In this document: positions 1-64,000 of the stretch, one piece after another
How positions within the stretch are numbered: position 1 is the first letter of the stretch
Layout of the letters: each line of letters begins with the position of its first letter
NCBI GenBank assembly: GCA_964634875.1
Contig: CAZWKA010000006.1
Coordinates: 12,173 to 76,172, forward strand
Origin: an uncultured Gammaproteobacteria bacterium
GTDB lineage: Bacteria; Patescibacteriota; Patescibacteriia; Magasanikbacterales; GWA2-37-8
Reading direction: 5' to 3'
DNA length: 64,000 nt
Notes under the pieces: model-generated
The model's database searches: none
What the model saw: only the letters and a program-made list of their open reading frames with translations
Told to the model about the DNA's origin: nothing
Translations under genes and position numbers: made by a program

Positions 1-1
1 C

Positions 2-76
2 ATCACCACAGGGATATCAGCCGAGGAAATCATCAGACAAGGCAAAGAAGCCGCTGACAAAGCACAGGCCGCCTAA
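2..76 (+). CDS. 3' end of an unidentified CDS (partial, runs off window start)
   Basis: Frame 2 reads ...ITTGISAEEIIRQGKEAADKAQAA* and is followed immediately by a hairpin/T-tract terminator. Confidence 0.3.
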   Translation: MTTGISAEEIIRQGKEAADKAQAA

Positions 77-77
77 A

Positions 78-119
78 ACTAAAAAACAAGCCTCCGACAG
101 GCTTGTTTTTTAGTTTTTC
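78..119. terminator. Bidirectional intrinsic terminator between the convergent upstream gene and dnaN
   Basis: A-run, hairpin acaagcct...aggcttgt, then T-run. Confidence 0.55.
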
Positions 120-121
120 AC

Positions 122-1246
122 CTATTGCCTAACTGGCATTACGATATACAAAAAGCTTTCGTCTTTTTCCGGAAACAACACACAGGGACTGTCGCCATTT
201 ATTACCTTAAGCTGCACAGTATCGCTCGAGATGTTGTTAAGACCGTCTAGGAGGTAGCGGTGGCTTAAAAGCACCGTGCAGTCGTCTCCAGACACCTTCC
301 CTGCCACCTCCGCACTATGTTCGCCTGTCTGGGCGGAAGAAGAGGTAATTTTTACAGTACCCTCACTCGGCTTAAACTCCATAGTCACCGCGTTCACACC
401 GGTGGTTGTGAATAGCCCTGCTGCTTTGACGGCCTTACTAAGCTCAGTAACCCCCACCACACCGACGGTTTTAAATTCTTTAGGGATAATTTGAGTATAA
501 TCAGGATAAGCACCCTCGATCAGACGCGAGGTCATTTGAATATTATTAAAGTGCAGGGCTATTTGGTTGGCTGTTAATAAAAGACGGGCGTTTTCTTCTT
601 CGTCCATCGTATTAAGAGCCGATAAAACGTGAACCATTTCAATAGCCGTACGGCCAGGAATGACTGTCTTGAGGACTTCGTTGCCCTGGAGCAACCGAAT
701 TTTCTTCTCTGCCAATCGATAGCTGTCGGTTGCGGCGAGCACAACCTCACCTTCGTTTGCCACATTACACGAAAAGAACACCCCGGCTAACTCCGGTCGG
801 ATATCGTTTTTTGCAACCGCTGGCAAAACCTGCGACAAGCCACGTTTAAGGTCCTCGGCCTTAATAACAAAGCCTTGTCCGTCTTCAAGACTGGGAACCA
901 CAGGGAACTCGTCGGCTGGCGTACCCTTGATCTTTGTAAATGACTTTCCTGCTGAAATAAGCAGCTCGTTTTCCTGCAGCTCAACATCAACTTTTTCTTC
1001 AGCAATCAGAGTAATAAAATCAACCAGTGTCCGTGCGGGCACCGTGAACTGTCCTGGCGCCTCCACCTTTGCTCGAACGACAATAGTGATGGCGAGATCA
1101 AGGTTGGTGCCGACCACCTCTACCTTTTGAGCATCCGCCTTAAGCAAAATATTATTGAGAATTGGCAGGTTTACATTTTTTCCAGCCAAGCTACTGACCA
1201 GGGAAAGTGCTTGGAGGAAATTTTCTTTAGTACAGGAGAACTTCAT
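122..1246 (-). CDS. dnaN: DNA polymerase III beta sliding clamp
   Basis: 374 aa; N-terminus MKF..ENFLQALSLVSSLAGK..LPILNNILL is typical of DnaN; lies directly downstream of dnaA. Confidence 0.93.
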   Translation of the reverse strand: MKFSCTKENFLQALSLVSSLAGKNVNLPILNNILLKADAQKVEVVGTNLDLAITIVVRAKVEAPGQFTVPARTLVDFITLIAEEKVDVELQENELLISAGKSFTKIKGTPADEFPVVPSLEDGQGFVIKAEDLKRGLSQVLPAVAKNDIRPELAGVFFSCNVANEGEVVLAATDSYRLAEKKIRLLQGNEVLKTVIPGRTAIEMVHVLSALNTMDEEENARLLLTANQIALHFNNIQMTSRLIEGAYPDYTQIIPKEFKTVGVVGVTELSKAVKAAGLFTTTGVNAVTMEFKPSEGTVKITSSSAQTGEHSAEVAGKVSGDDCTVLLSHRYLLDGLNNISSDTVQLKVINGDSPCVLFPEKDESFLYIVMPVRQ

Positions 1247-1552
1247 ACACAGGTGTCGCTTATATAATTATTTTAAAAAATATATTTTTAGTATACTAGT
1301 AATAATAAGCACGGTGGACAGCGGGGATAAGTCGGAAATTAATCTCTGTTGAGGCAAAAACACCGGTGCATAGTTTCTTCTTGGAAGTGTAAACTTTTGG
1401 CGGTCATGTCGATAACTCTTGAAGGAGAACAAAGGCATGTGGGATAACTTTTTTTTCTGGGGATAGTCTGGTAGGTTTGTCCGCACCCCTAACCTGGGTT
1501 GTACACACGCCGTCCCCAGCTTATCCACTACTTTACTACACGTTATTCACAT
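1247..1552. promoter_or_regulatory. oriC part 2: AT-rich unwinding-element-like stretch (about 1255-1330) plus DnaA boxes at the dnaA/dnaN junction
   Basis: TTATCCACt at 1521-1529 and consensus TTATTCACA at 1543-1551; very AT-rich run ttatataattattttaaaaaatatattttt. Confidence 0.5.
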
Positions 1553-2933
1553 ACATGCGTTGTTTTAACGACTCAATCTCTTGTTTGAGTTTGAGATCGT
1601 TCTCGAGTTCGTTCTTGATTTTCTCGTGGGCATGCATCGCTGTGGTGTGGTCGCGGTTGCCAAGTCCTTCGCCAATCGCTGGATACGACATCTTGAGCTC
1701 CTCGCGCATGAGGTACATAATAATTTGGCGTGGAAAGGAAATCTTTTTCTCTCGGCTTTTACCGCGGAGGTCTTCGGTAGATATGTTGTAGACCTGGCTG
1801 ACCGTTTCAATCAGCTGGTCGGCGGTAAGCGAGCGGCGGGTAGACCCGGCTTCCAACCCAGATAAAAGCGACTTAATCGTTTCGGGGGTTGGTACCATGT
1901 TTTTGAGTTGATGGAAAACAATGATCTTGTTAAGGGCGCCCTCGAGTTCGCGAATGTTGCTCTGTACGACCGAAGCAATTGTTTGGATGATTTTTTGTTC
2001 TAGTATAAAAGATTTTTCAGCACATTTACGTTCTAAAATGGCTACACGGGTCTCAAAGTCAGGTGCTGAAACATCGGCGATCATTCCCCACTCAAAGCGC
2101 GACTTAAGACGGTCCTCGAGGGCAGGAATCGCTTTTGGCGGGCGGTCCGAGGTAATGACTACCTGTTTGTTTTGTTGGTGAAGCTCGTTAAAGGTATGAA
2201 AGAAAGATTCTTGAGTTCGGTCTTTGCCGGCAATGAACTGAATATCGTCAATGAGGAGCAGGTCGACGTGCCGGTAGCGGTTTTGGAAATCTTTGGCCGC
2301 ACCTTCTTTGATAGAAGAAATAAAGTCGTTAGAAAACTTTTCAGCACTGACGTACAGAATAACAATGCCTGGGTTTTTTTTAGTGAGTTCGTTGCCGATG
2401 GCTTGTAGTAAGTGTGTTTTACCAAGTCCTACTCCGCCGTAGATAAACAAAGGGTTATATGCGACACCAGGACGAGCAGCAACCGCCTGTGCGGCAGCGT
2501 ACGCAAGTTCGCTCCCCCCGCCCACTACAAAGTTATCGAAAGTATATTTAGGGTTGATAATAAACGCACCGCCTGTTTCGTTGTTGCCCTGGCGTTGTGC
2601 GGTTGGAGCTGTAAAAGGTAAGTTGTTAAACTCTGGGGGTTTGGGAACGGATTGAAAAACGACCGGTTGTTCAGTGATGTTTTTGATATTATCAATTTTG
2701 TATTCTAATTTTTTGATCGGCTTTTCTGTGATTCGTTCGAGCGACTTGATGACCGTCTGATGGTATTTTTTTTCAAGCCAGGCTTTGGTAAAGGCGTTTG
2801 GTACGCACAGGAGTACCTGCCCTTCTTGAACCGAGATGATGCCGGTGTTTTTGAACCAGGTAATGAAATTGGCTTTCGAGATGCTCAGTTCAAGCTCGGC
2901 GAGGACGGCCTGCCACAGTTCGCTGTTATTCAT
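1536..2933 (-). CDS. dnaA: Chromosomal replication initiator DnaA
   Basis: 465 aa; AAA+ Walker A GGVGLGKTHLL and a C-terminal DnaA DNA-binding region (..ISFPRQIIMYLMREELKMSYPAIGEGLG). Confidence 0.96.
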   Translation of the reverse strand: MNNSELWQAVLAELELSISKANFITWFKNTGIISVQEGQVLLCVPNAFTKAWLEKKYHQTVIKSLERITEKPIKKLEYKIDNIKNITEQPVVFQSVPKPPEFNNLPFTAPTAQRQGNNETGGAFIINPKYTFDNFVVGGGSELAYAAAQAVAARPGVAYNPLFIYGGVGLGKTHLLQAIGNELTKKNPGIVILYVSAEKFSNDFISSIKEGAAKDFQNRYRHVDLLLIDDIQFIAGKDRTQESFFHTFNELHQQNKQVVITSDRPPKAIPALEDRLKSRFEWGMIADVSAPDFETRVAILERKCAEKSFILEQKIIQTIASVVQSNIRELEGALNKIIVFHQLKNMVPTPETIKSLLSGLEAGSTRRSLTADQLIETVSQVYNISTEDLRGKSREKKISFPRQIIMYLMREELKMSYPAIGEGLGNRDHTTAMHAHEKIKNELENDLKLKQEIESLKQRMYVNNV

Positions 2934-3192
2934 AAAAAAGACGGTTTTTTAAGTAATTTTACCCATTCTAACACAAGGCTGGTTTTTAGGGAAAGGAAGC
3001 GTTTAAGGGGTGGTGGGGACAGACTGTTGATAACCTGTGGATAGATGTGACTAAACAATGAAACAGGGGGTTGTAAGCAGTTTTGGTGTACCCTTTCTAG
3101 GTATTGTTTCATTGTTTACCTAAAAAGGTTGACTAAATCAAAAAAAACTTGTATGCTAGGGGCGTTGCTTCCAGATTACCTTAATTTAAAAT
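2934..3192. promoter_or_regulatory. oriC part 1: divergent dnaA/rpmH intergenic region with DnaA boxes
   Basis: TGTTGATAA (rc TTATCAACA) at 3025-3033 and TGTGGATAG (rc CTATCCACA) at 3036-3044; classical rpmH<>dnaA arrangement. Confidence 0.55.
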
Positions 3193-3366
3193 ATGTCAAC
3201 GAAACGAACCTATCAACCAAAAAAGCGCAAACGCGCTAAAACCCACGGCTTCCGTGCCCGTATGGCGACTAAACAAGGCCGTACCGTACTTGCCCGTCGC
3301 CGCGCCCGTGGACGCAAAAAACTTACTGTGTCGGACGAAAAGAAAGGAAAACGCCTCCGCAAATAA
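3193..3366 (+). CDS. rpmH: 50S ribosomal protein L34 (below the ORF-track length cutoff)
   Basis: Translates [46 protein letters not shown].. matching the L34 consensus. Confidence 0.85.
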
Positions 3367-3390
3367 AAGGCGGCAGGTCTCCAAGGCACA

Positions 3391-3418
3391 ATCCGTCTCT
3401 AAAGACGGATTTTGTGTT
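3391..3418 (+). terminator. Hairpin plus T-rich attenuator/terminator between rpmH and rnpA
   Basis: atccgtct-ctaa-agacggat followed by ttttgtgtt. Confidence 0.4.
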
Positions 3419-3429
3419 ATAATCCCCAT

Positions 3430-3846
3430 ATGCTTCCTCTTGAAAACCGTCTCAAAAAAGTTCGCGACTTTAATTTGGTTACTAAATATGGCCGTTGGAT
3501 CAACGGCACATTTTTGGATTTAAAAGTTCTTGACCTGGAAAAAAACAAACAACAGGTGCCGGCCAAGGAAGATCTTGAAAGTTTTAAAAAGCAGCTAAAG
3601 TTAGCCTTTGCGGTGGGGTTAAAAATTTCTAAAAAGGCAGTGGTGCGTAATCGCCTTCGCCGCCAACTGCGCGAAGCTGTACGGCTCGCCTTTAAAGCCA
3701 GCCAGCCCGAACCAGGTTTTTTTGTCTTGGTAGTGGCAAAAAAAGAATCGCTCAACAGGGAGTATGGTGACCTTGAACGCGAAGTGACCGCCCTACTCCG
3801 ACGGGCTGGGCTCTGCAAAATGCCGCCCATGCCAAAGAGTAAATAG
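3430..3846 (+). CDS. rnpA: RNase P protein component
   Basis: RnpA-like basic protein (..RLRRQLREAVR..) directly after rpmH; the ORF-track start at 3412 is TTG, first ATG is at 3430. Confidence 0.85.
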   Translation: MLPLENRLKKVRDFNLVTKYGRWINGTFLDLKVLDLEKNKQQVPAKEDLESFKKQLKLAFAVGLKISKKAVVRNRLRRQLREAVRLAFKASQPEPGFFVLVVAKKESLNREYGDLEREVTALLRRAGLCKMPPMPKSK

Positions 3847-3856
3847 CGTTTTTTGT

Positions 3857-4138
3857 ATGGAAGCTCAGCCAAAAAAGACAACTATTTTCCGCCTTGTTTT
3901 TTTAATGCCCCGCTACTGCTTAATGTTTATTATTAAGCTGTACCAACTCACCTTTTCGCCCGATCACGGGCTCTTCAAACATCGTTTTCCGAATGGTTAT
4001 TGCCCTTTTTATCCTTCGTGCAGCTCCTATGCATATCAAACAATCGAAAAAAACGGCGCCATACGAGGCTCGCTCAAGAGTGTGTGGCGTATCGTACGGT
4101 GTCATCCGTGGACCCGGGGCGGAGTTGATATGCCCTAA
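3857..4138 (+). CDS. yidD: Membrane protein insertion efficiency factor YidD
   Basis: Contains CPFYPSCSSYAY....RCHPW.RGG.D.P, the YidD/DUF37 signature. Confidence 0.85.
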   Translation: MEAQPKKTTIFRLVFLMPRYCLMFIIKLYQLTFSPDHGLFKHRFPNGYCPFYPSCSSYAYQTIEKNGAIRGSLKSVWRIVRCHPWTRGGVDMP

Positions 4139-4172
4139 AAAAAGACAGCCCTCCGGCTGTTTTTTTGTTGTA
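4139..4172. terminator. Bidirectional terminator after yidD
   Basis: aaaaaaagacagcc-ctcc-ggctgttttttt. Confidence 0.55.
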
Positions 4173-4174
4173 AC

Positions 4175-4399
4175 TTAGTCAAAAATTTCAATTATTTTAT
4201 TTTTACTTTTGTGCCCGCTTTTTATTCTGAGTTTGCTCGTTGGCAATCCCAAGTGTTTGCCAAGAGTTGTGAGAGTTGCTTTGTTCGCCTTGTTCTCGGT
4301 TGGCGTGGCCGTAACCCGGATTGTAAGTGTACCACCTGCTTCCTGCTCGACAACTTCATTTTTGGAGGCGCGCGGCACTACGCGGACACTACGCAGCAT
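4175..4399 (-). CDS. DUF167 (YggU-like) family small protein
   Basis: 74 aa; ..RVVPRASKNEV....LTIRVTATPTENKANKA, a YggU-like pattern. Confidence 0.55.
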   Translation of the reverse strand: MLRSVRVVPRASKNEVVEQEAGGTLTIRVTATPTENKANKATLTTLGKHLGLPTSKLRIKSGHKSKNKIIEIFD

Positions 4400-4415
4400 A
4401 CTTTTGTTTTTAAGC

Positions 4416-4604
4416 TTAACGAAGGCTTTTTAAGAGCCTCAAATCTTCTACGATTTTGTCGTGTTCCGTCTCGGCGATGAAGGTTACGCCGGCTAATTTT
4501 TTGTTCGCAAACAAATTTTTAAAACCCTCAAGGCAAATATTAACAGCGTTGAGTGGGGCATTGGGGAGCCCGCCAGCGATCGAGACAGGGGTGCCGAAGA
4601 GCAT
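4416..4604 (-). CDS. Hypothetical small protein
   Basis: 62-aa ORF in an otherwise empty slot on the same strand as its neighbours; no recognisable motif. Confidence 0.25.
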   Translation of the reverse strand: MLFGTPVSIAGGLPNAPLNAVNICLEGFKNLFANKKLAGVTFIAETEHDKIVEDLRLLKSLR

Positions 4605-4651
4605 AGGTTTTAATTTAGGGGTAGTGTTAATGATAAATTAACACATGCCGC

Positions 4652-4690
4652 TTAAAAAAACCAACCTCCAGAAGAAGAGGTTGGGTTTAG
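4652..4690 (-). terminator. Intrinsic terminator downstream of tig
   Basis: Minus strand reads aaacccaacctc-ttcttctgg-aggttggttttttt. Confidence 0.55.
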
Positions 4691-4702
4691 ATGGAAAAAG
4701 TA

Positions 4703-5983
4703 TTATTTTTTTACCTGTTCTTTTACCCACTGCATCACCTTCTTGTTCTGCAGCGTGGTTGCAATCGTTTGAATGACCTCCTGCCGTTTGAGATTTTCTT
4801 CTACCTGAGGATTGTTTGGGTAAGCGGCGCGGATTGCATCAAGTTCTTTGTTCATTTCGTCAGGTTCAATTTTGATATTATTTTGAAGGGCGATTTGGCG
4901 GGAAATAAGCGCGGCCTTGGCTCGTTTATCGGCTTGGGCAGTAAAGTCAGCCAAGATTTCGGCTTCAGTTTTCTTCATGTCAGCTAAATATTTTTCAACC
5001 GGAATACCCTGTTCCTCTAGGTTGTGTTTGAGTTCATAGAACATTTTGTTCTTTTCCGCGTCAATAAGGACATCGGGGATGACCTCAAAGCTGCTTTTCT
5101 CAATGAGCTGCTCCAAGAGGGCGATCTCAAATCGTTCGTCTTCTTTGCGCTGTCCTTCGCGGGTCAAGTTAGTGGTCAGTAATTCCACCATCTTCTCGAG
5201 GCTCTGTTGGCCCAAGGCTTTGGCAAACTCGTCGTTCAGTTCGGGGTACGAAAGTTCGTAAACCTCGTTTACTTTTACTTTAAAATCAACATCTTTGCCG
5301 GCAAAGTGTTTTTGGTAGTGCTCTTTAGGGAATTTGAGGGTAAATTCTTTGGTATCATCTTTTTTAAGCCCAACTAGTTCTTCGGCAAACCCAGGAATGT
5401 AGTGCGGTTCACTAAGGTACACCTGATGGTTCGGGGCCTGCCCGCCTTCCATTGGGACTTTATCAATAAACATGTCCATGTTCACAACCACCTTGTCGTC
5501 CTTGGTGGCGCTGCCGGCTTTAATTACTTCTTTGCCCTGCATTTTACGCAGGTTTTCCATCGTTTCATCGATCTGCTCTTTGCTAACCGTTACGGGTTTG
5601 CCTTCAACGTTAATAGTTGTAAGGTCGGGTACGGTAACTTTGGGGAGCAAGGCTACTGAGGCTGTAAAAACAAGCTCGTTGCCGGGAGCAAATTTTTGCA
5701 AACTAATTTGAGGCATGCCAATGGTGTCGAGCTTCTCTTCGCTGACCGCCTTGAAAAAATTGCTTTCCACAATGGATTGCATGGCTTCTTCCAGAATGCG
5801 TATTTCGCCCATTTCTTGTTTAACCAGATCGTAAGGGGCTTTGCCTGGCCGGAAACCTTTGATAGCTGCGCGCTCGGACAGACGGACAGCGGCCACCTCC
5901 ATATTTTTTTTGTAATCAGCAGGAGCAACGGTAATGGTGAGTTCAGCGGTTGATTTGTCGGTTTTTTTGAGCGTGTAGGACAT
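4703..5983 (-). CDS. tig: Trigger factor
   Basis: 426 aa; N-terminal ribosome-binding region plus a PPIase region (..GFRPGKAPYDLV..). Confidence 0.92.
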   Translation of the reverse strand: MSYTLKKTDKSTAELTITVAPADYKKNMEVAAVRLSERAAIKGFRPGKAPYDLVKQEMGEIRILEEAMQSIVESNFFKAVSEEKLDTIGMPQISLQKFAPGNELVFTASVALLPKVTVPDLTTINVEGKPVTVSKEQIDETMENLRKMQGKEVIKAGSATKDDKVVVNMDMFIDKVPMEGGQAPNHQVYLSEPHYIPGFAEELVGLKKDDTKEFTLKFPKEHYQKHFAGKDVDFKVKVNEVYELSYPELNDEFAKALGQQSLEKMVELLTTNLTREGQRKEDERFEIALLEQLIEKSSFEVIPDVLIDAEKNKMFYELKHNLEEQGIPVEKYLADMKKTEAEILADFTAQADKRAKAALISRQIALQNNIKIEPDEMNKELDAIRAAYPNNPQVEENLKRQEVIQTIATTLQNKKVMQWVKEQVKK

Positions 5984-6061
5984 ACAGGAAATAGTTATTA
6001 AAACAGGCCTACTTTAGCGGAAAACAGCGTAAGTGTCAAATGTGTGGGGAAATAAAAAAAC

Positions 6062-6096
6062 TCGATGTACCATCGAGTTTTTTTAGGGGAGCCGCG
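6062..6096. terminator. Bidirectional terminator
   Basis: aaaaaaactcgatg-tacc-atcgagttttttt. Confidence 0.5.
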
Positions 6097-6122
6097 CATG
6101 CCTGGACCAAAAAGATGGTCTG

Positions 6123-6443
6123 CTAACCGGCGGCAGACAAAGGGGGTGGGGCAAAAGCAACGCCGTTCGCAATCAGGACAACCTCGGTGTCTTCGCCGTA
6201 GAACTCTTTTTCGACGGCCACGGCGGGAACGTTGAGGAGGAGGGCCAGTGCAGCAAGCTGAGAGCTGGAGATGAGGCTTGGATCTGTGTCTCCACAGAAG
6301 ATCTTGATGCGCTGTTCGTTGGGATCCTCAGAGACAATGCAGCCAGCTGCGAGCCAGGGTAGCAGTCTGCGGATGTCGTGTGCGAAGCTTGGTACTCTCA
6401 TGTCCACCGTACCCCTTTGTTGTGATATCGCGTATTTAGCCAC
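6123..6443 (-). CDS. Hypothetical protein in high-GC island 1
   Basis: 106-aa ORF preceded on the minus strand by TTGACA-18-TAAATA and an AAAGGGG Shine-Dalgarno. Confidence 0.4.
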   Translation of the reverse strand: MAKYAISQQRGTVDMRVPSFAHDIRRLLPWLAAGCIVSEDPNEQRIKIFCGDTDPSLISSSQLAALALLLNVPAVAVEKEFYGEDTEVVLIANGVAFAPPPLSAAG

Positions 6444-6573
6444 AAAAAAGGTGGTTTGTCAACCTTTTAGGCTATATTTGTGGCCCTCAAACAGCTTTTG
6501 TAATTATGCGTAGTGTCTAAAAATGAAAGCCCGGGCGCTCGAGGGAGCGCTCCGGGGAAGGGGTTGGTCGTGG

Positions 6574-7155
6574 TTATTGAGCCATGGAGCAGCTGTCGAG
6601 CGTGTGGAAGCTGGTTGCTCCCGGCCCGATTTCGATGAGGATCCGTTGTGTGCTCCGCGAATCCTTCATCCAAACAGTCTGGCTATTGCCGTGAACCATG
6701 ATGGCCGGGTGGCGGCAGGTAAAGAACCCGATCGGCACGTAGTCGTCGATGGGGTGCATGCTGTATTCGCTCTGCGGGCGCGGGGACTCTCCGCACTCAA
6801 CGACAAAAGACTCCTCTCCTGCATGCCGCGTCTGATCCAGGTCATACTGGATTCGCAGCTGGCCGCTGGGGCAGCTGTGCCAGTTGAAGAAGCTGTCGAC
6901 CTGCTTGCTCACGACCACCAGCTGCAGGGCGCCGACGAGCGTCTCGAGAGGGCGGATGGTGGCCGCACCAATGGCCGCTTCGGACGTATCGTGTGGGGCA
7001 AGCGCACGGAGCGTGGGGTGGCCCGGCGTCTCAACGGGTGCAGACACTTCTTCGGTTACCGGGCTCGCAACCTCGGTCTGTGCAGGTGGACGTGCCGGCG
7101 TCGTAGTGGCGCAGGCGGCCAACAAGGCGGAGCAAAGGATCAGACGTGTGTACAT
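6574..7155 (-). CDS. Predicted lipoprotein in high-GC island 1
   Basis: Signal peptide with lipobox LLAAC; GGAGG Shine-Dalgarno 5 nt before ATG; ~62% GC. Confidence 0.55.
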   Translation of the reverse strand: MYTRLILCSALLAACATTTPARPPAQTEVASPVTEEVSAPVETPGHPTLRALAPHDTSEAAIGAATIRPLETLVGALQLVVVSKQVDSFFNWHSCPSGQLRIQYDLDQTRHAGEESFVVECGESPRPQSEYSMHPIDDYVPIGFFTCRHPAIMVHGNSQTVWMKDSRSTQRILIEIGPGATSFHTLDSCSMAQ

Positions 7156-7230
7156 GACATCCTCCTAATCAGGACATTTGTGGCAGCAACCCTTTCACAA
7201 AAAACGTTTTTTGTCAAGGGTTTTAGCTAA

Positions 7231-7262
7231 AAAAAGAACGCCGAGAGGCGTTCTTTTGGGTG
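7231..7262. terminator. Terminator downstream of hppA
   Basis: aaaaaagaacgcc-gaga-ggcgttctttt. Confidence 0.55.
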
Positions 7263-7271
7263 CGAGGGGTT

Positions 7272-9263
7272 TTATTTTAAGAGCAGTCCGACAATGAGTA
7301 AGGCTACGATATTGGCAACTTTGATCATTGGGTTAATCGACGGGCCAGCTGTATCTTTGTATGGGTCGCCAACCGTGTCACCAGTAACCGCTGCTTGGTG
7401 AGCAAATGAGCCTTTGCCGCCGTAGTTACCTTTTTCAATGAATTTTTTAGCGTTGTCCCAAGCGGCACCTCCGGTAGTCATAGAAATAGCAAGGAAAATA
7501 CCAGTAATAATCGTGCCGACCAGGAGGCCGCCCAGCGCCGGGATGCCCAGAAAAACGCCAACCAAGATTGGGGCAGCGACCGGTAAGAGAGCAGGAAGGA
7601 TCATTTGTTGTAGAGCGCCTTTGGTAACGATGTCAGCGGCGCGGGCGTAATCTGGTTTATTGGTGCCCTCCATAATACCAGGAATTTCTTTGAACTGGCG
7701 GCGGACTTCTTCAACAACCTGGCCAGCAACCTTGCCGACTGATTCCATGAGCATGGAACCGAACAGGTATGGTAACAAGCCGCCGATAAAGAGGCCGACC
7801 AAAACTTTCGGATCATTGATTAAGAAAACTGTTGAAGCGGGAAGTTGGTGGGTAAAGTCAGCGAACAAAACGAGTGATGATAAGCCTGCTGCCGCAATCG
7901 CATAGCCTTTCGTAACGGCTTTGGTGGTGTTGCCAACGGCGTCCAGGGGGTCAGTAACAGCTCGCACGCTTTCTGAAAGTTCGGCCATTTCGGCAATACC
8001 GCCGGCATTGTCGGTGATGGGGCCATAGGCATCAATAGTGACGACGATCCCGGTCATCGAAAGCATGCTGACTGCAGCAATCGCAATTCCAAACAAGCCT
8101 GCCAACCAAAACGAACCGAGCATGGCAGCCAAAATGAGGAGTACGGGGACGGCGGTAGATTTCATGGAAACAGCGAGTCCAGCAATAATGTTCGTGCCAT
8201 GTCCGGTAGTACTTGCTTTAGCAATATGTTGGACTGGTGAGTATTCGGTAGAAGTGTAGTAGTCGGTAACAAATACCATGGCAAGCGTCAGGGCGAGACC
8301 GATAACCGCTGTGCCAAAAAGGTGCATAACCGAGAAGCCCGGTAGTCCGCTCAAGAGCCAGCGAGTGATGGGGTAAAAGGCAACTAAAGAAAGGACGCCT
8401 GCAGCGATGAGGCCTTTGTATAAAGCTCTCATGACATTCTTGTCTTTGCCGAGGCGAATGAAAAACGTGCCAATGATTGAAGCGATAATCGAGGCGCCGC
8501 CCAACATAAGCGGAAACACGACCGCCTTGGTGTTGCCAGGGAACAAAAGGCTGGCGAGGAGCATGGCGGCGATTGTTGTAATGGCATAAGTTTCAAAAAG
8601 ATCGGCAGCCATACCAGCACAGTCGCCAACATTATCACCCACATTATCAGCGATGACGGCTGGGTTACGTGGATCATCTTCGGGAATGCCTTTTTCAACT
8701 TTACCAACCAGATCAGCACCCACATCGGCTGCTTTGGTGAAGATGCCTCCGCCGATACGAGCAAAGACAGAAACCAGGCTGCCGCCAAACCCAAGGCCAA
8801 TGAGCGCTGCAAGGTCGCCGTTCGTAACCAGATAAAAGCCAGCAACCCCCAAGAGACCAAGACCGGCAACCAGGAGGCCGGTAACCGAACCGCCGCGTAC
8901 GGCGAGGTTAAGTGCTTCTTTAAAACCAAGTTTGGCTGCTTCGGCAGTACGGACATTGGCTTTGACCGAAATCATCATCCCAACATAGCCAGCCAAACAA
9001 GAAAAACCAGCCCCTACAATGAAGCCAAAGGCTGTGATCCAGTCTAGTCCGAGGCCGATGACAAGAAAGATGACCGCTGCTACCACCCCGATCGTTTTAT
9101 ATTGTCTGAAGAGATACGCTTTAGCACCGGTTTGGATGGCGCGAGCAATCATTTGCATTCGTTCGTCTCCGGCTGGTTGGCGCAGAACCCAGCGGATTAA
9201 GATAAGACCATAAAGGATGGCCAGAACTGCGGGAACGATTGCTCCCAAAACGATGATGAGCAT
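7272..9263 (-). CDS. hppA: Membrane-bound proton/sodium-translocating pyrophosphatase
   Basis: 663 aa polytopic protein with V-PPase motifs (..GDNVGDCAG.., [25 protein letters not shown]). Confidence 0.95.
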
Positions 9264-9299
9264 AAAAACAATGCTTAAATTAAAGGTAAAAATAGATTG

Positions 9300-9335
9300 A
9301 TTTGCCCCCTATACTATGGTAAACTCTCCAAATAG
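9300..9335 (+). promoter_or_regulatory. Putative sigma70-type promoter for the M23 peptidase gene
   Basis: TTGATT-17-TAAACT upstream of the ATG at 9347. Confidence 0.4.
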
Positions 9336-9346
9336 TCAAGCAAACT

Positions 9347-10666
9347 ATGAAATACGGAGTTTGGTTAAGATTTCTTAAAACCTTGGTTTACGGCAAGCGC
9401 CTGTTCTGGTTCTTTGGAGCTGGAATTTCTTTTGTTTTAGCCAAAACAATCGGTGGTATTGGTCGGACGCTTTTGTTTGTTCGCTACAAATTTTTCTATT
9501 TTCTTAAAAAATCAGGTCTTAATCGCGTTCGGGCACTCCTGCTTACGCGTGGCGTGCTCCAAGTAGTGGGTTTTGCAGGGCTTTTTTTGGTCGGCTTTCC
9601 CCAAAGCAAGTTGTATGCTGAAAAGGATTTGTTCTTGCCGGGCCAAAAGACTATCGCCTATGCCCTTACTGCTCCCCAGGAAATCCGTGGTATCGAGGAA
9701 GAAAACGCCGACGCGATAGTTTTTAATCCGTCTAATAGTTCGTGGCGTGAAGGCGTTATTGATGCCGAGACTTTGCCGAGTTTGGGTGTTAATTTTGTAG
9801 CCAACCAAGATTTTGCTGCTATTATGGCAGGTGGGACGGCACTGAGTAAGCCGTCTATTATGCCCGGTGTTACCCTGGCTGGCAGACGTAACCAGGTTGA
9901 AAACTATGCGGTTGAGCCTGGCGATTCCCTAAGCAGTATTGCGTATGATTTTGGTGTCAGTGTGGCTACGATTCTTTGGCAAAACAACCTGGGGGTTCGC
10001 TCGGTGCTGCGCCCAGGTGATGTGCTCAAAATTCCACCGACCACCGGTGTTATGCACACAGTAAAGCGCGGGGACACGATCAATAAAATCGCACTGCTCT
10101 ATGAAGCTAAAGAAGAGGATGTGGTAGGTTTTAACCGTCTACAAGCGGATGGAAGTGATCTGAAGGCCGGTGAATTAATCATGGTGCCTGACGGTATTAA
10201 GCCTGAAGCTCGTGCGGTCGCTACTGTCCCGCGCACTACAGGCACGATTGCCAAGGTTGCTGCGCCGCCGTCTTCACGTCAAGCGGCCGGTTCTTCGGGG
10301 TATATTTGGCCTTCTGGTGCCCACACAATCACACAGTACTTTGGCTATACGCACCACGCGCTTGATATCGCCGGTCCTTTTGCAACTCCAAACTACGCCG
10401 TGAAGGCGGGTAAAGTTGAAAAATCACAATGCGGCTGGAATAGCGGGTATGGTTGTGTAATTATTATTGACCATGGCGGGGGTGTCAAAACGCTGTATGG
10501 TCATCACTCTAAGCTCCTGGTCAGTGTCGGCGATCGGGTCGACGCCGGTCAAACCATCGGTCTCATGGGAAACACGGGCAATGTCCGTGGTGTTACCGGT
10601 ATCCATCTTCACTTTGAGATCATTATTAACGGTGTCCGGGTAAATCCGCTTGGCTACGTCAGATAG
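9347..10666 (+). CDS. LysM-domain peptidoglycan-binding M23 metallopeptidase (membrane anchored)
   Basis: N-terminal TM segment, two LysM repeats (..GDSLSSIAYDFGVSVATI.., ..GDTINKIALLYEAKEEDV..), C-terminal M23 motifs HALDIAG...HLHFEI. Confidence 0.9.
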   Translation: MKYGVWLRFLKTLVYGKRLFWFFGAGISFVLAKTIGGIGRTLLFVRYKFFYFLKKSGLNRVRALLLTRGVLQVVGFAGLFLVGFPQSKLYAEKDLFLPGQKTIAYALTAPQEIRGIEEENADAIVFNPSNSSWREGVIDAETLPSLGVNFVANQDFAAIMAGGTALSKPSIMPGVTLAGRRNQVENYAVEPGDSLSSIAYDFGVSVATILWQNNLGVRSVLRPGDVLKIPPTTGVMHTVKRGDTINKIALLYEAKEEDVVGFNRLQADGSDLKAGELIMVPDGIKPEARAVATVPRTTGTIAKVAAPPSSRQAAGSSGYIWPSGAHTITQYFGYTHHALDIAGPFATPNYAVKAGKVEKSQCGWNSGYGCVIIIDHGGGVKTLYGHHSKLLVSVGDRVDAGQTIGLMGNTGNVRGVTGIHLHFEIIINGVRVNPLGYVR

Positions 10667-10703
10667 CGTAAAGCTAAAAACGAAAAGTGCAAAATAAAAG
10701 AGT

Positions 10704-10735
10704 CCCGCCGTGCGGGACATCAAAATCTTTAGTTT
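10704..10735 (+). terminator. Intrinsic terminator after the M23 peptidase gene
   Basis: gtcccgc-cgt-gcgggac then atcaaaatcttt. Confidence 0.5.
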
Positions 10736-10762
10736 TGAGTTTTACATTTTAAGCTTCTATCG

Positions 10763-10834
10763 AGGCCTGGGCGGGAATCGCACCCGCGCATAAGAGTTTT
10801 GCAGACTCCTGCCTTACTACTTGGCTACCAGGCC
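10763..10834 (-). tRNA. tRNA-Cys (anticodon GCA)
   Basis: Hand-folded cloverleaf: acceptor GGCCTGG/CCAGGCC, anticodon stem GGAGT/ACTCT, loop CTGCAAA, T-arm GCGGG..CCCGC; no encoded CCA. Confidence 0.75.
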
Positions 10835-10928
10835 GGTACACCTTGAGTTGCGCACTTAGGATACCATAACGACCCTTTCATTTCAAGGCTCTCGCGTGCT
10901 AAGATGGGCACAGGCACATCCCAAGCAA

Positions 10929-10978
10929 ATTCAGCAGAGTAGGCAGAGTAAGTAAAATTACTCTGCCTACTCTGCTGA
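10929..10978. repeat. Perfect 21-bp inverted repeat (about 48-bp palindrome) in the polA 5' region
   Basis: tcagcagagtaggcagagtaa-gtaaaa-ttactctgcctactctgctga. Confidence 0.8.
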
Positions 10979-11004
10979 GTACTTACTCCGCTGTATTCAC
11001 TTTC

Positions 11005-13710
11005 ATGTCTAAATTTGTCCTCGTCGATGGTAATGCCATCGTTCACCGTGCGTATCACGCCATTCCACCTTTGACTACCAAGGAGGGTGTTTTAGTAAAT
11101 GCCGTCTACGGCTTCGTTTCCATGCTCTTAAAAGTTTGGAAAGATCTCAAGCCAGAATACCTGGCTGTAACGTTTGACGTGGCGGGTGGCACATTCCGAC
11201 ATGACAAGTTTGAAAAATATAAAGCGACTCGCGTCAAAGCCGACCAAGACCTCTACGACCAAATTCCACTCGTTCACCAAGTGGTCGAAGTCTTTGGTAT
11301 CCCTATTTTTGAAAAAAAGGGTTTCGAAGCTGACGATGTGATCGGTACGATCGCTACCCAATGCTTGGCTGAAACTAATAAAAAAACGGAAGTATATATT
11401 GTTACCGGGGATATGGATACGCTGCAGCTCGTGAACGAGCAGGTAAAAGTGTACACACTCAGGAAGGGATTAAACGATATTGTGGTTTACGACCCGGCCG
11501 AAGTCCGGTCCCGTTATGGCTTTGGTCCAGAAATGATTGTTGATTACAAGGCGCTGCGCGGCGACACCTCTGACAACATTTCGGGCGTTCCAGGTATTGG
11601 TGAAAAAACTGCCACTGAACTTATCCAAAAAATTGGCGGGATCCAGGAAATTTATCATGAACTAGGAAATCAAAAATCATCGATTTTTACCGACTTTAAA
11701 CCGGGTGTGATCAAAAAATTACAAGAAGGACAGGCAGCGGCGGATATGAGCCGCTATCTCGCGACGATTGATCTGGCCGTCCCGGATCTGGGTTTCACGC
11801 TGGAAACGTGTCGTATCAAACCATTTGATAAAGAAAAAATAATTGCCTTGTTCCAAAAGTTTGAATTCATTTCACTCCTTAAGCGGCTGCCTGATTTTGC
11901 GGGCAATCCAGCTGTGACCGAAGAAAAAAAAGCTACCCGTCCGTCTGCGCCGCGGGCAAAACAAACCAGGTCGCTCGAGTATGTTGAAGTCGCAACAGTC
12001 GCTGAGGTGCAAAATTTGGCTGATCACATCAAACAGCATGGTAGTTTTGCTGCGCGGTTGGTAACGAACGGTAATGACTTGTTTAGTGCCACGCTTAGCG
12101 GCGCCTTGTTTGTCGTTGAGCACCACGGTTACTTTGTCCCGCAGCGTCTCTTTAAAAATATCCAACACGTTTTTGCAGATCCCGTACTAACCCTTAACGG
12201 CCACGACCTTAAGCAGTTACTAAAAGTGGCCAGTGTCCATAAAATTGAGATTAAAAATAAGCTGTTTGACGTGATGGTCGCGTCGTATCTTTTGAACCCG
12301 GGCAGCCGCGCTCACGATCCGGCAAGCGTTGTCCTTAAAGTACTCGGAAAAGAATTGTTGGTCGGCGGTGGGCAAGAAAGCCTGTTCGGCGCTGATACCA
12401 AAACGTTGGCGCACGAATTATTTTTACTCAGCGAAACCGTGCCCGAATTAACCCGTGAGCTCAAAGCAATCGACGATTATGGATTGATTGAAAAAATCGA
12501 AATGCCTCTCAGCATTGTTCTTGCTGAAATGGAACTGAATGGTGTTGCTGTTGACCCTGCGAGGCTCGTGGAACTTTCCAAAAAAACAGCGAAAGCACTC
12601 GCTGCTTGCACCAAGAAAATTTACGCTCTCAGTGGTGAAGAGTTTAATATCGCTTCCCCCATCCAGCTGCGTGAAGTTTTGTTTGAGAAAATGAACATTC
12701 CGGTCGAAGGTATAAAAAAAGGAAAAACCGGGTTGTCAACATCCGCTGAGGAGCTTGAAAAACTGCGCGACCTCCATCCAATCATCAACGAGATCTCGGA
12801 ATTTCGCGAGCTTAGTAAGCTGCAAAACACCTATATTGATGTTCTACCAACCCTGGTAAATCCCACCACCCACCGTATTCATACGACGTACAACCAAGCT
12901 GTTGCTGCGACCGGCCGCCTGTCGAGTACTGACCCTAATTTACAAAACATTCCTGTCCGTACTGAGTTGGGGCGTGAAGTGCGTACTGCTTTTGTTGCCG
13001 AAAAAGGAAATATTCTTCTGAGTGCAGACTATTCCCAGATTGAGCTGCGTATCGTGGCATCGCTGGCCGAGGATCAGCGTATGATCGACATTTTTTCGGA
13101 AGGTCTCGACATCCATCAGGCAACCGCCGCTGCCATCAACAATGTGCCGCTTGAGAATGTTACCCGTGAAATGCGCTACGCTGCCAAAGAAGTTAACTTT
13201 GGGGTGTTGTACGGTATGGGCACGCACGGCTTGTCGTGGCGAGCCGGTATCCCCTACTTGCAAGCTAAAGAATTTATTGAAAAATACTTTGAACAATTCA
13301 GTGGGGTCAAGAAATATTTGGACCGCACGATTGCATTTGCCGCTAAGGACGGGTATTGCGAAACGCTTTTTGGTCGGCGCCGGTATATTCCCGAATTGGG
13401 TAGTAAAAATCACCAATTACGTGCGGCTGGTGAACGCATGGCTGTAAACCATCCCGTACAAGGTACGGCCGCCGACCTGATGAAAATGGGTATGATCGAC
13501 GTGTATAAAAAACTACATGCCTCAAAATTTGGTGCTGATGTAAAAATGATCCTTCAGGTGCACGACGAATTAGTCGTCGAAGTAGCAAAAGGATTAGAGA
13601 AAGATGTGGGCGCGCTCCTTAAGGCGACGCTCGAGAACGTCGTCAAGCTCAGGGTGCCTGTAAAAGTAGATCTTAAGACTGGGCAAAATTGGGGCGAAAT
13701 GGAGAAATAA
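11005..13710 (+). CDS. polA: DNA polymerase I
   Basis: 901 aa; 5'-3' exonuclease N-domain, and C-terminal polymerase motifs (..DYSQIELRI.., ..QVHDELV..). Confidence 0.96.
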   Translation: MSKFVLVDGNAIVHRAYHAIPPLTTKEGVLVNAVYGFVSMLLKVWKDLKPEYLAVTFDVAGGTFRHDKFEKYKATRVKADQDLYDQIPLVHQVVEVFGIPIFEKKGFEADDVIGTIATQCLAETNKKTEVYIVTGDMDTLQLVNEQVKVYTLRKGLNDIVVYDPAEVRSRYGFGPEMIVDYKALRGDTSDNISGVPGIGEKTATELIQKIGGIQEIYHELGNQKSSIFTDFKPGVIKKLQEGQAAADMSRYLATIDLAVPDLGFTLETCRIKPFDKEKIIALFQKFEFISLLKRLPDFAGNPAVTEEKKATRPSAPRAKQTRSLEYVEVATVAEVQNLADHIKQHGSFAARLVTNGNDLFSATLSGALFVVEHHGYFVPQRLFKNIQHVFADPVLTLNGHDLKQLLKVASVHKIEIKNKLFDVMVASYLLNPGSRAHDPASVVLKVLGKELLVGGGQESLFGADTKTLAHELFLLSETVPELTRELKAIDDYGLIEKIEMPLSIVLAEMELNGVAVDPARLVELSKKTAKALAACTKKIYALSGEEFNIASPIQLREVLFEKMNIPVEGIKKGKTGLSTSAEELEKLRDLHPIINEISEFRELSKLQNTYIDVLPTLVNPTTHRIHTTYNQAVAATGRLSSTDPNLQNIPVRTELGREVRTAFVAEKGNILLSADYSQIELRIVASLAEDQRMIDIFSEGLDIHQATAAAINNVPLENVTREMRYAAKEVNFGVLYGMGTHGLSWRAGIPYLQAKEFIEKYFEQFSGVKKYLDRTIAFAAKDGYCETLFGRRRYIPELGSKNHQLRAAGERMAVNHPVQGTAADLMKMGMIDVYKKLHASKFGADVKMILQVHDELVVEVAKGLEKDVGALLKATLENVVKLRVPVKVDLKTGQNWGEMEK

Positions 13711-13712
13711 AC

Positions 13713-13738
13713 CGCTAAAAAAGCGGTTTTTTCTTGTT
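13713..13738 (+). terminator. Intrinsic terminator after polA
   Basis: aaccgct-aaaaa-agcggtttttt. Confidence 0.6.
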
Positions 13739-13744
13739 TGTAGA

Positions 13745-13817
13745 CTTGACAAGTGGCTTGACAAGTTAATTTAATACTTGACAAGTGGCTTGACAAGTTA
13801 ATTTAATACTTGACAAG
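13745..13817. repeat. Array of five 9-bp palindromes CTTGACAAG in a 32-bp tandem repeat (putative operator array)
   Basis: Copies at 13745, 13757, 13777, 13789 and 13809; the last copy supplies the -35 TTGACA of the downstream promoter. Confidence 0.85.
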
Positions 13818-13838
13818 ATTCATTCTTTAGGATAATAT
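13810..13838 (+). promoter_or_regulatory. Near-consensus sigma70 promoter TTGACA-17-TAATAT
   Basis: TTGACA at 13810-15 and TAATAT at 13833-38, with the ATG at 13847. Confidence 0.6.
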
Positions 13839-13846
13839 AAAGACAT

Positions 13847-14890
13847 ATGAATCTTGAAGAACAGATTTTAAACAATATTAAAGAAAAAGGCTCTATTAGA
13901 GCTAAAGAAATAAGTCAACTGAGCGGTTTATCAAAACAGTCAGTTGTTGTGTCGCTGAAAAGGTTGATTGAAAGCAAGAAGATTGCTCGATTGGGCCAAA
14001 CTAACCATGTAAGATATGTTTTGTTTGATGATGCTGAGAGAATTACAAATGGCCCGGGTGAGAAGGTTTGGCATCGTCGAATAGAGAGGGTGGAAAATAA
14101 AAATGAATCAGCTGTTTTTGGAGAGCTTAAAGAATCTTTCTTTTTTAAACATGCAAGATTAAGTAAGGAGGTAACGAGAATTATTGAGCATGCTTTTACG
14201 GAAATGTTAAATAATGCAATAGAACATTCAGGCTCTGAGGTTATTGAGATTTGGGTTCGCGTAAATGAAAGAGCCTTCTCTTTTGAGATTGTTGATCGTG
14301 GTGTGGGTATCTTCAATAATATAAAACAAAAAAGAAAGCTAGAAAACGATGTTGAAGCTGCCCAAGATATCTTTAAGGGCAAGCAAACCACAATGCCCGC
14401 GACACACTCAGGTCAAGGTATTTTTTTCACCTCTAAAATGGCGGATAAATTCTGGATCATTAGTAACAAAACTGAAGTGCTTGTTGACAATACTATCCCA
14501 GATTTTTTTATTAAGCCGCACCGCCAACGCACAGGAACATTAGTGGGTTTTTTAATTGCTGTTTTGAGTCCTAAGAAGATTCAGGACGTTTTTAATCAGT
14601 TTACGGATGAAAATTTGCGATTTAATGAGACGAAATTTAATGTTAACCTCTATGCGATGGAAGACAGTTTCGTCTCCCGCTCCCAAGCCCGCCGCCTCTT
14701 GGCTGGACTCGATGAATTCAAACGCATTGTGCTTGATTTCAACCGTGTTGAATTTATCGGCCAAGGCTTTGCTGATGAAATTTTCCGGGTCTACAAAAAT
14801 TTCCATCCGGATGTGGAGATTACGTTTGTGAACACGACGCCCGAAGTGGAGGCGATGATTCGGCGTGCGATGGCTGAAGTTGAAAAATAA
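13847..14890 (+). CDS. wHTH - GHKL/HATPase (RsbW-like) - STAS (DUF4325-like) fusion regulator
   Basis: N-terminal wHTH (..ISQLSGLSKQSVVVSLKRLIESKKIARLG..); N-box EMLNNAIEHSG, DRGVGI, GQGIFF; C-terminal STAS-like region (..FNRVEFIGQGFADEIF..). Confidence 0.8.
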   Translation: MNLEEQILNNIKEKGSIRAKEISQLSGLSKQSVVVSLKRLIESKKIARLGQTNHVRYVLFDDAERITNGPGEKVWHRRIERVENKNESAVFGELKESFFFKHARLSKEVTRIIEHAFTEMLNNAIEHSGSEVIEIWVRVNERAFSFEIVDRGVGIFNNIKQKRKLENDVEAAQDIFKGKQTTMPATHSGQGIFFTSKMADKFWIISNKTEVLVDNTIPDFFIKPHRQRTGTLVGFLIAVLSPKKIQDVFNQFTDENLRFNETKFNVNLYAMEDSFVSRSQARRLLAGLDEFKRIVLDFNRVEFIGQGFADEIFRVYKNFHPDVEITFVNTTPEVEAMIRRAMAEVEK

Positions 14891-14905
14891 TATAATAATA
14901 AAAAA

Positions 14906-14935
14906 CCGTCCCAACAGCGGGGCGGTTTTTTATTT
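14906..14935. terminator. Bidirectional terminator
   Basis: aaaaaccgtccc-aacagc-ggggcggtttttt. Confidence 0.55.
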
Positions 14936-14974
14936 TCCTCACAACACAAAGAGTTGTAGTGTAGGGAAAGCGTG

Positions 14975-15010
14975 CCCGCGGGAACACAGGTTCCCGCGGG
15001 TGGGGGGGGG
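14975..15010 (-). repeat. GC hairpin plus G9 homopolymer (C9 in the sense of the downstream minus-strand gene)
   Basis: cccgcgggaac-acag-gttcccgcggg followed by g x9 at 15002-15010. Confidence 0.8.
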
Positions 15011-15031
15011 TAGATGTCTGCCGCGACGCGT

Positions 15032-15499
15032 TTAGTCGGGCTTGATCGTCGGGGGGTTGTGGTCGGTGACCACGATGGTGCAGTCGATGGGCGACTTCTT
15101 GGGATCGAGCAGTCGGCTTGTCCGCAGAGACCCCACGTTCGGCTCGTCCACGCCCATCGGGTCCCCGCACCGGAAGAGCTCGAAGGTGCTCTTCTTCCAG
15201 TCAGAGCCTGATCTGTCCGTCACGGGCGCGAAATAGAATTCGACCAACTGTCGGGCCGATTCCTGGACGCCGTAGTGCTCGACCGTGAACACCAGCTCCG
15301 TACCCGAGGCCTCGGTGTACTGCATGGCGACATCGGCAAAGTGGATGATCCGCCAGGGGTGCGGCGAGGTTGCGCTCAAAATGCCGAACGCGCTGGTCTT
15401 GGTTGAAGATCCTCGCTCGTCCAATTTGTTGGGCAGACCGCTGCTGCAACCAACAGTGAGTACGGCTGCAGCAAGACCAAATATCCGCAATTGTTTCAT
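15032..15499 (-). CDS. Predicted lipoprotein in high-GC island 2
   Basis: MKQLRIFGLAAAVLTVGCSS signal peptide with lipobox; the ORF-track start at 15544 lies upstream of the signal peptide. Confidence 0.55.
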   Translation of the reverse strand: MKQLRIFGLAAAVLTVGCSSGLPNKLDERGSSTKTSAFGILSATSPHPWRIIHFADVAMQYTEASGTELVFTVEHYGVQESARQLVEFYFAPVTDRSGSDWKKSTFELFRCGDPMGVDEPNVGSLRTSRLLDPKKSPIDCTIVVTDHNPPTIKPD

Positions 15500-15587
15500 C
15501 GTATTCTCCCCATGGCAAAGTGCCAGGCCAATACTGTCTAGCATGAAAAAGCCCGGTTGTCAACGGTAATTCAATAACAAAATTTTG

Positions 15588-15625
15588 CCTAAAGACTTGA
15601 CAAATAAGGGTGCGCAGGTAGGATG
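15588..15625 (+). promoter_or_regulatory. Putative promoter TTGACA-16-TAGGAT
   Basis: cTTGACAaataagggtgcgcaggTAGGAT, then an AAGGAG Shine-Dalgarno before the ATG at 15652. Confidence 0.4.
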
Positions 15626-15651
15626 GGTCAAACTATCACAAGGAGTCCGCC

Positions 15652-16089
15652 ATGAGAGCTTTATTTGCCGCTGCAGGTCTATTGGTTGCGTCCGGATGCA
15701 GTCTTGGTTGGGACTTTCTTTTCAGACAGAAGGAGGGCGTTGTCGATACTGAGCCTCTGCCCGCAGGTTCGCACGTCTATTGTACGGTCAAAGAAAATGC
15801 GGACGGAGGTAACCGCCCCTTCTTTATTAACAACGATCGGATCGCTTCTGGTCGGTGGCGGTACAGTGTTGAGGGCATGCTACTGTGTGAGTGTGAAGGT
15901 TGGCACCGTCTTAAGGTGTTTGCGTATGAGGACAGGCCGGTTGGCGAACGCAGCCGCATCGGCGACTATGTCTTCGTAGGCACCCGGAAACTTGAGGCAT
16001 TCAGTGTCGAGGTGCCGCCCGGCCTGAAGCCCGGCCAGTCATTCTGGCTCGAAGGCGAGTGTGTCGAAGACCTGCAGTCGACCAAATGA
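15652..16089 (+). CDS. Predicted lipoprotein in high-GC island 2
   Basis: MRALFAAAGLLVASGCS lipobox; AAGGAG Shine-Dalgarno. Confidence 0.55.
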   Translation: MRALFAAAGLLVASGCSLGWDFLFRQKEGVVDTEPLPAGSHVYCTVKENADGGNRPFFINNDRIASGRWRYSVEGMLLCECEGWHRLKVFAYEDRPVGERSRIGDYVFVGTRKLEAFSVEVPPGLKPGQSFWLEGECVEDLQSTK

Positions 16090-16099
16090 TTGATTAGAA

Positions 16100-16129
16100 A
16101 GCCGTCCGGTGATGCGACACCGGACGGCT
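16100..16129 (+). other. 12-bp perfect GC hairpin (HP1) in a 3' UTR
   Basis: agccgtccggtg-atgcga-caccggacggct. Confidence 0.8.
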
Positions 16130-16160
16130 ACCATCTCTCTACCCTTACAATTTTTTAAAT

Positions 16161-16194
16161 AAAAAACACCCTCGAATTTTCCGAGGGTGTTTTG
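16161..16194. terminator. A/T-flanked terminator (HP2)
   Basis: aaaaaacaccctcg-aatttt-ccgagggtgtttt. Confidence 0.6.
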
Positions 16195-16203
16195 TTACAA
16201 GTA

Positions 16204-16722
16204 TTATTTTTTCATTATTTCCTCTTTTTTCATGCCTCCTCCGCCGCAGCAAGCTCCTTTCATTCCCGCGCCGCAACATCCGTCCGCCATCGCACCTTCC
16301 ATTTTGTCGTTGCAAGTACCCTCCTTACCAGCAGCCAGGCATTTTGGGCAAACACATTCAGCGCGAACTAGACGATATTCTCCGGCCCCAACACCCATAA
16401 GCGCGAGACAGCTGCCCAGAAGTACTATCGGCATGAAAAAACCAGTAAAAGGACCGCTCCGATGGGCGGTAAGCATGGCTACAATCATGATGATGGCAAG
16501 CCAGCTACCAGCAATGCGGGCAAAGACACCGAGGAGCACCATAAGTCCGCCAACCACTTCGGCTGCCCCAACAAAATATGCCCAAAACATGGGTAGTGGA
16601 AAGCCAAGCCCGGTGAACATGCCAATTGTCATTTCAGGGTGGTCAAAAAGTTTTCCGTATCCTTGGTAAATGAAGACGATACCGACCGCGACGCGCAGGG
16701 CCAAAAGTCCCCACGATTCCAT
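16204..16722 (-). CDS. DoxX-family membrane protein with a Cys-rich C-terminal tail
   Basis: DoxX-like helices (LRVAVGIVFIYQGYGKL..); tail CVCPKC...GTCND...DGCCGAGMKGACCGGGG; likely ATG start at MESWG (the ORF-track start at 16758 is further upstream). Confidence 0.7.
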   Translation of the reverse strand: MESWGLLALRVAVGIVFIYQGYGKLFDHPEMTIGMFTGLGFPLPMFWAYFVGAAEVVGGLMVLLGVFARIAGSWLAIIMIVAMLTAHRSGPFTGFFMPIVLLGSCLALMGVGAGEYRLVRAECVCPKCLAAGKEGTCNDKMEGAMADGCCGAGMKGACCGGGGMKKEEIMKK

Positions 16723-16787
16723 TTTTGGGTTACACCGGAGCATGTGCTTGCACAGCATACTTTTTAGTTTAAAAATTAATGAATCTT

Positions 16788-18035
16788 TTAGTCCTTAGCT
16801 TTTTGTTTTTCGCTTTCGATGTCGATTATATAGCGGAAACTCAAAGAATGCAATGTCCAGTCAACAATTATCTTAAGTTTGCGCAGTAACCCGGGCATAA
16901 ACAGTAAATATGCTGTGCGCCTGATCCACCACGCCAGGGGGCCAAAGAGAATGAATGACCCGAGCACCATTACGCCGTACCAATCACCAACCGGAACCAA
17001 CATGCCGCGTGATTTAAAATAAAAAGGACGTAGTTTGCGTTTTTGGAGGCTGGCAACAATGTGCTTGGCGATGAAGCCGCCTTGTTTATGCGCGACTTCC
17101 CCAAGCTGCGGAGCAGGCAACGTACTCCCCTGGTTGCAAAAATGTGCAATATCCCCAACAGCGTACAATGTTGGGTCAATGATCGAATGCAGGAATTCGT
17201 TCGTTAGAATGCGGCCGTTTTCTTGGTACGGAGCGCTGAGATAGCGGTCTGCTTGGTTTTTGACGCCAGCACACCACACCGTAAAGTCACTCTCAATTTC
17301 TTGGCCGTCATTAAAGATGATAGATTTTTTTGTAACCGTTTTTACAGGGTGTTGCAAAAGAAGTTCTACTCCCTCACGGATCAGGTGTCGTTTGATACGG
17401 GTTTGTACCTTTTCAGGTAGGACACTCAAAATAGTCGGTCCGGCTTCAATGATACGCAGTGTGGTTTGTTGTTTGGGGTACAGTTTGGCGAGGTCGTGTT
17501 TAATGAGGTGTTGGAGTTGTCCTGCTGTTTCAATACCAGTATACCCTCCGCCAATGACATTGATAGTGATTGGTGCGCTTGCCCGCTCAAAAGCAGTTAT
17601 TAAATCTTGTCGGAGCTGCATCGCTTTGGGCAGCGTTCGTACGGTATAGCTGTAGTCGCTCGCCCCGGGTGTATTAAAATAGTTAACGCCACTCCCGAGA
17701 CCCACGACCAGATAGCTGTATTCAATTGCCCCGCTTTCCGTAAGGACGATTTTTTCAGCTGGTCTGATTTCGGTAACTCGCGTTTTGAGGAATGTGTGGG
17801 GTGTTCCATAGGTAAGCTCTCGAAGCGGTACGGTGCAGTGACTCGGTTCAATGGCGCCCGAAGCTACCTCGTGCAGCATGGGTGTAAAGGTAAAATAATT
17901 GTTGTGATCAACAATCGTAATTGTTTGGGGTAAACCACAGCGCTTCAAGAGCCGGGCAAGCGTACGAAACGTTTCATAGCCGCCAATACCAGCTCCAAGG
18001 ATAAGGATGTCGGTTTGCCAAGTTGCTTTTTCCAT
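16788..18035 (-). CDS. Type II NADH:quinone oxidoreductase-like FAD-dependent pyridine nucleotide-disulfide oxidoreductase
   Basis: ILILGAGIGG dinucleotide fold; second GG..G motif INVIGGGYTGIE; NDH-2-like length of 415 aa. Confidence 0.8.
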   Translation of the reverse strand: MEKATWQTDILILGAGIGGYETFRTLARLLKRCGLPQTITIVDHNNYFTFTPMLHEVASGAIEPSHCTVPLRELTYGTPHTFLKTRVTEIRPAEKIVLTESGAIEYSYLVVGLGSGVNYFNTPGASDYSYTVRTLPKAMQLRQDLITAFERASAPITINVIGGGYTGIETAGQLQHLIKHDLAKLYPKQQTTLRIIEAGPTILSVLPEKVQTRIKRHLIREGVELLLQHPVKTVTKKSIIFNDGQEIESDFTVWCAGVKNQADRYLSAPYQENGRILTNEFLHSIIDPTLYAVGDIAHFCNQGSTLPAPQLGEVAHKQGGFIAKHIVASLQKRKLRPFYFKSRGMLVPVGDWYGVMVLGSFILFGPLAWWIRRTAYLLFMPGLLRKLKIIVDWTLHSLSFRYIIDIESEKQKAKD

Positions 18036-18196
18036 AGCTAAAAACAGGGATGAACTGGCTAGAGTATAGCACGACCGTGTGAATTGTTAAATTGTTTCGT
18101 TGTTAGTGTACGGTTTTTTGATTACGAAACCGAGAAATAAAAACCACCATTGCCTTCTGCCCCACGTCAGTATATGATACGCGCCAGTAGTCGTTT

Positions 18197-19171
18197 TTGA
18201 GATTAAAAAGTATGATCATTTTTGTCCACGGAGAAGACACGTTCCGCAGTCACCACTATGCCGCGGAGCAGGTCGAAAAATTCAAAAAAGCTCGGGATCC
18301 AGCCGGGTATAATGTGGCGGTTATTGATGGTAAAAAAGAACCCTTAGGAAAAATACTGGAGACCATTATGGCGAGCCCTTTTTTGGCTGAAAAACGAATG
18401 GTGCGAGTTAATAATATACTTTCCAACTCAGACAAAGGATTGCTCGCTGACCTAGTCGGGCGCCTTTCCGGTCAAAAAATGCCTGAGTCTACGGCCATCC
18501 TTTTTTGGCAAGGTGAACCCCTCTCGAAAGTAAAAGAAGCTAAAGAGCTGCAGGCGTTGTTACTGAAAGAAAAATATGTCCAGGAATTTCCTACTTTAGT
18601 CGGGCCAAAACTACAGGCTTGGATTCAAGAGGAAAGTAAGAAAAAAGACGGCAGCATTTCCCCGTCTGCAGCCGCCTATCTCGCTGCGAACAGCGGTGCG
18701 GATATGTGGCTCCTCACTTCACTTCTTAACCAATTGGTTGCTTTTAAAAATGGTCAGCGTATTGAAACCGCTGATGTCGAGCTCTTTTTAGACGAACAAG
18801 GTTCTGAAACCATTTTTAATGCTATTGATGCTGTTGCTGAAGGAAATAGTAAAAAAGCGTTTCTACTTTTGAGTGCGCAGCGAACCTTGGGTGCAGAAGA
18901 GGGATTTATTTTCAACATGCTGCTGCGTCAATTCAAGATCTTGCTCCAAATGAAAGATCTTGCTGAGCGCGAGAACCCTTCGCCCGATACCATGGCTAAA
19001 CTTCTTGGCCTCCCACCGTTTGTGGCCAAAAAAAGCGCCGGAGTACTCCGTCGCTTTACACTCGCTCAGCTCGAAGCCCGTTATCGAGAACTCTTGAATA
19101 TTGATCTTTCGATGAAAACGGGTGCAGCCGATCAGGCTGTGTTGGTGGATCGTTTTATTGCCACCGTTTAA
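18197..19171 (+). CDS. holA: DNA polymerase III delta subunit
   Basis: HolA-like N-terminus (MIIFVHGEDTF..) and overall 324-aa pattern. Confidence 0.75.
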   Translation: MRLKSMIIFVHGEDTFRSHHYAAEQVEKFKKARDPAGYNVAVIDGKKEPLGKILETIMASPFLAEKRMVRVNNILSNSDKGLLADLVGRLSGQKMPESTAILFWQGEPLSKVKEAKELQALLLKEKYVQEFPTLVGPKLQAWIQEESKKKDGSISPSAAAYLAANSGADMWLLTSLLNQLVAFKNGQRIETADVELFLDEQGSETIFNAIDAVAEGNSKKAFLLLSAQRTLGAEEGFIFNMLLRQFKILLQMKDLAERENPSPDTMAKLLGLPPFVAKKSAGVLRRFTLAQLEARYRELLNIDLSMKTGAADQAVLVDRFIATV

Positions 19172-20046
19172 GCCCGTGCTTCGGAAAAATGTTTGTGTTT
19201 TACTTCTTCGGCCTCGCCTCGAGTAAGGGTTGGTTCAAAATGGCGAAATTCACCTTTGGCTAAATCTTCTCGATACTCATCAAAAACCCTCCCCAGGTCA
19301 GATTTTATTTCTTCAAAAACTAATCGTGTCGCTAGTTCTTCAACAAGCCTCTCGGGGAGGCCGTTAAAACGCGCTCGGTAGACGGGTAAACGAGCCTCGA
19401 TTGCAGACCGATCAAGCCGTTTGGAAAAAAGTTCGTATTTATGGGCGAGTTCACGTTCGATGCTGGGTGCTAACCCCTCTACTTTCCGTAGCACTTCACC
19501 AACTGAATGTGGAAAACGTTCGGCCAAGACTTGGAGTAAGCTTGTCTTGCCTTCGACCACATCCATCATGGTGCCCGAAAGGTGTGGGGGGAAAAGAGTT
19601 TCTAAAACTTTGATGCCGCTTACTTCTTTTACATTTCTGCCTTCAACTTTGCGCACCAGGACCGTTATATTTTTTTTACCTTCGTACGTGCTGATTTCTT
19701 TTACTCCCACTTTTTCATCAGTATCCTCGCGGAAACTAAGCATGGAAATAATTTTTTTGTTGTGGTCCAGTTGGTCTTTGGCTTCTTTGCGTCCATTTTT
19801 TTTACCGGGCTGTTCGAGTAGTCCAAAATGTTCTTCAAAAGAAACGGTTGGCGTACCGACAAAATTATGCGGAGAGTAACTTTTTTTATAAAAACCAGTA
19901 GCGTTCTCAGAAAGTATCTGGAGCTGCGCGTACAGGTTGCCTAATTTTTTGGAAACTTGTTGCGCCAGCCAATCTTGGACAATTGCCTTGGTACTGATTT
20001 GCCGAGCAACAAAACTCTCGATTTGCTTGGGATTGTTGAGGTCCAT
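19168..20046 (-). CDS. Hypothetical 292-aa protein; its stop overlaps the holA stop (shared TTAA)
   Basis: Long ORF with codon usage like the core genes; I recognise no motif. Confidence 0.55.
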   Translation of the reverse strand: MDLNNPKQIESFVARQISTKAIVQDWLAQQVSKKLGNLYAQLQILSENATGFYKKSYSPHNFVGTPTVSFEEHFGLLEQPGKKNGRKEAKDQLDHNKKIISMLSFREDTDEKVGVKEISTYEGKKNITVLVRKVEGRNVKEVSGIKVLETLFPPHLSGTMMDVVEGKTSLLQVLAERFPHSVGEVLRKVEGLAPSIERELAHKYELFSKRLDRSAIEARLPVYRARFNGLPERLVEELATRLVFEEIKSDLGRVFDEYREDLAKGEFRHFEPTLTRGEAEEVKHKHFSEARA

Positions 20047-20050
20047 AGTA

Positions 20051-20085
20051 AAAAAATCCTGGTCGCTTGAGGGCGACCAGGAGGA
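20051..20085 (-). terminator. Terminator downstream of rpsT
   Basis: Minus strand reads cctggtcgc-cctcaa-gcgaccagg then atttttttta. Confidence 0.55.
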
Positions 20086-20100
20086 AGTATACCAGGAAAA

Positions 20101-20358
20101 TTATTTTTTTGCCATCGCATTTACTTTCTTCATGAGACGGGAAAGTTTGCGAGCGGCCGTATTTTTTTTGATCACGCCGCGTTTAGCTGCTTTGTCGAGG
20201 GCTTGTTGGGCGGCGCGGGCCATTTTTTTCGCTTCGTCTCCGCTAGTTTTGAGTGTTTTTTTCACTGCTTCTTTGAAAGCGTCTTTGCGGGCTTTGTTAA
20301 GGGTCGCATGTTTGCGACTCTGGCGCAAAGCCTTTTTAGCATTTTGCTTATTTGGCAT
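20101..20358 (-). CDS. rpsT: 30S ribosomal protein S20
   Basis: 85 aa, MPNKQNAKKALRQSRKHATLNKARK.., the S20 signature. Confidence 0.9.
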   Translation of the reverse strand: MPNKQNAKKALRQSRKHATLNKARKDAFKEAVKKTLKTSGDEAKKMARAAQQALDKAAKRGVIKKNTAARKLSRLMKKVNAMAKK

Positions 20359-20542
20359 AGGTCAGTTTAGAAGTAAAAAATATTGAGAGCAATAGAACGA
20401 GTATAGCTGATGCGTGGCAAAACGTCAAGTTAGAGCCAAAAACCGTGTTCGCCTATTGACAAAACAGGCTTTTTCTGTTATGTACAAGATAAGAAAGTTC
20501 GCTTCCGTCCTGGATTCCCAACCACTTTTGTGAGGTCACGAA

Positions 20543-20905
20543 ATGAAACGTTCGCACGTCGCCCTCCTGGCCCTTTCTCTGCCTGCTTGCGTAGCCGGTC
20601 CTCTCTCGCTCCGCCCGGGCGTGGCGCCCGAGACCTGCTACCAGGCCAGCCAGCGCTTCGCCTGGGCGCCCGACTCCCGCAGGTGGGTCGCTTGCTTGCC
20701 GGACAATGGTGCGGTGACCAAACAGGGATACCGCCTGAAGATGGCCTTCGTCCCTGGCGACAACGGTTGTCGCCTCGAGGCTGCCCCGGACAACGGTCTT
20801 CACTCGCGGCTCTGGCCCAATGTTCCCACGGCTAACATCGATGACACCGGCGAGATGCCGTTCGCTGTCGATGGACAGCCCTACGTCTGCAAGATCGAGA
20901 ACTAG
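20543..20905 (+). CDS. Predicted lipoprotein in high-GC island 3
   Basis: MKRSHVALLALSLPACVAG lipobox; GAGG Shine-Dalgarno; promoter TTGACA-17-TATGTA at about 20454-20482. Confidence 0.55.
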   Translation: MKRSHVALLALSLPACVAGPLSLRPGVAPETCYQASQRFAWAPDSRRWVACLPDNGAVTKQGYRLKMAFVPGDNGCRLEAAPDNGLHSRLWPNVPTANIDDTGEMPFAVDGQPYVCKIEN

Positions 20906-20957
20906 CCCCCCCCACGACTCCTGGGTCAGCGCCGTTTTGGCTGCAGACCCAGGAGTT
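20906..20957 (+). repeat. C8 tract immediately after the stop codon, followed by an 11-bp-stem GC hairpin
   Basis: tag-cccccccc-acg-actcctgggtc...gacccaggagt. Confidence 0.8.
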
Positions 20958-21035
20958 GCTTTGTTTATGGAGGTAGCTTGACAAGACATCTTTTTTGCCG
21001 CTGTATAGGGGGTGCTTTTGAAAAGGAGTACCGCC

Positions 21036-21446
21036 ATGAAAGACAGTCGTTTACTCGGCAAAATTCTGTTCGTCCTCCTGTCTGCCTGTGCATCACAACC
21101 GCCGATCGTGTCTTCGCCTGTATCCAGCAGCCAACCCCAGGTGGAGCTTGCTTCAAACCAGTTGGTTGAGCCTCCAGATGGCTGTGCCGGTGATCGTGAG
21201 CGCCTTGGTACGTCGGTCGCTGGCGTGGGTACAATCTGTCGTTCCAGCCGGGATCAGTTCCCCCTCTTTATTAAGCTGACAGCCGAGGAAGATGGCTGCC
21301 GCCTTGTCACCAAGGTCTATCGCGGTGAAGAGGAGGTGCTTCATCTCAACACGCTGGCGAGCGAGATCGTGAAGAAGGGGTCGGCATACCATCTTTCAAC
21401 GAACCAAGAAAATTTTGTCTGCGAATCAGTGCGGTCGGAGGAATAA
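21036..21446 (+). CDS. Predicted lipoprotein in high-GC island 3
   Basis: MKDSRLLGKILFVLLSACAS lipobox; AAGGAG Shine-Dalgarno; a sixth CTTGACAAG copy at 20977-85 forms its -35. Confidence 0.55.
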   Translation: MKDSRLLGKILFVLLSACASQPPIVSSPVSSSQPQVELASNQLVEPPDGCAGDRERLGTSVAGVGTICRSSRDQFPLFIKLTAEEDGCRLVTKVYRGEEEVLHLNTLASEIVKKGSAYHLSTNQENFVCESVRSEE

Positions 21447-21553
21447 AAAATTCAGAGCCCACCACCTTGTTTTCTTGGTGTGCCTCAAGGCTCCGGACGA
21501 GCAGCGTATACTGCGCAGCCCCGGAGCCTTTTCATTTGTATTTGTTGTGGTCG

Positions 21554-22675
21554 TTAAAGCAGCTCGGCGTTTGGTTTGTCGATGAGGAGTGTCTCGATTT
21601 TTTTCTCGCTGCCGGTAATCTTCATGACATCTTTATCTATCTTGTTGAGTTCTTTGTACGCCGTGTTATACGAGTTTACGGTCGTGGCTAAATTATTTCC
21701 TAATTTTTTAAAGTAATCATCATAGGCTAAAATGTGACGGCCCAGTTCTTCGACGCGGCCCATAATTTCTTTGGCTGACTCTTCGATCTTGAGTGCGCGT
21801 AAACCTTGCATCACGGTTTGGAGGTAGGCAAGAAACGATGTTGGCGAAACAATAATAACGCGCTTTTCTTTGAAGGCGTATTCGATAAGTGCGGCTGAGT
21901 TAACTTTGAGTGCGCCAACTTTGTTGATGAGGAGGTCGTAATAAATCCCTTCGGCCGGAATAAACATAAACGCGAAATCCATTGTATTTTCCTTGGGTTT
22001 AATATACTTACTTGTTTCATCAATCCGTTTTTTTAAATCGTTTTTAAATAGCGCTTCTAGCTCGGCACGGCGCTCTGGATCTTTTTCTTCGATCGCTCGG
22101 TTATAATTTTCCAAACTAAATTTAGAATCAACCGGGATGATTTTATCTTTCACAAAAATAGCAGCGTCGACAATATCGCCATTCTCAAATTTGTACTGCA
22201 TCTGGTAGCTGCCCGGCGGCAACACGTTTTTTAAAACATTTTCTAAGTAATATTCGCCCAGGATGCCGCGCTGTTTTGGGTTCTGTAAAACATTTTCGAG
22301 CTGCTGCAACTGGTCGGCAAAACCCATTACCTGTTTGTTGGTTTCATCAAGCTTGGTTAATCGCTCTGTTACTTCGGTAATAATCTTTACGCTCTGCCCA
22401 AACTGGGTTTGGATGGTTTGGTGCATATTCTTTTGTGACTCGTTCATGTTGCGGTTGGTGTCATTCATTTTTTGATCAACCAAACGCCCCAGATCCTGGA
22501 TCTGATTTTGGAGCATGATGTAAATGTTCTGCTCCCCTTCTTTAGGCTGCTGGCCCGCTTGGATTTTTCGGTACAAAACAAAAATAAAACCCAGGATAAT
22601 TAAAAACAATAGTATGAGAATACCGATAAAAATTGAAGCGCCTTCCATAAAATAATAATTATGTAGAGCTTCCAT
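21554..22675 (-). CDS. rmuC: DNA recombination protein RmuC
   Basis: N-terminal TM segment, coiled coil, then RmuC core (..FAFMFIPAEGIYYDL..); the ORF-track start at 22810 is probably upstream of the true start. Confidence 0.8.
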   Translation of the reverse strand: MEALHNYYFMEGASIFIGILILLFLIILGFIFVLYRKIQAGQQPKEGEQNIYIMLQNQIQDLGRLVDQKMNDTNRNMNESQKNMHQTIQTQFGQSVKIITEVTERLTKLDETNKQVMGFADQLQQLENVLQNPKQRGILGEYYLENVLKNVLPPGSYQMQYKFENGDIVDAAIFVKDKIIPVDSKFSLENYNRAIEEKDPERRAELEALFKNDLKKRIDETSKYIKPKENTMDFAFMFIPAEGIYYDLLINKVGALKVNSAALIEYAFKEKRVIIVSPTSFLAYLQTVMQGLRALKIEESAKEIMGRVEELGRHILAYDDYFKKLGNNLATTVNSYNTAYKELNKIDKDVMKITGSEKKIETLLIDKPNAELL

Positions 22676-22815
22676 TGTAACCTGTTTTACCTGCAGCGAC
22701 AAGCAAAATAAGTAAAAAAAGCCGTATTTTAGCCAAATATTCCCAAAACACCCTTGACAAAGACCCTTTTTTATGCTAGGTTGGTTCGTCATGTGCGCTA
22801 TGCCGGACAAGCTCT

Positions 22816-22868
22816 TTTTAGCCTGTTAGCACGCTCAAACGCAAAAACAATTTTGTTTTAGGGTGTGC
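22816..22868. other. 11-bp inverted repeat with a 30-nt loop upstream of the 22902 gene
   Basis: cctgttagcac...gtgctaacagg. Confidence 0.7.
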
Positions 22869-22901
22869 TAACAGGAACCATATACAAGGGGGTCCACGGT
22901 C

Positions 22902-23489
22902 ATGTGTGATCGTAACAAACTGCCTTCGGGAAACACTGGTGAAGAACGAGACTTCTGGGACTGGGTGGGTGCTGCTTACGCCAACCTGCTCGTCGACCAC
23001 GACGAAGTTGTCTTTCCTGTCTCGTTCGAGTGGTTGGTGTGCGATGAGGGTGAGGTAATCTACGGGTTCGAGTTGCTCGCTGACGACACGCTCATTTCAA
23101 CGCCATCTTCCGGCAACCCGCTTGGCAAAACGTATGAAGAACGCCTCTTCTGGAGTTGGGTTCGAGATGTCTACTACGATGTTCTCGGCCAGGTCTTTTT
23201 TGATCGTTTTCGTGTGGAACGCTTGAAGCCCGTTTCGACTCCGGGAGTTGGAGAGGAGGAGTGGTTTTATGAGCTGCTAACCGGTACGTGGATCAAACCC
23301 GTACCCGTCGAGGAACTCCGTCTCGCTGAGGCGGTACCGTTGTCTACTGATGACGTAGTTACGGGCCCGAAGCAGATCTTCTACATCCAGAACCAGGCGC
23401 CTGCCAAGCCGGATGGACCGCCTGCCCCCTTCCACTTCGTAGGACGCATCGTCCTCATGGGCGATAAATACGTCCTTGCTCAGGAGTGA
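22902..23489 (+). CDS. Hypothetical protein with an internal duplication (moderately high GC)
   Basis: Repeated motif EERDFWDWVGAAYANLL / EERLFWSWVRDVYYDVL; no known domain recognised. Confidence 0.5.
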   Translation: MCDRNKLPSGNTGEERDFWDWVGAAYANLLVDHDEVVFPVSFEWLVCDEGEVIYGFELLADDTLISTPSSGNPLGKTYEERLFWSWVRDVYYDVLGQVFFDRFRVERLKPVSTPGVGEEEWFYELLTGTWIKPVPVEELRLAEAVPLSTDDVVTGPKQIFYIQNQAPAKPDGPPAPFHFVGRIVLMGDKYVLAQE

Positions 23490-23496
23490 ACAAAAC

Positions 23497-23533
23497 AAAA
23501 AATCGGCACCAGGTCCACCCTGGTGCTGTTCTG
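23497..23533 (+). terminator. Intrinsic terminator
   Basis: aaaaaatcggcaccagg-tccac-cctggtgctg then ttctgtttttt. Confidence 0.5.
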
Positions 23534-23643
23534 TTTTTTACCGTATTTTACAGTGTAAAAACAGAGTTACTACTGCGTTTTTAACTTGCCAAACCAAAAT
23601 TTTTACGTTATCATGACGCCCACAAGCATTCCAAAAGGTATTT

Positions 23644-23715
23644 GCCCCCGTAGTTCAACGGATCGAACAAACCCGTCCTAAGGGTGAGATAGAGGTTCAA
23701 TTCCTTTCGGGGGCA
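23644..23715 (+). tRNA. tRNA-Arg (anticodon CCT)
   Basis: Acceptor GCCCCCG/CGGGGGC, D-arm GTTC..GAAC, anticodon loop GTCCTAA, T-loop TTCAATT. Confidence 0.75.
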
Positions 23716-23951
23716 CGATAGGAATTGAAGGGGGAGGGTTTGGGAACCGGAAGGTTCCCACCGCTGCTGAGGAGAGCCCACGAGAGGGCGGAAGCCCTGT
23801 TCGTGAAGGATCCGCCGCGGCGGGGACGCGTGAAACTTCCTTTCGAGGGAACGAGCGAAGTTCAAAGTTAAAAGCGAAAAACTAAAAATAATTGAATCGC
23901 CTAGAGCGATACTTTAATTTTAAACTTTGCGTTTTTCACTTTTAGCTTTCC
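23716..23951 (+). other. GC-rich, hairpin-dense 236-nt spacer between two tRNAs (candidate structured RNA, unidentified)
   Basis: gggaaccggaaggttccc, gggcggaagccc and several other stems; no ORF; not a tRNA. Confidence 0.2.
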
Positions 23952-24022
23952 GGGCCTATGGTCTAGTGGTATGACACGGCATTCGCATTGCCGGAGCGGC
24001 AGTCCGATTCTGCCTAGGTCCA
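23952..24022 (+). tRNA. tRNA-Ala (anticodon CGC)
   Basis: G3:U70 identity pair, anticodon stem CGGCA/TGCCG, loop TTCGCAT, T-arm GGCAG-TCCGATT-CTGCC. Confidence 0.75.
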
Positions 24023-24042
24023 CACATTTGGTTGGTTTTTAT

Positions 24043-25539
24043 ATGGGCGAGCATTTTCTTCCACAGCACCCTCAAGAGGTCGAATCTTTAGATCGACCTA
24101 TTGCTGAGTTGCCTTTATCCGAAGCTCGGCAAAAAGTAGATGTTCCATTGTCTTTTTCTAATGAGGCAATGAATTTTTTGGGTAGCGAACATGTTACCGA
24201 GCTCGCCCGGATTATTGAGAGCGAAGAAGTGCGTACCATCGACCTTTTGTGCCTTGCGGGTGAAATGTCGGTAAAGGAAGCTGTTGAATACGCGATGCTT
24301 TTGCCCGAAGTTCGGGCTGCCTATCGCGTGATGGGTGAAAAAGTTGAAGCGCTTAATATCCGCCTGCGTGACAAAAAACTACCCCATTATATTTCGCGAA
24401 GTGTAAAAACAGCAGCGGGTAAAAAAACATATGATGCGCGCCCGATTGAAAATTTTTTTAACGGGGTCAATAATTTTTTTTCGGATGCGTCCAGAAAGAT
24501 CAGTGGGCGTTTGGTTGCCCAAACACTCCTGGGATATGCTGCACAGGAAGTGTACCGGACGCTCACCGTTGATGCATACCGATCACTCGATGCTTTTGAA
24601 GAGGGCGCACTAGATGGGGTTATGCAAGATATGGAACTGCGCGAAAGAAAAGGAGAATTTAAACCAACGGGCGAAGATGGAATTTCTAATCTCGATGCCC
24701 TCAAGGCAATACGTTTTTTTGAATCGTCTCGTTTTAAAACCGAACTTACATCGGCCGGACTATCGAGTAATCCCCCGGCCGAAGATGTTGTCGCGCTTTT
24801 TGAAGAAGTCGCTGATCTGTCGCTATATCGAAGCATTACTTTTACCCATGAAACTGAAAATATTCGGTTTAGCTTTCTGTCGGAAAATAATGATTCGGCA
24901 GTATATCAGCTCCAGAGCCGTTTGCCCGAAATTTGTAAGGTAGAGGTGGCGCTGAGGAAACCCGGGCATTATAAGGAAGCGTCGAAGTTTCCGTTGTCGA
25001 TCGATCGTTTTACGGGTGAACTTTCTACGGTTATGGTGACCAAGCTCTCGTCACATATTGGTAAGGTGGCTGAACTAGGGCTCCGTCATGTGTTGCTTGG
25101 GGAATTGCGCGAGTATTTACTTTCTAAAGAGGATGATATCGCGGAAGCGGAACCAATTGTTCGCCCGCGTAAGGAAGAGCAAAAAGAAACCGCCAGTCTT
25201 ATCGAAGATGGTGGTATGCGTGGCGGCCAGATGCAAAATGTTGAGGTTGCAACTGCAGAGACGGCTGTAGAAGAAACGGTGCCTTTGGTGAGAGTGGCCG
25301 GCGAAAAAGTTTCGTTAAAAAATTTAAAAGGCTTCAAAGGGGGCAGGATTAAAACTGCTTTAGTGAGCCTGCTAGGTGAAGCTAGGGTGCGAGGCTCTCA
25401 TCATATTTTTCGGTGTCGTGACGGTACGACCTATCCAATTAGTCTCCATGATGGGGAAGATGTCGGCACCGGCCTTCTCGGAAAGTGTTTAAAAAAATTT
25501 GGTATCCCGCCCGCAGAACTGCTCGAACAGCTTACCTAA
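24043..25539 (+). CDS. 498-aa hypothetical protein with a C-terminal HicA-like (YcfA) domain
   Basis: C-terminus RVRGSHHIFRCRDGTTYPISLHDGEDVGTGLLGKCLKKFGI matches the HicA pattern GSHH.....G...P.H........L..Q.GI; start moved to the first ATG after the tRNA. Confidence 0.7.
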   Translation: MGEHFLPQHPQEVESLDRPIAELPLSEARQKVDVPLSFSNEAMNFLGSEHVTELARIIESEEVRTIDLLCLAGEMSVKEAVEYAMLLPEVRAAYRVMGEKVEALNIRLRDKKLPHYISRSVKTAAGKKTYDARPIENFFNGVNNFFSDASRKISGRLVAQTLLGYAAQEVYRTLTVDAYRSLDAFEEGALDGVMQDMELRERKGEFKPTGEDGISNLDALKAIRFFESSRFKTELTSAGLSSNPPAEDVVALFEEVADLSLYRSITFTHETENIRFSFLSENNDSAVYQLQSRLPEICKVEVALRKPGHYKEASKFPLSIDRFTGELSTVMVTKLSSHIGKVAELGLRHVLLGELREYLLSKEDDIAEAEPIVRPRKEEQKETASLIEDGGMRGGQMQNVEVATAETAVEETVPLVRVAGEKVSLKNLKGFKGGRIKTALVSLLGEARVRGSHHIFRCRDGTTYPISLHDGEDVGTGLLGKCLKKFGIPPAELLEQLT

Positions 25540-25557
25540 ACACTAAGCTGTTTTTTG

Positions 25558-26334
25558 TTAAGTGCTTGTCTCCATAGCTCTCCCCAAACTCCACAGCAGC
25601 TGAAAGAGTTGTTCAAAAGTGCGGCGGATTACTTTGCTTTCCACTACCCACGCCAAGCCCTCTTCGCGGGTACTAAAAAAAGCCACACTGTCATCCCAGA
25701 AAAAAATCGAAGCTTGGAATGCTAAATCCCGTGGTAAAAACTTTGCCTCGCGCAATTCTCGAACATGAGTCATTCGGGAGTATTTTTTTATTTCCCGTGT
25801 TTCGACGCGCAAGCTTTTGAGAAAAATCTTTTTTTCGATCCGACGTTTCGTAAAATGGAACCGTTCCCCAAAAATATCTTGAATTTCTTTGGCGGCGACA
25901 ATTTCATACAGGGTTTTATTTTTTGCTTCAAGTGCTTCGAGAAAAATATCATTCATGCGTTCGCGGTAGTACAGGCGAATCTTGGCTTTACTTTCTCCCT
26001 GCACTTGGAGTGTCTTCAAAAATGGAAGTATCTCCGCCGCTTCTTCCACTTTGCGTTCCATGATCTGTTTGATGACGCCGGGTTCCCCCGCTTCGTAGAC
26101 GTGGCGAGACTTTCGTTTTGTAATATTCACCACCCCAAAATCTACGAGCCGACCAAGGACTGCCTGCACTGTGGTTACGGGTAGCCCAACGCTCCGAGCC
26201 AACGGAGTGAGTGTCGTTGGTTTAAGCGTTAGCAGTTTTAAGTATACTTGGCGTTCTTTATCGTTCAGCCCAAAGCGTCCGAGTACCTCGTTAATTTCTT
26301 TGCTGCGCAAGGCGGTAATTTTTGGTAAAGACAT
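25558..26334 (-). CDS. TrmB-like winged-helix transcriptional regulator (paralog 1 of 3)
   Basis: N-terminal wHTH (..ERQVYLKLLTLKPTTLTPLARSVGLPVTTVQAVLGRLVDFGVV..) plus a TrmB-like C-domain. Confidence 0.75.
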   Translation of the reverse strand: MSLPKITALRSKEINEVLGRFGLNDKERQVYLKLLTLKPTTLTPLARSVGLPVTTVQAVLGRLVDFGVVNITKRKSRHVYEAGEPGVIKQIMERKVEEAAEILPFLKTLQVQGESKAKIRLYYRERMNDIFLEALEAKNKTLYEIVAAKEIQDIFGERFHFTKRRIEKKIFLKSLRVETREIKKYSRMTHVRELREAKFLPRDLAFQASIFFWDDSVAFFSTREEGLAWVVESKVIRRTFEQLFQLLWSLGRAMETST

Positions 26335-26507
26335 AAACTACTAAATTTTTCGTAGTAATTATATATATGTATTTGCTTTAGTATAGAGTAATTATTTTAT
26401 TGAGTCAAAAAATATACTATAAATTATATAAATAAAAACCTATTTTAAGTAGAGTAGCTTTGTCAGTGAAGTGCTGATGCGACGCTCTTTCACAATGGAG
26501 AAAACAT

Positions 26508-26774
26508 ATGAAGATCCTTAAGGAAGGCCTCTGGAAGAATCCCTGGAGCCACGAGTACGTGTGCAGTGAAAAGGATTGCGCAGCGACGCTCCTCGTCGAG
26601 GAGGCGGATCTGTCCGCGCCCAGCCGATATGACAACGAGGCTGGTCGGTACGAATTCACGTGTCCTATTTGTAGCAAGAAGAACAATGTGGCGGCCAAGG
26701 AAATTCCCCTTCGGATTAAAGAGCTGCTCGACAAGAAGCGGACAGTCAACCGTTCTTGGACGAGTGATCGGTAA
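26508..26774 (+). CDS. Small zinc-ribbon-like protein
   Basis: CSEKDC....CPICSKKN four-Cys arrangement; 88 aa. Confidence 0.45.
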   Translation: MKILKEGLWKNPWSHEYVCSEKDCAATLLVEEADLSAPSRYDNEAGRYEFTCPICSKKNNVAAKEIPLRIKELLDKKRTVNRSWTSDR

Positions 26775-26963
26775 ACTATGTGTCCGCTGCAAAAAAAGTT
26801 TCTCCATCAACACGCTCCTTTTCCGGTCGAAGCCTTGTGCTCGACCGGATCATCTCCCGGGTCGGTTCAATGAACTGGTTCGAGAGATGGCTCCGCGCCA
26901 TCAGTCTGGTTCTTTGACAATAAAAGTACGTTACCTAGTGGGTTTGTGCTCCCAGATTTGAGT

Positions 26964-26998
26964 ATTGACAAACACTAGATTGCAGGCTATAGTTAGCT
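26964..26998 (+). promoter_or_regulatory. Consensus-like promoter TTGACA-17-TATAGT for the purine-salvage operon
   Basis: gtaTTGACAaacactagattgcaggcTATAGT. Confidence 0.55.
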
Positions 26999-27056
26999 GT
27001 TTTTCTGGCCTGCTTGAGCCGTAGTTTTGCTGACCGTTCGTTTACAACCAAACCGA

Positions 27057-27108
27057 TATGTAGTGGAACGGCAGCTTGAAAGATCGATCTGGTGTTCCAC
27101 TACATATC
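27057..27108 (+). other. 14-bp perfect inverted repeat with a 24-nt loop in the operon leader
   Basis: atatgtagtggaac...gttccactacatat, just before the Shine-Dalgarno and the ATG at 27122. Confidence 0.75.
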
Positions 27109-27121
27109 ACAAGGAAAACCT

Positions 27122-27634
27122 ATGAGCCTCTACACTGTCCAAGAAATCGTGATCGGTTCTGATGCTGTACCCAAAGTGATGGCCGGCAAGCTCGCCTGCC
27201 CCAAAGACATCATCGTTGGCCATCCAGCCAAATCGCTGGTGAATAGGCAGCCCTGCGGCTTGAGCGAAATCAGGCAGGGTGCCTGCAACCGGCGGAAGGC
27301 CGCCCGTAAGGGTCGCCCCAGCGGTGACATCTGGATCGGTATCGAGAATGGTGTGGTGTGGCAAGGTGGTAAGTGGTTTGACCTGGCCGCCGTTGCCGGA
27401 TGTAACCGAGCAGGCCGTGAAGTGCTCGTCTGGTCGCTGGCGATCGAGATCCCCACGTGGGTGGTGACCGCAGTTAGAAGACACGGTTTCGATACGACGA
27501 CCATCGGTCTCATGTATGCGGGAGCTGTTAAAGGTGTTGATCACCAGGACATCCACGCTCACCTCACCAACGGCGCCCTGAAACGTGAACAGATCCTGGC
27601 CCAGGCCATCGTAGTCGTGCGGGCTCAGCTGTAG
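27122..27634 (+). CDS. yjjX: Non-canonical purine NTP phosphatase (inosine/xanthosine triphosphatase, YjjX/DUF84-like)
   Basis: SLVNRQPCGLSEIRQGACNRRKAARK....DIWIGIENG parallels E. coli YjjX SxVxxQPxGxxETRxGAxNRxxxAR...DFWVAIEAG. Confidence 0.65.
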   Translation: MSLYTVQEIVIGSDAVPKVMAGKLACPKDIIVGHPAKSLVNRQPCGLSEIRQGACNRRKAARKGRPSGDIWIGIENGVVWQGGKWFDLAAVAGCNRAGREVLVWSLAIEIPTWVVTAVRRHGFDTTTIGLMYAGAVKGVDHQDIHAHLTNGALKREQILAQAIVVVRAQL

Positions 27635-27676
27635 AATTTAGAAAAGCTACGAATTGAAAGGATATAGGTAAAAAGC

Positions 27677-28717
27677 ATGCGTCGTAAGCAGAACATCATC
27701 CTCTACTTCCCGACGATGAAGAAGCTCGCCTACTCCATCGTTGCGAAGCTCCGCAGACTCAAGAACAATAAGTTCGTCGTGCGTGACCCCAAGATGTCTG
27801 AGTTCGCAGACGGGTCGCCGACGAGCGCGATCCCGAATGTCCGTGGCGCTGAGGTCACGGTGGTGGCAGACATGCAGGGTGAGCACCCCAGCATTGCCTT
27901 CATGCGGCTCGCCGAGATCCTCGACGCGCTTGAGCGGGCAGGTGTAGCTGCGGTCACGGTGGTGATGCCGTACCACAGTTTTTCTCGCTCCGATCGCAAG
28001 GCCAAGGGCCGCGAGTCGATCATGGTGGCTCGAATCGCGACTTTCCTCAAGACCTACAACACCCTCAAACGCATCATCACCATCGATCTCCACTCCGACC
28101 AAATCGAGGGGATGTACACTGGCATCAGTGTTACACACCTCTCCGGGTCGCTCATCTTCGCGCCGAAGTGCCGTCCCATGGCCAAGAAGTCCAAGGATCC
28201 GCTCGTCACGATCGCTGGGGACGTCGGTGGTGCTCGCCGGACGCGCAACACCGCTCGTCTTACTGGTGGTCACACAGTGATGATGATCATGGATAAGACT
28301 CGCCCCAAGAAGAACGAGGCCGAGATTATGGGAATTCTTTGTGACCGTAAGGTCGTCAAAGGACTTCAGGCGGTCATCTGCGATGATGTCGTTGATACCG
28401 CTGGCACTCTGGTTGGGGTCATCAAAGAGGCTAAGAAGATGCGGCTGCGGGCGACTACTGTCATGGCGACGCACGGTGTCCTATCACCAAGTAAGGGGAC
28501 GACAGCGATCAGCAAGCTGCGTGCGAGCGGTGTCACCAAGATCGTCCTCTCTGACACAATCCCCCTGTCGGCCGCGAAGAAGGCAGAGGCGGGCGCTTTG
28601 ATCGAAGTCGTCAGTTGCGCTGATCTGCTTGCCTCAACGTTGCATGCCATTACTACCCCGAATGGCAGCGTCAGCCGCCTCTACGACAATGCCCGCGCCG
28701 CCGCCAAGCGCGCCTAA
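27677..28717 (+). CDS. prs: Ribose-phosphate pyrophosphokinase (PRPP synthetase)
   Basis: DLHSDQIEGMY (cf. DLHA.QIQGFF), GDVGGARRTR, and the PRPP-binding loop ICDDVVDTAGTL. Confidence 0.8.
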   Translation: MRRKQNIILYFPTMKKLAYSIVAKLRRLKNNKFVVRDPKMSEFADGSPTSAIPNVRGAEVTVVADMQGEHPSIAFMRLAEILDALERAGVAAVTVVMPYHSFSRSDRKAKGRESIMVARIATFLKTYNTLKRIITIDLHSDQIEGMYTGISVTHLSGSLIFAPKCRPMAKKSKDPLVTIAGDVGGARRTRNTARLTGGHTVMMIMDKTRPKKNEAEIMGILCDRKVVKGLQAVICDDVVDTAGTLVGVIKEAKKMRLRATTVMATHGVLSPSKGTTAISKLRASGVTKIVLSDTIPLSAAKKAEAGALIEVVSCADLLASTLHAITTPNGSVSRLYDNARAAAKRA

Positions 28718-28740
28718 CACACATAAGGAGAACGTCAGTC

Positions 28741-29292
28741 ATGAGCAATATGATAGCTCACTACCTGTCCCAGTTTCTCGAACCTATCCTGGACTTTCCG
28801 CGGCCAGGCATCGTGTTCCGCGACATCAGCCCCCTGCTCCGCAACCCCGAGGCCAAGGAGACGTGCTTCCTCGAGATGGGCCGTCAGCTCGAGCAGGCGG
28901 GCATCGGCTTCGACCTGGTCGGGATGATCGACGCCCGCGGCTACATCTTCGGCGAGCCCATCGCCCAGCGGCATCGTCGCGGCTCCATCATGGTGCGGAA
29001 AGCCGGTATGATGCCGGTGCGCAAGGGCGCCAAGCTCGTGCGGAAGTCGTATGGTCTTGAGTATGGCACGAGCACCATCGAGATGCAGGACTACGCCGTC
29101 GAGAAGGCTCAGCGGGTCCTCATTGTCGACGACGGCCTCGCGACCGGCGGCACGGCCAAGGCAACGGCTGAGCTCGTCGAGGAACTTGGTGGTATCGTCG
29201 CCGGCTTCCTCTTCGTCTTCGAGATTGAGTCCTGTGGTGGACGACAGATGCTTGACGGCTACCAGGTCGTCAGCATCGTCAAGTTCCCGTAG
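28741..29292 (+). CDS. apt: Adenine phosphoribosyltransferase
   Basis: ILDFPRPGIVFRDISPLL.., VLIVDDGLATGGT PRTase motif; 183 aa. Confidence 0.85.
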   Translation: MSNMIAHYLSQFLEPILDFPRPGIVFRDISPLLRNPEAKETCFLEMGRQLEQAGIGFDLVGMIDARGYIFGEPIAQRHRRGSIMVRKAGMMPVRKGAKLVRKSYGLEYGTSTIEMQDYAVEKAQRVLIVDDGLATGGTAKATAELVEELGGIVAGFLFVFEIESCGGRQMLDGYQVVSIVKFP

Positions 29293-29295
29293 TTA

Positions 29296-29305
29296 CCCCC
29301 CCCCC
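29296..29305 (+). repeat. C10 homopolymer 3 nt after the apt stop codon
   Basis: tag-tta-cccccccccc. Confidence 0.9.
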
Positions 29306-29315
29306 GCTTCGTTCC

Positions 29316-29391
29316 CCCTGGCCGCAGGCGTTCTTCTATAGAGCGCCTCGGCCAACACTAAAAACACCCCAATATACTGGGGTGTTTTTAG
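29316..29391 (+). repeat. Repeat unit A (HP1 GC hairpin plus HP2 terminator), a roughly 80%-identical copy of 29909-29986
   Basis: ggccgcaggcg-ttcttctatagag-cgcctcggcc ... aaaacacccca-atatac-tggggtgttttt. Confidence 0.8.
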
Positions 29392-29460
29392 TTTCTACCC
29401 TTGACGCATGCCCAATTTTCTGCTACCACTATTCGGTGCCGCTGTAAGGCGAGGGGGAAC

Positions 29461-29847
29461 ATGCGAAGACTGTTTGTTTCGTTGTTGGCTCTGATGCTCG
29501 TTACTGCTCAGGGCCATGCTGATGGCGGATCGGGCGAGGCCAAAGTCGTTTTCGAGGATCACACCTTTCTGTGTACACCTCGGTACGACGATCGGCCTGG
29601 CTATCCCGACTATTGGATTGTGTTTGTGCCAGTTGCTCCAGACCGGGACACGGGTAGTTCAACTGAAGGGGTGCTCACTGGTTGTGAGGAGACTAACTAC
29701 CAAGTCCATTGCGTTGATGATGTGCCCCACTTCATTTTCGGTCCTGCTGATGGCGTTGAATACCAAGGAGGCAGGGTTCGTACCTGGTCCTTCGAAGATG
29801 GGCGGAAGCGCAAAATGATCCTGCGTTGCGTTGGGCGCGTCAGTTAA
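29461..29847 (+). CDS. Secreted hypothetical protein flanked by repeat units A and B
   Basis: MRRLFVSLLALMLVTAQGHA signal peptide; GAGGGGG Shine-Dalgarno; high GC. Confidence 0.5.
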   Translation: MRRLFVSLLALMLVTAQGHADGGSGEAKVVFEDHTFLCTPRYDDRPGYPDYWIVFVPVAPDRDTGSSTEGVLTGCEETNYQVHCVDDVPHFIFGPADGVEYQGGRVRTWSFEDGRKRKMILRCVGRVS

Positions 29848-29908
29848 ATTCGCAAGCTCAGTTTGTCTCGTCGGCCTACCCGCTATCAGCTGCGGTTAAC
29901 GTACGCTC

Positions 29909-29986
29909 TTTCGGCCGCAGGTTCTCTTCATAAGAGTGCCTCGGCCACTTCTAAAAACACCTCGATACTATCGGGGTGTTTTTATT
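29909..29986 (+). repeat. Repeat unit B (HP1 plus HP2), paralogous to 29316-29391
   Basis: ggccgcagg-ttctcttcataagagtg-cctcggcc ... aaaaacacctcgata-cta-tcggggtgttttt. Confidence 0.8.
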
Positions 29987-30105
29987 TTGCTTACCAAACC
30001 TTATATTACGTAGGTATATTTAATAGTAGTTTATAAGTATCGTTTCCCTTGTCTAGTTTTATCTCTAGTCGGTTTTCCCTTTACATCGTTGCATTAAAAT
30101 TAATT

Positions 30106-30852
30106 CTATAGTTCCACGCTAGTCATCTTTTCACGCGTCCAAATAAGTTCAAACAAGATCCGAAATGTTTCGGAAAGAAGGACGTTTGTCAAAATTGTTC
30201 CAAAGATAGGTTCGTGTAGAGTTATTAAGGCAATATTGTCATCCCATATAAGAATATCTGTTGGTTGATCTTGATGCTCTGGTGGTAAAAGTTTAACTTC
30301 ATAGAACCCTTTAAGTAAGGTTTTGCTTTGCTCGGCGAGCGGCTTGGAGCGTGCACTTAAAATATCTTGAAAAATAATTCCTCGTTTTTTTACTTCAGCA
30401 AAATATCGCCCCAGAAACCCGGGCATTAATTTTTCAATATTATTCGTTGAACCAATAGCAATTATTTTTTGAGACTGAAGTGACGCTGCATATATTTCCT
30501 TAATCTGATCAATTCCTTCATAAAACCGAATTTTTGGTTTATTTTTTTGTGTCGTATACAGGCCGCGCAGATCAGGTAGTACCTGTTGAATTGCCTCTTT
30601 TCTTTTTTCGAGCGCACGTATCAACGATTCCGGATCATTAGCCAAGTAGGCTTTACGTTTGTTGCGTGCGCGCTCTTCAATTAAACCTTTATCTTGGAGT
30701 GAGGCTAGCACGTTATAACAGTTGGTGCGGGCAATTGCTGTGCCTCGTGCCACCTGTGGCGGGCTCGAAGCGCCGTTTTCGAGTAAATACAAATACACCA
30801 GTATTTCAGAATGGTTGAGTCCAGCTAGCTTTAGTTGATCGTGTAAGCTCAT
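30106..30852 (-). CDS. TrmB-like transcriptional regulator (paralog 2)
   Basis: wHTH (..SEILVYLYLLENGASSPPQVARGTAIARTNCYNVLASLQDKGLI..); ATG start at MSLHDQ (the ORF-track start at 30894 is TTG). Confidence 0.75.
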   Translation of the reverse strand: MSLHDQLKLAGLNHSEILVYLYLLENGASSPPQVARGTAIARTNCYNVLASLQDKGLIEERARNKRKAYLANDPESLIRALEKRKEAIQQVLPDLRGLYTTQKNKPKIRFYEGIDQIKEIYAASLQSQKIIAIGSTNNIEKLMPGFLGRYFAEVKKRGIIFQDILSARSKPLAEQSKTLLKGFYEVKLLPPEHQDQPTDILIWDDNIALITLHEPIFGTILTNVLLSETFRILFELIWTREKMTSVEL

Positions 30853-30941
30853 AATGTCAAAATTATATATATCATTTATAATCAATTTAGTCAAGCGATT
30901 ATTAAAAATGTAAAAATAATAGTAGTTATATTATTGACAAT

Positions 30942-31583
30942 ATGGCGATTTTACGGTATGATGAGGAGTTCAAGATTGAGAATGTCTCAATAGTGAACAG
31001 TCGTTCTTTCAAGGAGCAGTGTATGAGCTATAGTGTCAGTCAAGTTGCCGACCCGAGTGATATTGATCTCAAAGAAATACAGGAGAAGATAAAAGGTCTT
31101 GCTCGTGAGTTCGAATGGCTTGCCGGTGAAGGGGCGGAGATTCTGTCTCGCAATGAGCCACTCCCTTACGCTGTGTGGAGTGCTGTTTTTGCGAGAGTCA
31201 GCGATCTCGGACATGAGACGTGCTGGAGCTGCCCACTCCATATCGCGTATTTCGTGAAGGTCGTTGAACGCGGCATCAATGATTTACGCGCTCATCTTCT
31301 CAAACAAGGTCCTGGTGAGGAGCTGAACAGTGACTTCCAGCACCAGTGGTTCTGCAAGCTTTTGCGCCAGTTTGGCGGGGGCAACCTTGGTATCGGCTGT
31401 AGTCGTTTGGTGCCGAGCGAGCTTGCCGCCAACATGCTTGAGCTCCTGCGTACCCGGCTGGTCGAGGTCGTCCAGTGTAAGGACTGGCTTGTGAGCTTGT
31501 CGGTCGAGCGGTTTCGTGCGTTCGACCAGGAGGCGCGGGATATGTACGTAAAAAAGTACAGCGCACACTGGCCGACGAGGTAG
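30942..31583 (+). CDS. Hypothetical protein divergent from TrmB paralog 2
   Basis: 213-aa ORF with its own promoter-like TTGACA immediately upstream; I recognise no motif. Confidence 0.5.
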   Translation: MAILRYDEEFKIENVSIVNSRSFKEQCMSYSVSQVADPSDIDLKEIQEKIKGLAREFEWLAGEGAEILSRNEPLPYAVWSAVFARVSDLGHETCWSCPLHIAYFVKVVERGINDLRAHLLKQGPGEELNSDFQHQWFCKLLRQFGGGNLGIGCSRLVPSELAANMLELLRTRLVEVVQCKDWLVSLSVERFRAFDQEARDMYVKKYSAHWPTR

Positions 31584-32377
31584 TGTTCATTGGTACTGGC
31601 GCTGTTCGCCAATCGCATTTCGCCCACACCCGGTAAGCGAAATGTATCGATCAATTAAGGAGAATAAACCGGGCTCCAATTCTCGCTACAAACATTTGCA
31701 TCGAGTGAGGAGAACATGGGCTATAAGGAAATTGATTGGAAGGCAGAAGCCAGCTGCTACCTAACGTTGCGTGACGAATTGGCTGTGGCAGAGGATCAGC
31801 TGCACTCCGTACGCCATGCGCTATTTACCAATCCTCAAATACCATAAGTATTTAGAGAATAAGCTTAAACAGCTTTTTAAGGAATCATCAGGTTATAGGG
31901 CAGCAGCAAGCTCTCACCTTAATCAAGTAGTTCTTCTTTTATATGGTCTGGAGCGGTGGTTAGTTGAGTGGGGTCTTTAATAAAGTTTGTTCTCTAGTGA
32001 ACTCGGCCGGCCTTCAAAAGCCGGTCTGCTATTTTTTAGTTTTTGTTGTAGGTTGTCCCAAGCTATCCCACAATCCTTCAAACCATAAAGTAAACCAATG
32101 ATGTATTGCCCCATTCTCAACGATTACTCCTGCCAAAAACAGGATGACTGGTTTCTGTAGGCTATTTTAAGTGGAGGTAAGAGCGATGGCAAAGGATTTT
32201 TGTTTGCCGGCGACGCCTTAATTGGCACTTGCTTTGTCAAAGAACAAAAGGAAATTCGATCCTAAGGCTGGTTTTTTGTTTGGAGTAATTATCAAAAGGG
32301 GACAAAACTGTGGATAAGCCAGTGTATAAGTCGCTATTAAGTGGATAAATGTATACACTATTGTATACAAACATATA

Positions 32378-32408
32378 AAACAATGGCTAACATTAGCCAT
32401 TGTTTTAT
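32378..32408. repeat. 13-bp perfect inverted repeat with a 4-nt loop
   Basis: aaaacaatggcta-acat-tagccattgtttt. Confidence 0.85.
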
Positions 32409-32439
32409 ATTTCAGTAAAAAGCTGCTTATCACATACTA

Positions 32440-32472
32440 ATTGTTTCATGTGAAACAATTAGTATGCACCTG
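32440..32472. repeat. 15-bp-arm palindrome containing TGTTTCA-tg-TGAAACA
   Basis: atactaattgtttca-tg-tgaaacaattagtat. Confidence 0.85.
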
Positions 32473-32523
32473 CGCTTTGAATAAGAGACTTATATCTCCT
32501 CTCTGTTTAATTTACAGAAAGGA

Positions 32524-32543
32524 TGTTTCACATGAAACATTTT
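32524..32543. repeat. Third TGTTTCAC-ATGAAACA-type palindrome overlapping the TrmB-3 stop codon; a fourth, perfect copy ttgtttcacgtgaaacaa lies inside the gene near 32690-32712
   Basis: tgtttcacatgaaaca. Confidence 0.8.
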
Positions 32544-33264
32544 AGTTTTTTATCGATTCCCACGCAAGATTAAACAAAGATCGATAGGTCTCAGCGACGT
32601 CACTGCTTTCAATTACTGTGGCGAGCGGTACATCTTTGTATGAGAATATAGCCAAACTATTTCCAAAAATAATGTTATCCGTTGGTAGTTTTGTTTCACG
32701 TGAAACAATTTTGATCTGATGAAATTGGGAGTTGTGTTCTTTGGCAAATTGCAGTGAGGCTTCGTCATAGGGCACTAAATCGCGCACGTGCATTTTTCGA
32801 TCTTCGATAATCTGTAAATATGGCCAAATTTTTTCAAGAACTTCGGGGTGAATGGCGTTAATTGATCCAAAAATATCGAGCTCATTCCAAGTGAAAATTT
32901 CACGGTAAAGGGCTGTAAGGCTTTCAACTCCTTGATAATAACGAATTTTTGGTTTCTCCTTTTTTGAGTTATACAAAGCAGCTAATTCAGGAATAGCCTC
33001 CTTGAGCAGGTGGCTGCGTTGTCGTTCCTCTTCGACCAGTCGTTCTGGTGATTCGGCAGCGTAGATCATGCGACGACCAGGTGTAATGCTTGCCAGCCCC
33101 CGCTCACGAAGTTCTTCCAAAATCAAATAGGTGGTTGGTCTTTTAGTTCCGGCCCGTTTTGACAATTGAGCAACCGAAGCACTGCCGGCCTGAAGAAGTG
33201 CAAGATAGACTTCTGCCTGTTTAGGATGCAGACCGAGTGTGGCAAGGGTTTTTGAGAGTTCCAT
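32542..33264 (-). CDS. TrmB-like transcriptional regulator (paralog 3)
   Basis: wHTH (..AEVYLALLQAGSASVAQLSKRAGTKRPTTYLILEELRERGL..); C-domain closely related to paralog 2 (KPKIRYYQGVESL.. vs KPKIRFYEGIDQI..). Confidence 0.75.
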   Translation of the reverse strand: MELSKTLATLGLHPKQAEVYLALLQAGSASVAQLSKRAGTKRPTTYLILEELRERGLASITPGRRMIYAAESPERLVEEERQRSHLLKEAIPELAALYNSKKEKPKIRYYQGVESLTALYREIFTWNELDIFGSINAIHPEVLEKIWPYLQIIEDRKMHVRDLVPYDEASLQFAKEHNSQFHQIKIVSRETKLPTDNIIFGNSLAIFSYKDVPLATVIESSDVAETYRSLFNLAWESIKN

Positions 33265-33914
33265 AGCAGTATTTTTAATAGCCTATCATTCACTCTAAAA
33301 TATGTCAATAATTCTGACAATAAAATAATAATTTAGCTAATATTAAATAAAATAATGCTTAATTAATGCGGTAGTATTACTGACAAAATGGGTAATTCAG
33401 AGTATGATAGCGCGTTTAGAATTGAGATGGATGAAGTCTGGAAATTGACTTAAGGCTACTTTGGGATTTCATTCCAAAACGCTTTTTTACAAAACTGGCG
33501 CAAAAGCGTCTTGGGGCTTCATCGCGACTTTTCCGTTAGGTAAGATCGTGGTGTTCATCTCTCGCAACAACGATTTTTGTGGGGTTGGTTAGGAAGCATG
33601 ACCATCTTCGGGCTGTAATTGGAGTTGTGAAAGAAAAACCCGATACACCTTCCTTCCTGAGCGCTTATCTACTCACGCTCGGGAATGAATGTCGGATGCC
33701 GCTTGGGTAGATGTGGTGGCGCTTACGCTGTTCCTAATTTTTTGCTGGCTCGCTGCGTCAAAATAACTTCCCGAATAGCCTGACTAAATCCCGTTTCATA
33801 CAGCGGCTTTTTTGTTATTTTTTATGCACTGTTGTAATCCCGCAAAATCATTCAAAAGTGCGTAAAACTGTGCTATACTAGTGAGGTACGATTTACTCTT
33901 CTATATAGAGCCTT
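33265..33914. other. 650-bp region with no ORF of 60 aa or more; possible ncRNA or gene remnant
   Basis: No ORF of 60 aa or more; AT-rich 5' half and a structured GC-richer 3' half. Confidence 0.2.
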
Positions 33915-36206
33915 ATGGTGACGCAACATCGCCTTCTGGGGTGGCTTCAATACGCCCTGTTTTTTATCGTTTTATTAAGTGTGGTGGTGGTGCCACTTGC
34001 GATTGACACGCGCCTTGTAAATTTTTATATTTTGCCGAAGACGATTTTACTTTTTTGCCTGGTACTCGTCAGCCTTTTGGTTGTTGCTGTAAAAGCAATC
34101 ATTACCAAACAGCTCGAGTTTCGTCGTTCACCCTTGGATGTGCCGCTGATTGCGCTCGCGTTAAGCGGTCTTATCTCTGGAATTTTTTCAGGCATGCTCC
34201 GCGAGAGTTTCTTGGGACGTAGTGATTTTTTCGGGCTCAGCGTGCTCTACATTGTTTTCCTCGTTTTATTTTATTTTTTAATCGTACAGGTTCTCACGAG
34301 CCCACGCCGCTGGATGCTTGTGTTCAACGTGCTTGTGGCTGTTGGCGCCGCGAGTAGTGCTTTGTTTGTTCTTAAGGCAGTTTTCAATATTGACGCGCTC
34401 AACTTGTTAACGGGGTATGGTTCGCTGTCAAACACCATCGAAGGATTTAATGGTACTTTTGGCGTGTGGCTGGTTGCTATGTTTGTGCTTTCAGCCGGAC
34501 AGCTTATCAAAAAGGACCACGGTCTTGTTTCTGGTGTTTTGTACGGAGCAGGGGCGGTGCTCGCGTTCATTGCTCTTATCCTTCTCAGCTTCAAGGTCAT
34601 CTGGTGGATAATGCTTGCCGCCGTTATTCTGTTGCTCTTACTTGGTATCGGTTTTATCCGTGAAGCCCGTCTAAGCGTGTTGTCGATTTTATTTGCAGTG
34701 TTAATTCTGGTAATTATATTTATTTTCTTCGACACGCCGCGGTCGTTCCAATATGTTTTGCCGGTGGAAACAATTTTAAGTTTCAAATCGTCATGGGTCA
34801 TTACTTCGCAAACACTCGTCTCGGGGGCAAAAAATTTATTTTTGGGCTCAGGTCTCGGTACGTTTGTTGCTGATTTTTCTCAGTTCCGGACGCGCGAATT
34901 CAACACCGATGCGCTGGCCTGGACAATCCGTTTTAACGCTCCATTCTCAACACTCTTGTCGCTCCTAGCCGAGGGCGGTCTCTTGTTTGCGGTCACGTTT
35001 GTTTTTGTCGGCGTTAGTTTTGTTGGTCAGGCACTTTCTGGTTGGCTCCGCATCCGTCTTGAAGGCGGCTTGTCACCTCTGGTTGCACTGGTTGAAAAAA
35101 AACGGGCTTTGATCGTGCACTGGGAAACTTTCTTAGTGATTATTGCCTGGATCACCCTTCTCATTGGATCAGCAGTTATTTTTTACGGCGCAGTGTTGTG
35201 GTGGTTGTGGTTTTTGTTACTTGCGTTGTCGATGACTGGTCTCTTGTTCATCCAGCCGAGACTGGCGAGTGTGAAAAAAATTGTTATTGCTAACACGCCA
35301 GAGTACAATCTTTCATTTTCTTTTGTGGTTATCGTGCTCATGGCTGCGGTTGCGGTTGTGGGGGTGTGGGGTGCACGTCTCTATGTAGCCGAAGTGTACT
35401 ATGCCCAGGCGCTGACCAACACGCGTTATGCTGACGCCGAAGAGGGTATGAAAAAAGCGCTTGCACTTCAAGATGGTTCGGCAACGTATCATACGGGTCT
35501 TGCGCAAGTCTATTTGCTCGAAGCAGTTGCTGAAAGCCGGGCTGCCAACCCAGATGTTTCCAAAATCAGCACGCTTATGGCCAGTGCAGTTAATGAGGCG
35601 CGACGTGCCACTGACCTCAATCCTAAATCGGTAGCGACGTGGGAAAATTTGGCGACTATGTACGAAAATGCTGCTACCCTAATTCCCGAAGCGCGGGAAT
35701 GGGTAATTAAGTCGCTTAATGAGGCTATAAAACTTGAGCCGACTAATCCGGTTTTAGTTTGGCGCTTGGCCAATAATTATGCGCAGAGCGGTAAGTTTGA
35801 TGAAGCTGCTAAGCACTATGCTGACGCATTGTATTTGAAGCCCGACTATATTGGTGCGTTGACTCAGCTGGCTAACGTCTACGAACAATCACAAAAAACT
35901 GACAAAGCTGTAGAAGCTTACCAGTCTGCTTTAGCGCTCAATCCGACGAACGTTGAAATTATTTTTAACTATGGCCGGATGCTCTATAACCGCAACCAAT
36001 CGACCGACCGAGAGGAAGCGGAGCGATTGTGGCTTGAAGCTGTCCGTTTACAGCCGAATTATTCTAACGCTTTGTACAGTCTCGGACTTGCTTCAGAAAC
36101 AAAAGGTGATAAGACATTGGCTTTGCAATATTATTACCGTGTTAAAGATCTTAACCCCGAGAATCAAGACGTGGCAGCAAAAATTACGGCGCTGCTTAAA
36201 AAGTAA
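33915..36206 (+). CDS. Polytopic membrane protein (O-antigen ligase/Wzy-like) with a C-terminal TPR repeat domain
   Basis: About 12 predicted TM helices, then several TPR-like repeats (..AKHYADALYLKPDYIGALTQLANVYEQSQKTDKAVEAYQSALALNP..). Confidence 0.8.
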   Translation: MVTQHRLLGWLQYALFFIVLLSVVVVPLAIDTRLVNFYILPKTILLFCLVLVSLLVVAVKAIITKQLEFRRSPLDVPLIALALSGLISGIFSGMLRESFLGRSDFFGLSVLYIVFLVLFYFLIVQVLTSPRRWMLVFNVLVAVGAASSALFVLKAVFNIDALNLLTGYGSLSNTIEGFNGTFGVWLVAMFVLSAGQLIKKDHGLVSGVLYGAGAVLAFIALILLSFKVIWWIMLAAVILLLLLGIGFIREARLSVLSILFAVLILVIIFIFFDTPRSFQYVLPVETILSFKSSWVITSQTLVSGAKNLFLGSGLGTFVADFSQFRTREFNTDALAWTIRFNAPFSTLLSLLAEGGLLFAVTFVFVGVSFVGQALSGWLRIRLEGGLSPLVALVEKKRALIVHWETFLVIIAWITLLIGSAVIFYGAVLWWLWFLLLALSMTGLLFIQPRLASVKKIVIANTPEYNLSFSFVVIVLMAAVAVVGVWGARLYVAEVYYAQALTNTRYADAEEGMKKALALQDGSATYHTGLAQVYLLEAVAESRAANPDVSKISTLMASAVNEARRATDLNPKSVATWENLATMYENAATLIPEAREWVIKSLNEAIKLEPTNPVLVWRLANNYAQSGKFDEAAKHYADALYLKPDYIGALTQLANVYEQSQKTDKAVEAYQSALALNPTNVEIIFNYGRMLYNRNQSTDREEAERLWLEAVRLQPNYSNALYSLGLASETKGDKTLALQYYYRVKDLNPENQDVAAKITALLKK

Positions 36207-36221
36207 ACTTGTTTGTTGTGT

Positions 36222-36851
36222 ATGCTTAAAAGAATTTTTGGTAGTCTCCTCGCCGTGCTGCTTCTCGGTTTTCCCGTGGCATCGCTGGCTTTTATGTCGT
36301 CGACTAATTTCCAAATTATTTCTGACACAATTGGAGTCGGCGGCGGTCTTAGTACGAGCACGTCGTATGGTTTGCAAGATACGCTTGGCACTATCTCGAT
36401 TGGCATTGTCAGCAGCACAAGCTATCGGATCATTGGGGGGTTCCAAACAAGTGAATCAAACGGTATTACCCTTCAAGTCAACAATACCTCACTCAATCTG
36501 GGTACCCTAAGTTCGAGCATGGTGAGTTCGGCCAATACCACGGCCACTGTCACGACGGACGCCCCAACGGGGTATACCTTATCTGTCGGGGCTGTTACCG
36601 GTACGAGCGTCACCCCGGTAGCTGATGGCTCTATTACTGCCGGGTCTGAAGAGTATGGTCTTACTACTACTGGCGCCGAGAGTTTGGTTTCGACTGATGT
36701 GGCAGTTACCAATGGTTTAAATTTAGCCAGTTCCGCAGCGGCAATTACCGGTAGCGCAACAATGATTGTTTTTAAAGCCTCTATTTCGAGTGCATCTGCG
36801 CAGGCGACATATAGTCAGAATATTACACTGACTGCGGCCAGTAACCCTTAA
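36222..36851 (+). CDS. Secreted Ser/Thr-rich surface protein, possibly a divergent WxL-like domain protein
   Basis: Signal peptide; C-terminus ..ATYSQNITLTAASNP resembles the terminal WxL motif pattern (Y..[IV]T[WL]TL...P); ATG at 36222 (the ORF-track start is TTG). Confidence 0.45.
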   Translation: MLKRIFGSLLAVLLLGFPVASLAFMSSTNFQIISDTIGVGGGLSTSTSYGLQDTLGTISIGIVSSTSYRIIGGFQTSESNGITLQVNNTSLNLGTLSSSMVSSANTTATVTTDAPTGYTLSVGAVTGTSVTPVADGSITAGSEEYGLTTTGAESLVSTDVAVTNGLNLASSAAAITGSATMIVFKASISSASAQATYSQNITLTAASNP

Positions 36852-36857
36852 AATGGT

Positions 36858-37790
36858 ATGCGTGCATTTTTTTTAAAAATTATCGGAATCAGCTTCCTTC
36901 TTGGAGGTTTTGTTGTGCAAGAAGCGCAGGCGCTTTCACTCAGCCCGTCCCGAGGGGTTATTACGGTTGACCCAGGTGTGACCGGCGACGTGGTTGTCAA
37001 CTTTACGAATGATGAGGAGGCAAAAGTAATTTTGCAATTAGGTGTTACGGGCCTTAAGCAGGATCAAGCCGGTCGGCCTATTTTTGGGGCAGGTTTTGAC
37101 GCTGCCGAATCTTGGGTTGTGCCGGAAAAGAGCGATATTGAACTTGGCCCGGGCGAACGACAAGCTATAATTTTTAAAGTAACTGTCCCTCCCGGTGCCA
37201 CACCTGGCTCACATTGGGTAGCCTTGGCTGCCGAAACCCGTCCAGGAGTTGGCGGGAGTGCTGTTGTGAACAGTCGCTTAGTAAGCCTTTTGGCAATCCA
37301 AGTTGCTGGTGTGGTGACGGAAGACCTTTCCCTCGACGCCAAACTTGAGGAGCATGTTGCTGTTGGTGGCGAAACTTTGCCGCTCTCTGTGCAGTTGCTT
37401 AATAATGGCAATATTGAAGTACCGCTTGTCGGTAAAGTAACTTTCCGTTCACTGTCTGGTCGGGAACTAAAAACCACTCCATTTATTGTCGGCAATCAAT
37501 TACTGCCTCAGGCTGAACGTACGGTTGAATATGCTGTCGTCGCGGGTAGGAATAAACAGTGTGCTGCAGAATCGAACACGTCTCTTTGTGCTGAGCTGTT
37601 TTGGCCAGGTTTGTATAAAATGACCACGAGCATTACCTATGGAAAAACTCAGCAAGTAGTGGTGGGCGAAGAATCTTTTTGGTATCTGCCACTCTGGAGT
37701 TTGGGTGGCGGCATTGTTCTTGTTGGGCTTGTTGTCTTTAGTGTCCGTAAGGTGCGCCGTCGTAGCATGTTTCAAAAGTATGTTTCGTAA
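36858..37790 (+). CDS. CscA/DUF916-DUF3324-like cell-surface protein with a C-terminal TM anchor and basic tail
   Basis: Signal peptide, beta-rich ectodomain, C-terminal ..LGGGIVLVGLVVFSVRKVRRRS. Confidence 0.55.
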   Translation: MRAFFLKIIGISFLLGGFVVQEAQALSLSPSRGVITVDPGVTGDVVVNFTNDEEAKVILQLGVTGLKQDQAGRPIFGAGFDAAESWVVPEKSDIELGPGERQAIIFKVTVPPGATPGSHWVALAAETRPGVGGSAVVNSRLVSLLAIQVAGVVTEDLSLDAKLEEHVAVGGETLPLSVQLLNNGNIEVPLVGKVTFRSLSGRELKTTPFIVGNQLLPQAERTVEYAVVAGRNKQCAAESNTSLCAELFWPGLYKMTTSITYGKTQQVVVGEESFWYLPLWSLGGGIVLVGLVVFSVRKVRRRSMFQKYVS

Positions 37791-40749
37791 ATTTTTAAGT
37801 TTTATCCTCATCTGTAGTTTGTTCGCCACCGGCGCAATTTTTCAGGTTGCTCAGGCTCAGACTGATACTGAGGGTATTACTGTTGGTGCAACTGTACCTG
37901 CTGCGCCAACAGACGGCGGGGGCGGGGGCGGTGGAGGAGGTGGAGGAGGTACGACCGACCCTACACCAACCCCAGAGCCGGTCGACACTGCTCCGGTTAT
38001 TACCAATGTTGTCTCAGTCCCTGATTTTAGGGATGCGCTCATAAGTTGGTCGGCTACGGATGACAAGGGTATCAGCATGAGTTCGTTTGTGTATGGTACA
38101 ACCATGGCCTACGGCAGTGCCGGCAGTATTACAGGTACATACCAAGTGATGTTATCGGGTCTCGCTACTGACACGCTTTATTTTTTTAAAATCACTGTTA
38201 CCGATACAGGTAATCATACTACTGAATCAACCGGTTCTTTCAAAACTAAATCAGAAACCGACACGAGCGCCCCTACGATTAGCAATGTTCAAGTCGTCAG
38301 CGGAGTAACGAGCGCCACAATTACTTGGGATACCAATGAAGTTTCCGACAGCCAAGTGCAATACGGCACCACAGCTGCTTACGGAAGCCGTGCGACCGAC
38401 ACCAACGCAGTCACGGCACACAGTGTGGTAATCCTTGGTCTTGATCCTAATACGACATACCACTTTCGGGTGATCTCAACCGATGCAAACGGTAATAGTG
38501 GTTCGAGTACTGACGATACCTTTAAAACGCTTAAAAAAACAGTTCCTCCGCCTGATGTCAGTAATGTAAGTGTTGCGCCAGTTAACGAAGCGCTGGTCGT
38601 GCGCTGGGAAAACCCGGGCGACATCGCTGCCCCTGATTTTGCTGGCGTCAGGATTATTCGTAAAATTGGCAGCCGCCCCGTGAATTTGGCAGATGGTGTC
38701 GAAGTCTACCGTGGCAGTGGGCAAATGTTTACGGATAACGGTGTCACGACTAACGTGCGCTATTTTTACACGCTTTTTTCTTTTGATACATCAGATAATT
38801 TTAGTGCTGGTGTTTTTGGGGATGGTGAGGTACCGGCCCGGCCTGGTCAAGAAGTCTGTGATAATGGACAAGATGATGATGCTAATGGGCAAGTTGATTG
38901 TGCTGACGCCACGTGTTCACTGGCGACTGCCTGTGTTGCTCCCCCAACCCCGGGTGAGCCGACGACACCAACAACTACCCCAAGCGAGCCCGGCACTGAG
39001 CCTCCAGTTGTTGTCCCGTCGTCCACTGTTCCGGTTTTTTTGAAAATTGGTTTAGAAACGTTGCGTTTTTCGGCTGCCAGCCGCACTCTCGTGCTTGAGC
39101 GAAAGAACGAGTACATATCTAATTTGGCTGGTTTTAACTTCACGGTGTCGCTCCCAAGAAACGTTTTATCGAAAGATCCGGAAGGAATAACAGTAGTTGT
39201 TGATGGGAGCGATCAGCACCAAATGTCGTATAACCCAGCGGATGGTTTGTATTATACGGATTTTGTTTTTCCGCCAGCAGGGCCACATCAATCCTATCTT
39301 CAAATTGATTACGGTGCTGGTGAGATCGACACCGTACCGTTTATTTTAGACAGCCGTTCTATCGGGCACGTGTTTGGCGATAAAAATGTCCCCGTGCGTG
39401 GAGCCAAGATAACCTTGCTCCTCGAAAACGGCACACCTTTTTCACTGCAGCCGTACCAACAAAACAACCCGCTAACCACCGGCGAGGAAGGAGCATTTGG
39501 TTGGGTGGTTCCCAACGGTCGGTATTATGCCAAAATCTCTGCTGCGGGGCGGTATGACTATAGCGTACCGCTGCAAAATATTACTAATAATGTTTTTGCT
39601 TTGAACGTCACGCTCATTACTATACCACCGACCCTCGCAGAAGTGATTGATTTTAATAAGCCGCTCGGTGAAAACATTAAAAATGTCGGAAAAAACCTAG
39701 CTGCCAAAACACAGGCAGCAGCTCAGGTGCTGAATAATTTAACTAATAACCCACAGATCGAGAAAGCTGCTAGCGACATTATCGCTCCGACAGCTGTTGG
39801 TATTATCGCAGTGAGTGTCGCGCCGCTTATCTCCTGGCTTGACCTATTGCCGCTGCTCCGATTGGTTTTTTTGCAACCCGTCCTTCTTATCGGCCGCAAG
39901 AAACGCCAAGGTTGGGGGCAAGTGTATAACTCGCTCAGTAAGCTTCCAGTTGATTTGGCGATCATCCGTCTGGTTGATTTTAAGACGGGCAAAGTAGTGC
40001 AATCGCGTGTTACGGATAAAAACGGTCGCTACTATTTTACGGTCAACCCCGGTAACTATCGCTTAGAAGTTTTGAAAGAAAAGATGATTTTCCCTTCGGT
40101 TTTATTGCGCGGGTTTGCGACTGACGGCACCAAGGCTGATATTTACCATGGTGAACAGGTATCCATTAAAGAAAAGGATCCCATCATCACCGCTAACATT
40201 CCACTCGATCCGAGTGGTGATAATAAAACGCCGCGCCGGTTGGTGTGGGAAAAAATTGGTAAAAAAGTGCAGGTTATTTTGTCCTGGTTTGGTTTGGCCG
40301 TAACGGCTGTTTCGCTGTACATTTCACCTAAATGGTACGTTGCCGCCCTGTTGGTTGGACATGTGGCAATGTTTTTTATCTTCCGACGCCTGGCGTTGCC
40401 ACCCAAGCCCAAGAGTTGGGGTATTGTCTATGATGCCAAGACCAAAACACCGGTCACGCGCGCGGTGGCCCGACTATTTAGCTCACAGTTCAACAAGCTG
40501 GTTTCTACTCAGATTACTGATGCCCGTGGCCGTTATTATTTCCTGGCTGGGGATAATCGATATTATGTCACTTATGATCACAAAGAGTATGAGCCCGCTA
40601 AAACTAATTTAATTGATTTAAGTGGAAAGGAAGTCGCGACAATCGGTTCGAATGTAGGATTGGTTAAGAAAGGTTTGCAGTCAACGTCTCAGCAAAATAC
40701 AGAAAAACCTAATGATACTGTGTCTATGAAAAAATACACTAGTCCTTAA
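37780..40749 (+). CDS. Large surface protein: signal peptide, poly-Gly linker, FN3-like domains, carboxypeptidase-regulatory-like domains, C-terminal TM helices
   Basis: Start at the MFRKF ATG (11-nt overlap with the upstream gene); GGGGGGGGGGGG run; FN3-like ..TWDTNEVSDSQVQYGTTAAYG..YHFRV..; ..TDKNGRYYFTVNPGNYRLEV.. Confidence 0.75.
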   Translation: MFRKFLSFILICSLFATGAIFQVAQAQTDTEGITVGATVPAAPTDGGGGGGGGGGGGTTDPTPTPEPVDTAPVITNVVSVPDFRDALISWSATDDKGISMSSFVYGTTMAYGSAGSITGTYQVMLSGLATDTLYFFKITVTDTGNHTTESTGSFKTKSETDTSAPTISNVQVVSGVTSATITWDTNEVSDSQVQYGTTAAYGSRATDTNAVTAHSVVILGLDPNTTYHFRVISTDANGNSGSSTDDTFKTLKKTVPPPDVSNVSVAPVNEALVVRWENPGDIAAPDFAGVRIIRKIGSRPVNLADGVEVYRGSGQMFTDNGVTTNVRYFYTLFSFDTSDNFSAGVFGDGEVPARPGQEVCDNGQDDDANGQVDCADATCSLATACVAPPTPGEPTTPTTTPSEPGTEPPVVVPSSTVPVFLKIGLETLRFSAASRTLVLERKNEYISNLAGFNFTVSLPRNVLSKDPEGITVVVDGSDQHQMSYNPADGLYYTDFVFPPAGPHQSYLQIDYGAGEIDTVPFILDSRSIGHVFGDKNVPVRGAKITLLLENGTPFSLQPYQQNNPLTTGEEGAFGWVVPNGRYYAKISAAGRYDYSVPLQNITNNVFALNVTLITIPPTLAEVIDFNKPLGENIKNVGKNLAAKTQAAAQVLNNLTNNPQIEKAASDIIAPTAVGIIAVSVAPLISWLDLLPLLRLVFLQPVLLIGRKKRQGWGQVYNSLSKLPVDLAIIRLVDFKTGKVVQSRVTDKNGRYYFTVNPGNYRLEVLKEKMIFPSVLLRGFATDGTKADIYHGEQVSIKEKDPIITANIPLDPSGDNKTPRRLVWEKIGKKVQVILSWFGLAVTAVSLYISPKWYVAALLVGHVAMFFIFRRLALPPKPKSWGIVYDAKTKTPVTRAVARLFSSQFNKLVSTQITDARGRYYFLAGDNRYYVTYDHKEYEPAKTNLIDLSGKEVATIGSNVGLVKKGLQSTSQQNTEKPNDTVSMKKYTSP
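37918..37953 (+). repeat. GGN codon repeat encoding 12 consecutive Gly
   Basis: gacggcgggggcgggggcggtggaggaggtggaggaggt. Confidence 0.8.
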
Positions 40750-40754
40750 ACCAC

Positions 40755-43700
40755 ATGTTTCGTTTAAGACAAAAACATTTCAAGTCAAAACTTTTCCAAG
40801 CCCTTATGGGTCTCGGAGTGTTTTTGTTTTTTACAACCGCTTTCATTTTTTCTTACAGTCCAGCTGAGGCCGCTCCGACGGGTCCAAGCATTTTTACGTA
40901 CCAAGGCAAACTCTTAAGCAGTGCTAATGCGCCGATCAGTACGGCCGTCATGATGAAATTTGTTTTGTACGATTCGCTGACTGACGGTGCCGCTTTGTAT
41001 AGTGCTGCGGGGACACCGGGGGCACCAACCGCCGTAAGTATTACCCCCTCAAGCGGTATTTTCAGTGTTAATTTGGGTGGGACTGATACTAATCCAGTTG
41101 ATTCGGGTATTTTTAGAGATAATCCGGCTGTGTATCTGGAAGTTACGGTTGGTGCAGAAACTCTGACGCCGCGCAAACAGATTACAGCAAGCCCCTATGC
41201 CTTTAATGCTTTGTACCTCGATGGACAGAGTCTGGATACGAATTCGACCACTGCCTACATTCCACTCTCCGACGACCAAGGAAACTTTCGGTTTAATAAT
41301 ATAACTAGTACCGCCTTTTTCGTTACTGGTACAAGTACGTTAGCCACGACAACGATTAATAGTTCAACTATTACCAATGCAAATGTTACTAACCTCACGG
41401 TTAATGGCACCGTTTCATTTCTGAGTAATTCGTTGTCGGATGCCATGATTCCAGACACGATTACCGCGAGTAATTATTTGTTACTTGCTGGTGGTACCCT
41501 TGGTGGCGATCTGGCCTTTGGAGGCAATGATATCACGGGGCTCAATGATTTGAGTTTGAACGGCACCTTGACGAACAGTGGTCTAACACTGCTCGCGGGC
41601 GGTTTTATCGCCTCCGCTTCGTCAACCGTCAACGCCCAGCTCAATGTTCAAGGGCCGCTCAGCGCCTCTTCAACTCTTGTTGTAGCGGCCACTTCAACGT
41701 TCGCAACAGGGGTTGGTATCGCTACTTCGTCGCCGTTGGCTGCCCTTACTATCCAAGACGGTAGCATTTTAGCTGTCGGGAGCGCCGGTGGCACACCGTA
41801 CCAAGGGCCTGGTACACGACTAATGTGGGTTCCTAATAAAGCCGCTTTCAGAGCCGGATACGTTAATGGCTCACAGTGGGATGCTGCAAACATTGGTATT
41901 TACTCCACAGCATTCGGTGAAAATAATCAGGTGTCAGGTGACCGCGCGTTTGCGGGCGGTGCTGGCAATACTGTGAGTCAAACGGCCTCGGTTGCCTTTG
42001 GTGGTAGTAATACGGTAAGTGTTACTTATTCGGGCGCATTTGGTTTAAGTAATATAATTAACGGCGGCGGTGGCGGTTTCGCCTTTGGTATGAACAACAC
42101 GGTGAGTGGAGCGAGTTCTGCAATTGCCCTGGGTACAGGTAACAGTTCTGCTGGGGGCAGCGGTTCAACTGCTATTGGAAGTGCCAACAGCGCAGGTGGA
42201 ACAACAGCGATTGCTCTGGGTTCAAATATGTCGGTCAGTGGAAATAATTCAGTTGGTATCGGGCTTGATACAAATAATCGAACTCTGTCTCGAAACAATA
42301 CATTGGCGATTATGGGTGGCAATGTTGGTATTGGCACGTTGACCCCAGGTTATTTACTTTCGGTAAGCGGAACGCTGGCAGTCAGTGCTACCTCCACATT
42401 TGTCACTACAACTGCGGTGAGTTCTACAATTGAAACAGCTAATATCGCTTCGTTGTTTGCTAATACAGCAACAATTACCTCGCTCACTGTTACCAATTGT
42501 ACCGGGTGCGGTGGAGGGGTTTCGCTGGCTGCTAATCAGACTTTTACTGGTTTAAATACTTTTGCGGCAACCACAACGCTTGCAACTACTACGATTGGGG
42601 GAAGTCTTACTCCTTCAACCACTAACTTTTACGACTTAGGCACTTCTTCCACGCAGTGGAGATATTTAAATGTTTACGGAGGTGTTTTTCAGGCGGATGG
42701 TGTCACCACGTCTTCTTTAGAACAGCATCAACTCATTCTTGGTCAAGCTGTGGGGTATGATAAAGGTAAATTCTATATTGATGCCAGCGGCAATATTAGT
42801 GCTTCTGGCTCACTTCGGCTTGCCGGCAATGTTTTGCCATCTGCGCGGCCATCGTTTACAGTGACAGCGCGTACTACAAGTACGCTGAGTTCGGTTTTTG
42901 ATGCGGGTGGTGGAGGAGACAGAAATATTTCAATGGTAATTAATGCTGACGGTTTTCCTATAGTAGCTTTTACTGCCAATGCCAATGATTTACGGGTAGT
43001 AAAATGTGGAAACGCTGATTGCTCGGCAGGGAATATAGACACGGTTGTTGCTGTAAATGATGTAATCGGTCAGTCAAATTCTATGGCACTTGGATCCGAT
43101 GGCTTGCCAGTTATTGCGTATCAAGGCGCTGGCAGTGGAAGCGTGCACGTTATTCACTGTGGTAATTTGGCGTGTAGTAGTGGAAATACCACCACTGATG
43201 TTAACGGATCAAATCAAGGAACATACTTATCGTTGGCGATTGGTATTGATGGAATGCCTGGAATTGCTGTTTTTGACGTGAATAATGATGTTCGGTATAT
43301 CAAGTGTCTCAATTTGACCTGTTCGGCCAGTCAAGACAATCCAGTGGATGTTTCCGCAACTATTTCAACAGGTCATTATATTTCGTTGGCCATCGCCAAT
43401 AACGGTTATCCAATGATGGCATATTATAATCCAGATAAAACATCTTTGGACTACGCGCTTTGTGGCGATCCTGCTTGCAGCGATCGAGCCAAAATTACCA
43501 CAACTACAGTAGATAACACTGCTGACCAAGGGCAGTATGTTTCTTTGGCTGTTGGTTCAGATGGTCTTCCGGTTATGTCGTACCGCGACCCAACCTTTAA
43601 TCGTCTTATCGTGACGCGTTGCTTTAGCATGCTGTGCAATGGCGCAACAGATGGGGCAGTTTTGTCTAGTGGCGACTATGCAGGAGCAGGTATATACAGT

Positions 43701-46013
43701 TCAATTGAAATTGGTGTGGATGGTTTTCCGCTGGTGGCGCATCGCGCAAGCGGAATTGCTGGTTTGATGATGTTTAAATGTAATAGTGTTGGGTGTCTTA
43801 GCCCTACGTCAACTGTTCTCGATACACAAAATAGTCAAGCGGGATGGTATCCAAGTTTAGCAATTGGCGCAGACGGAGTGCCTATTGTTGCCTATTTTAC
43901 AGATGTTGGTAACGGCGAGCTTCATTTTTTAAAGTGTGCCGGGTATGATTGTGGAGCAACAACAACCCCAATTTTTACGGGCGGCTCAAATCTGGGTACT
44001 ACCGAAAATTATTTTAACAATGTGTATGCCAACCAGTTTTGGGGAAAAAAGTTTAAGGTTGCTGCTTTTGATGTGGCCGAAGAATATCCCACACTCGACG
44101 CCACGCTTGTAGCGGGTGAAGTTGTTGCGTTTGACGAAAATGCTCCCGGGTATGTAAAGCGAGCGACAGACAGCAACAAAGTGATTGGTATCATTTCAAC
44201 AAAACCAGGTTTATTGTTATCGGAATGGGAAAATGATGCTTCGAATGCAATGCAGGTGCCGGTCGCGCTTTCTGGTCGGGTGCCGCTACGTGTGCGGGCG
44301 GACAATGGTGCTATTTATGTTGGCGATTATTTACAGCTATCTGCAATACCCGGTGTGGCTGAAAAATCATCAGGCGATAAACCAACAATTGGTATTGCTA
44401 TGGATGTGTTTGAAGGTGTTGGAACTGGATCAGTAATGACGTTTGTAAATCTTGACGCCAGTGGAAGTGGTAGTGTCTATAATTCACTTACCGCAAGCGG
44501 TCAAAACGATAAAGTTATCATTGGTACAACGAGTACTCCTTATTCTCTTGAACTTAATGGTAACTTTTCAGTCGTCGATCCGTCGCTTGCCCGCCTGACG
44601 TTCTCGACCACAACACTTCTGACAATTAATGTCCCTGATTTCGAAAATGCAAAAGCGCTTATTTTAAACGCACCAAACTTCACACCGAACAGTGCGCCTG
44701 ATCGCATACTCTTTTCACTTCGTTCTCAAGATATTCCAGTATTTTCAGTCAGCGCCAACGGAGACGTTAATGCCCTAGGTAATTATTATGGCCAAAGCGC
44801 TACGTTTGGTTCGTCGACTAATCCCGGCGACTTAGCTGAACGAGTGGATATTGCCGGGGACGACCAAGTTGAAGCGGGGGATGTCATGATTGTTGATCCT
44901 AATAGTCCAGACACTTACAGGCGCAGCAATAGCTCATACGACCAAGCGGTCGCAGGTGTGATTTCAAGTAACCCGACCATTGTGGTCGGCCGCGGTAAGA
45001 CTGATTACACCGCCAATCTTGCTATGGTCGGACGAGTGCCAGTAAAGGTAAACAACCAAAATGGTTCAATTGCCCGCGGTGACTTGCTTGTTGCTTCCGC
45101 AAAAACAGGTGAGGCAATGAAGTATGACCCGGCACTTGATGTTAGTTCCAAAATGGTTGGTGTTATTGGTATCGCACTCGATCCGCTTACAGCAGAACAA
45201 GGTAAAGTAATGGCTCTTATTCGCACAGGTTGGGCTTACAGCCAGACCAAAACCTTGGCAGATCTGCAAACGACAATTGAAAGTGTGCTGGCAAGCAGTG
45301 GTGAAGGTCTGGGCGCTGACCTTGAAAAAATAGGTGTAGAAAGTTCGGCCGGTAATCTTGGGTATAGTAACGGAGACCTAAACCTTGGCGGCAATTCGTT
45401 GCTTGGAGTAAGTGTTGTCCGCAGTAAAAATAATACCTGGGAAATTGACGGTGAAGGTCGGATGCGAGCCAAGAGTATCACGGTTGAACAGGTTATTACC
45501 GGCGAATTGGTGGTTACACCAGGTGCTGACCCTAAAAAAACGACTATTGGTGAAGCAATGGTTGCTAAAGGTCAAACGAGCGTAGTGGTAGAGAATGCTG
45601 TGTTTACAACCACTACTAAAATTTTTATCACCTTTGTTGATAATCCGAAGCACTTTTGGTGGGTCTCCAAAAAGGAAGCAGGAGCATTTACAGTTTCATT
45701 TGATGCTGCCGCAGCGGATGATGCAGTTTTTGACTACTGGCTTATTCCCACTACGGCTGTTGATAACTTAACGGTGCCACCTTCAACCGCGGTACCGGCT
45801 CCGGAAGCTCCTCCAGATATTCCGCCAGCTGAAAGTGAGGGTGGTATCACAACCTCCACCCTCGAGGAAGATGAGAATAATGCTGGGTTAAGCGTTAATT
45901 CGACCACGAGCACTGTTATTGATCTGCCTGCCGAACCAAGCCCAGACTCCGGGCCCACATCGAGTTCAAATGATTTTGAAGGATCTGAATCGGAACCAGC
46001 TCAAGACCCTTAA
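40755..46013 (+). CDS. Giant secreted adhesin-like protein 1 (1752 aa) with YadA-head (Hep/Hag)-like repeats and six paired-Cys blade repeats
   Basis: Signal peptide; ..SVAFGGSNTVS..AIALGTGNSS..STAIGSANSAGG..; repeats like DGLPVIAYQGAGSGSVHVIHCGNLACSSGN; acidic Ser/Thr-rich tail. Confidence 0.85.
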   Translation: MFRLRQKHFKSKLFQALMGLGVFLFFTTAFIFSYSPAEAAPTGPSIFTYQGKLLSSANAPISTAVMMKFVLYDSLTDGAALYSAAGTPGAPTAVSITPSSGIFSVNLGGTDTNPVDSGIFRDNPAVYLEVTVGAETLTPRKQITASPYAFNALYLDGQSLDTNSTTAYIPLSDDQGNFRFNNITSTAFFVTGTSTLATTTINSSTITNANVTNLTVNGTVSFLSNSLSDAMIPDTITASNYLLLAGGTLGGDLAFGGNDITGLNDLSLNGTLTNSGLTLLAGGFIASASSTVNAQLNVQGPLSASSTLVVAATSTFATGVGIATSSPLAALTIQDGSILAVGSAGGTPYQGPGTRLMWVPNKAAFRAGYVNGSQWDAANIGIYSTAFGENNQVSGDRAFAGGAGNTVSQTASVAFGGSNTVSVTYSGAFGLSNIINGGGGGFAFGMNNTVSGASSAIALGTGNSSAGGSGSTAIGSANSAGGTTAIALGSNMSVSGNNSVGIGLDTNNRTLSRNNTLAIMGGNVGIGTLTPGYLLSVSGTLAVSATSTFVTTTAVSSTIETANIASLFANTATITSLTVTNCTGCGGGVSLAANQTFTGLNTFAATTTLATTTIGGSLTPSTTNFYDLGTSSTQWRYLNVYGGVFQADGVTTSSLEQHQLILGQAVGYDKGKFYIDASGNISASGSLRLAGNVLPSARPSFTVTARTTSTLSSVFDAGGGGDRNISMVINADGFPIVAFTANANDLRVVKCGNADCSAGNIDTVVAVNDVIGQSNSMALGSDGLPVIAYQGAGSGSVHVIHCGNLACSSGNTTTDVNGSNQGTYLSLAIGIDGMPGIAVFDVNNDVRYIKCLNLTCSASQDNPVDVSATISTGHYISLAIANNGYPMMAYYNPDKTSLDYALCGDPACSDRAKITTTTVDNTADQGQYVSLAVGSDGLPVMSYRDPTFNRLIVTRCFSMLCNGATDGAVLSSGDYAGAGIYSSIEIGVDGFPLVAHRASGIAGLMMFKCNSVGCLSPTSTVLDTQNSQAGWYPSLAIGADGVPIVAYFTDVGNGELHFLKCAGYDCGATTTPIFTGGSNLGTTENYFNNVYANQFWGKKFKVAAFDVAEEYPTLDATLVAGEVVAFDENAPGYVKRATDSNKVIGIISTKPGLLLSEWENDASNAMQVPVALSGRVPLRVRADNGAIYVGDYLQLSAIPGVAEKSSGDKPTIGIAMDVFEGVGTGSVMTFVNLDASGSGSVYNSLTASGQNDKVIIGTTSTPYSLELNGNFSVVDPSLARLTFSTTTLLTINVPDFENAKALILNAPNFTPNSAPDRILFSLRSQDIPVFSVSANGDVNALGNYYGQSATFGSSTNPGDLAERVDIAGDDQVEAGDVMIVDPNSPDTYRRSNSSYDQAVAGVISSNPTIVVGRGKTDYTANLAMVGRVPVKVNNQNGSIARGDLLVASAKTGEAMKYDPALDVSSKMVGVIGIALDPLTAEQGKVMALIRTGWAYSQTKTLADLQTTIESVLASSGEGLGADLEKIGVESSAGNLGYSNGDLNLGGNSLLGVSVVRSKNNTWEIDGEGRMRAKSITVEQVITGELVVTPGADPKKTTIGEAMVAKGQTSVVVENAVFTTTTKIFITFVDNPKHFWWVSKKEAGAFTVSFDAAAADDAVFDYWLIPTTAVDNLTVPPSTAVPAPEAPPDIPPAESEGGITTSTLEEDENNAGLSVNSTTSTVIDLPAEPSPDSGPTSSSNDFEGSESEPAQDP
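44540..45250 (+). repeat. About 0.7-kb block nearly identical at nucleotide level to 50260-50970 in the second giant gene
   Basis: For example ggccaaagcgctacgtttggttcgtcgactaatcccggcgacttagctgaacgagtggatattgc vs 50511-50575. Confidence 0.8.
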
Positions 46014-46094
46014 AGTTTCTGCTTTTCTGTGGTATAGTCCCCAAGTCTAGATGACTGACAGCTACTCTAAGCTGCCAGAATTTAGGCTTAGTGT

Positions 46095-49000
46095 ATGGGT
46101 CAAAAAAATATATTTCAAAACTCCGCTATATTGAGCCGGGTATTTTTACCCATCGGCTTATTTTTGTTTTTTTTGGGAGCGCTTTTTTACTCGCAAATAG
46201 CCGTACAAGCGGCTCCTGCAGCACCGCCGTCCATAGTCAGTTATCAGGGTAAAATCCTGGATGATACCAACAGTCCGATCTCGACGGCTTTAAATATCAA
46301 GTTTTTACTCTACGATGCCCAAACTGCCGGAAATGTGCTCTATACTGCAGCGGGTACCCTTGCTACCCCAACGGCTCTGAGTATTACCCCCTCAAGCGGT
46401 ATTTTTGTGGTTAATTTAGGGGATGCCGACACTAATCCGATCGAGCCTTCTATTTTTAAGAATAATACTAACGTCTACCTTGAAGTTGTGGTGGGTGCCG
46501 AAACCTTGTCGCCACGTCGGCAAATTACCGCCGCTCCTTATGCCCTCAATGCGCTTGCCCTGAATGGATATAGTTTAGAAACTGTCTCGAGCTCCGCCTA
46601 TATTCCGCTCAGCGATGCTCAAGGAAGGTTCCAGTTTAATGGTGTTACTAGCACCAACCTTGTAGCAACGGGCACAAGTACGCTCGCCACCACTACTATT
46701 GTTAGCACTACGATTGCTCAGGCAAATATCACTAACCTGGCGATCAACGGCACTGTAACAGGCCTTTCGCTTGGGTCACTGAGCGGCACAGGCGTCTTAG
46801 CGTTTATTGCTAATTCACAAACGTTTAGCGGTGCCAATACTTTTAGCGCCACTACTACTTTTACCACTTCGACCATAGCTTCAAGCACGCTGACCCAGGC
46901 CAACATCATGGCGCTCACGGTTAACGGCACACTTTCGCTCCCGGCCAACAGTGTCACCGACTTTATGATTCCGGACACGATCACAGCCGCTAATTATTTA
47001 CTCCTAACCGGCGGCACTCTGGCTGGCAACTTGGCTTTGGGAAATAACAATATTAGCGGGATCAACGATCTCAGTCTTGGTGGTACCCTAACCAACAGCG
47101 GGGTTAGTATTTTTACCAGTGGTTTTATTGCTCCAGCTTCGAGCACTGTTGGTGGCCAGCTCCATGCAAATGGCCCTGTGTACGCTTCGTCAACGCTTGA
47201 CGTCGACGGCCGCGCCCTCTTTTCAAGCGGCTTTATCGCCAACAGCGCTTCAACCATTAATGCTGGACTGGCGATTGGTGACACTTTAAGTGTTGGGGCT
47301 ACCTCAACGTTCACCACCACCACCATGGCAAGTTCTTCGATTGCCAATGCCAATATTGGAAATCTGGTGGTCAACGGTACGTGTAGTGGCTGTTTATCGG
47401 GGGCGGCACTGCTCGCAGCCAACCAAACATTCACAGGTACAAATATTTTTTCAGTCACAACAACCTTTAGTGCCACATCTTCTTTTTCACAGGCGCTAGG
47501 CATAGCAACGACAACGCCGTCAGCACAGTTGACCTTAAATGGTGGAAACATTTTAGCAATTGGAACCTATGTGGGTTCAGGGGCGGTTCCGTATAGTGGA
47601 GTTGGTACGCGGCTCATGTGGATACCAAGCCGAGCGGCATTCCGGGCTGGCTATGTGAACGGTTCGCAGTGGGATGCCGCTAATGTGGGCGTCTATTCAG
47701 CTGCTTTTGGTGAAAATAATACAGTGTCGGGTGATCGTGCATTCGCAGCTGGAACCGGTAATACGGTCAGCCAGACAGGCTCGGTTGCTTTTGGTGGAAG
47801 TAATACCGTTTCAGTTACGTATTCAGCAGCTTTTGGTGCTAGTAATATTATTAATGCGGGCGGAGGTGGCTTTGCTGTCGGTCTAAGCAATACGGTCAGT
47901 GGAGCAAGTTCGGCAGCAGCTATTGGTACTGGTAATACATCGGCGGGTGGAACTGGCTCGACTGCTATTGGTGCAAATAATAGCGCAGGTGGAACTTCCG
48001 CCATTGCTTTGGGTTCAAGAATTTCAGTAAGTGGAAACAATTCGGTTGGTATTGGTCTTGATACAAACTCTCGCACACTCTCACAAAACAATACGCTGGC
48101 TATTATGGGCGGAAACGTTGGTATTGGCACGTTGGCACCTGGGTATACGCTTGCGGTAACCGGTACGCTCGCAGTAAGTGCAACGTCTACGTTTGCGACC
48201 ACCACCATGGCGAGTTCAACGATTGTTAGCCTTAATGCAACCAATGGATATATTGGTACTTTGACAGTTGGTTCGTGTACTGGTTGCGGAGCAGCTGCGG
48301 CCGGCGCTTCTTTGACCGACAATCAGAATTTTACTGGTTTCAATACTTTTTCAGCAACCACTACTTTTACCAATAGATCGGGTATAGTTATTAATACCAG
48401 CACTGCGTATGCTCTGGGCAGGCTTCATATTGATCCTTCAGGAAATATTTTTACTTCCGGCACTATTCAGCTTGCAGGGAACCTCATGCCGCTACGCGGT
48501 GTCGCTACTTCAACGGCAATTGCCGCCTCAGCAACGAGTACCAGCAGCACCCTGGCTTCAGTAGGGGACACAGGCCAGAACCCGGCCGCAATGGTTGGTG
48601 GCGACGGTTTTCCAATCATAGCCTATTATTCTTCTTCAACACACGGCTTAATGATACTTCACTGCACCAGTGTTAATTGTAGTTCGTCGGATGCACCCAT
48701 CCAGATTGATGGGCTCGATGAAGATGTTGGGGTGCAGCCTTCGATTGCTTTGGGTCAAGACGGTTTTCCGGTAATGACCTATTACAGTGTAACGAGTACG
48801 AACCTTCGTTTTGCTAAATGTTATAATTTTAGTTGTTCTCAGGTTACTACGACGACGATTGATGCAACCGCTAACACCGGCTACTATTCATCGGTCGTTA
48901 TTGGTGTTGATGGTAATCCGATTGTTGCGTATCAACGAACGGGTCAGCTCTATGTGCTACAATGCTTTACCGCAGACTGTTCAAGTGTAAGTACTCCAGC

Positions 49001-51731
49001 TTTTGTTAATAATGGGGGGTATTACGTAAAAATGGTTCAGGCCCCCGATGGTTTGCCTGTTATGGTTCACTACGATCCCAGCTTTGGAAATTTTTATGGC
49101 GGGAAATGTCGGGGTACCGGTTGCGCTACTTCATCTGAGTATCCTAGTTTTGGAACAATTGCTTTCATGAATAATGCGCAGGCGTATAATGGTTTTGCGG
49201 GTTTAGCTATGGGTACAAATGGTGTGGCGGTCGCTAGTTATTATGATCGTTTTAATCATACAGTATATGTCGCTCGATGTAGCGCGTCCAATAACTGTAG
49301 TTCATGGTCAAATACAACCATTGATTCTGATGTAGGGTTTCACGCCCTGCCACCCGATGGCGGAGCTTGGACTTCGATGACTATCGGAGCAGATGGAAAT
49401 CCTGTGGTCTTCTATCATCGGTTTGTTGGTACCGACGCTAGCCCCTTTATATACCGCTGCGTAGATAACAACTGTGTACAAACGAGCGCTAAACCAATCT
49501 CCGCTGGCTCATATGATGGTTTTAATTATGTCCGTGGCACATCTTTGATAAAAGCCCAGAACGGTGAGCTCATTGCTTTTATGTACAAACAAGATACGGG
49601 CGATTTGGTCTTGTGGCGGGGGTGTGCCCAGAATAGCGATGTGTTTGGGACGGGTGGGTGTACGCAAGTCGTCGCGTATTCAGGTTCTTCACTGGGTTCG
49701 CGCGGCCAATATTTTTATCAAATTTATTCCCGAGAGATCTACGCACAACAGGCGTATCTCTCTGGGTTTGACCTTGCAGAATCATATTTAACCGATGATG
49801 CGACTTTGGTGCCGGGTGAAGTTGTGGCGCTCGATCAAAATAATCCTAACAAAGTAATTAAAGCCGATAGTGTTAACTATCCATTAGCTATCGGTATAGT
49901 TTCAACTAAACCCGGTCTTTTGTTGACTGAATGGTCGGATGATGACCCGATATTTACCAGTACTACGCGAAAAGTTTCTTTGGCGCTCGCAGGTCGTGTG
50001 CCGCTCAAGGTGTCAGGCAGTAATGGTCCGATCGTGATTGGTGATAAACTTTCCGCCTCGACAATTCCTGGTGTTGCCGTCAAGGCATTGCCCGGAAGCA
50101 TAACGATTGGTGTGGCTATGGAAAACTTTGCCGGAGGCATGGGTACGATCACAACATTTGTTAATGTTGATTCGTCTGGTGCGAATGGCTCGCAGGTAAA
50201 AGGAGCATTAACCATCGATACAACCCAGAAAAATATTATTGTTGGCTCAACTACTACCCCGTACAGTTTTTCTTTGAACGGTAATCTGTCTTTGCTCTCA
50301 ACTTCGATGAACACGCTTTCTTTTGCAACGACGACGCTGCTCACGACTAGTATTCCTGACTTTGAAAACGCAAAAGCCTTTATTTTAAATGCCCAGAATT
50401 TTTCACCAACCAGCACTCCTGACCGTATTCTTTTTTCACTTCGTTCACATGATACACCGGTATTTTCAGTTAGTGCTAATGGTGATGTTAACGCAGCCGG
50501 TAATTATTATGGCCAAAGTGCTACGTTTGGTTCGTCGACTAACCCTGGTGACTTAGCTGAACGAGTGGATATTGCTGCAGACGATGTTGTAGAAGCGGGA
50601 GATGTCATGATTGTTGACCCGTATAGTCCAGACACCTATCGAAGAAGCGCTGAAGCGTATGATGGGCGGGTCGCCGGGGTTATCTCGAGTAATCCGACAA
50701 TCGTAGTCGGCAGGGGAAAAACTGACCATACAGCCAACCTGGCAATGGTGGGCCGTGTTCCGATTAAGGTGGTAAACGAAAATGGTTCAGTTAACCGAGG
50801 CGACCTGCTCGTCGCTTCATCAAAGCCGGGATATGCCATGAAATATGATCCTACGCTTGATAACAGTCAGAAGATGGTCGGGGTTATTGGTGTCGCGCTC
50901 GATCCACTTATGGCAGAACAGGGAAAAGTCATGGCGCTTATCAGGACTGGTTGGGCGTATAGCCAAACTAAAAATATTAGTTCGTTGCAAACCACAATAG
51001 AACAACTTGTTTCTGTTCAAGGAATTAATCTGGATGAAAATACCGAGGATCTTAAAGTTTCACAAAAAGACGGCTCGCTGGTGTATGAAGGAGGAAATCT
51101 AGATCTACGTGGTAATAAAATTTTAAACGTGGCTTCGATTGGAGGAAAAGAAAATGCGTGGTCAATTGATGAAGGAGGGCGCTTTATCACCCAATTAATC
51201 ACATCGGTCGGAACGCAAAGTATGTATGCACTACAGTCGCCTGCTTCGGAATTTGTTTTCTCAAGCTCGTCGCAGCTAGTTGCTGGCGAAGCGCGAATAA
51301 TTTTTGATCAAGCGGTACAAGAAATAATTGATCCGACGACGCCGCTTAAAGTGAGTGTTACCCTGACATCCTCGGGTGTCGGTGGTGTCTATGTCAGTGA
51401 AAAAACAGCCCAAGGGTTTGTGGTTATGCAGCTCGGTGGAACGGGCGGTGCAGCGACGTTTGACTGGGTTGTGGTAGCGAAACGACGCGAAGAGAATGCG
51501 ATAGCTCCACCTACAGATTCAGAGGCTCAGAAGGTCGACGCTCTTCTTGAGAAAGATGAAGAAACAGGTGCGCCGCCGGAACAAGCTGCTACCAGCTCAG
51601 CGAGTGTTGAAGAAGCGCTGGGTATGAGTGAAGCGGGGCTTACTACCACCTCTTCGACGGAGCTCGGCACTGAATCTAGCACAGCGACCTCTTCAATTCC
51701 CGCAAATGAAATTCAGACGCAAGCGCAATAA
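46095..51731 (+). CDS. Giant secreted adhesin-like protein 2 (1878 aa), mosaic paralog of the preceding gene
   Basis: N-terminal, Hep/Hag and C-terminal blocks about 85% identical to gene 1; different central paired-Cys repeat region. Confidence 0.85.
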   Translation: MGQKNIFQNSAILSRVFLPIGLFLFFLGALFYSQIAVQAAPAAPPSIVSYQGKILDDTNSPISTALNIKFLLYDAQTAGNVLYTAAGTLATPTALSITPSSGIFVVNLGDADTNPIEPSIFKNNTNVYLEVVVGAETLSPRRQITAAPYALNALALNGYSLETVSSSAYIPLSDAQGRFQFNGVTSTNLVATGTSTLATTTIVSTTIAQANITNLAINGTVTGLSLGSLSGTGVLAFIANSQTFSGANTFSATTTFTTSTIASSTLTQANIMALTVNGTLSLPANSVTDFMIPDTITAANYLLLTGGTLAGNLALGNNNISGINDLSLGGTLTNSGVSIFTSGFIAPASSTVGGQLHANGPVYASSTLDVDGRALFSSGFIANSASTINAGLAIGDTLSVGATSTFTTTTMASSSIANANIGNLVVNGTCSGCLSGAALLAANQTFTGTNIFSVTTTFSATSSFSQALGIATTTPSAQLTLNGGNILAIGTYVGSGAVPYSGVGTRLMWIPSRAAFRAGYVNGSQWDAANVGVYSAAFGENNTVSGDRAFAAGTGNTVSQTGSVAFGGSNTVSVTYSAAFGASNIINAGGGGFAVGLSNTVSGASSAAAIGTGNTSAGGTGSTAIGANNSAGGTSAIALGSRISVSGNNSVGIGLDTNSRTLSQNNTLAIMGGNVGIGTLAPGYTLAVTGTLAVSATSTFATTTMASSTIVSLNATNGYIGTLTVGSCTGCGAAAAGASLTDNQNFTGFNTFSATTTFTNRSGIVINTSTAYALGRLHIDPSGNIFTSGTIQLAGNLMPLRGVATSTAIAASATSTSSTLASVGDTGQNPAAMVGGDGFPIIAYYSSSTHGLMILHCTSVNCSSSDAPIQIDGLDEDVGVQPSIALGQDGFPVMTYYSVTSTNLRFAKCYNFSCSQVTTTTIDATANTGYYSSVVIGVDGNPIVAYQRTGQLYVLQCFTADCSSVSTPAFVNNGGYYVKMVQAPDGLPVMVHYDPSFGNFYGGKCRGTGCATSSEYPSFGTIAFMNNAQAYNGFAGLAMGTNGVAVASYYDRFNHTVYVARCSASNNCSSWSNTTIDSDVGFHALPPDGGAWTSMTIGADGNPVVFYHRFVGTDASPFIYRCVDNNCVQTSAKPISAGSYDGFNYVRGTSLIKAQNGELIAFMYKQDTGDLVLWRGCAQNSDVFGTGGCTQVVAYSGSSLGSRGQYFYQIYSREIYAQQAYLSGFDLAESYLTDDATLVPGEVVALDQNNPNKVIKADSVNYPLAIGIVSTKPGLLLTEWSDDDPIFTSTTRKVSLALAGRVPLKVSGSNGPIVIGDKLSASTIPGVAVKALPGSITIGVAMENFAGGMGTITTFVNVDSSGANGSQVKGALTIDTTQKNIIVGSTTTPYSFSLNGNLSLLSTSMNTLSFATTTLLTTSIPDFENAKAFILNAQNFSPTSTPDRILFSLRSHDTPVFSVSANGDVNAAGNYYGQSATFGSSTNPGDLAERVDIAADDVVEAGDVMIVDPYSPDTYRRSAEAYDGRVAGVISSNPTIVVGRGKTDHTANLAMVGRVPIKVVNENGSVNRGDLLVASSKPGYAMKYDPTLDNSQKMVGVIGVALDPLMAEQGKVMALIRTGWAYSQTKNISSLQTTIEQLVSVQGINLDENTEDLKVSQKDGSLVYEGGNLDLRGNKILNVASIGGKENAWSIDEGGRFITQLITSVGTQSMYALQSPASEFVFSSSSQLVAGEARIIFDQAVQEIIDPTTPLKVSVTLTSSGVGGVYVSEKTAQGFVVMQLGGTGGAATFDWVVVAKRREENAIAPPTDSEAQKVDALLEKDEETGAPPEQAATSSASVEEALGMSEAGLTTTSSTELGTESSTATSSIPANEIQTQAQ

Positions 51732-51734
51732 AAA

Positions 51735-51768
51735 ACAGTTCCTGAGAGGAACTGTTTTTTCTAATCAA
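51735..51768 (+). terminator. Intrinsic terminator after the surface-protein operon
   Basis: aaaaaacagttcc-tgaga-ggaactgtttttt. Confidence 0.65.
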
Positions 51769-51823
51769 CATTGCTTGCAAAACCAGTGTTCATTAGAACG
51801 GTGCAGGGATGCACCGGAGAAGA

Positions 51824-52744
51824 TTAGGGACATGATTTAGTCCCAATCGTGAAGTCGACAGGAGGAAGCGTCTGTGCCACACCTGTTTCATCAAGGTATT
51901 CAACCTGCCAGAAGTAGCGAATACACCGTCCGGGATAGGCGTTCGACTTCGACGGCGGAAGAGCCTTGCGTGGAATCGTGAAGTAAGTGTGGATCACACC
52001 CGTTTTGGCGTATGTATCACACTTGTCTTCGATGTAGTTGCGGATTGGCTTTCCGTTCTCGTCAGCGTAGCTAACGGTGCCATTCTCGAACGTAGTCTCG
52101 GCCCAGAGCAGCGTGTGGAGGAGCTCTCGAGCCTGCCAGCCAAGCGATACACGTAGGGTGAAGCCTGTCGGCAGTTCGTAGCCGCAATCTACAGCTGGAT
52201 CCTGGGGTACCTCGACCACATTGTGTTCAAGTTCTGGTAGCCACCCGCCTTTGATTGGAACGGTGCGAGGCCACTCCACATCAACGAGGTCGAGGCGTTT
52301 ACCGCTTTTGAAGTCGAGTGTCCAGACGCCGCGTCGAGGACTGGCGTTCGTTGCGCTGCCAATCCCCACGCTCACGGCGAGCGGGTCGAAGATGTCGAGG
52401 CCGTGGTAGCCGTAGGCCAGATTGTTCAGAGCCCCTTCTGCATTGCAGTCAGAGCTCCAGCCGCAAAAGAACACGACGCCATTCTTGCCGGCTTGTTCCC
52501 CTTCCGGTGTATAGCCGGGCTGCCCCATCTTCTCTTTGTGCAAGGTGAGAGGGTCGGCAGTATCGATGCCGTTTACAGCCAGATACAAGGCATGGCTCCG
52601 TGTGCTGTTGCTAAGCTTTAGATCCAAAGGAAGTGGCTGTTGCCCCGCGGCATTCACTCGCAGCTCGTTAAGCAGCTCATGCATGGCTGATTCGTCTAGG
52701 GTGCAACCTGTCAGCGTAAGAAGAATCACGATAGATGCTTTCAT
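51824..52744 (-). CDS. Predicted lipoprotein (306 aa) in high-GC island 6
   Basis: MKASIVILLTLTGCT lipobox; GACGGAG Shine-Dalgarno; about 60% GC. Confidence 0.55.
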   Translation of the reverse strand: MKASIVILLTLTGCTLDESAMHELLNELRVNAAGQQPLPLDLKLSNSTRSHALYLAVNGIDTADPLTLHKEKMGQPGYTPEGEQAGKNGVVFFCGWSSDCNAEGALNNLAYGYHGLDIFDPLAVSVGIGSATNASPRRGVWTLDFKSGKRLDLVDVEWPRTVPIKGGWLPELEHNVVEVPQDPAVDCGYELPTGFTLRVSLGWQARELLHTLLWAETTFENGTVSYADENGKPIRNYIEDKCDTYAKTGVIHTYFTIPRKALPPSKSNAYPGRCIRYFWQVEYLDETGVAQTLPPVDFTIGTKSCP

Positions 52745-52993
52745 GACAATACTCCGTCAGAAAGTTGTTTTTATCCTTAAATCTATTAATTAAGGGCAAA
52801 AAAACTTTCTTACGAAGATGACTTGTAAAAAGAACGAACCGCTTATACTACACTATAATCGTCAAAAAGTCAAGGTTAAAGGCTTTCTCCATCGCTACCA
52901 ACCCATACGCTGAGTTGTTTGGGATGAGGCCGTTCGAACAAGGGGCTCCTTGTGCTGCCCGAAAGTATCGGGCAGCGAACGGCGGTTTCAGCA

Positions 52994-53437
52994 CTACTTG
53001 CGGAGTTGTGCTGTGGTGTGAAGGTCTGCGCTGAGAGAGTTGCCGCAGTTGGCCTGCAAAAACACGACAGAGCCGGGGATGACGCGATAAGCGCCGGCGG
53101 CCAAACTGAGCTCGAGCGTGGCACCGGGATCCGGGTTCGACCACGATGCGTGAGCGTGGTGGATGGCTTTCCCGGGCTTACTGCCGCGGTCCTCGTAGGC
53201 TTGGATCGATATCTGCTTACCGGAACACGATAGGTATCCAGCAATAGCATCTCCGGTAAGAACGGCATAGTGAAGGCCTTTGCCGGTCAAGGTAGGCCGG
53301 AGCTTCACTGTCTGATCGAGCACCACCAGAACTGCCACCGTATGAGCATCAATCTGGCGAGAGGCTGTGATCAAACACTGGTGGGCGCAGCCTGTGAATA
53401 GTCCGCTGAGAACAAGAGAGATCAACGGTTTGCGCAT
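52994..53437 (-). CDS. Predicted lipoprotein (147 aa) in high-GC island 6
   Basis: MRKPLISLVLSGLFTGCA lipobox; GGGAGG Shine-Dalgarno. Confidence 0.5.
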   Translation of the reverse strand: MRKPLISLVLSGLFTGCAHQCLITASRQIDAHTVAVLVVLDQTVKLRPTLTGKGLHYAVLTGDAIAGYLSCSGKQISIQAYEDRGSKPGKAIHHAHASWSNPDPGATLELSLAAGAYRVIPGSVVFLQANCGNSLSADLHTTAQLRK

Positions 53438-53684
53438 GTAATCCTCCCTGTGGCTATCGCCGAATGGCTGTTAAAATAGTGACAGGTTTAGATCCGAGTG
53501 TCAAACAAAATAAACTCGTAGTGAGGTTGGCTTTTTAGTGATCTAAAGTAAAATAAAGTCCAACATCCACGGCTGTAATAGTCAGTTTTGATTAGGCTTG
53601 TTGAAAGGGGTTGACTTTTTGACCAAAAGTGTTCTATCCTATATCGGACAGAAAACAGGTCTAAGTCCTTTCCAAGGAGGGGTG

Positions 53685-53990
53685 ATGCGATTTTTTTGTA
53701 GCGCGCTGATTCTGATGTCTTTAGCGCTGCCTGCGGATGCGAGGCAGCGAAGGAGGCAGACGAAACAAACGCAAACGAATTTGATCACTTGTCCGGACGG
53801 CTATCAGTTGGCCACGCATCGAGATCAGCAGATCGACATGATGCTGGGTTGCCGTCCGAATGATGGAAGTGAGTTGCAGGAGGGCAACAGCGTTACCATC
53901 AACTGTCCCGCAGGTCAGGAGGGGCATCTGCAAGAGACAATTCCCCGGCAACAGGGCTACCTCTACTGTCTGCCCGCATCCTCGCACTAA
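53685..53990 (+). CDS. Small secreted Cys-containing protein in high-GC island 6
   Basis: MRFFCSALILMSLALPADA signal peptide; GGAGG Shine-Dalgarno; promoter TTGACT-17-TATCCT. Confidence 0.45.
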   Translation: MRFFCSALILMSLALPADARQRRRQTKQTQTNLITCPDGYQLATHRDQQIDMMLGCRPNDGSELQEGNSVTINCPAGQEGHLQETIPRQQGYLYCLPASSH

Positions 53991-54002
53991 TCTGTGCGCC
54001 TT

Positions 54003-54033
54003 CGTTGAGGTCGGCGACTGTCCGACCTCAACG
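54003..54033 (+). other. 12-bp perfect GC hairpin (HP1)
   Basis: cgttgaggtcgg-cgactgt-ccgacctcaacg. Confidence 0.8.
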
Positions 54034-54052
54034 CTCTTAAAAATATTAAACT

Positions 54053-54082
54053 AAAACCGCTCTGTACTAACAGAGCGGTTTT
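54053..54082. terminator. A/T-flanked terminator (HP2)
   Basis: aaaaccgctctgt-acta-acagagcggtttt. Confidence 0.6.
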
Positions 54083-54091
54083 AGTTGTGTG

Positions 54092-54165
54092 TGGACCGTA
54101 CCGGGATCGAACCGGTGACCTCTTCCATGCCATGGAAGCGCGCTACCAGCTGCGCTAACGGCCCG
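54092..54165 (-). tRNA. tRNA-Ala (anticodon GGC)
   Basis: Minus strand reads GGGCCGTTAGCGCAGCTGGTAGCGCGCTTCCATGGCATGGAAGAGGTCACCGGTTCGATCCCGGTACGGTCCA; G3:U70 pair; anticodon loop ATGGCAT. Confidence 0.8.
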
Positions 54166-54457
54166 ATATTTTTAACGTTATTAGTATAGCATTTTTTAAA
54201 TCAAAGTCAATAATTGAGGGGTACGCCGCTAGTGGCTACAACAAACTGGGTGGTGTGGCCCAGATACCTTCCTGCAACCGTGCCGTTAGCTGTCCTTGGG
54301 TTGTTCGAAGTAAACAGATGAGGTAAAGACGAAACTTTTTCTTTTTTATATAGAATTCCTCTATGTCTAGAGTACTAGCACGGCGGCAAAACACCCAAGC
54401 TCTTGCCGTATTAGGGTGCTTTAGGTATAGTGTGGGAGTTTACTCCATATTATTGTT

Positions 54458-55528
54458 ATGTCATTTTCAATCGGTATCGTCGGTCTCCCTAACGTCGGCA
54501 AGTCAACACTTTTTAATGCCCTCACCCGCACCAAACAGGCTAATGTCCAAAATTATCCATTCTGTACTATCGACCCCAATGTTGGTGTAGTGGAAGTTCC
54601 GGATGTTCGTTTGCAAAAATTAAGCGATATTTCTGGTTCTAAAAAAATAATTCCTACCACGATCGAGTTTGTGGATATTGCTGGTCTGGTTAAAGGCGCC
54701 AGTGAAGGTGAGGGGCTTGGCAATAAATTTTTATCCCATATCCGCGAAGTTGATGCGATTGCCCATGTCGTGCGTAATTTTGAAGACAACAATATTACCC
54801 ATGTCCATAATCGCGTGAATCCGCTTGAAGATGCTGAGATCATTAATACAGAATTAGTGCTGGCTGATTTGCAAGTAGTGGGGAAGCGTCTTGAAACTAC
54901 TAAGAAGTCTGCCAAAGGTACCGCATTAAAAGAGTTGCAGCCGGAAATTGACCTTCTCCAAAAAATATACGACCAGCTCCAACAAAATAAAGCCGCCCGG
55001 GGGCTAGAATATACTGAGGACGAAACCGTGCTTCTAAAAACACTTCAGCTTATCACGATGAAGCCGATGATGTATGTAGTCAACGTCGCTGAAAGCGGTG
55101 GTGCCGCTGCAACGGTTGAAGCTGGTGTTGCTCAAATTGAAATTTGTGCTCGTCTCGAAGCAGAACTTGCCGACCTCTCACCCGAAGAAGGTAAAGAATA
55201 CTTAAAAAGTTTAGGGGTTGAAAAAACTGGTCTTGATAAACTGATTACCGCAGGGTACCAACTGCTTAATTTGATTACCTACTTTACTTCCGGAGAACCG
55301 GAAACGCGTGCTTGGACGGTGAATGTGGGTACAAAAGCGCCCCATGCTGCCGGAGTCATCCATACCGATTTTATCAAAGGCTTTATTAAAGCGGACGTTG
55401 TCGGTTGGGAAGACTTTGTTGCGCTCGGTGGTTGGGGTAAGTTAAAAGAAAGTGGTAAGCTCCGGTTGGAAGGAAAAGAATATATTGTGAAAGACGGGGA
55501 TGTTTGTTACTTCCACGTGAATACCTAA
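54458..55528 (+). CDS. ychF: Ribosome-binding ATPase YchF (Obg-family GTPase)
   Basis: MSFSIGIVGLPNVGKSTLFNALT.. G1 motif; C-terminal TGS domain; 356 aa. Confidence 0.92.
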   Translation: MSFSIGIVGLPNVGKSTLFNALTRTKQANVQNYPFCTIDPNVGVVEVPDVRLQKLSDISGSKKIIPTTIEFVDIAGLVKGASEGEGLGNKFLSHIREVDAIAHVVRNFEDNNITHVHNRVNPLEDAEIINTELVLADLQVVGKRLETTKKSAKGTALKELQPEIDLLQKIYDQLQQNKAARGLEYTEDETVLLKTLQLITMKPMMYVVNVAESGGAAATVEAGVAQIEICARLEAELADLSPEEGKEYLKSLGVEKTGLDKLITAGYQLLNLITYFTSGEPETRAWTVNVGTKAPHAAGVIHTDFIKGFIKADVVGWEDFVALGGWGKLKESGKLRLEGKEYIVKDGDVCYFHVNT

Positions 55529-55583
55529 CGGCATCCTAGATTAAAAATCAATGTTTAAACATTGATTTTTTATTACCTCGAAA

Positions 55584-55612
55584 GCTTGACAAAAGAGTGT
55601 TTTTGTGCTATA
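55584..55612 (+). promoter_or_regulatory. Perfect consensus sigma70 promoter TTGACA-17-TATAAT
   Basis: gcTTGACAaaagagtgtttttgtgcTATAATgc. Confidence 0.65.
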
Positions 55613-55676
55613 ATGCTTTGTTTAGTCTATATCAAAATGGCTAATTTTAGCCACAAGGTTAACCTAAATCACGTTC

Positions 55677-55725
55677 AAAAGCTGGTTTTTGTGTGTATGT
55701 AGCGTACCTATAAAAACCAGCTTTT
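55677..55725 (+). other. 13-14-bp inverted repeat with a 21-nt loop in the leader of the 55758 ORF
   Basis: aaaagctggttttt...aaaaaccagctttt. Confidence 0.75.
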
Positions 55726-55757
55726 ACCCGGCGCAAGCCATTACCCAGGAGTCGTGT

Positions 55758-56084
55758 ATGCTCGTTTGTTCGTTGCGTAATCCTCCGCCCCAGTCCCTGA
55801 GCCCCTTCGGTGGTGGGCTCGTGACCCTCATCGGAGCAAAGCTCGAGTTCGAGTACCAGAGCAAGGGGTCGCGGCTGAAGGTCAGCTTGGCGAAGTACGG
55901 CCTCGCCCCCTACCGGCGCAAGGGGCCGCCGAGATCGAAGCTGATCGTCACGGTCAGCGAGATCATCGCCGACCAGTACGGCACCCGCGTCACAGGCACG
56001 TTTCAGCGTTGCCCTGGCGCCCTCCCAACGGTGGTGAGCGCTCGCCTGCCGACCGGCAGCAGCGTGCTCTGGAACATCGAGTAG
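55758..56084 (+). CDS. Small hypothetical protein in high-GC island 7
   Basis: AGGAG Shine-Dalgarno 7 nt before the ATG; followed by a C10-A8 tract and a hairpin plus T-run; overlaps an antisense ORF, so the strand call is tentative. Confidence 0.35.
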   Translation: MLVCSLRNPPPQSLSPFGGGLVTLIGAKLEFEYQSKGSRLKVSLAKYGLAPYRRKGPPRSKLIVTVSEIIADQYGTRVTGTFQRCPGALPTVVSARLPTGSSVLWNIE

Positions 56085-56093
56085 CGCTGCTCG

Positions 56094-56160
56094 CCCCCCC
56101 CCCAAAAAAAACGTGTTCTAACGACCCCTGCGGCTTCTGCCTGGGGGTCGCTCTTCTTTT
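56094..56160 (+). repeat. C10 then A8 homopolymer pair, then a GC hairpin and T-run
   Basis: cccccccccc-aaaaaaaa ... cgacccc-tgcggcttctgcct-gggggtcg-ctcttctttttt. Confidence 0.85.
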
Positions 56161-56243
56161 TTATATAGATTTTAAAACATCAAATTTTACAACCTGCTTG
56201 TTGACCTGATTAAGTTTTAAGTGATGTGCCTCTACAGTCGGTT

Positions 56244-58004
56244 TTAATTTTGTTTTTCGGCTATCGCTAACCACGCTGCTTCAGCAGTTTCCAGTTCACG
56301 AATAACTCGGCTCAGAACTTCATAATCTGCCGCCAAAAATTTTTCAGGCCGTTTTGCTTGGCGAGCAAGTAAACGATCGCGCTCGCTTGTGAGGCGTACC
56401 ACTTCTTTTTCCAATGATTGGCTTCTTTTCTTAAGTTGCTTTAGGGCTTCGTGTTTTTGTCTGGCCATTTCTTTAGTGGGTGCATCTGTATGAGCACTTA
56501 CAGATTCTGGTGAAGCTGGCGCGCTCCCCATTTCAAGCGAATGAATGTAGTTTTCGTAAGCATCAGGATAGCGTCTTATTTTTCCGTCTTTGACCTCGAT
56601 GATACTGGTGGCCAACGAATTTACAAACGTACGATTATGACTGATGAAAAAAACCGTTCCAGCATAATCACTGAGGGCTGTAGCGAGCGCTTCAACAGTT
56701 TCAAAATCAAGATGGTTAGTCGGTTCGTCCAAAATAAGGACATTGCTTTTGGTAAGTAAAAGGCTGGCGAGGCACAGGCGTGCTCGTTCACCGCCGCTGA
56801 GGACGCCAATCTTTTTTTCCAGTGCCGCTTCTCTGAATAAAAAATTTCCAGCCATCTCCAAGACTGTTTCATCCGAGAGGGTGCTCTCTGCATGTGTACG
56901 CAAATAATTCCACACCAGTTCATTGTTCGGTAGTCGGCTCGCAATGTGCTGGGCGTAGTAAGCGCTGGTAGTACCGTGTCCCCAGCGAAAGGTTCCACCG
57001 AGGGGTGGCAGTTCGCCAACTAACGTCTTAAGTAATGTGGTTTTGCCCTGGCCGTTAGCACCAACAATTGCTACTTTTGCACCGCGGTCAATATCAAAGG
57101 TGCTGCCGCTGGCGATAGTTTTTTCCGTGTAGCCGATCGTAAGTTTGTTGCAAGAAAAAGCGACTCCCTTTTTTGCTTCAACTCCGGGAATGGCAATACG
57201 GACGCGGGCGAGCGGATCGGCGATATCTAGTTTTTTTAGTTTTGCCAAGGCTTTAAGTTTTGATTGTGCCTGACTGGCCTTGCTTGCTTTAAACCTAAAG
57301 CGGTCGACAAAGCTTTGCAAATGCTTTTGTTCACGATCAATTTTCTTGTTGTACGCCTCTTTCATCATGATTTGTTCCCGTTTGTAGTCGAAGTACTCAG
57401 TTACATTTCCTGGGTACAAAAGTAATTTTCCGTTTTCAACTTCCAGTGTACTATCACAGGTACGTTCCAAAAATTCGCGGTCGTGCGAAATAATTAAAAA
57501 AGCTCCTGAATATGAAATGAGTGCTTGTTCCAAGAGGAGTTGGGTTTGGACATCAAGATAGTTAGTAGGTTCATCAAGCAAAAAAAGGTTGGGATCCTTG
57601 AGCAGTAATGCAATAAGTTTGATGCGCATCTGGAATCCGCCCGAAAAAGTTTCAATAGGTTGTTCGAGCATTACGGGTGTAAAATCAAAATCAGCACCCC
57701 TTTTGGCGCATTCCCACGGCTGTCTATGCGTAGTTTTTTCAAGGTACGCGATGACTGGCTGGTGTATATCGAGTACATCGTGTTGTTCGATGTAGCCCAG
57801 GCGTGCTCGATCATGGAGTATAACCGAGCCGCTATCCGCTTCCTCTTCTCCAAGCAGTATTTTAAATAAGGTTGATTTTCCAGCACCATTTCGCCCGATA
57901 ACACCAATTTTCTGCCCAGCATTAATTGAAAGTGAGGCTTCTGAAAAAAGCGGTTGTTGAAAATACGATTTAGATACGTTCTTGATTTCAATAAGGGTAG
58001 ACAT
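56244..58004 (-). CDS. ABC-F family ATPase (tandem ABC domains, EttA/Uup-like translation factor)
   Basis: Two Walker A sites (GRNGAGKST, GANGQGKTT), two LSGGE signatures, no TM domain. Confidence 0.9.
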   Translation of the reverse strand: MSTLIEIKNVSKSYFQQPLFSEASLSINAGQKIGVIGRNGAGKSTLFKILLGEEEADSGSVILHDRARLGYIEQHDVLDIHQPVIAYLEKTTHRQPWECAKRGADFDFTPVMLEQPIETFSGGFQMRIKLIALLLKDPNLFLLDEPTNYLDVQTQLLLEQALISYSGAFLIISHDREFLERTCDSTLEVENGKLLLYPGNVTEYFDYKREQIMMKEAYNKKIDREQKHLQSFVDRFRFKASKASQAQSKLKALAKLKKLDIADPLARVRIAIPGVEAKKGVAFSCNKLTIGYTEKTIASGSTFDIDRGAKVAIVGANGQGKTTLLKTLVGELPPLGGTFRWGHGTTSAYYAQHIASRLPNNELVWNYLRTHAESTLSDETVLEMAGNFLFREAALEKKIGVLSGGERARLCLASLLLTKSNVLILDEPTNHLDFETVEALATALSDYAGTVFFISHNRTFVNSLATSIIEVKDGKIRRYPDAYENYIHSLEMGSAPASPESVSAHTDAPTKEMARQKHEALKQLKKRSQSLEKEVVRLTSERDRLLARQAKRPEKFLAADYEVLSRVIRELETAEAAWLAIAEKQN

Positions 58005-58053
58005 ACAAGCAGCTCTTGAAGGGCAGGGTTCTTTCTTGGTTCAGCTATAATAA

Positions 58054-59307
58054 TTAAGTTTTCTTAAACCGCCAAACTTCGCGCCCCACACGCTGGTTAG
58101 GGCGAGCATACAAAACATGTTCGGCATCTGGAAGTAGCGGAAGTGTGGTAAAACCACATTTTATTATTTCTTTAGTGCAGGCAATACGTAGCCAGGTGCT
58201 TTGAAATTTAAAACAAGGAATGATAAAAACAACTATTGCGCCAGGCTTTACGACTTTGGCGAATGCTTTGAAGGCATTAACATATATTTTTTTGAGTTCT
58301 TGTGTTTGTGCTTCCAACATAGCCCGCGTTTCACTTCCGCGCAAAGGTTTGCCCAAGTACGGTTCAGTGGCGATTGCATCGATTGATTGGGAGGGTAGCT
58401 TGCCAGCTAGCTCATCCGCATCGCTTTGGAAAATTTTTATTTTATTTAGGGTGTCTTTGGCCAAAGTGTCTTCCTGCCACGCGACATTTTTTCTGGTATC
58501 CTCAACCGCCTTGTCTGAAATATCGCTGCCGATTATATTCTTAAATCCGAGGAGCATCGCTTCGGTTAAAATAGTTCCTGATCCGCAAAAAGGGTCGAGC
58601 AGTGTTTGGTTGGTGGTGGCTCCAGTCAGGTTAATAAGCATGAGTGCTAGTTTGGGTGGGAGCATTCCGCTGGTGTCGTCGCGTCCTGGTCGGCCAAAAT
58701 CCCGTTCACCGAGCGCCTCAAATGGTTGTACGGCTAATGTTGTCCCAAGAGCAAAAATTCCGGGCGCTTCTTCATAAATAATAAATTCCCGTCCACGCGT
58801 GGTCAGGTTATTTTTCTCTACCGTTACCGACGAAAGAATGGGTTCACGGCTTTCAACATAACGCGCCGCACTACCTTTTTGTTTTAAAGCCGCCTTTATT
58901 GTTTTGCCCCACCGTTCAAGGGCAAGGAGTGTTTCGGGTGTCTTTTCAATCGGTGTGCCATACCAGCTCAAACCAAATACGGCCTTACCCGCAACGGTTT
59001 CAAGATTGTGGGTAATGGCATCAAGGAGGGCAGTTTCGGAAAGCCCGCGGCCACCTTCGGAGGCAATTTTGACTATGCCGCCGAGCCGTTTGATGAGTTT
59101 CGTTGGAGAAAAGGCTGGTTCGCCAGTAAACTCGGCGCGGAGTACTGGGCCAGCCAGCCCGAGGTGCGCTGCGGGGCAAACACTGGCAATTTCAGCTTGG
59201 GATAATTCGGGATTGCGTCCGAGAATAAACCACCAGACATTAGGGGGTGGAAGATGTGGGGTTGGGGGTCGGGTCATACAGGATGGGGCTAGAGCTGGTG
59301 TAAACAA
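58054..59307 (-). CDS. THUMP-domain RNA methyltransferase (UPF0020/Trm11/RlmL-like, SAM-dependent)
   Basis: DPFCGSGTIL SAM motif; N-terminal ..WWFILGRNPELSQAEI typical of this family; the true start may be the internal Met at about 59277. Confidence 0.75.
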   Translation of the reverse strand: MFTPALAPSCMTRPPTPHLPPPNVWWFILGRNPELSQAEIASVCPAAHLGLAGPVLRAEFTGEPAFSPTKLIKRLGGIVKIASEGGRGLSETALLDAITHNLETVAGKAVFGLSWYGTPIEKTPETLLALERWGKTIKAALKQKGSAARYVESREPILSSVTVEKNNLTTRGREFIIYEEAPGIFALGTTLAVQPFEALGERDFGRPGRDDTSGMLPPKLALMLINLTGATTNQTLLDPFCGSGTILTEAMLLGFKNIIGSDISDKAVEDTRKNVAWQEDTLAKDTLNKIKIFQSDADELAGKLPSQSIDAIATEPYLGKPLRGSETRAMLEAQTQELKKIYVNAFKAFAKVVKPGAIVVFIIPCFKFQSTWLRIACTKEIIKCGFTTLPLLPDAEHVLYARPNQRVGREVWRFKKT

Positions 59308-59587
59308 AGATATTACGAAGCGAAGTAAAGGGGGTTGGGGTTGCGTTTTTTAAGGCGATTGCTGCTTCAGCTTTCAGGAGTCCGGGCGAATCAATGGCCG
59401 TTATGTTAGGCTCTGCATTCAGCCGGGCAATTTCTCCTTGGTTTTCAATAGTATCAAAGACCTTGTGGTAAATGCAATAAAAGGTGACGATAGTGGCTAC
59501 GGTCAAAATACCTACCACGAGGATACTGGCAATTTTCCATAACGTATAGGGGCGTACCGGGGCAGCGGTTTTTTTAAGGGTTGACAT
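59240..59587 (-). CDS. Small bitopic membrane protein at the distal end of the pilus operon (function unknown, PilP-analog candidate)
   Basis: Single TM (IASILVVGILTVATIVTFY); overlaps the upstream gene by 14 nt. Confidence 0.45.
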   Translation of the reverse strand: MSTLKKTAAPVRPYTLWKIASILVVGILTVATIVTFYCIYHKVFDTIENQGEIARLNAEPNITAIDSPGLLKAEAAIALKNATPTPFTSLRNIFVYTSSSPILYDPTPNPTSSTP

Positions 59588-60116
59588 ACAAAGATAAGAC
59601 TAAATGGAGTGATGCATTCGCGACTGGCTGGCTTGGGTTGCTCGACTCGGCTGGAGACAGTGTGATTTGTTCGGGAGTGATAAAGTAAGGCATGCCCTCC
59701 ACATCTGTTAGGTAGCGCATGATTGCGGTGTATGAGCCGTTAACTGTCACCGAGATGCTAGCCTTTTGGTTGTTAACAGCATCAAAATTAGCCGTCTCGA
59801 TTTTTTGGCTCACCTGGTGTTGGGTCGCGATTTTTTCAAGCGCAGTAATGAGGGTTAGTTCGTCGCCGGCTCTAAAAAGATGTTCTGGGTAGACAGCGGT
59901 CGTCGTTTTAAGTGTGCGGATAGTTTGGATAATCTCGCGCAGGTTAATCGGTGTAGTATGTTCTGCGGCCAGTGTTTCGCGTCGCTCGCTACTTTCGCGG
60001 TTAACGGTGGTGATCCGTCGGGTCATAGGGAAAATAACCAAAATAACAACCAAAAGAATTCCGGTTGCAAATAGCCCTAAGGTCAAAAAAATCTTTTTTT
60101 CTAAGCTGAGCTTCAT
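59574..60116 (-). CDS. pilO: PilO-like type IV pilus assembly protein
   Basis: N-terminal TM, coiled-coil and periplasmic-type domain; position after pilM-pilN. Confidence 0.55.
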   Translation of the reverse strand: MKLSLEKKIFLTLGLFATGILLVVILVIFPMTRRITTVNRESSERRETLAAEHTTPINLREIIQTIRTLKTTTAVYPEHLFRAGDELTLITALEKIATQHQVSQKIETANFDAVNNQKASISVTVNGSYTAIMRYLTDVEGMPYFITPEQITLSPAESSNPSQPVANASLHLVLSLYVNP

Positions 60117-60127
60117 ACTGTAGTAAA

Positions 60128-60706
60128 TTATTCGATCTTCGTCGGCTGTTTCGGTGTGGTAGGTGCATCTGGCCGGAGTGGTGGAAAGCCTTGGAGCGTG
60201 GATTTAATCTCAAAAACAACATCGGTTGCTGTGAAAAGTTGGCTCGTGGGGGCGGAACTTTTTTCGATCCAAGGGATGGCGCGCAGAACTTCTTGTAAAC
60301 GCAAGAGGGCGCTTCTGGTTTTTGCTGTGCCGGACAAGGTAAGTGTATTGGCTCGCCGGTCAAAATTAAGGCTGCTCAGTTTAATGTCTCCAGGGATTTG
60401 TTCAATCAGCCCAAGTAGTTTGGGGGTGGTGGTCGTGTAGCCCGTGCTCGCGAGCGCTGTACTCCGGATGAGCCGGTTAATTTCTTTAACATCATTATTG
60501 TAGGCGAGGTATTCAGTATTTGTTACTGCGCCTTGGCTAGTGGTGTTTGACTGGTCAACCAGGGTTAGCCACGCCAAGGCCAAGGCCAGCCCAACAAGCG
60601 TCGAAAACAATAAGACGATTTCTAAAATATTTTTAGTAAATAAAAACTTGACCAACTGTTCAAGCTTGGTGCGTTTGGTGACAGAAAGTAAATTAAGGTG
60701 CAGCAT
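60128..60706 (-). CDS. pilN: PilN-like type IV pilus assembly protein
   Basis: Short cytoplasmic N-terminus, one TM, position directly after pilM. Confidence 0.55.
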   Translation of the reverse strand: MLHLNLLSVTKRTKLEQLVKFLFTKNILEIVLLFSTLVGLALALAWLTLVDQSNTTSQGAVTNTEYLAYNNDVKEINRLIRSTALASTGYTTTTPKLLGLIEQIPGDIKLSSLNFDRRANTLTLSGTAKTRSALLRLQEVLRAIPWIEKSSAPTSQLFTATDVVFEIKSTLQGFPPLRPDAPTTPKQPTKIE

Positions 60707-60714
60707 GCCGGTAA

Positions 60715-61809
60715 TTAATATTCTTCTAAAGGATTGCGGGCTGCCCGGAGTGCAAGTCCGATTGCGGATGCAAAGGTCAGACCGTCGTCATGCTCATAGT
60801 CCTCAACCGGGCGATCAAAAATATTTTTCCACGGATGTCCGAGTGCGGCCGAAACTTTAAGTTCTTTACCCAGTGTCGCCTCTAGGTTTTTGAGGCGGGC
60901 GAGGCCGCCGCAAAGAGTGATGTGGGTTACCGGGTTAGCGCCCGGGAAGTGTTCCGCGTAAAAAACTAAGGCTCGTTGTATTTCGGTAAGTAGGTGACCG
61001 GTAAGCGAGGAAATAACCTTGAGGTATCGTGGATTACGTTTGTCGTAGGTGATGCCAACTTCGTTTTTAAGTTTTTCGGCTGCCTCAGGATCAATCTTCA
61101 GTTCCCGGGCAATTGCATCACGCATCAATTCGCTTGAAAAGGGCAGGCTGGTGCTAAATTGCGGTGTTTCATGATCAAATACCACCAAGTTAGAACGCGT
61201 TGCCCCCAGGTCGATTATAGCACGGGCTTCGCCATCGTAGTCTTTGCTAGCTGTCACCATGCTGCGACAGAGGGCAATAGCCTGAATCTCGAGCGCCAGC
61301 GGTTTAAGCCCCAGGCTTTCAAGCAGATAGGTGTAGGAGTCGGCAATAGTTTTTTGTACGGCACCGATTAGTACTTGGGCGTGCTTTCCTCTGCCGTTTT
61401 CGCTAACTACCTGCCAATCAATATAGGCGTCATCCGCCTCAAAAGGCAGGTGTTTTTTTGCTTGGAATAAAACGTCTTCTGTAGTGAGTTCGGCGCCCGG
61501 TACCGACAGTTCGATGAGTTTTAAAAACGTTTTTGGTTCCGGCAGGTCAGCCACCACCCAAGGGCTGCCAATATCCGGAAAAGTCCCCTCCTTGCCCAGG
61601 AGAAGTGCTAGTTTTTTACGCACCATTTCGGGTTGTTGAATTTCCCCTTCAACAATATACCCTGGTGGTAGCGCTAATTCACGGACATCTTTAATAACAA
61701 AAGAGCCTTGTTTGAGGGTGATTTTGCGTCGTTTTAGTTGCACTAGTTTAATTGAGCGGTCGCCGATATCAAGGCCGAATGCCCCTGTGATCGGATTGTG
61801 GAGAAACAT
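60715..61809 (-). CDS. pilM: Type IV pilus assembly protein PilM (actin-like ATPase fold)
   Basis: ..FGLDIGDRSIKLVQL.. and ..IDLGATRSNLVVF.. actin/FtsA-fold motifs. Confidence 0.8.
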   Translation of the reverse strand: MFLHNPITGAFGLDIGDRSIKLVQLKRRKITLKQGSFVIKDVRELALPPGYIVEGEIQQPEMVRKKLALLLGKEGTFPDIGSPWVVADLPEPKTFLKLIELSVPGAELTTEDVLFQAKKHLPFEADDAYIDWQVVSENGRGKHAQVLIGAVQKTIADSYTYLLESLGLKPLALEIQAIALCRSMVTASKDYDGEARAIIDLGATRSNLVVFDHETPQFSTSLPFSSELMRDAIARELKIDPEAAEKLKNEVGITYDKRNPRYLKVISSLTGHLLTEIQRALVFYAEHFPGANPVTHITLCGGLARLKNLEATLGKELKVSAALGHPWKNIFDRPVEDYEHDDGLTFASAIGLALRAARNPLEEY

Positions 61810-61892
61810 AGTTCATTAAAACATGAAAACACGAGAGCATTAAAACAAGTGGTACAATGTTTTAATGTTTTTATGTTTTTATACTTTCATGA

Positions 61893-63008
61893 TCAAAACG
61901 CTTGAGCTAAGCTATACATCGGCATGATCACTGACACAGCCATACCGGCGACTCCCAGACCCATAACCAAAATGATGACCGGTTCAATAATGGTAGCAAA
62001 ATTTTTCATGGTGGTATCAACTTCATTACCGTAGTAGTCGGCGAGTTCCTTAAGCATTTTTTCAACTTGGCCGGATTCTTCGCCGACACCCAGCATGCCG
62101 GTAACCATCGGGGGGAATAAGTTGGGTTGCTCAAGGAGTATCGTGGATAACGGTTGCCCTTTTTTAAGTCGTTCGGCCGCCTCAAGAAGCGCTGCGCGAT
62201 ATATGACATTGCTTTCGACTTGGGCGGCAATTTTCATGGAATCAACGATCGGCAGGCTGCTTTGGAGCAGTGACGAGAGAGTGAGGGTAAAGCGCGCTAA
62301 GTTGATTTTCTTGATGATCATACCAGCGATGGGAAGGTGCAAGTTTACTCGGTGCACAACATGCTTTACTGAAGGAATCCGAAGGAGCCAGGCGCAGATA
62401 ATTACAAATAAGATAAGGCCGATGCCAAGGAAAATACCATTTTTTTCCATGAATCGGACCAGTGCGATCATGATCCGGGTCGGCAAAGGAAGTTCGCCGC
62501 CAAAGTCGTCAAACATGACAATGATCTTTGGTAAAACGAAGACAACCATCTGGATCGCAATACCGATCATTGCCGTAAAAACAACCGCCGGGTAGATCAG
62601 CGCGCCTTTGATCCGACTGGTCAGTTCGTGACTTTTTTGCATTTGTGTGGTTACTTGACTGAGGGCTTCTTCCATTTTACCAGACGCTTCGCCCGAGGCG
62701 ATCATGCTCACGTAGAGCGGAGGAAAAATAGCGGGGTACTCCGCTAACACCTCGCTGAACTGACGGCCCTTTTCCACTTGAACACCAATTTCCGTAACGA
62801 TTTTTTGGAGCGAGCGTCCATCGACTTGTTGAGCTAAAATTTTGAGCGCGGCCACGATCGAAAGTCCGGCCTTGATCATGATCTCAAGATTATGCACAAA
62901 CAAAATCTTTTGCATCATGGGGACACGAAGCAGGTGGCGACTGACAAAGTCATTCATTTTTTCCTCAAACGGTGATAATTGTCTCTCCTTCTCCTTTTTG
63001 GGAGCCAT
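61893..63008 (-). CDS. pilC: Type IV pilus/type II secretion platform protein PilC (GspF family)
   Basis: 371 aa; two GspF repeats; about three TM segments. Confidence 0.88.
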   Translation of the reverse strand: MAPKKEKERQLSPFEEKMNDFVSRHLLRVPMMQKILFVHNLEIMIKAGLSIVAALKILAQQVDGRSLQKIVTEIGVQVEKGRQFSEVLAEYPAIFPPLYVSMIASGEASGKMEEALSQVTTQMQKSHELTSRIKGALIYPAVVFTAMIGIAIQMVVFVLPKIIVMFDDFGGELPLPTRIMIALVRFMEKNGIFLGIGLILFVIICAWLLRIPSVKHVVHRVNLHLPIAGMIIKKINLARFTLTLSSLLQSSLPIVDSMKIAAQVESNVIYRAALLEAAERLKKGQPLSTILLEQPNLFPPMVTGMLGVGEESGQVEKMLKELADYYGNEVDTTMKNFATIIEPVIILVMGLGVAGMAVSVIMPMYSLAQAF

Positions 63009-63046
63009 AGGTTAAGGGTTTCTGCTCTTACGCTTTGTAAGGGTAA

Positions 63047-64000
63047 TTATTCTTTGGTAACACGCAATATTTCGCTGATTGTGGTAGTGCCCATCTTTGC
63101 CTTAATAAGTCCGTCTTCGAGCATAGTTAACATGCCGTGCGTCCGGGCAAATTGTTTGATCTGGTTGGCATCAGCATTTTCAGTGATTTTTTTACTTAAT
63201 TCATCAGTCACTTCCAGGATCTCGTAGATACCCATACGCCCTTTATATCCGGTGTCACCGCAGCGACGGCACCCTGCGCCTTGAAAAAAAGTCATTTTTT
63301 CAAGATGCTTTTCCGCCGTTGTCAGTTTGACATGCTTACTCAGCAAGGGAAAAACTTTTTTTAAGTCAAACATACGCCCTAGCTCGGTGATGGTATCTTT
63401 TTCCAAATGATATTCCTTGCGGCAAAAGGTGCAGATTTTTCTGACTAAACGCTGGGCAACAATGATGTTCGCTGTGTAAGCCACCAAAAACGGTGGGACA
63501 CCCATATCAATTAAGCGGGGCAGTGTTGTTGGAGCGTCATTTGTGTGCAAGGTTGAGAGCACCAAGTGTCCGGTCATGGCAGCATTAATGGCAATTTCAG
63601 CCGTTTCTTGGTCACGGATCTCACCAACCATAATAATGTTGGGGTCTTGGCGTAGCAGTGCACGTAAGCCGCCAGCAAAGGTAAAGCCTGCTTTAGGGTT
63701 AACTTGGCTCTGGTTAACCCCGGCGACTCGGTATTCGATCGGGTCTTCAACTGTTGAAATATTAACCCCTGGTTGGTTCAAAATGCCTAGTACCGAATAA
63801 AGTGTGGTTGTCTTGCCGCTTCCGGTTGGACCTGTTACTAAAATCATCCCGTGGGGCTTTTTAATAGCCGCTTCAACGATGGCGCGCTGTTCGTCCAAAA
63901 AGCCTAATTGGTCGAGGCTGAGTGGTTTGGTGCCTTCGTGGAGTAAGCGCATAACGACTTTTTCGCCGTCATATACCGGCAAGATCGAGACGCGGAAGGC
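63047..64000 (-). CDS. pilB: Type IV pilus assembly ATPase PilB/GspE (partial; N-terminus lies beyond the window end)
   Basis: Walker A VTGPTGSGKTTTLYS, His box and a tetracysteine motif (CTFCRKEY...CRRCGDTGY). Confidence 0.9.
   Translation of the reverse strand, partial: AFRVSILPVYDGEKVVMRLLHEGTKPLSLDQLGFLDEQRAIVEAAIKKPHGMILVTGPTGSGKTTTLYSVLGILNQPGVNISTVEDPIEYRVAGVNQSQVNPKAGFTFAGGLRALLRQDPNIIMVGEIRDQETAEIAINAAMTGHLVLSTLHTNDAPTTLPRLIDMGVPPFLVAYTANIIVAQRLVRKICTFCRKEYHLEKDTITELGRMFDLKKVFPLLSKHVKLTTAEKHLEKMTFFQGAGCRRCGDTGYKGRMGIYEILEVTDELSKKITENADANQIKQFARTHGMLTMLEDGLIKAKMGTTTISEILRVTKE

Follow-up and report, generated by a model that had tools for sequence, protein, structure and literature searches.

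The window analysed here, a 64,000-nucleotide stretch of DNA from an ultra-small, Magasanikbacteria-like Patescibacteria (CPR) bacterium, has a GC content of 47.7% and contains eight GC-rich patches (islands 1 to 8) lying between core genes. All eight stretches named in the original prediction were recovered in 300-bp windows at a cut-off of GC ≥0.55 (6101-7250, 14851-16150, 20401-21400, 23151-23500, 27051-29600, 31101-31650, 51901-54150 and 55651-56200). In 500-bp windows, GC reached 0.60-0.62 at 6501-7000, 15001-15500, 20501-21000 and 28501-29000, with a minimum of 0.35 at 30001-30500; with a calculated binomial SD of about 0.022 for a window of 500 bp, these peaks exceed the window mean by over 5 SD. 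The islands comprise the following features.

Island 1, 6123-6443, minus strand: small ORF, likely start Met 6401, lipobox-like LLPWLAAGC; GC 0.57, GC3 0.62; promoter motif TTGACAAACCACCTTTTTTG at 6462(-)
Island 1, 6574-7155, minus strand: 193-aa lipoprotein, lipobox MYTRLILCSALLAAC followed by A; GC3 0.75; promoter motif at 7217(-), Shine-Dalgarno GGAGG
Island 2, 14895-16195, whole island: 1.3-kb insert with a terminator-like hairpin at each of its two ends
Island 2, 15032-15499, minus strand: lipoprotein, lipobox MKQLRIFGLAAAVLTVGC followed by S; GC3 0.75-0.76; promoter motif at 15563(-)
Island 2, 15652-16089, plus strand: 145-aa Cys-rich lipoprotein, MRALFAAAGLLVASGC followed by S; GC3 0.59; TTGACA-16-TAGGAT at 15597
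Island 3, 20543-20905, plus strand: 120-aa secreted protein (LSLPAC); GC 0.65, GC3 0.78; promoter motif at 20456
Island 3, 21036-21446, plus strand: lipoprotein, MKDSRLLGKILFVLLSAC followed by A; GC3 0.59; promoter motif at 20978, Shine-Dalgarno AAGGAG
Island 4, 22902-23489, plus strand: 195-aa protein without signal peptide, just upstream of tRNA-Arg (23644); GC3 0.62; promoter motif at 22754, T-tract terminator 23504-23528
Island 5, 26508-26774, plus strand: 88-aa CxxC...CPxC zinc-ribbon-like protein; GC3 0.67
Island 5, 27092-27634, plus strand: NTPase_I-T (ITPase/XTPase-like; PF01931, 70 bits); GC3 0.66; TTGACA-17-TATAGT at 26965
Island 5, 27677-28717, plus strand: divergent PRS (ribose-phosphate pyrophosphokinase; TIGR01251, 182 bits, cut-off 113); GC3 0.73
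Island 5, 28741-29292, plus strand: APRT (adenine phosphoribosyltransferase; NF002636 equivalog, 171 bits, cut-off 125); GC3 0.83
Island 5, 29320-29394 and 29913-29987, plus strand: 75-nt direct repeat pair, family D9, 72% identical, both copies carrying a U-tract terminator
Island 5, 29401 or 29461 to 29847, plus strand: secreted-protein gene between the repeats; SPase-I-type signal peptide, GC 0.54
Island 6, 30942-31583, plus strand: 213-aa (or 186-aa) cytoplasmic ORFan, divergent from the TrmB gene at 30106-30894(-); GC3 0.61; TTGACA-17-TATGAT at 30934
Island 7, 51824-52744, minus strand: 306-aa lipoprotein with lipobox and N-terminal CAP/SCP (YkwD-like) domain (Pfam CAP match sub-threshold); GC3 0.62
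Island 7, 52994-53437, minus strand: 147-aa lipoprotein, lipobox LSGLFTGC followed by A; GC3 0.65
Island 7, 53685-53990, plus strand: small secreted Cys-rich protein, signal peptide MRFFCSALILMSLALPADA, adjoining tRNA-Ala(GGC) at 54091-54164(-)
Island 8, 55586-56151, plus strand: promoter 55586-55614 (12/12 consensus), ORF from 55689 or 55758 to 56084 (GC3 0.80) and terminator 56130-56151, between convergent ychF and ABC-F genes

Mean GC3 was 0.674 in the 17 island ORFs (range 0.53-0.83) and 0.458 in 32 core ORFs (Mann-Whitney p=7.5e-9), and mean GC was 0.57 and 0.46, respectively, confirming that the patches are compositionally distinct; the predicted level of 60-65% GC was somewhat high, the coding sequences having 53-65%. 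GC1 and GC2 were likewise elevated, and the codon preferences of island genes were reversed relative to the core. The shift ended at the CDS boundaries, spacers having 42% GC compared with 57% for the island CDSs, and no GC3 gradient toward the islands was found in the flanking core genes. GC3 was not raised in S20 and tig, which are likely to be highly expressed. As predicted, most island products carry a signal peptide (10 or 11 of 17), 7 or 8 of these with lipobox-like sites: PROSITE-type lipoboxes occur in 5 of the 17 island ORFs but in none of the 32 core ORFs, and inspection of the sequences showed 2 or 3 further, looser lipoboxes and 2 SPase-I-type signal peptides. The predicted purine-salvage enzymes were confirmed by profile matches to three island ORFs, encoding APRT, PRPP synthetase and the ITPase-like NTPase. 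Searches of the islands revealed no integrase or transposase, nor did repeat analysis detect a template/variable pair of the DGR type.

Few of the other products had recognizable relatives. The 6123-6443 ORF had no match in Pfam or PADLOC. The proteins encoded at 6574-7155 (an annotated gene in the NCBI record; singleton in 90% clustering), 15652-16089 and 52994-53437 are singleton clusters, and searches of viral contigs and plasmids with the first two yielded no relative. For the 306-aa lipoprotein, the one ORFan put through such a search, an exhaustive HMMER search of 1.84 billion representatives gave a best match of 35% identity and none above 36%, the others being remote CAP-domain matches named YkwD.

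Most island genes are preceded by the predicted TTGACA-type promoters and by GGAG-type Shine-Dalgarno sites. Against an expectation of 0.17, the motif TTGACA[AC]-N4-8-[CT]TTTT[TC] was found 7 times, in 6 cases immediately upstream of an island gene. Relatives share this architecture, with a TATACT −10 element, and the putative island promoters are of the clade's own consensus type. The prediction that the terminators lack U-tracts proved wrong at several islands, where hairpins with T-tracts were present (23504-23528, 29952-29984, 16193-16163(-) and 56130-56151); it was true for island 1 only, in which a terminator scan found no T-tract terminator.

We compared the island positions with those of Magasanikbacteria-like relatives (PolA 86-87% identical), represented by a few loci each. 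Core genes were about 75% identical in nucleotide sequence to those of L003 and L005, and island positions coincided with alignment gaps; in the relatives these gaps have 56-60% GC and are occupied by different genes, again for lipoproteins, secreted proteins or ORFans. Slots 1, 3, 4 and 7 were GC-rich in relatives, even in lineages with a 40% GC baseline. Slot 1 (between tig and H+-PPase) has 57-58% GC and unrelated ORFs in L005; slot 3 (between S20 and RmuC) is GC-rich in L003, L005 and L057 (58-66% in the last), with different genes; and slot 4 reaches 72% GC in L057 and 60% in both L003 and L005, with no homology detectable. No homologs of the window ORFans were detectable in the relatives' slots. 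Matching slots held GC-rich genes, unrelated or extremely diverged, down to about 60-70% marker-protein identity, and the genes varied in orientation and type as well as in sequence. In L058 and L059, both with a 40% GC baseline, two lipoprotein genes (GC3 0.72-0.89) lie beside the same tRNA-Ala and ychF; the flanks are 92-96% identical, whereas the lipoprotein genes differ and are alignable only in the 5′ and signal-peptide region. Similarly, L003 and L005 share the upstream region of slot 4, the rest of the CDS being unrecognisable. Three further lineage pairs have GC3-rich genes in common at 35-51% amino acid identity, with YchF 76-87% identical.

Occupancy also varied. At the position of island 2, L003 and L005 have one bidirectional terminator (gaps of 25 bp and 345 bp). 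L054 lacks the block 29989-32293. L057 carries an ortholog (69%) of the TrmB gene, and another gene, of GC3 0.80, comes after it. In L104 the tRNA-Ala slot of island 7 is filled by a shorter 48%-GC sequence, and L060 lacks the filling of slot 8. The closest genomes lack island 2, the 29401/29461-29847 gene and an insert at 24-25.5 kb. Two of these three strain-specific inserts, which are presumably the youngest, have GC3 of 0.54-0.59, compared with 0.83 for the shared APRT gene, an order opposite to that expected from amelioration. The original prediction of strain-specific foreign insertions is not supported, given slots that are GC-rich in relatives too and native promoters.

The NTPase-PRS-APRT operon of island 5 is syntenic in L054 (GC3 0.67, 0.77 and 0.84) and, together with the upstream 88-aa gene, occupies an identical slot with similar GC3; in this largest island, composition and context are therefore conserved in the lineage, contrary to what was predicted. 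PRS is in its slot also in L057, a more distant relative. The L054 orthologs of the 88-aa protein (GC3 0.78) and APRT are 77% and 79% identical, respectively, but that of the NTPase is merely 43% identical. The four-fold site difference from L054 is 0.37 for APRT, against about 0.6 (saturation) for core genes. PRS is 46% identical to its L057 counterpart but 33% to the syntenic L054 gene, whereas core genes are nearer L054 than L057, making the PRS tree incongruent. Between L054 and L056, 1.6 kb of PRS and APRT contains 0 SNPs, while the flanks have 22-50 per kb (2-5% divergence). The incongruent tree, the SNP-free block and the low four-fold divergence of APRT show recombination among relatives at island 5. 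L054 has one copy of the 75-nt repeat, without the inserted secreted-protein gene.

Because the same positions are GC-rich in relatives, the patches point to a fast-changing gene class of the lineage, and not to recent DNA from a high-GC host. We give an even chance to the eight patches being conserved flexible slots that hold a clade-intrinsic, quickly turning-over, GC3-rich gene class. Several points speak against it. Codon usage is atypical at all three positions and the boundaries are abrupt, which has the look of inserted foreign DNA; the window ORFans had no homologs in the relatives' slots that would reveal the proposed clade-internal pool; PRS and the NTPase may be xenologs whose donors are unsampled; and no force is known that would keep the GC3 of a single bacterial gene class at 0.7-0.9. 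The atypical codon usage and abrupt boundaries, along with the reversed codon preferences, would instead suit repeated recent acquisition from high-GC non-CPR donors (an actinobacterial host, for example) into integration hot spots, without amelioration. Island 2 and the 29461-29847 gene are missing from the closest relatives, the latter gene being flanked by the direct repeat; islands 4 and 7 adjoin tRNA genes; and, with ORFans making up most of the products, the donor may be an unsampled one. We nevertheless consider such an origin unlikely. Outside this group of genomes, APRT has no homolog above 50% identity (next best matches 47-50%, in scattered phyla) and PRS none above 38%; the named matches were scattered over Clostridia, Elusimicrobia, Gemmatimonadota, cyanobacteria and archaea, and none was actinobacterial. 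The largest lipoprotein likewise found no close match in the exhaustive search, the slots are GC-rich across deep divergence, and the operon has kept its GC3 through descent although synonymous sites are saturated. Native promoters, AT-rich spacers, the lack of integrase or transposase genes in the islands and a GC3 order counter to amelioration also argue against recent donors. Of the predicted repeated horizontal acquisition, exchange at island 5 and content varying between relatives stand, but a high-GC, actinobacterial or host donor is not supported; the prediction as a whole is partly supported.

Alternatively, native, very fast-evolving genes might have become GC-rich in situ, through recombination-linked biased gene conversion, mRNA or codon selection, or a targeted mutator. 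Orthologs that stay GC3-high beyond synonymous saturation, recombination exactly at island 5, the low four-fold divergence of APRT (expected under synonymous-site constraint), and upstream (slot 4 of L003/L005; L058/L059) and signal-peptide (L058/L059) regions conserved next to unrecognisable coding sequence are all consistent with this. Yet without a flank gradient and with AT-rich spacers, tract-based conversion would need to halt at CDS ends, and the abrupt boundaries argue against any diffuse regional process; slot genes differ in orientation and type between genomes, no DGR-like repeat pair was found, and the ordinary GC3 of S20 and tig argues against translational selection. We regard this alternative, too, as improbable. 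Chimeric assembly or binning, joining high-GC contaminant fragments to a CPR scaffold, would be conceivable for a metagenome-assembled genome found in one sample, but is very improbable: the junctions between islands and core appear with 100% identity in two independent Logan contigs (L001 and L002), so they are not assembly artefacts, the slot pattern recurs in at least 6 independent assemblies of relatives, and the patches consist of single genes that have native promoters and lie amid syntenic core genes.

Variable surface lipoprotein systems are known from wall-less and spirochaetal bacteria (Mycoplasma Vlp/Vsa, Borrelia Vmp). The L058 and L059 lipoproteins resemble them in combining a conserved 5′/signal-peptide region with a highly variable mature part; however, paralog arrays, silent cassettes, phase-variable repeats and invertible promoters were not found here, and the variation was seen between genomes, not within a clone. 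Replacement flexible islands usually have a lower GC content than the core genome; the window islets have a higher one. In such flexible or 'metagenomic' islands, different strains carry genes for surface structures at one shared locus (Salinibacter, PMC2800850; HIMB59, PMC10734472). The window slots likewise keep their position in relatives with non-homologous content, encode mostly surface-exposed products, show signs of recombination and differ between co-occurring strains (L058 and L059), but contain one to five genes and not 10-100-kb glycosylation clusters, and one bears housekeeping salvage enzymes. Classical horizontally acquired genomic islands have atypical GC, tRNA association, an integrase and direct repeats (PMC2704930). 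The window islands share atypical composition and codon usage, variable presence of some units among relatives, tRNA genes beside 2 of 8 patches and one unit within a direct repeat; they differ in their small units (0.4-3.5 kb) without integrase, transposase or other mobility gene, in native promoters, in clade-conserved slots and composition, and in that no donor was found. In PMC12455944, Patescibacteria-to-Patescibacteria events make up 83% of inferred transfers and Actinomycetota donors are rare; the island 5 mosaic matches such exchange among related CPR lineages. That study is not known to describe GC3-rich lipoprotein genes bound to slots, or a compositional class that persists.

Each slot holds one to five short genes with strongly G/C-ending codons between core genes, with promoters of the clade consensus, normal Shine-Dalgarno sites and, in several cases, U-tract terminators. 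Slot content changes by insertion or deletion at terminators; at island 5, which carries the nucleotide-salvage operon, homologous recombination among related strains and lineages changes it as well. If the gene class is intrinsic to the clade, GC-richness would persist through continual resupply from a pool circulating within the clade or through a CDS-level bias. Most slot products are lipoproteins or small Cys-rich secreted proteins, presumably on the cell surface, where host attachment or pressure from phages probably exposes them to diversifying selection.

All eight GC-rich patches (islands 1–8) of the original prediction were recovered in 300-bp windows with a GC of at least 0.55, in a window whose overall GC is 47.7% and which ranges from 0.35 to 0.62 in 500-bp windows. 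Picking the reading frame by GC3 inside the patches yielded 17 island open reading frames (ORFs), which we compared with 32 core ORFs. Mean GC, GC1, GC2 and GC3 were 0.57, 0.60, 0.45 and 0.674 for the island ORFs and 0.46, 0.55, 0.39 and 0.458 for the core ORFs, with a GC3 difference at p = 7.5e-9 (Mann–Whitney). The two-fold codon preference was inverted between island and core (AAG, 0.68 vs 0.26; GAG, 0.68 vs 0.26; TTC, 0.68 vs 0.22; ATC, 0.71 vs 0.34), and cysteine made up 2.5% of residues in island ORFs versus 0.7% in core ORFs. The compositional distinctness of the patches was therefore confirmed, although the predicted 60–65% GC was slightly high, the island coding sequences (CDSs) spanning 53–65%. 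Gene calls in the public record were identical to seven of the ten island ORFs looked up, and six of these seven are singletons in 90% clusters. Independent Logan contigs of the same genome reproduced the junctions between island and core: the GC-rich patches are real and not an assembly artefact, an explanation that we regard as extremely improbable.

Stretches of low GC (0.35–0.39) also occur, at 13601-14600, 29901-31150 and 32151-33600, and encode a HATPase/STAS protein and two TrmB regulators. The compositional heterogeneity of the genome is therefore two-directional. Four TrmB-like or HTH regulators adjoin islands (at 13847, 25558, 30106 and 32542). A 32-nt unit, ACTTGACAAGTGGCTTGACAAGTTAATTTAAT, is perfectly duplicated in tandem at 13744-13807, which gives four TTGACAAG boxes ahead of the low-GC HTH/HATPase/STAS-like (DUF4325) gene 13847-14890. 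The 20-nt palindrome TTGTTTCA(T/C)GTGAAACAATT, likely an operator, is present three times at 32441-32710, around the start of the TrmB-family gene 32542-33264. Two adjacent giant secreted proteins of 1752 and 1878 aa (40755-46013 and 46095-51731) are paralogs of normal composition, which share 250–300-nt segments that are 71–79% identical (repeat families D1–D4) and contain internal 18-nt-periodic repeats.

The rise in GC was limited to coding sequence: island CDSs stand at 57% GC, against a mean of 42% for 25 spacers within or next to the islands (some 17–31%) and 37% for native spacers. Core-gene GC3 stayed flat at 0.43–0.46 from 0 to 4 kb from the island edge, for which reason regional GC-biased gene conversion spilling into the flanks was rejected as a diffuse process. 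Six island genes carry the motif TTGACA[AC]-N4-8-[CT]TTTT[TC] at about −55 to −150; it is found seven times in the window versus 0.17 expected.

Island genes with the TTGACA[AC]-N4-8-[CT]TTTT[TC] motif upstream (gene starts, window positions)
6401, island gene
7155, island gene
15499, island gene
20543, island gene
21036, island gene
22902, island gene

The seventh copy, the only one with no island gene downstream, is inside polA in antisense orientation (12739, minus strand); it may match by chance or be an antisense promoter. The same promoter architecture, together with TATACT, was found in two relatives (contigs L066 and L103), and upstream of GC3-rich genes in two others (L074 and L076). 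Since relatives share this architecture, we read it as the clade's own strong promoter; a role as a cassette-boundary mark was rejected, the motif being the clade's general consensus promoter. In the relatives' contigs L003 and L005, the genes of slot 3 (a slot being the intergenic position between core genes that an island occupies, here between S20 and RmuC) have TTGACAAAA at about −60. At island 8 the promoter is perfect (TTGACA-17-TG-TATAAT), and GGAG-type Shine-Dalgarno sites are present at nearly all island genes. The terminators had been described as lacking U-tracts, which proved largely wrong: T-tract hairpins follow or flank islands 2, 4, 5 and 8, and a terminator scan found none in island 1. 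Island 2 is bracketed by two terminator hairpins where relatives have one, and the gene at 29461-29847, in island 5, sits between two copies of a 75-nt segment including the APRT terminator, of which L054, the contig of another relative, has one copy. New units therefore seem to enter at terminators. Island 4 neighbours tRNA-Arg and island 7 tRNA-Ala; a flanking direct repeat (D9) was found only at the 29461-29847 unit, and the other six have neither.

As in bacterial lipoproteins, the substrates of Lgt and LspA, the signal peptide of five of the 17 island ORFs ends in a lipobox cysteine by a PROSITE-type pattern, which matched none of the 32 core ORFs. Looser lipoboxes were seen in two or three further island ORFs and SPase-I-type signal peptides in two; in all, signal peptides or lipoboxes are predicted in ten or eleven of the 17, and the enzymes and three ORFans are predicted to be cytoplasmic. 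The genome also carries LspA (signal peptidase II, PF01252), on the neighbouring contig L002. At its N-terminus, the largest lipoprotein (51824-52744) carries a CAP/SCP (YkwD-like) domain. The genes of island 5 code for NTPase_I-T, a divergent PRPP synthetase (PRS), APRT and a zinc-ribbon-like protein of 88 aa. APRT scored above its NCBIfam equivalog cut-off (NF002636, 170.9 bits vs 125). PRS exceeded the TIGR01251 cut-off (181.7 bits vs 113) and also matched PF13793 and PF14572 (N-terminal and PRT domains); it was taken as a divergent family member because every equivalog-level model scored below its cut-off. NTPase_I-T was above the gathering threshold of Pfam PF01931 (70.1 bits vs 25) and below the cut-off of TIGR00258 (44 bits vs 117). 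The remaining island ORFs had no Pfam, NCBIfam or PADLOC match. Pfam revealed no mobility gene (integrase, transposase or conjugation) in the 17 island ORFs, PADLOC and NCBIfam adding nothing, and PADLOC matched no defence system, a weak negative.

To place the islands in a comparative frame, we used syntenic loci from Patescibacteria/Magasanikbacteria MAGs, whose PolA is 87% (L003) and 86% (L005) identical to that of the window; the value is 63% for L004 and L009 (Ca. Magasanikbacteria GW2011_GWA2_37_8) and 53–58% for L007, L006 and L039. Further relatives' loci were obtained via APRT/PRS matches (L054–L057) and a YchF scan of metagenomes (L058–L109). L003 and L005 (CAZECR010000033.1 and CAZINT010000004.1) are titled 'uncultured Gammaproteobacteria bacterium', which is probably a taxonomic mislabel: considering their gene order and their 86–97% protein identity to the window, they would belong in Patescibacteria. 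Their core genes follow the same order at about 70–85% nucleotide identity, and the window's islands coincide with gaps in the alignment. The gaps are GC-rich in both L005 (5201-6300, 0.57–0.58; 18101-18800, 0.56; 20001-20600, 0.60) and L003 (8501-9500 and 10801-11600, 0.56–0.61), and they hold different genes (lipoprotein, secreted or ORFan; GC3 0.70–0.79), which showed no similarity to the window's island proteins by tblastn or blastp. In the more distant L057, the S20|RmuC slot has 58–66% GC and the RmuC|tRNA slot (slot 4) 72%. L058 and L059, with a baseline of 40% GC, each have two lipoprotein genes of GC3 0.72–0.89 beside the same tRNA-Ala and ychF; their flanks are 92–96% identical, and the slot contents are unalignable outside the promoter and signal-peptide region. 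The filling of this slot in L104 is short and has 48% GC. Slots 1, 3, 4 and 5 were filled and GC-rich in every relative examined, and only island 2, the 29461-29847 gene and the block 29989-32293 were missing from the closest genomes (L003, L005 or L054). This block is ancestral: L057 carries a 69% ortholog of its TrmB gene, and the gene after it there is a different one with a GC3 of 0.80. In three other lineage pairs, both members have GC3-rich genes (0.58–0.91) in common at 35–51% amino acid identity, YchF being 76–87% identical with a GC3 of 0.27–0.38. Change in the slot contents, by evolution or by replacement, is several times faster than in core genes.

Immediately upstream of polA, L009 carries a gene for a 202-aa secreted protein (9157-9762) with 62% GC and a GC3 of 0.82; as GW2011_GWA2_37_8 itself has 37% GC, the phenomenon is present in long-public CPR genomes. 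In the window, a 1.5-kb strain-specific insertion (24024-25567) lies directly downstream of tRNA-Ala(CGC), where L054 has 50 bp. The encoded 498-aa protein has no PDB match, and its C-terminus resembles HicA only below threshold. The GC of the insertion, 0.47, is normal, indicating that the accessory DNA of this genome is not all GC-rich.

The history of island 5 could be followed in L054, which has the NTPase–PRS–APRT operon and the 88-aa gene in the same slot with GC3 of 0.67, 0.77, 0.84 and 0.78. Four-fold sites of core genes differ between the window and L054 at 0.52–0.73 (mostly about 0.6), which amounts to saturation, yet operon GC4 is about 0.7–0.8 in both; the operon thus cannot be the decaying relic of one old transfer. 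APRT is 79% identical between the two, with four-fold sites differing at only 0.37, whereas identity falls to 43% for NTPase and 33% for PRS, compared with 75–97% for neighbouring core genes. PRS is nearer to that of L057 (46%) than to that of L054; holA, S20 and RmuC show the reverse. Between two strains of the L054 species (L054 vs L056), there are 22–50 SNPs per kb in the genes for NTPase, LAGLIDADG and TrmB but 0 SNPs over 1.6 kb of PRS and APRT (L054 8926-10552), a pattern suggestive of recent import by recombination or of a sweep confined to these genes. Together, the mosaic divergence of the operon, the incongruence of PRS and the zero-SNP block point to homologous exchange among related lineages, and by these sequence comparisons exchange by homologous recombination is demonstrated at island 5 only. 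This exchange agrees with PMC12455944, in which intra-phylum exchange is dominant in Patescibacteria. Between its APRT and TrmB genes, L054 also carries a LAGLIDADG gene, free-standing and homing-endonuclease-like (10759-11118), and about 118 bp of the flank of this gene remains in the window (32294-32411, 87% identity).

The proposal of a high-GC donor, the host or an actinobacterium, found no backing in the database matches. Apart from itself and the L054 ortholog, all APRT matches were 42–50% identical, the named sources being Clostridia, Elusimicrobia, Gemmatimonadota, Tissierellia, cyanobacteria, Chloroflexi and an archaeon; Actinobacteria were not among them. Beyond L057, PRS matches were 32–39% identical and similarly mixed in source. 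The CAP lipoprotein, scored against all 1.84 billion representatives, had a best match of 35%, the rest being remote CAP-domain proteins. No phylogenetic affinity to a donor lineage was found for these three proteins. Scans of viral contigs with four island proteins gave no relatives, and tblastn of two lipoproteins against 72,556 plasmids gave no match, both weak negatives.

If transfer had been recent, one would expect donors that can be identified, regulatory DNA of a foreign type, presence limited to particular strains, and a foreign signature most pronounced among the youngest inserts; in our judgement the patches clearly display none of the four. Two of the three strain-specific units have a GC3 of 0.54–0.59, lower than that of the shared APRT (0.83). 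Donation from unsampled high-GC organisms is an unlikely source. The predicted repeated horizontal acquisition is partly supported: there is turnover and horizontal exchange, but we obtained no evidence of a high-GC host as donor, and the largest island is inherited. The slots are conserved, with GC3-rich contents, native signals and, at island 5, recombination among relatives. The best explanation, to which we give about an even chance, is a clade-intrinsic flexible gene class, largely surface lipoproteins under diversifying selection, that would turn over in fixed conserved slots.

Where the high GC of such a gene class would come from may be viewed in two ways: cassette-like replacement from a GC-rich pool would fit the sharp, CDS-limited boundaries, and gene-specific bias would fit the GC3 kept in orthologs after saturation. 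The latter also favours an in-situ GC-enriching process, which we nonetheless find doubtful, the sharp boundaries arguing against diffuse biased conversion. Quite tentatively, a whole Patescibacteria clade with a baseline of 37–48% GC might keep a separate class of fast-evolving genes, mostly those of surface lipoproteins but also the salvage operon, at GC3 0.65–0.9 in fixed slots through a gene-class-specific G/C-enriching mechanism; candidates would be a targeted diversification system, or biased conversion coupled to the exchange of cassettes by recombination. To our knowledge, no such mechanism has been described in bacteria. Translational selection for G/C-ending codons was rejected, S20 and tig not being GC3-rich and the island proteins being fast-evolving. 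Integron- or DGR-like systems were rejected as well: no repeat families link the islands (besides D9, there was no island repeat among the 20 largest of at least 60 direct-repeat families), no integrase was seen, and the ORFs scanned contained no reverse transcriptase domain.

Compared with known systems, the patches resemble classical genomic islands in that base composition and codon usage deviate from the host genome, but they have neither mobility genes nor donor affinity. With replacement flexible islands they share a common locus in related genomes with non-homologous cargo, here mostly predicted to be surface-related, and recombination (at island 5); they differ in being tiny, in having a GC above that of the core and in including housekeeping salvage genes. 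A conserved 5′ and signal-peptide region next to a variable mature part is a resemblance to variable lipoprotein loci, which, unlike these patches, have paralog arrays and switching elements. No earlier account of GC3-rich genes as a slot-bound class in Patescibacteria was found in the literature searched, which is limited in coverage.

Genes of atypical GC are routinely ascribed to recent horizontal transfer, and when the bacterium is an episymbiotic member of the CPR, this invites a claim of host origin. Here comparative evidence contradicts that reading: the composition goes with the slots and is retained from lineage to lineage. Predictions of islands and transfer from GC in Patescibacteria, such as genome fractions 'attributed to HGT', may consequently be too high on account of a native gene class. 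The slots mark what are predicted to be the most rapidly changing surface lipoproteins of these organisms. As candidates for host attachment or phage-receptor variation these proteins are the obvious choice, and metaproteomics, as well as population-genomic tests of how their high GC is maintained, could be aimed directly at them.

Follow-up and report, generated by a model that had tools for sequence, protein, structure and literature searches.

The locus and its product

On the forward strand of the window, by which we mean the whole stretch of 64,000 nucleotides that was analysed, a gene at 13847..14890 (stop codon within this range) encodes a regulator of 347 aa; its neighbours are polA and lipoprotein/DoxX genes. 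The protein begins with a winged helix-turn-helix (aa 1-67; 13847..14047, forward strand) whose recognition helix reads S29-K-Q-S-V-V-V. It continues with an RsbW/SpoIIAB-like GHKL ATPase or kinase domain (aa about 100-240; 14144..14566, forward strand) and ends with a STAS-like domain, DUF4325 (aa 262-347; 14630..14887, forward strand). The initial annotation had proposed this fusion of winged helix, RsbW-like GHKL and STAS parts in one protein and had named HMM searches as a check. The GHKL and STAS parts proved significant in Pfam and above their cut-offs: HATPase_c_2 with E 7.5e-11 and 42.6 bits (cut-off 27.4), and PF14213 (DUF4325), at the C-terminus, with E 6.3e-13 and 48.7 bits (cut-off 23).

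The GHKL domain has the Bergerat fold of RsbW and SpoIIAB, with conserved N box (E119, N123), G1 box (D150, G152, G154) and G2/lid (G189, G191). The C-terminal domain shares the STAS fold of the SpoIIAA and RsbV antagonists, and the N-terminal domain the winged fold of MarR/ArsR repressors. The flanking dimerisation helices of such repressors are lacking: a single short helix precedes the helix-turn-helix and the GHKL domain follows it. Nor do the sites described below match the 16-20-bp palindromic operator that their dimer binds, since each spans 9-11 bp and the units repeat directly every 11-12 or 20-22 bp. A structure model of the regulator reached a pTM of 0.60, with uncertain inter-domain geometry. 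NCBIfam gave sub-threshold matches only (anti-sigma F factor came first, with 19.6 bits where 135 are required), and a BFVD fold search gave no meaningful match over the full length. The literature on DUF4325 yielded mentions and no functional study, and a search for PF14213 and HATPase_c_2 with HTH found nothing relevant.

A single-sequence query against genome contigs returned three loci only. Relatives with the identical Pfam pair and a length of 335-355 aa number more than 7,200 scored matches, in 630 clusters (50% identity, E <= 1e-30). The fusion is not rare in databases; it defines a large family of uniform length, about 340 aa. Named matches come prominently from Patescibacteria/CPR and Omnitrophota, and prophages carry members of the family too.

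Upstream of the gene lies an operator-like array (13744..13817, forward strand) of 2.3 copies, 100% identical, of the 32-bp unit ACTTGACAAGTGGCTTGACAAGTTAATTTAAT, a copy number that rests on one short-read assembly; an independent assembly of identical sequence (L006) breaks within the repeat. The array holds five CTTGACAAG sites, at 13745, 13757, 13777, 13789 and 13809, spaced 12/20/12/20 bp and all in one orientation. Each is a palindrome with 4-bp arms around a central A, which copies 1 and 3 extend with their flanks to ACTTG-A-CAAGT. With a further copy at 20977, the window has 6 matches to CTTGACAAG for an expectation of 0.56; in 100 shuffles the count always stayed below 6.

The suggestion that the last array copy doubles as the -35 of a TTGACA-17-TAATAT promoter was borne out by the promoter scan, in which this is the top promoter-like site of the region. 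In this sigma-70-type promoter (13810..13838, forward strand) the -35 TTGACA lies in the fifth operator copy and is perfect, the spacer is 17 nt, and the -10 TAATAT matches at 4/6 positions. Since the -10 ends 8 nt upstream of the ATG, the mRNA probably has no leader or almost none. Between polA and the array the terminator scan found an intrinsic terminator (13709..13729, forward strand; an 8-pair stem, then a T run), the stem of which is kept in the orthologues L001 and L004; it insulates the transcription unit of the regulator. A second one follows the gene (14906..14931, forward strand; CCGTCCC-AACAGC-GGGGCGG, then T6); it was read from the sequence, being absent from the terminator-like sites of the scan, and relatives carry a terminator at the equivalent place. 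With terminators on both flanks, the regulator is a self-contained, monocistronic regulatory unit. Rfam found four tRNAs only in the window, none close to this locus.

Conservation of the array and the motif

Three of the 9-mers and their 12/20 spacing are 100% conserved in the window, L001 and L004, while only 37-40% of the four-fold degenerate sites of the adjacent polA are identical in the same comparison. Because the sites are unchanged where nearby synonymous sites are saturated, the array appears to be under purifying selection. The promoter layout of the window recurs in the orthologues. The polA-regulator intergenic region, however, is 136 bp long in the window and 104 bp in L001 and L004. 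An extra 32-bp unit (13777..13808, forward strand), one of two identical units between which the choice of the extra one is arbitrary, has no counterpart in the orthologues. The five-copy state thus seems, from this alignment, to be a lineage-specific tandem duplication of one 32-bp unit that added two sites. Hence the five copies noted initially are present in the window, but as a design feature they did not survive, since orthologues have three.

We extended the comparison to 80 distant metagenomic relatives, among which promoter layout was scored in 75 loci and copy counts in 74. The motif TT[G/T]ACAA occurs 17.75 times per kb in the 150 bp that precede the gene and 0.48 times per kb in the rest of the metagenomic loci scored, an enrichment of about 37-fold. 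At least two copies lie upstream in 59 of 74 loci, against 2 of 220 control ORF upstream regions. In 60 of 75 loci a -10-like hexamer follows one of the copies at a distance of 16-18 nt, and 16 of those 60 have an inverted copy directly after the -10. Between neighbouring copies of one orientation the distance is 11 bp in 33 cases, 12 bp in 14 and 20-22 bp in 40; the members of inverted pairs, which lie on either side of the -10, are 33 bp apart (15 cases). The spacings indicate that the copies are phased with the DNA helix. The core of the motif is a generic -35 hexamer, and its promoter-proximal enrichment is partly the promoter itself; the upstream, inverted and TTTACAA copies go beyond such an explanation.

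The combination of gene and repeated motif recurs in most of about 75 distant relatives, and the array pattern is also found in many prophage-borne relatives of 31-37% identity. Taken together, these comparisons identify the repeated motif as a cis element tied to the gene family across phyla. In one locus (L090) the middle site is flipped to CTTGTCAAG, which fits either a symmetric site or an unread central base. Residue 3 of the recognition helix (Ala-type or Gln) tracks motif base 8 (C or T), with counts of 21/4 against 5/26 (Fisher p = 4.6e-7, without correction for shared ancestry); the window clade combines an S-K-Q-S helix with G at base 8. The comparative data in this way yield a predicted specificity code.

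The sixth copy, at 20977, had been taken as the -35 of a lipoprotein gene and as the hint of a small regulon. It is an exact 9-mer, but no -10 there passes the promoter scan. In the window TTGACA followed by A is the generic -35 form, and four other promoter-like sites there have CTTGACAA[A/G] in front of them. In the syntenic loci of L001, L002 and L004 the copy was not found, the S20-RmuC slot there holding unrelated small ORFs, and a second paired site was sought in the 64-kb window and none was found. A regulon through this single, non-conserved site with no convincing -10 was rejected.

Comparison with known switches

For a long time modules of GHKL kinase and STAS domain were regarded purely as sigma-factor partner switches. 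In RsbW/RsbV and SpoIIAB/SpoIIAA they are separate proteins, whereas the regulator fuses such domains with a DNA-binding domain; it also differs from those systems in having no sigma factor gene nearby and no phosphorylatable Ser/Thr at the N-terminus of STAS helix alpha2. Its presumed output would be direct DNA binding, in contrast to the sigma sequestration of the RsbW type. Rv1364c of Mycobacterium tuberculosis is a fused RsbU-RsbW-RsbV, equipped with PAS and PP2C phosphatase domains and without a DNA-binding domain; it acts on a sigma factor, while the regulator would act on an operator.

Canonical partner switching by phosphorylation, to which the initial annotation had likened the protein, is unlikely. 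Where SpoIIAA and RsbV have a phosphorylatable Ser/Thr at the N-terminus of helix alpha2, the regulator has, by structural position, G305-Q306-G307 (GQA in some relatives), invariant in the family and with no Ser/Thr within one residue on either side. The helix starts at Q306 in the predicted model, and the sequence of SpoIIAA and the position of its S58 (D-S-S-G) were checked against PDB 1auz/1tid; hhalign gave no significant match to SpoIIAA.

The closest characterised analogue is CapK/CapS, which is a different family. CapS is a STAS-wHTH repressor under the GHKL kinase CapK and binds a 4+1+4 'narrow palindrome', TTAAaTTAA, in its own promoter (Chambers et al., EMBO J 2026, PMC13373217). 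It binds cooperatively along the DNA at a site that overlaps the promoter, and its phospho-serine, S54, is absolutely conserved; CapK has the domain order HTH-STAS-GHKL, ssDNA is predicted to bind at its STAS-GHKL interface, and capK is always followed by capS and usually then by an immune operon (PMC13373217). The regulator combines an HTH, a STAS and an RsbW-like GHKL domain, as CapK/CapS does, and would control transcription with them, and the palindromic CapS sites resemble what looks like a conserved operator array over the -35 of the regulator. The differences are that CapK and CapS are two proteins where the regulator is one chain in the order wHTH-GHKL-STAS, that the regulator family has Gly-Gln-Gly in place of S54, and that capK adjoins capS while the regulator gene is solitary. 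Membership was rejected, since the sequence relationship is limited to the N and G1 boxes of the ATPase: hhalign of the family profile aligned 55 columns (these boxes) with CapK at a probability of 20.6%, against 0.1% for CapS, and neither CapK nor CapS has a DUF4325 or HATPase_c_2 match in Pfam. Judged from its sequence, the regulator appears to be a single-chain variant of GHKL/STAS transcription control.

Probable self-repression and its alternatives

Autoregulation through an operator overlapping the promoter had been proposed from the window; conservation of the array in orthologues, together with its enrichment and its place at the -35 across the family, strengthens that proposal. We regard it as fairly probable that the whole is best explained by a self-repressing single-chain switch acting on its own CTTGACAAG array. 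Co-occurrence and covariation point to the tandem CTTGACAAG sites as the probable target of the N-terminal winged helix. Sites about one, two and three helical turns apart would place several protomers on one face of the DNA. As the promoter-proximal site is the -35 hexamer itself, its occupation would be expected to exclude sigma-70 region 4 and so repress the regulator's own transcription. The extra 32-bp unit of the window would supply two more in-phase sites, probably for tighter cooperative binding, and under this operator model specific cooperative binding would depend on TTGACAAG.

Less certain is the signal-processing part, which may be formed by the tethered STAS-like domain and the GHKL domain, all ATP-binding motifs being kept. 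Judged by structural position, Gln stands in place of the acceptor serine; the STAS-like domain could then be a pseudo-substrate that cannot be phosphorylated and that alternates between docking on the ATPase and release from it. If docking and release follow nucleotide state or a ligand, they might alter oligomerisation or DNA affinity and lead to de-repression. A regulator acting on itself alone would be purposeless; the mechanism must include some further essential part.

That part might lie in trans. If the GHKL domain is an anti-sigma factor or serine kinase for an unlinked partner, the winged helix and operator would only keep the regulator's own level constant. We consider this possible and rather doubtful. 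RsbW-type genes normally stand in an operon with their partners. Among the 80 metagenomic loci, in contrast, neither a sigma factor nor a separate STAS antagonist gene is a conserved neighbour, and no neighbour family is common to more than 3; moreover, the fused STAS domain lacks the acceptor serine.

Another suggestion is that the sign of autoregulation is positive. OmpR/PhoB-type activators, winged-helix proteins too, classically act on tandem direct repeats phased at about 11 bp that run into the -35. The regulator would then recruit RNA polymerase from the phased repeats as PhoB does and form a bistable on-switch; the copies farther upstream have their centres near -53 and -65 (and in the window also near -84 and -96), and a -35 site can also serve activators, as in pho boxes. 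Unlike OmpR/PhoB, the regulator has no receiver domain, and its homology to them is limited to the wHTH fold. We think such activation unlikely. A perfect TTGACA, a 17-nt spacing and a -10 of 4/6 should need no activator, and this consensus hexamer, as opposed to a pho box, makes repression likelier than activation. In the largest clade the inverted copy right after the -10 lies over the transcription start, a repressor position, and the characterised analogue CapS is a repressor.

About equally improbable, in our estimate, is the idea that the family is a mobile module for sensing stress or phage, a single-chain counterpart of CapK/CapS that responds to ssDNA or another infection cue. The cue would lift repression of the module itself and of downstream genes, and the window copy would be a domesticated or orphaned one. 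In favour of it, IMG/VR viral contigs carry 56 relatives, at positions typical of accessory genes (the gap between phage transcriptional regulator and small terminase, beside an integrase, or after a tail module), in some metagenomic loci the whole operator-promoter unit occurs a second time, either immediately behind the stop codon of the regulator or before a neighbouring gene, and CapK offers the precedent of a predicted ssDNA site at the STAS-GHKL interface. On the other side, the window clade keeps the gene in stable synteny between polA and DoxX, in lineages whose versions of the protein diverge at 24-33% of residues. Conserved cargo genes downstream are absent, neighbours on viral contigs being common only to closely related prophages, and CapK/CapS is not detectably the same family. 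There was no match by tblastn in PLSDB plasmids and GenBank phages, nor by blastn of a prophage-borne relative in E. coli genomes. A known defence system was rejected for want of a PADLOC match (in PADLOC-DB 2.0 the best hits were to the wHTH only, with E of at least 0.0012), and a link to defence is speculative.

Least of all do we believe that the repeats are tandem or decoy -35 elements, or sites of another global factor, placed upstream incidentally: TTGACA is the sigma-70 -35 consensus, TTGACAA is a common -35 form in the window and all window copies share one orientation, but the array tracks the gene family across phyla and into prophages (controls, 2/220), some copies are TTTACAA variants or stand inverted beyond the -10, the motif covaries with the family's recognition helix, and a correctly spaced -10 accompanies a single copy in each array.

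If self-repression is the right reading, several consequences can be suggested. CapK/CapS made clear in 2026 that GHKL/STAS modules can drive a DNA-binding repressor directly; the present family would do the same job in a single chain without a phospho-serine, on a putative operator conserved across phyla. A bolder version, to which we attach little probability, makes the regulator the founding example of a widespread class of one-protein switches. Their operator would be the -35 hexamer with a 3' extension (TTGACAA-N-TT), where the protein would compete head-on with sigma-70 region 4, and their ATPase would be latched by the STAS pseudo-substrate, releasing the DNA on an intracellular cue. 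If true, energy charge might serve as the cue, or, as with CapK, ssDNA; and if other TTGACAA-type promoters were occupied as well, or sigma captured, the protein would be a global brake on promoter occupancy, not a local regulator. Should the signal be nucleotide state or ssDNA, the family would offer a minimal model of how partner-switch modules are rewired into one-component regulators. In Patescibacteria/CPR and Omnitrophota regulation is almost unknown, yet the family is common there, and its members in prophages of cultured bacteria may allow genetics.

A putative operator array shared across a protein family

The sequence CTTGACAAG occurs six times in the window against 0.56 expected, a count reached in no shuffle. 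Five copies (13745, 13757, 13777, 13789 and 13809) precede the regulator gene and one stands alone at 20977. The five form an exact 32-bp unit present in 2.3 copies; motif count and repeat scan agree with the initial annotation, which had described five palindromic copies in a 32-bp tandem pattern. It had also let the last copy double as a -35, and the promoter scan indeed ranks TTGACA-17-TAATAT, whose -35 sits within that copy, as the best promoter-like site of the region. The -10 ends 8 nt 5' of the ATG (13833-13849, + strand).

The nearest orthologues, P0002 (76% identity) and P0003 (73%), are syntenic with the window locus (polA, regulator, DoxX, NDH-2, holA, hypothetical, S20, small ORF, RmuC). 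Between polA and the regulator they have 104 bp, compared with 136 bp in the window, and this spacer holds three copies of CTTGACAAG, spaced by 12 and 20 bp as in the window, the final copy again doubling as the -35. Judging by spacer lengths and copy numbers, the window has gained one exact 32-bp unit by a recent, lineage-specific duplication. Such expansion recurs, since the whole operator-promoter unit is tandemly duplicated upstream in several family loci. The window and the orthologue lineages share identical versions of the three 9-mers and of the spacer TTAATTTA while four-fold degenerate sites of the adjacent polA are saturated (just 37-40% identity), so the array is under purifying selection. 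L090, the locus of a relative with 67% identity, has its middle site inverted to CTTGTCAAG, as would fit a symmetric site. The same locus has a ~125-nt insertion (1290-1435) with terminal inverted repeats GTAACTATTCAGTT...AACTGAATAGTTAC, separating operator-promoter from start codon; it resembles a miniature mobile element, or else a structured leader.

The association extends to distant relatives. We inspected the upstream regions of 80 metagenomic loci whose family proteins have 36-43% identity. TT[G/T]ACAA has a density of 17.75/kb in the 150 bp 5' of the family gene and 0.48/kb elsewhere in the loci; at least two copies precede 59 of 74 family genes, compared with 2 of 220 control ORFs. 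The distance between adjacent copies of like orientation is 11 bp in 33 cases, 12 bp in 14 and 20-22 bp in 40, and between inverted pairs it is 33 bp in 15 cases; each of these values approximates a whole number of helical turns. A -10-like hexamer lies 16-18 nt 3' of a copy in 60 of 75 loci, and 16 of those 60 promoters have an inverted copy directly 3' of the -10. Of the 60 promoters where a -10 was detectable, 21 have it ending 6-11 nt 5' of the start codon, which suggests that leaderless mRNAs are common across the family and that the regulator is translated without a leader in many lineages.

Could these copies simply be generic -35 elements? These would leave bases outside TTGACA unconstrained, would not favour TTTACAA copies and would not put inverted copies 3' of the -10. 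What is found is a motif that varies with the recognition helix. Helices of the type S-R-A-Y-[IV]-N-R-F go with GTTGACAACTT, as two direct copies with an inverted one past the -10; S-R-Q-Y goes with [T/G]GTT[G/T]ACAATT in direct repeats only; S-K-Q-S-V-V-V, in the clade of the window, goes with CTTGACAAGT. Helix residue 3 (Ala-type vs Gln) is associated with motif base 8 (C vs T; 21/4 vs 5/26, Fisher p = 4.6e-7, with shared ancestry uncorrected). Copies within one array are all of one variant, as would be expected if a single protein reads them all. Comparison shows the array as a cis element that is tied to the family, helically phased and overlapping the -35.

The regulator and its switch module

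The ORF at 13847..14890 (+ strand) encodes 347 aa. Pfam places HATPase_c_2 at aa 100-204 (E 7.5e-11) and the STAS-like DUF4325 at aa 280-334 (E 6.3e-13), both over the curated cut-offs, with weak MarR_2/HTH_24 matches at aa 5-45. An AlphaFold2 model, with 40 family members as input, has a mean pLDDT of 82.3 and a pTM of 0.60, the linker at aa 240-275 being of low confidence. Modelled alone, aa 262-347 (pLDDT 84.3) match the STAS domains of SLC26A11 (8.4), RsbV (8.0), and RsbR, RsbS and SpoIIAA (7.0-7.6). Because Pfam and this structural match agree, the three-domain reading (wHTH, GHKL ATPase, STAS) is correct. Terminators on both sides, that of polA found by the scan and the regulator's own at 14906-14931 read by eye from the sequence and absent from the scan list, make the gene monocistronic.

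Of 8,000 candidates that were scored, over 7,200 reach E <= 0.001, and at the stricter E <= 1e-30 an exhaustive search gave 630 clusters (50% identity). The top matches listed are ~340-350 aa each, with DUF4325 and HATPase_c_2 in common; the regulator is a member of a large family, uniform in length. Source names among the best matches include Parcubacteria, Wolfebacteria, Kerfeldbacteria, CPR2, Omnitrophota, Spirochaetales and Syntrophorhabdus, the named ones being mostly Patescibacteria/CPR and Omnitrophota.

The ATP-binding residues of the N box (E119, N123), G1 box (D150, G152, G154) and lid/G2 (H187, G189, G191) are invariant or near-invariant in 40 members. In canonical STAS antagonists helix alpha2 carries a phospho-serine at its N-terminus, which for SpoIIAA is S58 of D-S-S-G (sequence checked against 1auz/1tid). 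In the model of the regulator's STAS domain alpha2 begins at Q306, and G305-Q306-G307 is invariant among the 40 members, without Ser or Thr within one residue. Profile alignments of the family with SpoIIAA are not significant, so the absence of a phospho-serine is argued from the position in the structure. This points to a pseudo-substrate-like STAS domain that cannot be phosphorylated and is tethered to the kinase-like partner by the low-confidence linker. The proposed partner-switch-like fusion stands in its domain set; classical, phosphorylation-based partner switching is unlikely.

Proposed control and known systems

Autoregulation, as first proposed, is favoured by the family-wide motif association, phasing, -35 overlap, helix covariation and conservation in orthologues. 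The wHTH would bind the array, presumably cooperatively, and occupancy would block sigma-70 at an otherwise strong promoter, giving negative autoregulation that the extra 32-bp unit of the window may strengthen. With less confidence, we suggest that the pseudo-substrate STAS domain docks on the GHKL domain in an ATP-dependent manner and thereby sets the DNA-binding state. Beyond regulating itself, the protein could act on trans targets or a sigma factor, or serve a phage-related role. The comparative data make this control directly testable.

Rv1364c is a precedent for a kinase-STAS fusion, but lacks a DNA-binding domain. Among characterised systems CapK/CapS comes closest. There, ssDNA activates CapK (HTH-STAS-GHKL), which phosphorylates S54 of CapS (STAS-wHTH), a repressor that binds both a 4+1+4 narrow palindrome at its own promoter and a wide palindrome ahead of the immune operon that follows (PMC13373217). 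The logic is similar. However, the family has one chain instead of two proteins, a different domain order, no CapS-type phospho-serine and neither partner gene nor cargo operon; outside the ATPase N/G1 boxes its sequence is unrelated to either protein. We found no characterisation of a DUF4325 protein with wHTH-GHKL-STAS architecture in the literature. The family is a new, widespread and uncharacterised single-chain variant of GHKL/STAS transcription control.

The sixth copy and the surroundings of the gene

A small regulon had been proposed, with the copy at 20977 linking the regulator to high-GC lipoprotein genes. This link is unsupported. No -10 for that copy passes the promoter scan, the window has no second paired CTTGACAAG-type site, and the relatives' syntenic loci have no CTTGACAAG outside the array. 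The copy also fits the generic form, TTGACA then A being usual for -35 elements in the window, where CTTGACAA[A/G] lies 5' of four other promoter-like sites.

The genes concerned lie in higher-GC islands at 14950-16150 (56.5%) and 20450-21450 (58.1%; window 47.7%), with small lipoprotein-like ORFs at 15032..15544 (-) and 15652..16089 (+) in the first and 20543..20905 (+) and 21036..21446 (+) in the second. The first is a ~1.25-kb insertion relative to L001 and L004, the orthologue loci, whose regulator-DoxX interval holds just one bidirectional terminator. The second occupies the S20-RmuC slot, where relatives carry unrelated small ORFs. Both look like variable slots for putative secreted or surface proteins.

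The regulator gene is solitary, since no family of flanking genes is common to more than 3 of the 80 metagenomic loci, and PADLOC defence-system models do not match the regulator. A second complete operator-promoter unit lies just 3' of the regulator stop in L013, L025, L036, L038 and L039. Two direct copies, a -10 and an inverted copy are found at L013 3180-3250, L025 4156-4230, L036 4032-4100 and L039 4021-4100, and the next 100-300 bp in these four have no obvious ORF. Such a unit could drive a small RNA, a small peptide or a locus-specific regulated gene. In L031 the second unit is 5' of an upstream gene; the genes beside second units vary by locus.

No family homologue matched in PLSDB plasmids or GenBank phages; 56 relatives (31-43% identity) are on IMG/VR viral contigs, many with TT[G/T]ACAA repeats 5' of the gene. 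In Firmicutes-like prophages (L122-L129, L134, L139; ~2900-4000) the gene lies between a phrog_36 transcriptional regulator and the small/large terminase genes, in P2-like contigs (L102, L105, L107) it is 3' of the tail module, and in L094/L095 it adjoins an integrase. All three are accessory-gene positions. Elsewhere in the window, three successive very large ORFs (1014, 1752 and 1878 aa) occupy 37705-51731 (+).

Follow-up and report, generated by a model that had tools for sequence, protein, structure and literature searches.

C-Rich, G-Poor Spacers with Poly-C Runs between Stop Codons and Hairpin Terminators of GC-Rich Cassette Genes in a Magasanikbacteria-like Bacterium

Comparison with Described Systems

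The Rho hexamer engages roughly 60–80 nt of RNA, and hairpin terminators with poor U-tracts are known in GC-rich bacteria. Contingency loci are represented by the poly-G/C tracts of Campylobacter, Neisseria and Haemophilus and by poly-A in the mycoplasma vlp lipoprotein promoters; fast-evolving surface lipoproteins are typical of such loci in mycoplasmas and pathogens.

The DNA analyzed here is a stretch of 64,000 nucleotides (the window). The host organism is an ultra-small CPR bacterium, Magasanikbacteria-like. Homopolymers of 8–10 C follow the stop codons of four GC-rich genes, which are referred to below, with similar neighbors, as cassette genes. As in rut sites, unpaired C-rich, G-poor and YC-rich RNA is exposed at the end of translation and is followed by a possible pause hairpin. 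Unlike rut sites (a 60–80 nt region), the pure C stretch is 8–10 nt inside a 10–40 nt spacer, strong intrinsic terminators follow at once, and one of the four cases lacks an excess of C over G across 78 nt. The GC hairpins of the cassettes and the A/T-flanked hairpins of the host have exactly the anatomy of intrinsic terminators, and we know of no described terminator in which a C homopolymer replaces the upstream A-tract.

The likeness to contingency loci consists in G/C homopolymers of 8–10 nt at fast-evolving surface lipoprotein genes of a small-genome, host-dependent bacterium; however, the tracts lie 3′ of the stop codon and not within coding sequence or a promoter spacer, and no length polymorphism was seen between the same-sample assemblies. 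Integron cassettes (ORF plus attC) share the small size, the mostly ORFan content, an imperfect hairpin behind every gene and variable slots differing between close relatives. In contrast to them, each gene here has its own promoter, the genes are dispersed and not arrayed, no integron integrase was found, and the hairpins (26–40 nt) lack the R″/R′ (RYYYAAC/GTTRRRY) cores of attC. Processed retrocopies share the gene-sized GC-rich block, the short 5′ leader and the homopolymer end (once C10A8), but target-site duplications are absent here, the tail precedes the terminator hairpin instead of following it, one tract closes a three-gene operon, and there is no reverse transcriptase nearby.

Inventory and Position of the Poly-C Tracts

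Only four G/C homopolymers of at least 7 nt occur in the 64-kb window, and all four are C in the sense orientation, 0–21 nt 3′ of a stop codon, with offsets exactly as given in the preliminary description:

15002–15010, minus strand: C9 tract (G9 on the plus strand), 21 nt past the TAA of gene 15032–15499, unpaired in the fold
20906–20913, plus strand: C8 tract, directly (+0) after the TAG of gene 20543–20905, also present in Logan contig L144
29296–29305, plus strand: C10 tract, 3 nt (TTA) past the TAG of apt (28741–29292)
56094–56111, plus strand: C10 (56094–56103) and then A8 (56104–56111), 9 nt past the TAG of gene 55758–56084

Runs of C or G in the window number 211 at 4 nt, 52 at 5 nt, 6 at 6 nt and none at 7 nt, followed by the single runs of 8, 9, 10 and 10. 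A first-order model gives an expectation of ~1.2 runs of at least 8 nt and 0.07 of at least 10 nt, and extrapolation of the observed decay gives ~0.3 and 0.01, respectively; the rarity by chance supposed earlier is thus borne out. So is the strand-consistent placement at compositionally atypical genes (4/4 sense C), since the joint chance that four tracts all fall in sense no more than 25 nt past a stop is ~(45×26/128000)^4, or ~1e-8. The tract-bearing genes are the four highest in GC3 (0.78–0.85) among 16 high-GC ORFs, a coincidence with a chance of 1/1820. The longest A/T run in this 52% AT genome is 8 nt, which indicates that slippage alone does not readily yield runs of 10.

Across related CPR loci totaling 1.82 Mb, a sum that counts the 64-kb window, a homopolymer scan returned only eight further C/G runs of at least 8 nt, one of which is a fifth case with the same arrangement in a sister species (C9 at L003:298–306). 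Offsets vary among tracts (0–21 nt from the stop, 1–25 nt to the hairpin), and no shared motif was found around the five. The C-runs are genuine and far from random.

Cassette Genes

The genes carrying the tracts are as follows:

15032–15499, minus strand: ORFan lipoprotein gene, GC-rich, 155 aa, GC1/2/3 0.54/0.47/0.78, lipobox LTVGCSS, stop TAA
20543–20905, plus strand: small lipoprotein gene, GC-rich, 120 aa, GC3 0.78, stop TAG
27122–29292, plus strand: operon NTPase_I-T (DUF84)–prs–apt, GC3 0.68/0.73/0.83, with apt at 28741–29292 ending in TAG
55758–56084, plus strand: ORFan gene, GC-rich, 108 aa, GC3 0.85, stop TAG, in a 715-nt block (55529–56243)

Each cassette lies in an intergenic slot and has a consensus-like promoter to itself. 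The product of 15032–15499 matches only itself among 1.84e9 representative proteins, and all three poly-C genes tested (two from the window, one from L003) are singletons among billions of proteins. Gene 20543–20905 is missing from the sister L059, the slot of which holds a different ORF, and the 715-nt block with gene 55758–56084 is missing from L003 and L004. The operon displays mosaic divergence from the sister species, and outside the genus no relative of apt exceeds 49% identity. Cassette GC3 is 0.68–0.84 in both species, though synonymous sites are saturated (dS 1.3–1.7), and the small surface lipoprotein genes evolve fast (dN/dS 0.34–0.64).

The cassette genes comprise small lipoprotein genes and nucleotide-salvage genes, ORFan or fast-evolving. 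Their earlier description as foreign holds for the atypical composition, but the label itself is questionable: protein searches identified no donor, the poly-C genes tested are singletons, TGA stops are as rare in them as among host genes, and GC3 remains high in both species across saturated synonymous sites.

Hairpins and Terminators

The following elements were located at the 3′ ends (z, fold z-score of the region):

14975–15000, minus strand: the cassette's own GC hairpin, cccgcgggaac/gttcccgcggg, 11 bp, no A/T tract (z = −5.7)
14900–14931, bidirectional: resident terminator, A6-hairpin-T6, 10 nt past the stop of host gene 13847–14890
20917–20966, plus strand: cassette terminator, 11-bp GC stem actcctgggtc/gacccaggagt with an inner stem, tail tgctttgttt (z = −5.1)
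29319–29354, plus strand: GC hairpin 3′ of apt, also present in sister L059 but with another inner stem (z = −9.7)
29357–29391, bidirectional: terminator, A5-hairpin-T5
29913–29987, plus strand: second hairpin and terminator unit, 72% identical, without poly-C, 3′ of ORF 29461–29847
56122–56163, plus strand: intrinsic terminator, gacccc..ggggtc stem and T-run, also facing the convergent ABC-F gene
16100–16194, no strand assigned: cassette hairpin 16100–16129 (after ORF 15652–16089) and resident terminator 16163–16194 (z = −7.7)
54003–54086, no strand assigned: cassette hairpin 54003–54033 (after ORF 53685–53990) and resident terminator 54049–54086 (z = −8.9)

GC hairpins are present at the cassette 3′ ends, and no minimum-energy fold pairs the C-run. 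Fold z-scores of the 3′ regions range from −5.1 to −9.7, except for 56082–56170 (−1.7). Host genes end in A-tract/hairpin/T-tract elements and high-GC ORFs in longer GC hairpins without A-tracts. The former directly follow convergent host genes (13847–14890; DoxX, 16204–16758; tRNA-Ala, 54091–54164). At two of these sites, both without poly-C, terminator 16163–16194 belongs to DoxX (minus strand) and 54049–54086 lies downstream of tRNA-Ala (minus strand). In L003 and L004, the empty site between ychF and the ABC-F gene holds one lone bidirectional terminator. These elements are therefore the chromosome's ordinary bidirectional intrinsic terminators, owned by convergent host neighbors. The longer GC hairpins, followed by a weak tail rich in C and T, have the anatomy of the cassette genes' own terminators and would end their transcripts; hairpin 56122–56150, with its own T-run, is an ordinary intrinsic terminator.

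A single recurrent 3′ module had been proposed, in which a GC hairpin is followed 15–40 nt later by a separate terminator. Tandem hairpins do occur (three at 14900–15000), and the apt hairpin with its terminator forms a 75-nt unit with a second copy at 29913–29987, but the gap is only 2–5 nt at 29354/29357 and 29946/29952. Since the A/T-flanked terminators belong to host genes and one stands at the empty site, the module is a composite of resident terminators, cassette hairpins and unpaired C-run spacers placed end to end.

Tract Position in Sister Species

At the orthologous position of the apt flank, C10 in the window corresponds to CGCCGGCCTTC in the sister species; read further, the flank is C10..CCCCCT in the window and CGCCGGCCTTC..CCTTTT in three sister-species assemblies, and it is alignable straight across the tract position. 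The L003 cassette with C9 and its same-slot counterpart in L004 (TGA CCCCC TGTCGCCCTTT) are 43% identical, with dS of 1.48. In these alignments, orthologous positions do not retain the homopolymer; what is conserved is a spacer rich in C and pyrimidines and poor in G. The integrase of L003 is part of a separate island at tRNA-Ala.

Spacer Composition and Possible Origin of the Runs

Spacers contain 9–17 C against 1–6 G and are 61–89% pyrimidine; all five long runs (four in the window, one in L003) are C in sense. Among ORFs whose GC3 excess is above 0.3, runs of at least 5 nt in the 40 nt past the stop are C in four cases and G in none. Over positions +0 to 40, high-GC3 ORFs have C 13.6 vs. 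G 9.3 and host genes 7.5 vs. 7.2; the C excess after high-GC3 stops is significant in each of the two 20-nt bins (Wilcoxon p = 0.007 and 0.003) and weak outside the genus (5.2 vs. 5.0 in the first 20 nt). The best reading, which we hold tentatively, is that a strand-specific compositional constraint at the RNA level, together with GC pressure and slippage, shapes the poly-C spacer.

The runs could instead be functionless slippage expansions of short C seeds, the stretch from stop to hairpin being the sole unconstrained GC-rich non-coding DNA in an AT-leaning genome. The absence of a conserved homopolymer at orthologous positions, the restriction of runs to the highest-GC3 genes and the variable offsets without a surrounding motif agree with this, but it is unlikely, since strand bias is strict (5/5, without sense G-runs in spacers), C-richness and G-poverty survive saturated dS, no run of 7 occurs and A/T runs end at 8. 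Rho primary sites bind 5′-YC, and a preference for poly(C)/YC is established (PMC12360218). A putative dedicated Rho-loading element, as put forward in the preliminary description and bound after the ribosome leaves the stop codon, would bring about termination at or after the pause hairpin and insulate neighbors from cassette transcription. An unpaired C-rich tract right behind the stop, a following GC hairpin without a good U-tract as a possible pause site, and C/G ratios in the top 1.5–7% for three of the four 78-nt windows from the stop agree with it. It is nevertheless improbable: the tracts are far shorter than the RNA engaged by the hexamer, the window at 20903 has C/G = 1.0, one or two strong intrinsic terminators begin 1–25 nt past the tract, before Rho could act, neither the DNA covered nor the literature searched yielded Rho for this organism, and the orthologous apt flank has no tract. 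Slightly more doubtful is a scar or 3′ adaptor left by gene gain: the entry of a GC-rich ORF into an expression slot, between promoter and terminator hairpin, would have brought in the homopolymer as an addition or as microhomology, with later decay by C-to-T and other changes. The narrow lengths look "born long", one tract is C10A8, and window tracts mark apparently the youngest units (55758 not in L003/L004, 20543 not in L059). Synonymous divergence of apt is several-fold below that of host genes (NG86 dS 0.53 vs. 1.5–2.2; fourfold-site difference 0.30 vs. 0.50–0.73), its identity to the sister species falls exactly at the stop and tract, and older or orthologous spacers are pyrimidine-rich, consistent with C-to-T decay. 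Against such a scar, and against the non-templated tailing suggested in the preliminary description, stand the lack of target-site duplications or flanking direct repeats, the position of C10A8 inside the 715-nt block (the empty site also lacks what follows the tract, namely the hairpin and an AT-rich flank) and the sister apt flank that aligns across the tract. Moreover, the L003/L004 cassette pair is old yet holds C9/C5, no reverse transcriptase, nucleotidyltransferase or recombinase is linked, and no donor is identifiable.

A phase-variable tract, the length of which switches expression of the lipoprotein gene or a neighbor, is very improbable. G/C runs of 8–10 nt are classic slippage-prone tracts and the small surface lipoproteins evolve fast, but the tracts lie 3′ of the stop and not in promoters, a distance of ~70–95 nt with intervening hairpins separates them from the closest −35 boxes downstream, no ORF is shifted in or out of frame, and two assemblies of the same sample give equal lengths. 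A sequencing or assembly artefact (two-color-chemistry poly-G, chimeric joins) can be given hardly any credence. All window data do come from a single sample, SRR12762304; however, every assembly k-mer exceeds the runs in length, unique sequence continues unbroken on either side of them, their positions are exact relative to ORF ends, L003 (a different species, from a separate project) shows the same arrangement, and two assemblers concur, with identical C8, C10 and C10 recovered in Logan contigs of this sample (the C9 region lies outside Logan coverage).

Under the favored compositional constraint, the single-stranded spacer that links a stop codon to its cassette terminator is rich in C and poor in G, and the C8–C10 runs would be its most extreme form. 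Two forces could act on the RNA (sense) strand of this spacer: the GC-raising pressure that holds cassette GC3 at 0.7–0.85, and avoidance of G and purines, since these may pair with the terminator arms or mimic Shine-Dalgarno sequences. With G, A and T disfavored, the spacer would drift to C, and replication slippage would produce pure runs. Confinement of the runs to the four highest-GC3 ORFs ties them to GC pressure, and high GC3 with C-rich spacers despite saturated dS indicates that composition persists without sequence conservation. Against this constraint, a run follows only 4 of the window's 16 high-GC ORFs, a C-rich spacer is lacking altogether at several cassettes (15652, ttgattagaa; 22902, acaaaacaaaaaatc), and the lengths (8, 9, 9, 10, 10, no 7, C5 only in the older cassette) look "born long" or length-selected more than drifting composition predicts. 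If the organism has Rho, the YC-rich patch, rut-like in the C/G ratio of three of the four 78-nt windows, would also offer a site for loading, a role that strong terminators 1–25 nt downstream would make redundant. The likely role of the spacer would be to provide 10–40 nt of unstructured RNA lacking any ribosome-binding sequence, which would let the terminator fold and would insulate the 3′ end of the transcript; the homopolymer per se is probably not the selected unit.

Poly-C tracts downstream of stop codons

A full listing of homopolymers in the window contains just four G/C runs of at least 7 nt. These are the tracts named in the preliminary description, and all four are confirmed together with their stop-codon offsets:

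15002-15010, minus strand: C9 after ORF 15032-15499 (minus strand)
20906-20913, plus strand: C8 after ORF 20543-20905
29296-29305, plus strand: C10 after apt (28741-29292)
56094-56111, plus strand: C10A8 after ORF 55758-56084

C/G runs of 4, 5, 6 and 7 nt number 211, 52, 6 and 0, respectively, a drop of about 5-fold per added nucleotide, and are followed by single runs of 8, 9, 10 and 10 nt. The strand-consistent placement also holds: in 4/4 cases C lies on the sense strand, no more than 21 nt past the stop codon. The ORFs bearing the tracts are the top four of the window by GC at third codon positions (GC3; 0.78, 0.78, 0.83 and 0.85). Such runs are rare: related CPR loci totalling 1.82 Mb, the window among them, have 8 others, and an extra ~9 kb of the same genome has none. 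One of the 8 is a fifth tract of the same kind, in a sister species (C9, positions 298-306 of contig L003); there a GC-rich lipoprotein ORF ends in TAA and is followed by 5 nt, the C9 run, a GC hairpin of 9 bp and a tail rich in T. In predicted folds the C-runs are left unpaired and the hairpins form as originally described; inspection of the hairpins and tract flanks for a common motif, including attC-like cores, revealed none. The tract observation is thus real, statistically strong and lineage-specific.

A sequencing or assembly artefact is very unlikely, being rejected on run length, the agreement of two assemblers (3/4 window tracts reappear in Logan contigs of the same run, SRR12762304) and the occurrence in a second species. 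Three further candidates were discarded. The positions of the tracts rule out a role as promoter spacer of a gene lying downstream or on the opposite strand. A link to replication direction fails on the one tract of four that lies on the other strand although the cumulative GC skew climbs throughout the window. Pairing with the gene's own G-rich Shine-Dalgarno sequence or terminator arms is absent from the folds and inconsistent between cases. A different use of a G/C homopolymer is seen in another of the 8 runs, in a more distant relative (L063:12538-12546), where G9 stands 6 nt 5' of an ATG, in the Shine-Dalgarno position.

Genomic setting and cassette genes

The window represents core chromosome of a member of the CPR/Patescibacteria, a group of uncultured, host-dependent bacteria; the organism stands close to Candidatus Magasanikbacteria. 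It encodes dnaN, dnaA, rnpA, trigger factor, H+-PPase, polA, holA, rmuC, ychF, an ABC-F gene, type IV pilus genes and two giant surface proteins. The latter are adjacent paralogs (40755-46013 and 46095-51731; 1752 and 1878 aa) with internal segments 71-79% identical and short internal repeats. YchF is 94% identical to that of L003 (CAZINT010000004) and 93% identical to that of L004 (CAZECR010000007), contigs of sister genomes, and 62-76% identical to the proteins of named Magasanikbacteria. The sequence examined comprises ~73 kb of this genome (64 kb + ~9 kb) and ~63 kb from the two closest relatives; gene calls in related loci are based on a simple longest-ORF heuristic.

Overall GC of the window is 47.7%, and GC3 of host genes is ~0.40-0.55. 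Sixteen ORFs with clear codon-position periodicity have GC3 of 0.53-0.85 vs ~0.45 elsewhere and occupy the following intergenic slots:

GC-rich (cassette) ORFs, 16 in total, by slot
6123-7155
15032-16089
20543-21446
22902-23489
27122-29847
30942-31583
51824-53990
55758-56084

Their products are mostly small lipoproteins or secreted proteins that carry a signal peptide and a lipobox and belong to no Pfam family; an NTPase_I-T - prs - apt operon makes up one block. Each ORF is equipped with a promoter-like site and a hairpin terminator of its own. In the sister species the counterpart is missing, unrelated or 25-43% identical (prs 33%, NTPase 43%; ORF 21036 vs L059:3989 of another sister contig ~30%, or 25% with E = 0.01 in the paralogy search). 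ORFs 55758 and 20543 are absent from the sister genomes, and the slot of the latter, C8-bearing ORF holds there a counterpart of 21036 only. In ~50 more distant relatives rmuC and rpsT lie side by side, and cassettes between the two are confined to this genus. Except for 21036/L059:3989 and the L003/L004 pair (43%), no paralogy was detected among cassette proteins.

The description of these genes as foreign is supported in part, by atypical composition and variable presence. Protein and viral-contig searches identified no donor: in libraries of 5.8e9 and 1.84e9 sequences, ORF 55758, ORF 15032 and the cassette protein of L003 are all singletons, and prs and ORF 20543 have no relatives among viral contigs. 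High-GC donors are expected to use mostly TGA stops, which are nearly absent here from cassette and host genes alike (3/45 window genes). The 16 cassette ORFs end in TAG (7), TAA (7) or TGA (2), and host genes in TAA (23), TAG (5) or TGA (1). Between the window and the sister species, host genes show dS of 1.5-2.2 and dN/dS of 0.01-0.10, and cassette genes in matching slots show similar dS and dN/dS of 0.34-0.64, these dS estimates being saturated and composition-biased. Despite this saturation, cassette GC3 is 0.68-0.84 in both species, so high GC3 is maintained or re-supplied and is not a fading relic.

The exception is apt (NG86 dS 0.53, fourfold-site difference 0.30). It has one close relative (79% identical) in a sister genome, and outside the genus nothing above 49% identity, the matches being spread over mixed phyla. 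Sharp identity boundaries at the apt start and at its stop/tract, together with the low divergence, imply a more recent exchange. The operon itself is a mosaic: NTPase and prs (27105-28750 vs L059:8394-9984) share just 40-55% nucleotide identity, the leader before NTPase and apt after prs are 75-92% identical, and the boundaries are sharp and fall at gene starts. A 15-bp perfect hairpin in the operon leader (27044-27118), ~80% conserved in the sister and with no Rfam match, is a possible attenuator or riboswitch-like element.

Hairpins and terminators

Folding of the 130 nt after every gene separates the 3' ends into two classes. Host genes are followed by A-tract/hairpin/T-tract terminators, and high-GC ORFs by longer GC hairpins without A-tracts, the tail often being gctcttc or tgctttg. 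The elements located by folding are as follows:

Host-type A-tract/hairpin/T-tract elements: 14900-14931, 16163-16194, 29357-29391, 29952-29987, 54049-54086
Cassette hairpins with a T-rich tail: 20917-20966, 56122-56163
Cassette hairpins lacking a clean T-tract: 14975-15000, 16100-16129, 29319-29354, 54003-54033

The anatomy of an intrinsic terminator, a GC-rich stem-loop followed by a T/U-rich tract, is present here at the sequence level. Hairpin and A/T-flanked terminator had been regarded as parts of a single 3' module. This reading is unsupported, since each "second" terminator directly follows a convergent host gene (13847-14890, DoxX or tRNA-Ala) and the empty site has only one; the tandem hairpins are a cassette terminator beside a resident terminator. 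The empty site is the ychF/ABC-F junction of the sister genomes, with a single bidirectional terminator. In the window this junction is occupied by a 715-nt block absent from the sister genomes, which holds ORF 55758-56084 with its leader and perfect TTGACA-17-TATAAT promoter, a new terminator, the C10A8 tract and a hairpin with a T-run.

A 75-nt unit (GC hairpin and A/T-flanked terminator) forms a direct repeat at 29320-29394 and 29913-29987, 72% identical and with the structure kept. The ORF between the copies (29461-29847) is missing from the sister genome, and the arrangement suggests slot duplication or Campbell-type insertion.

Spacer between stop codon and hairpin

In the sister species (three assemblies) the apt 3' flank reads TAG CTA CGCCGGCCTTC GCGCCGTTCCTTTTC, and in the window TAG TTA C10 GCTTCGTTCCCCCT; the hairpin and terminator beyond the tract are retained in the sister species, with an altered inner stem. 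In the slot that the C9 cassette fills in L003, L004 has a 43%-identical counterpart (dS between them 1.48); its flank reads TGA CCCCC TGTCGCCCTTT, with a hairpin and tgctttc beyond. Since orthologous flanks differ in the run, conservation does not extend to the homopolymer; what is conserved is a spacer that is C-rich, G-poor and pyrimidine-rich (C 8-17 vs G 1-6; pyrimidine 61-89%).

The first 40 nt past the stop contain 13.6 C vs 9.3 G in high-GC3 ORFs (p = 0.007 and 0.003 for two 20-nt bins) and 7.5 C vs 7.2 G in host genes; this C>G excess is weak outside the genus. Coding-region C3-G3 skew is equal in cassettes (0.11) and host genes (0.09), hence the C/G asymmetry is specific to the spacer, and a transcription-linked C-skew across cassette coding regions is ruled out.

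Origin and possible role of the tracts

The tracts are read here, tentatively, as the extreme of a strand-specific, RNA-level compositional constraint under GC pressure. Past a stop codon and close to a GC hairpin, G would be disfavoured, as would A/T by whatever force holds cassette genes GC-rich; the spacer would then shift to C, and slippage would yield pure runs. Such a spacer would probably serve to stay unstructured and free of Shine-Dalgarno-like sequence, letting the terminator fold. A purely neutral origin of the C-runs would agree with the missing sequence conservation, and is nevertheless rather unlikely given the strict strand bias and the persisting spacer composition. Rho loading at the tract as a dedicated rut site, proposed in the preliminary description, is more doubtful still. 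The composition suits 3/4 cases: in 78-nt windows from the stop the C/G ratios are 1.94, 1.00, 2.27 and 1.72, three at the 93rd-99th window percentile and one at the median. The geometry does not match, however, since a rut site needs ~60-80 nt of C-rich, G-poor, largely unstructured RNA, whereas the pure C stretch here is 8-10 nt and the remainder includes hairpins. A tblastn search of ~73 kb of the genome and related DNA with an E. coli Rho sequence gave nothing meaningful, and a literature search for Rho in CPR found nothing. The primary sites of Rho bind 5'-YC (PMC12360218); if Rho exists, the spacer under compositional constraint could double as a YC-rich Rho patch. Phase variation via tract length is unlikely because of tract position: contingency loci carry the tract in the coding region or between promoter elements, whereas every tract here is 3' of a stop codon, with 70 nt or more separating it from the next -35 box. 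Tract lengths agree between the MAG and Logan contigs, both of which derive from one run, and no other sample carries these genes.

A scar of insertion with tailing, also suggested previously, is not supported. The narrow length range, the association of tracts with the youngest units and the C10A8 tract would fit it. Retrocopy or tailing insertion, however, places a homopolymer at the junction between target-site duplications. The latter are missing around five modules, where the longest words shared by upstream flanks and post-tract sequence (6-8 nt) equal the shuffled expectation. Moreover, the tract is internal to an inserted block absent from the empty site, the sister species aligns through the tract position, and the L003/L004 cassette pair is old. 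Integrons likewise differ: they combine attC sites (R''-L''...L'-R', GTTRRRY core), an integrase and a promoterless array, whereas the cassette hairpins here are 26-40 nt long without a common core motif, and no integrase adjoins the cassettes within the window. On a further reading, which has only a slim chance of being right, CPR bacteria would possess an undescribed process of cassette loading or exchange with the C8-C10 tract as its 3' joint; GC-rich ORFs would enter fixed slots, and a homopolymer, either added at joining or serving as universal microhomology, would subsequently decay. The slot would extend from a resident promoter to a resident terminator hairpin, and the run, long at birth, would become a pyrimidine-rich spacer. 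If true, such a process would account for tracts marking the youngest, most GC-rich units of the window, for unrelated or hyper-divergent ORFs in sister-species slots, and for the 75-nt hairpin and terminator duplication around one cassette and the C10A8 tract.

Conserved intergenic slots of the window are densely occupied by small GC-rich genes for lipoproteins and salvage, whose evolution or turnover far outpaces that of the core genome. Poly-C just past the stop picks out the most GC-rich, apparently youngest cassettes and could serve as a handle for MAG mining; it is also a testable 3'-end element (Rho loading, terminator folding or mRNA stability). Should the tracts prove to be acquisition joints, they would indicate a novel route of gene capture; should they be compositional by-products, the puzzle becomes the force keeping GC3 at 0.7-0.85 vs ~0.45 in other genes.

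Additional sequence features

An Rfam search of the window and two odd non-coding regions returned tRNAs only. At 23644-23860, a ~130-nt GC-rich, structured-looking insert with no Rfam match follows tRNA-Arg(cct) and closes with another copy of the tRNA 3' end; the sister species is organized alike (L059:6470-6690), its repeat being exact over 27 nt. The 1.5-kb segment 24024-25567, right after tRNA-Ala(cgc), is missing from the sister genome; its long ORF has a HicA-toxin-like C-terminus, and the segment is probably a small tRNA-linked insertion. In L003 (900-2180 and 8787-9910) a tRNA-Ala 3'-half copy beside an integrase gene marks a ~9-kb low-GC island inserted at tRNA-Ala(ggc), the C9 cassette being located immediately outside this island.

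A 32-nt unit with two TTGACA boxes is perfectly duplicated in tandem at 13744-13807, between polA and a low-GC (0.39) HATPase/STAS-like gene (13847-14890); a Logan contig breaks inside the duplication, and further breaks of Logan contigs fall at 14947, 28539 and 54135. The palindrome TTGTTTCA(C/T)GTGAAACAA occurs three times at 32441-32710, around the end of a TrmB-family gene (32542-33264), and these copies look operator-like in sequence.
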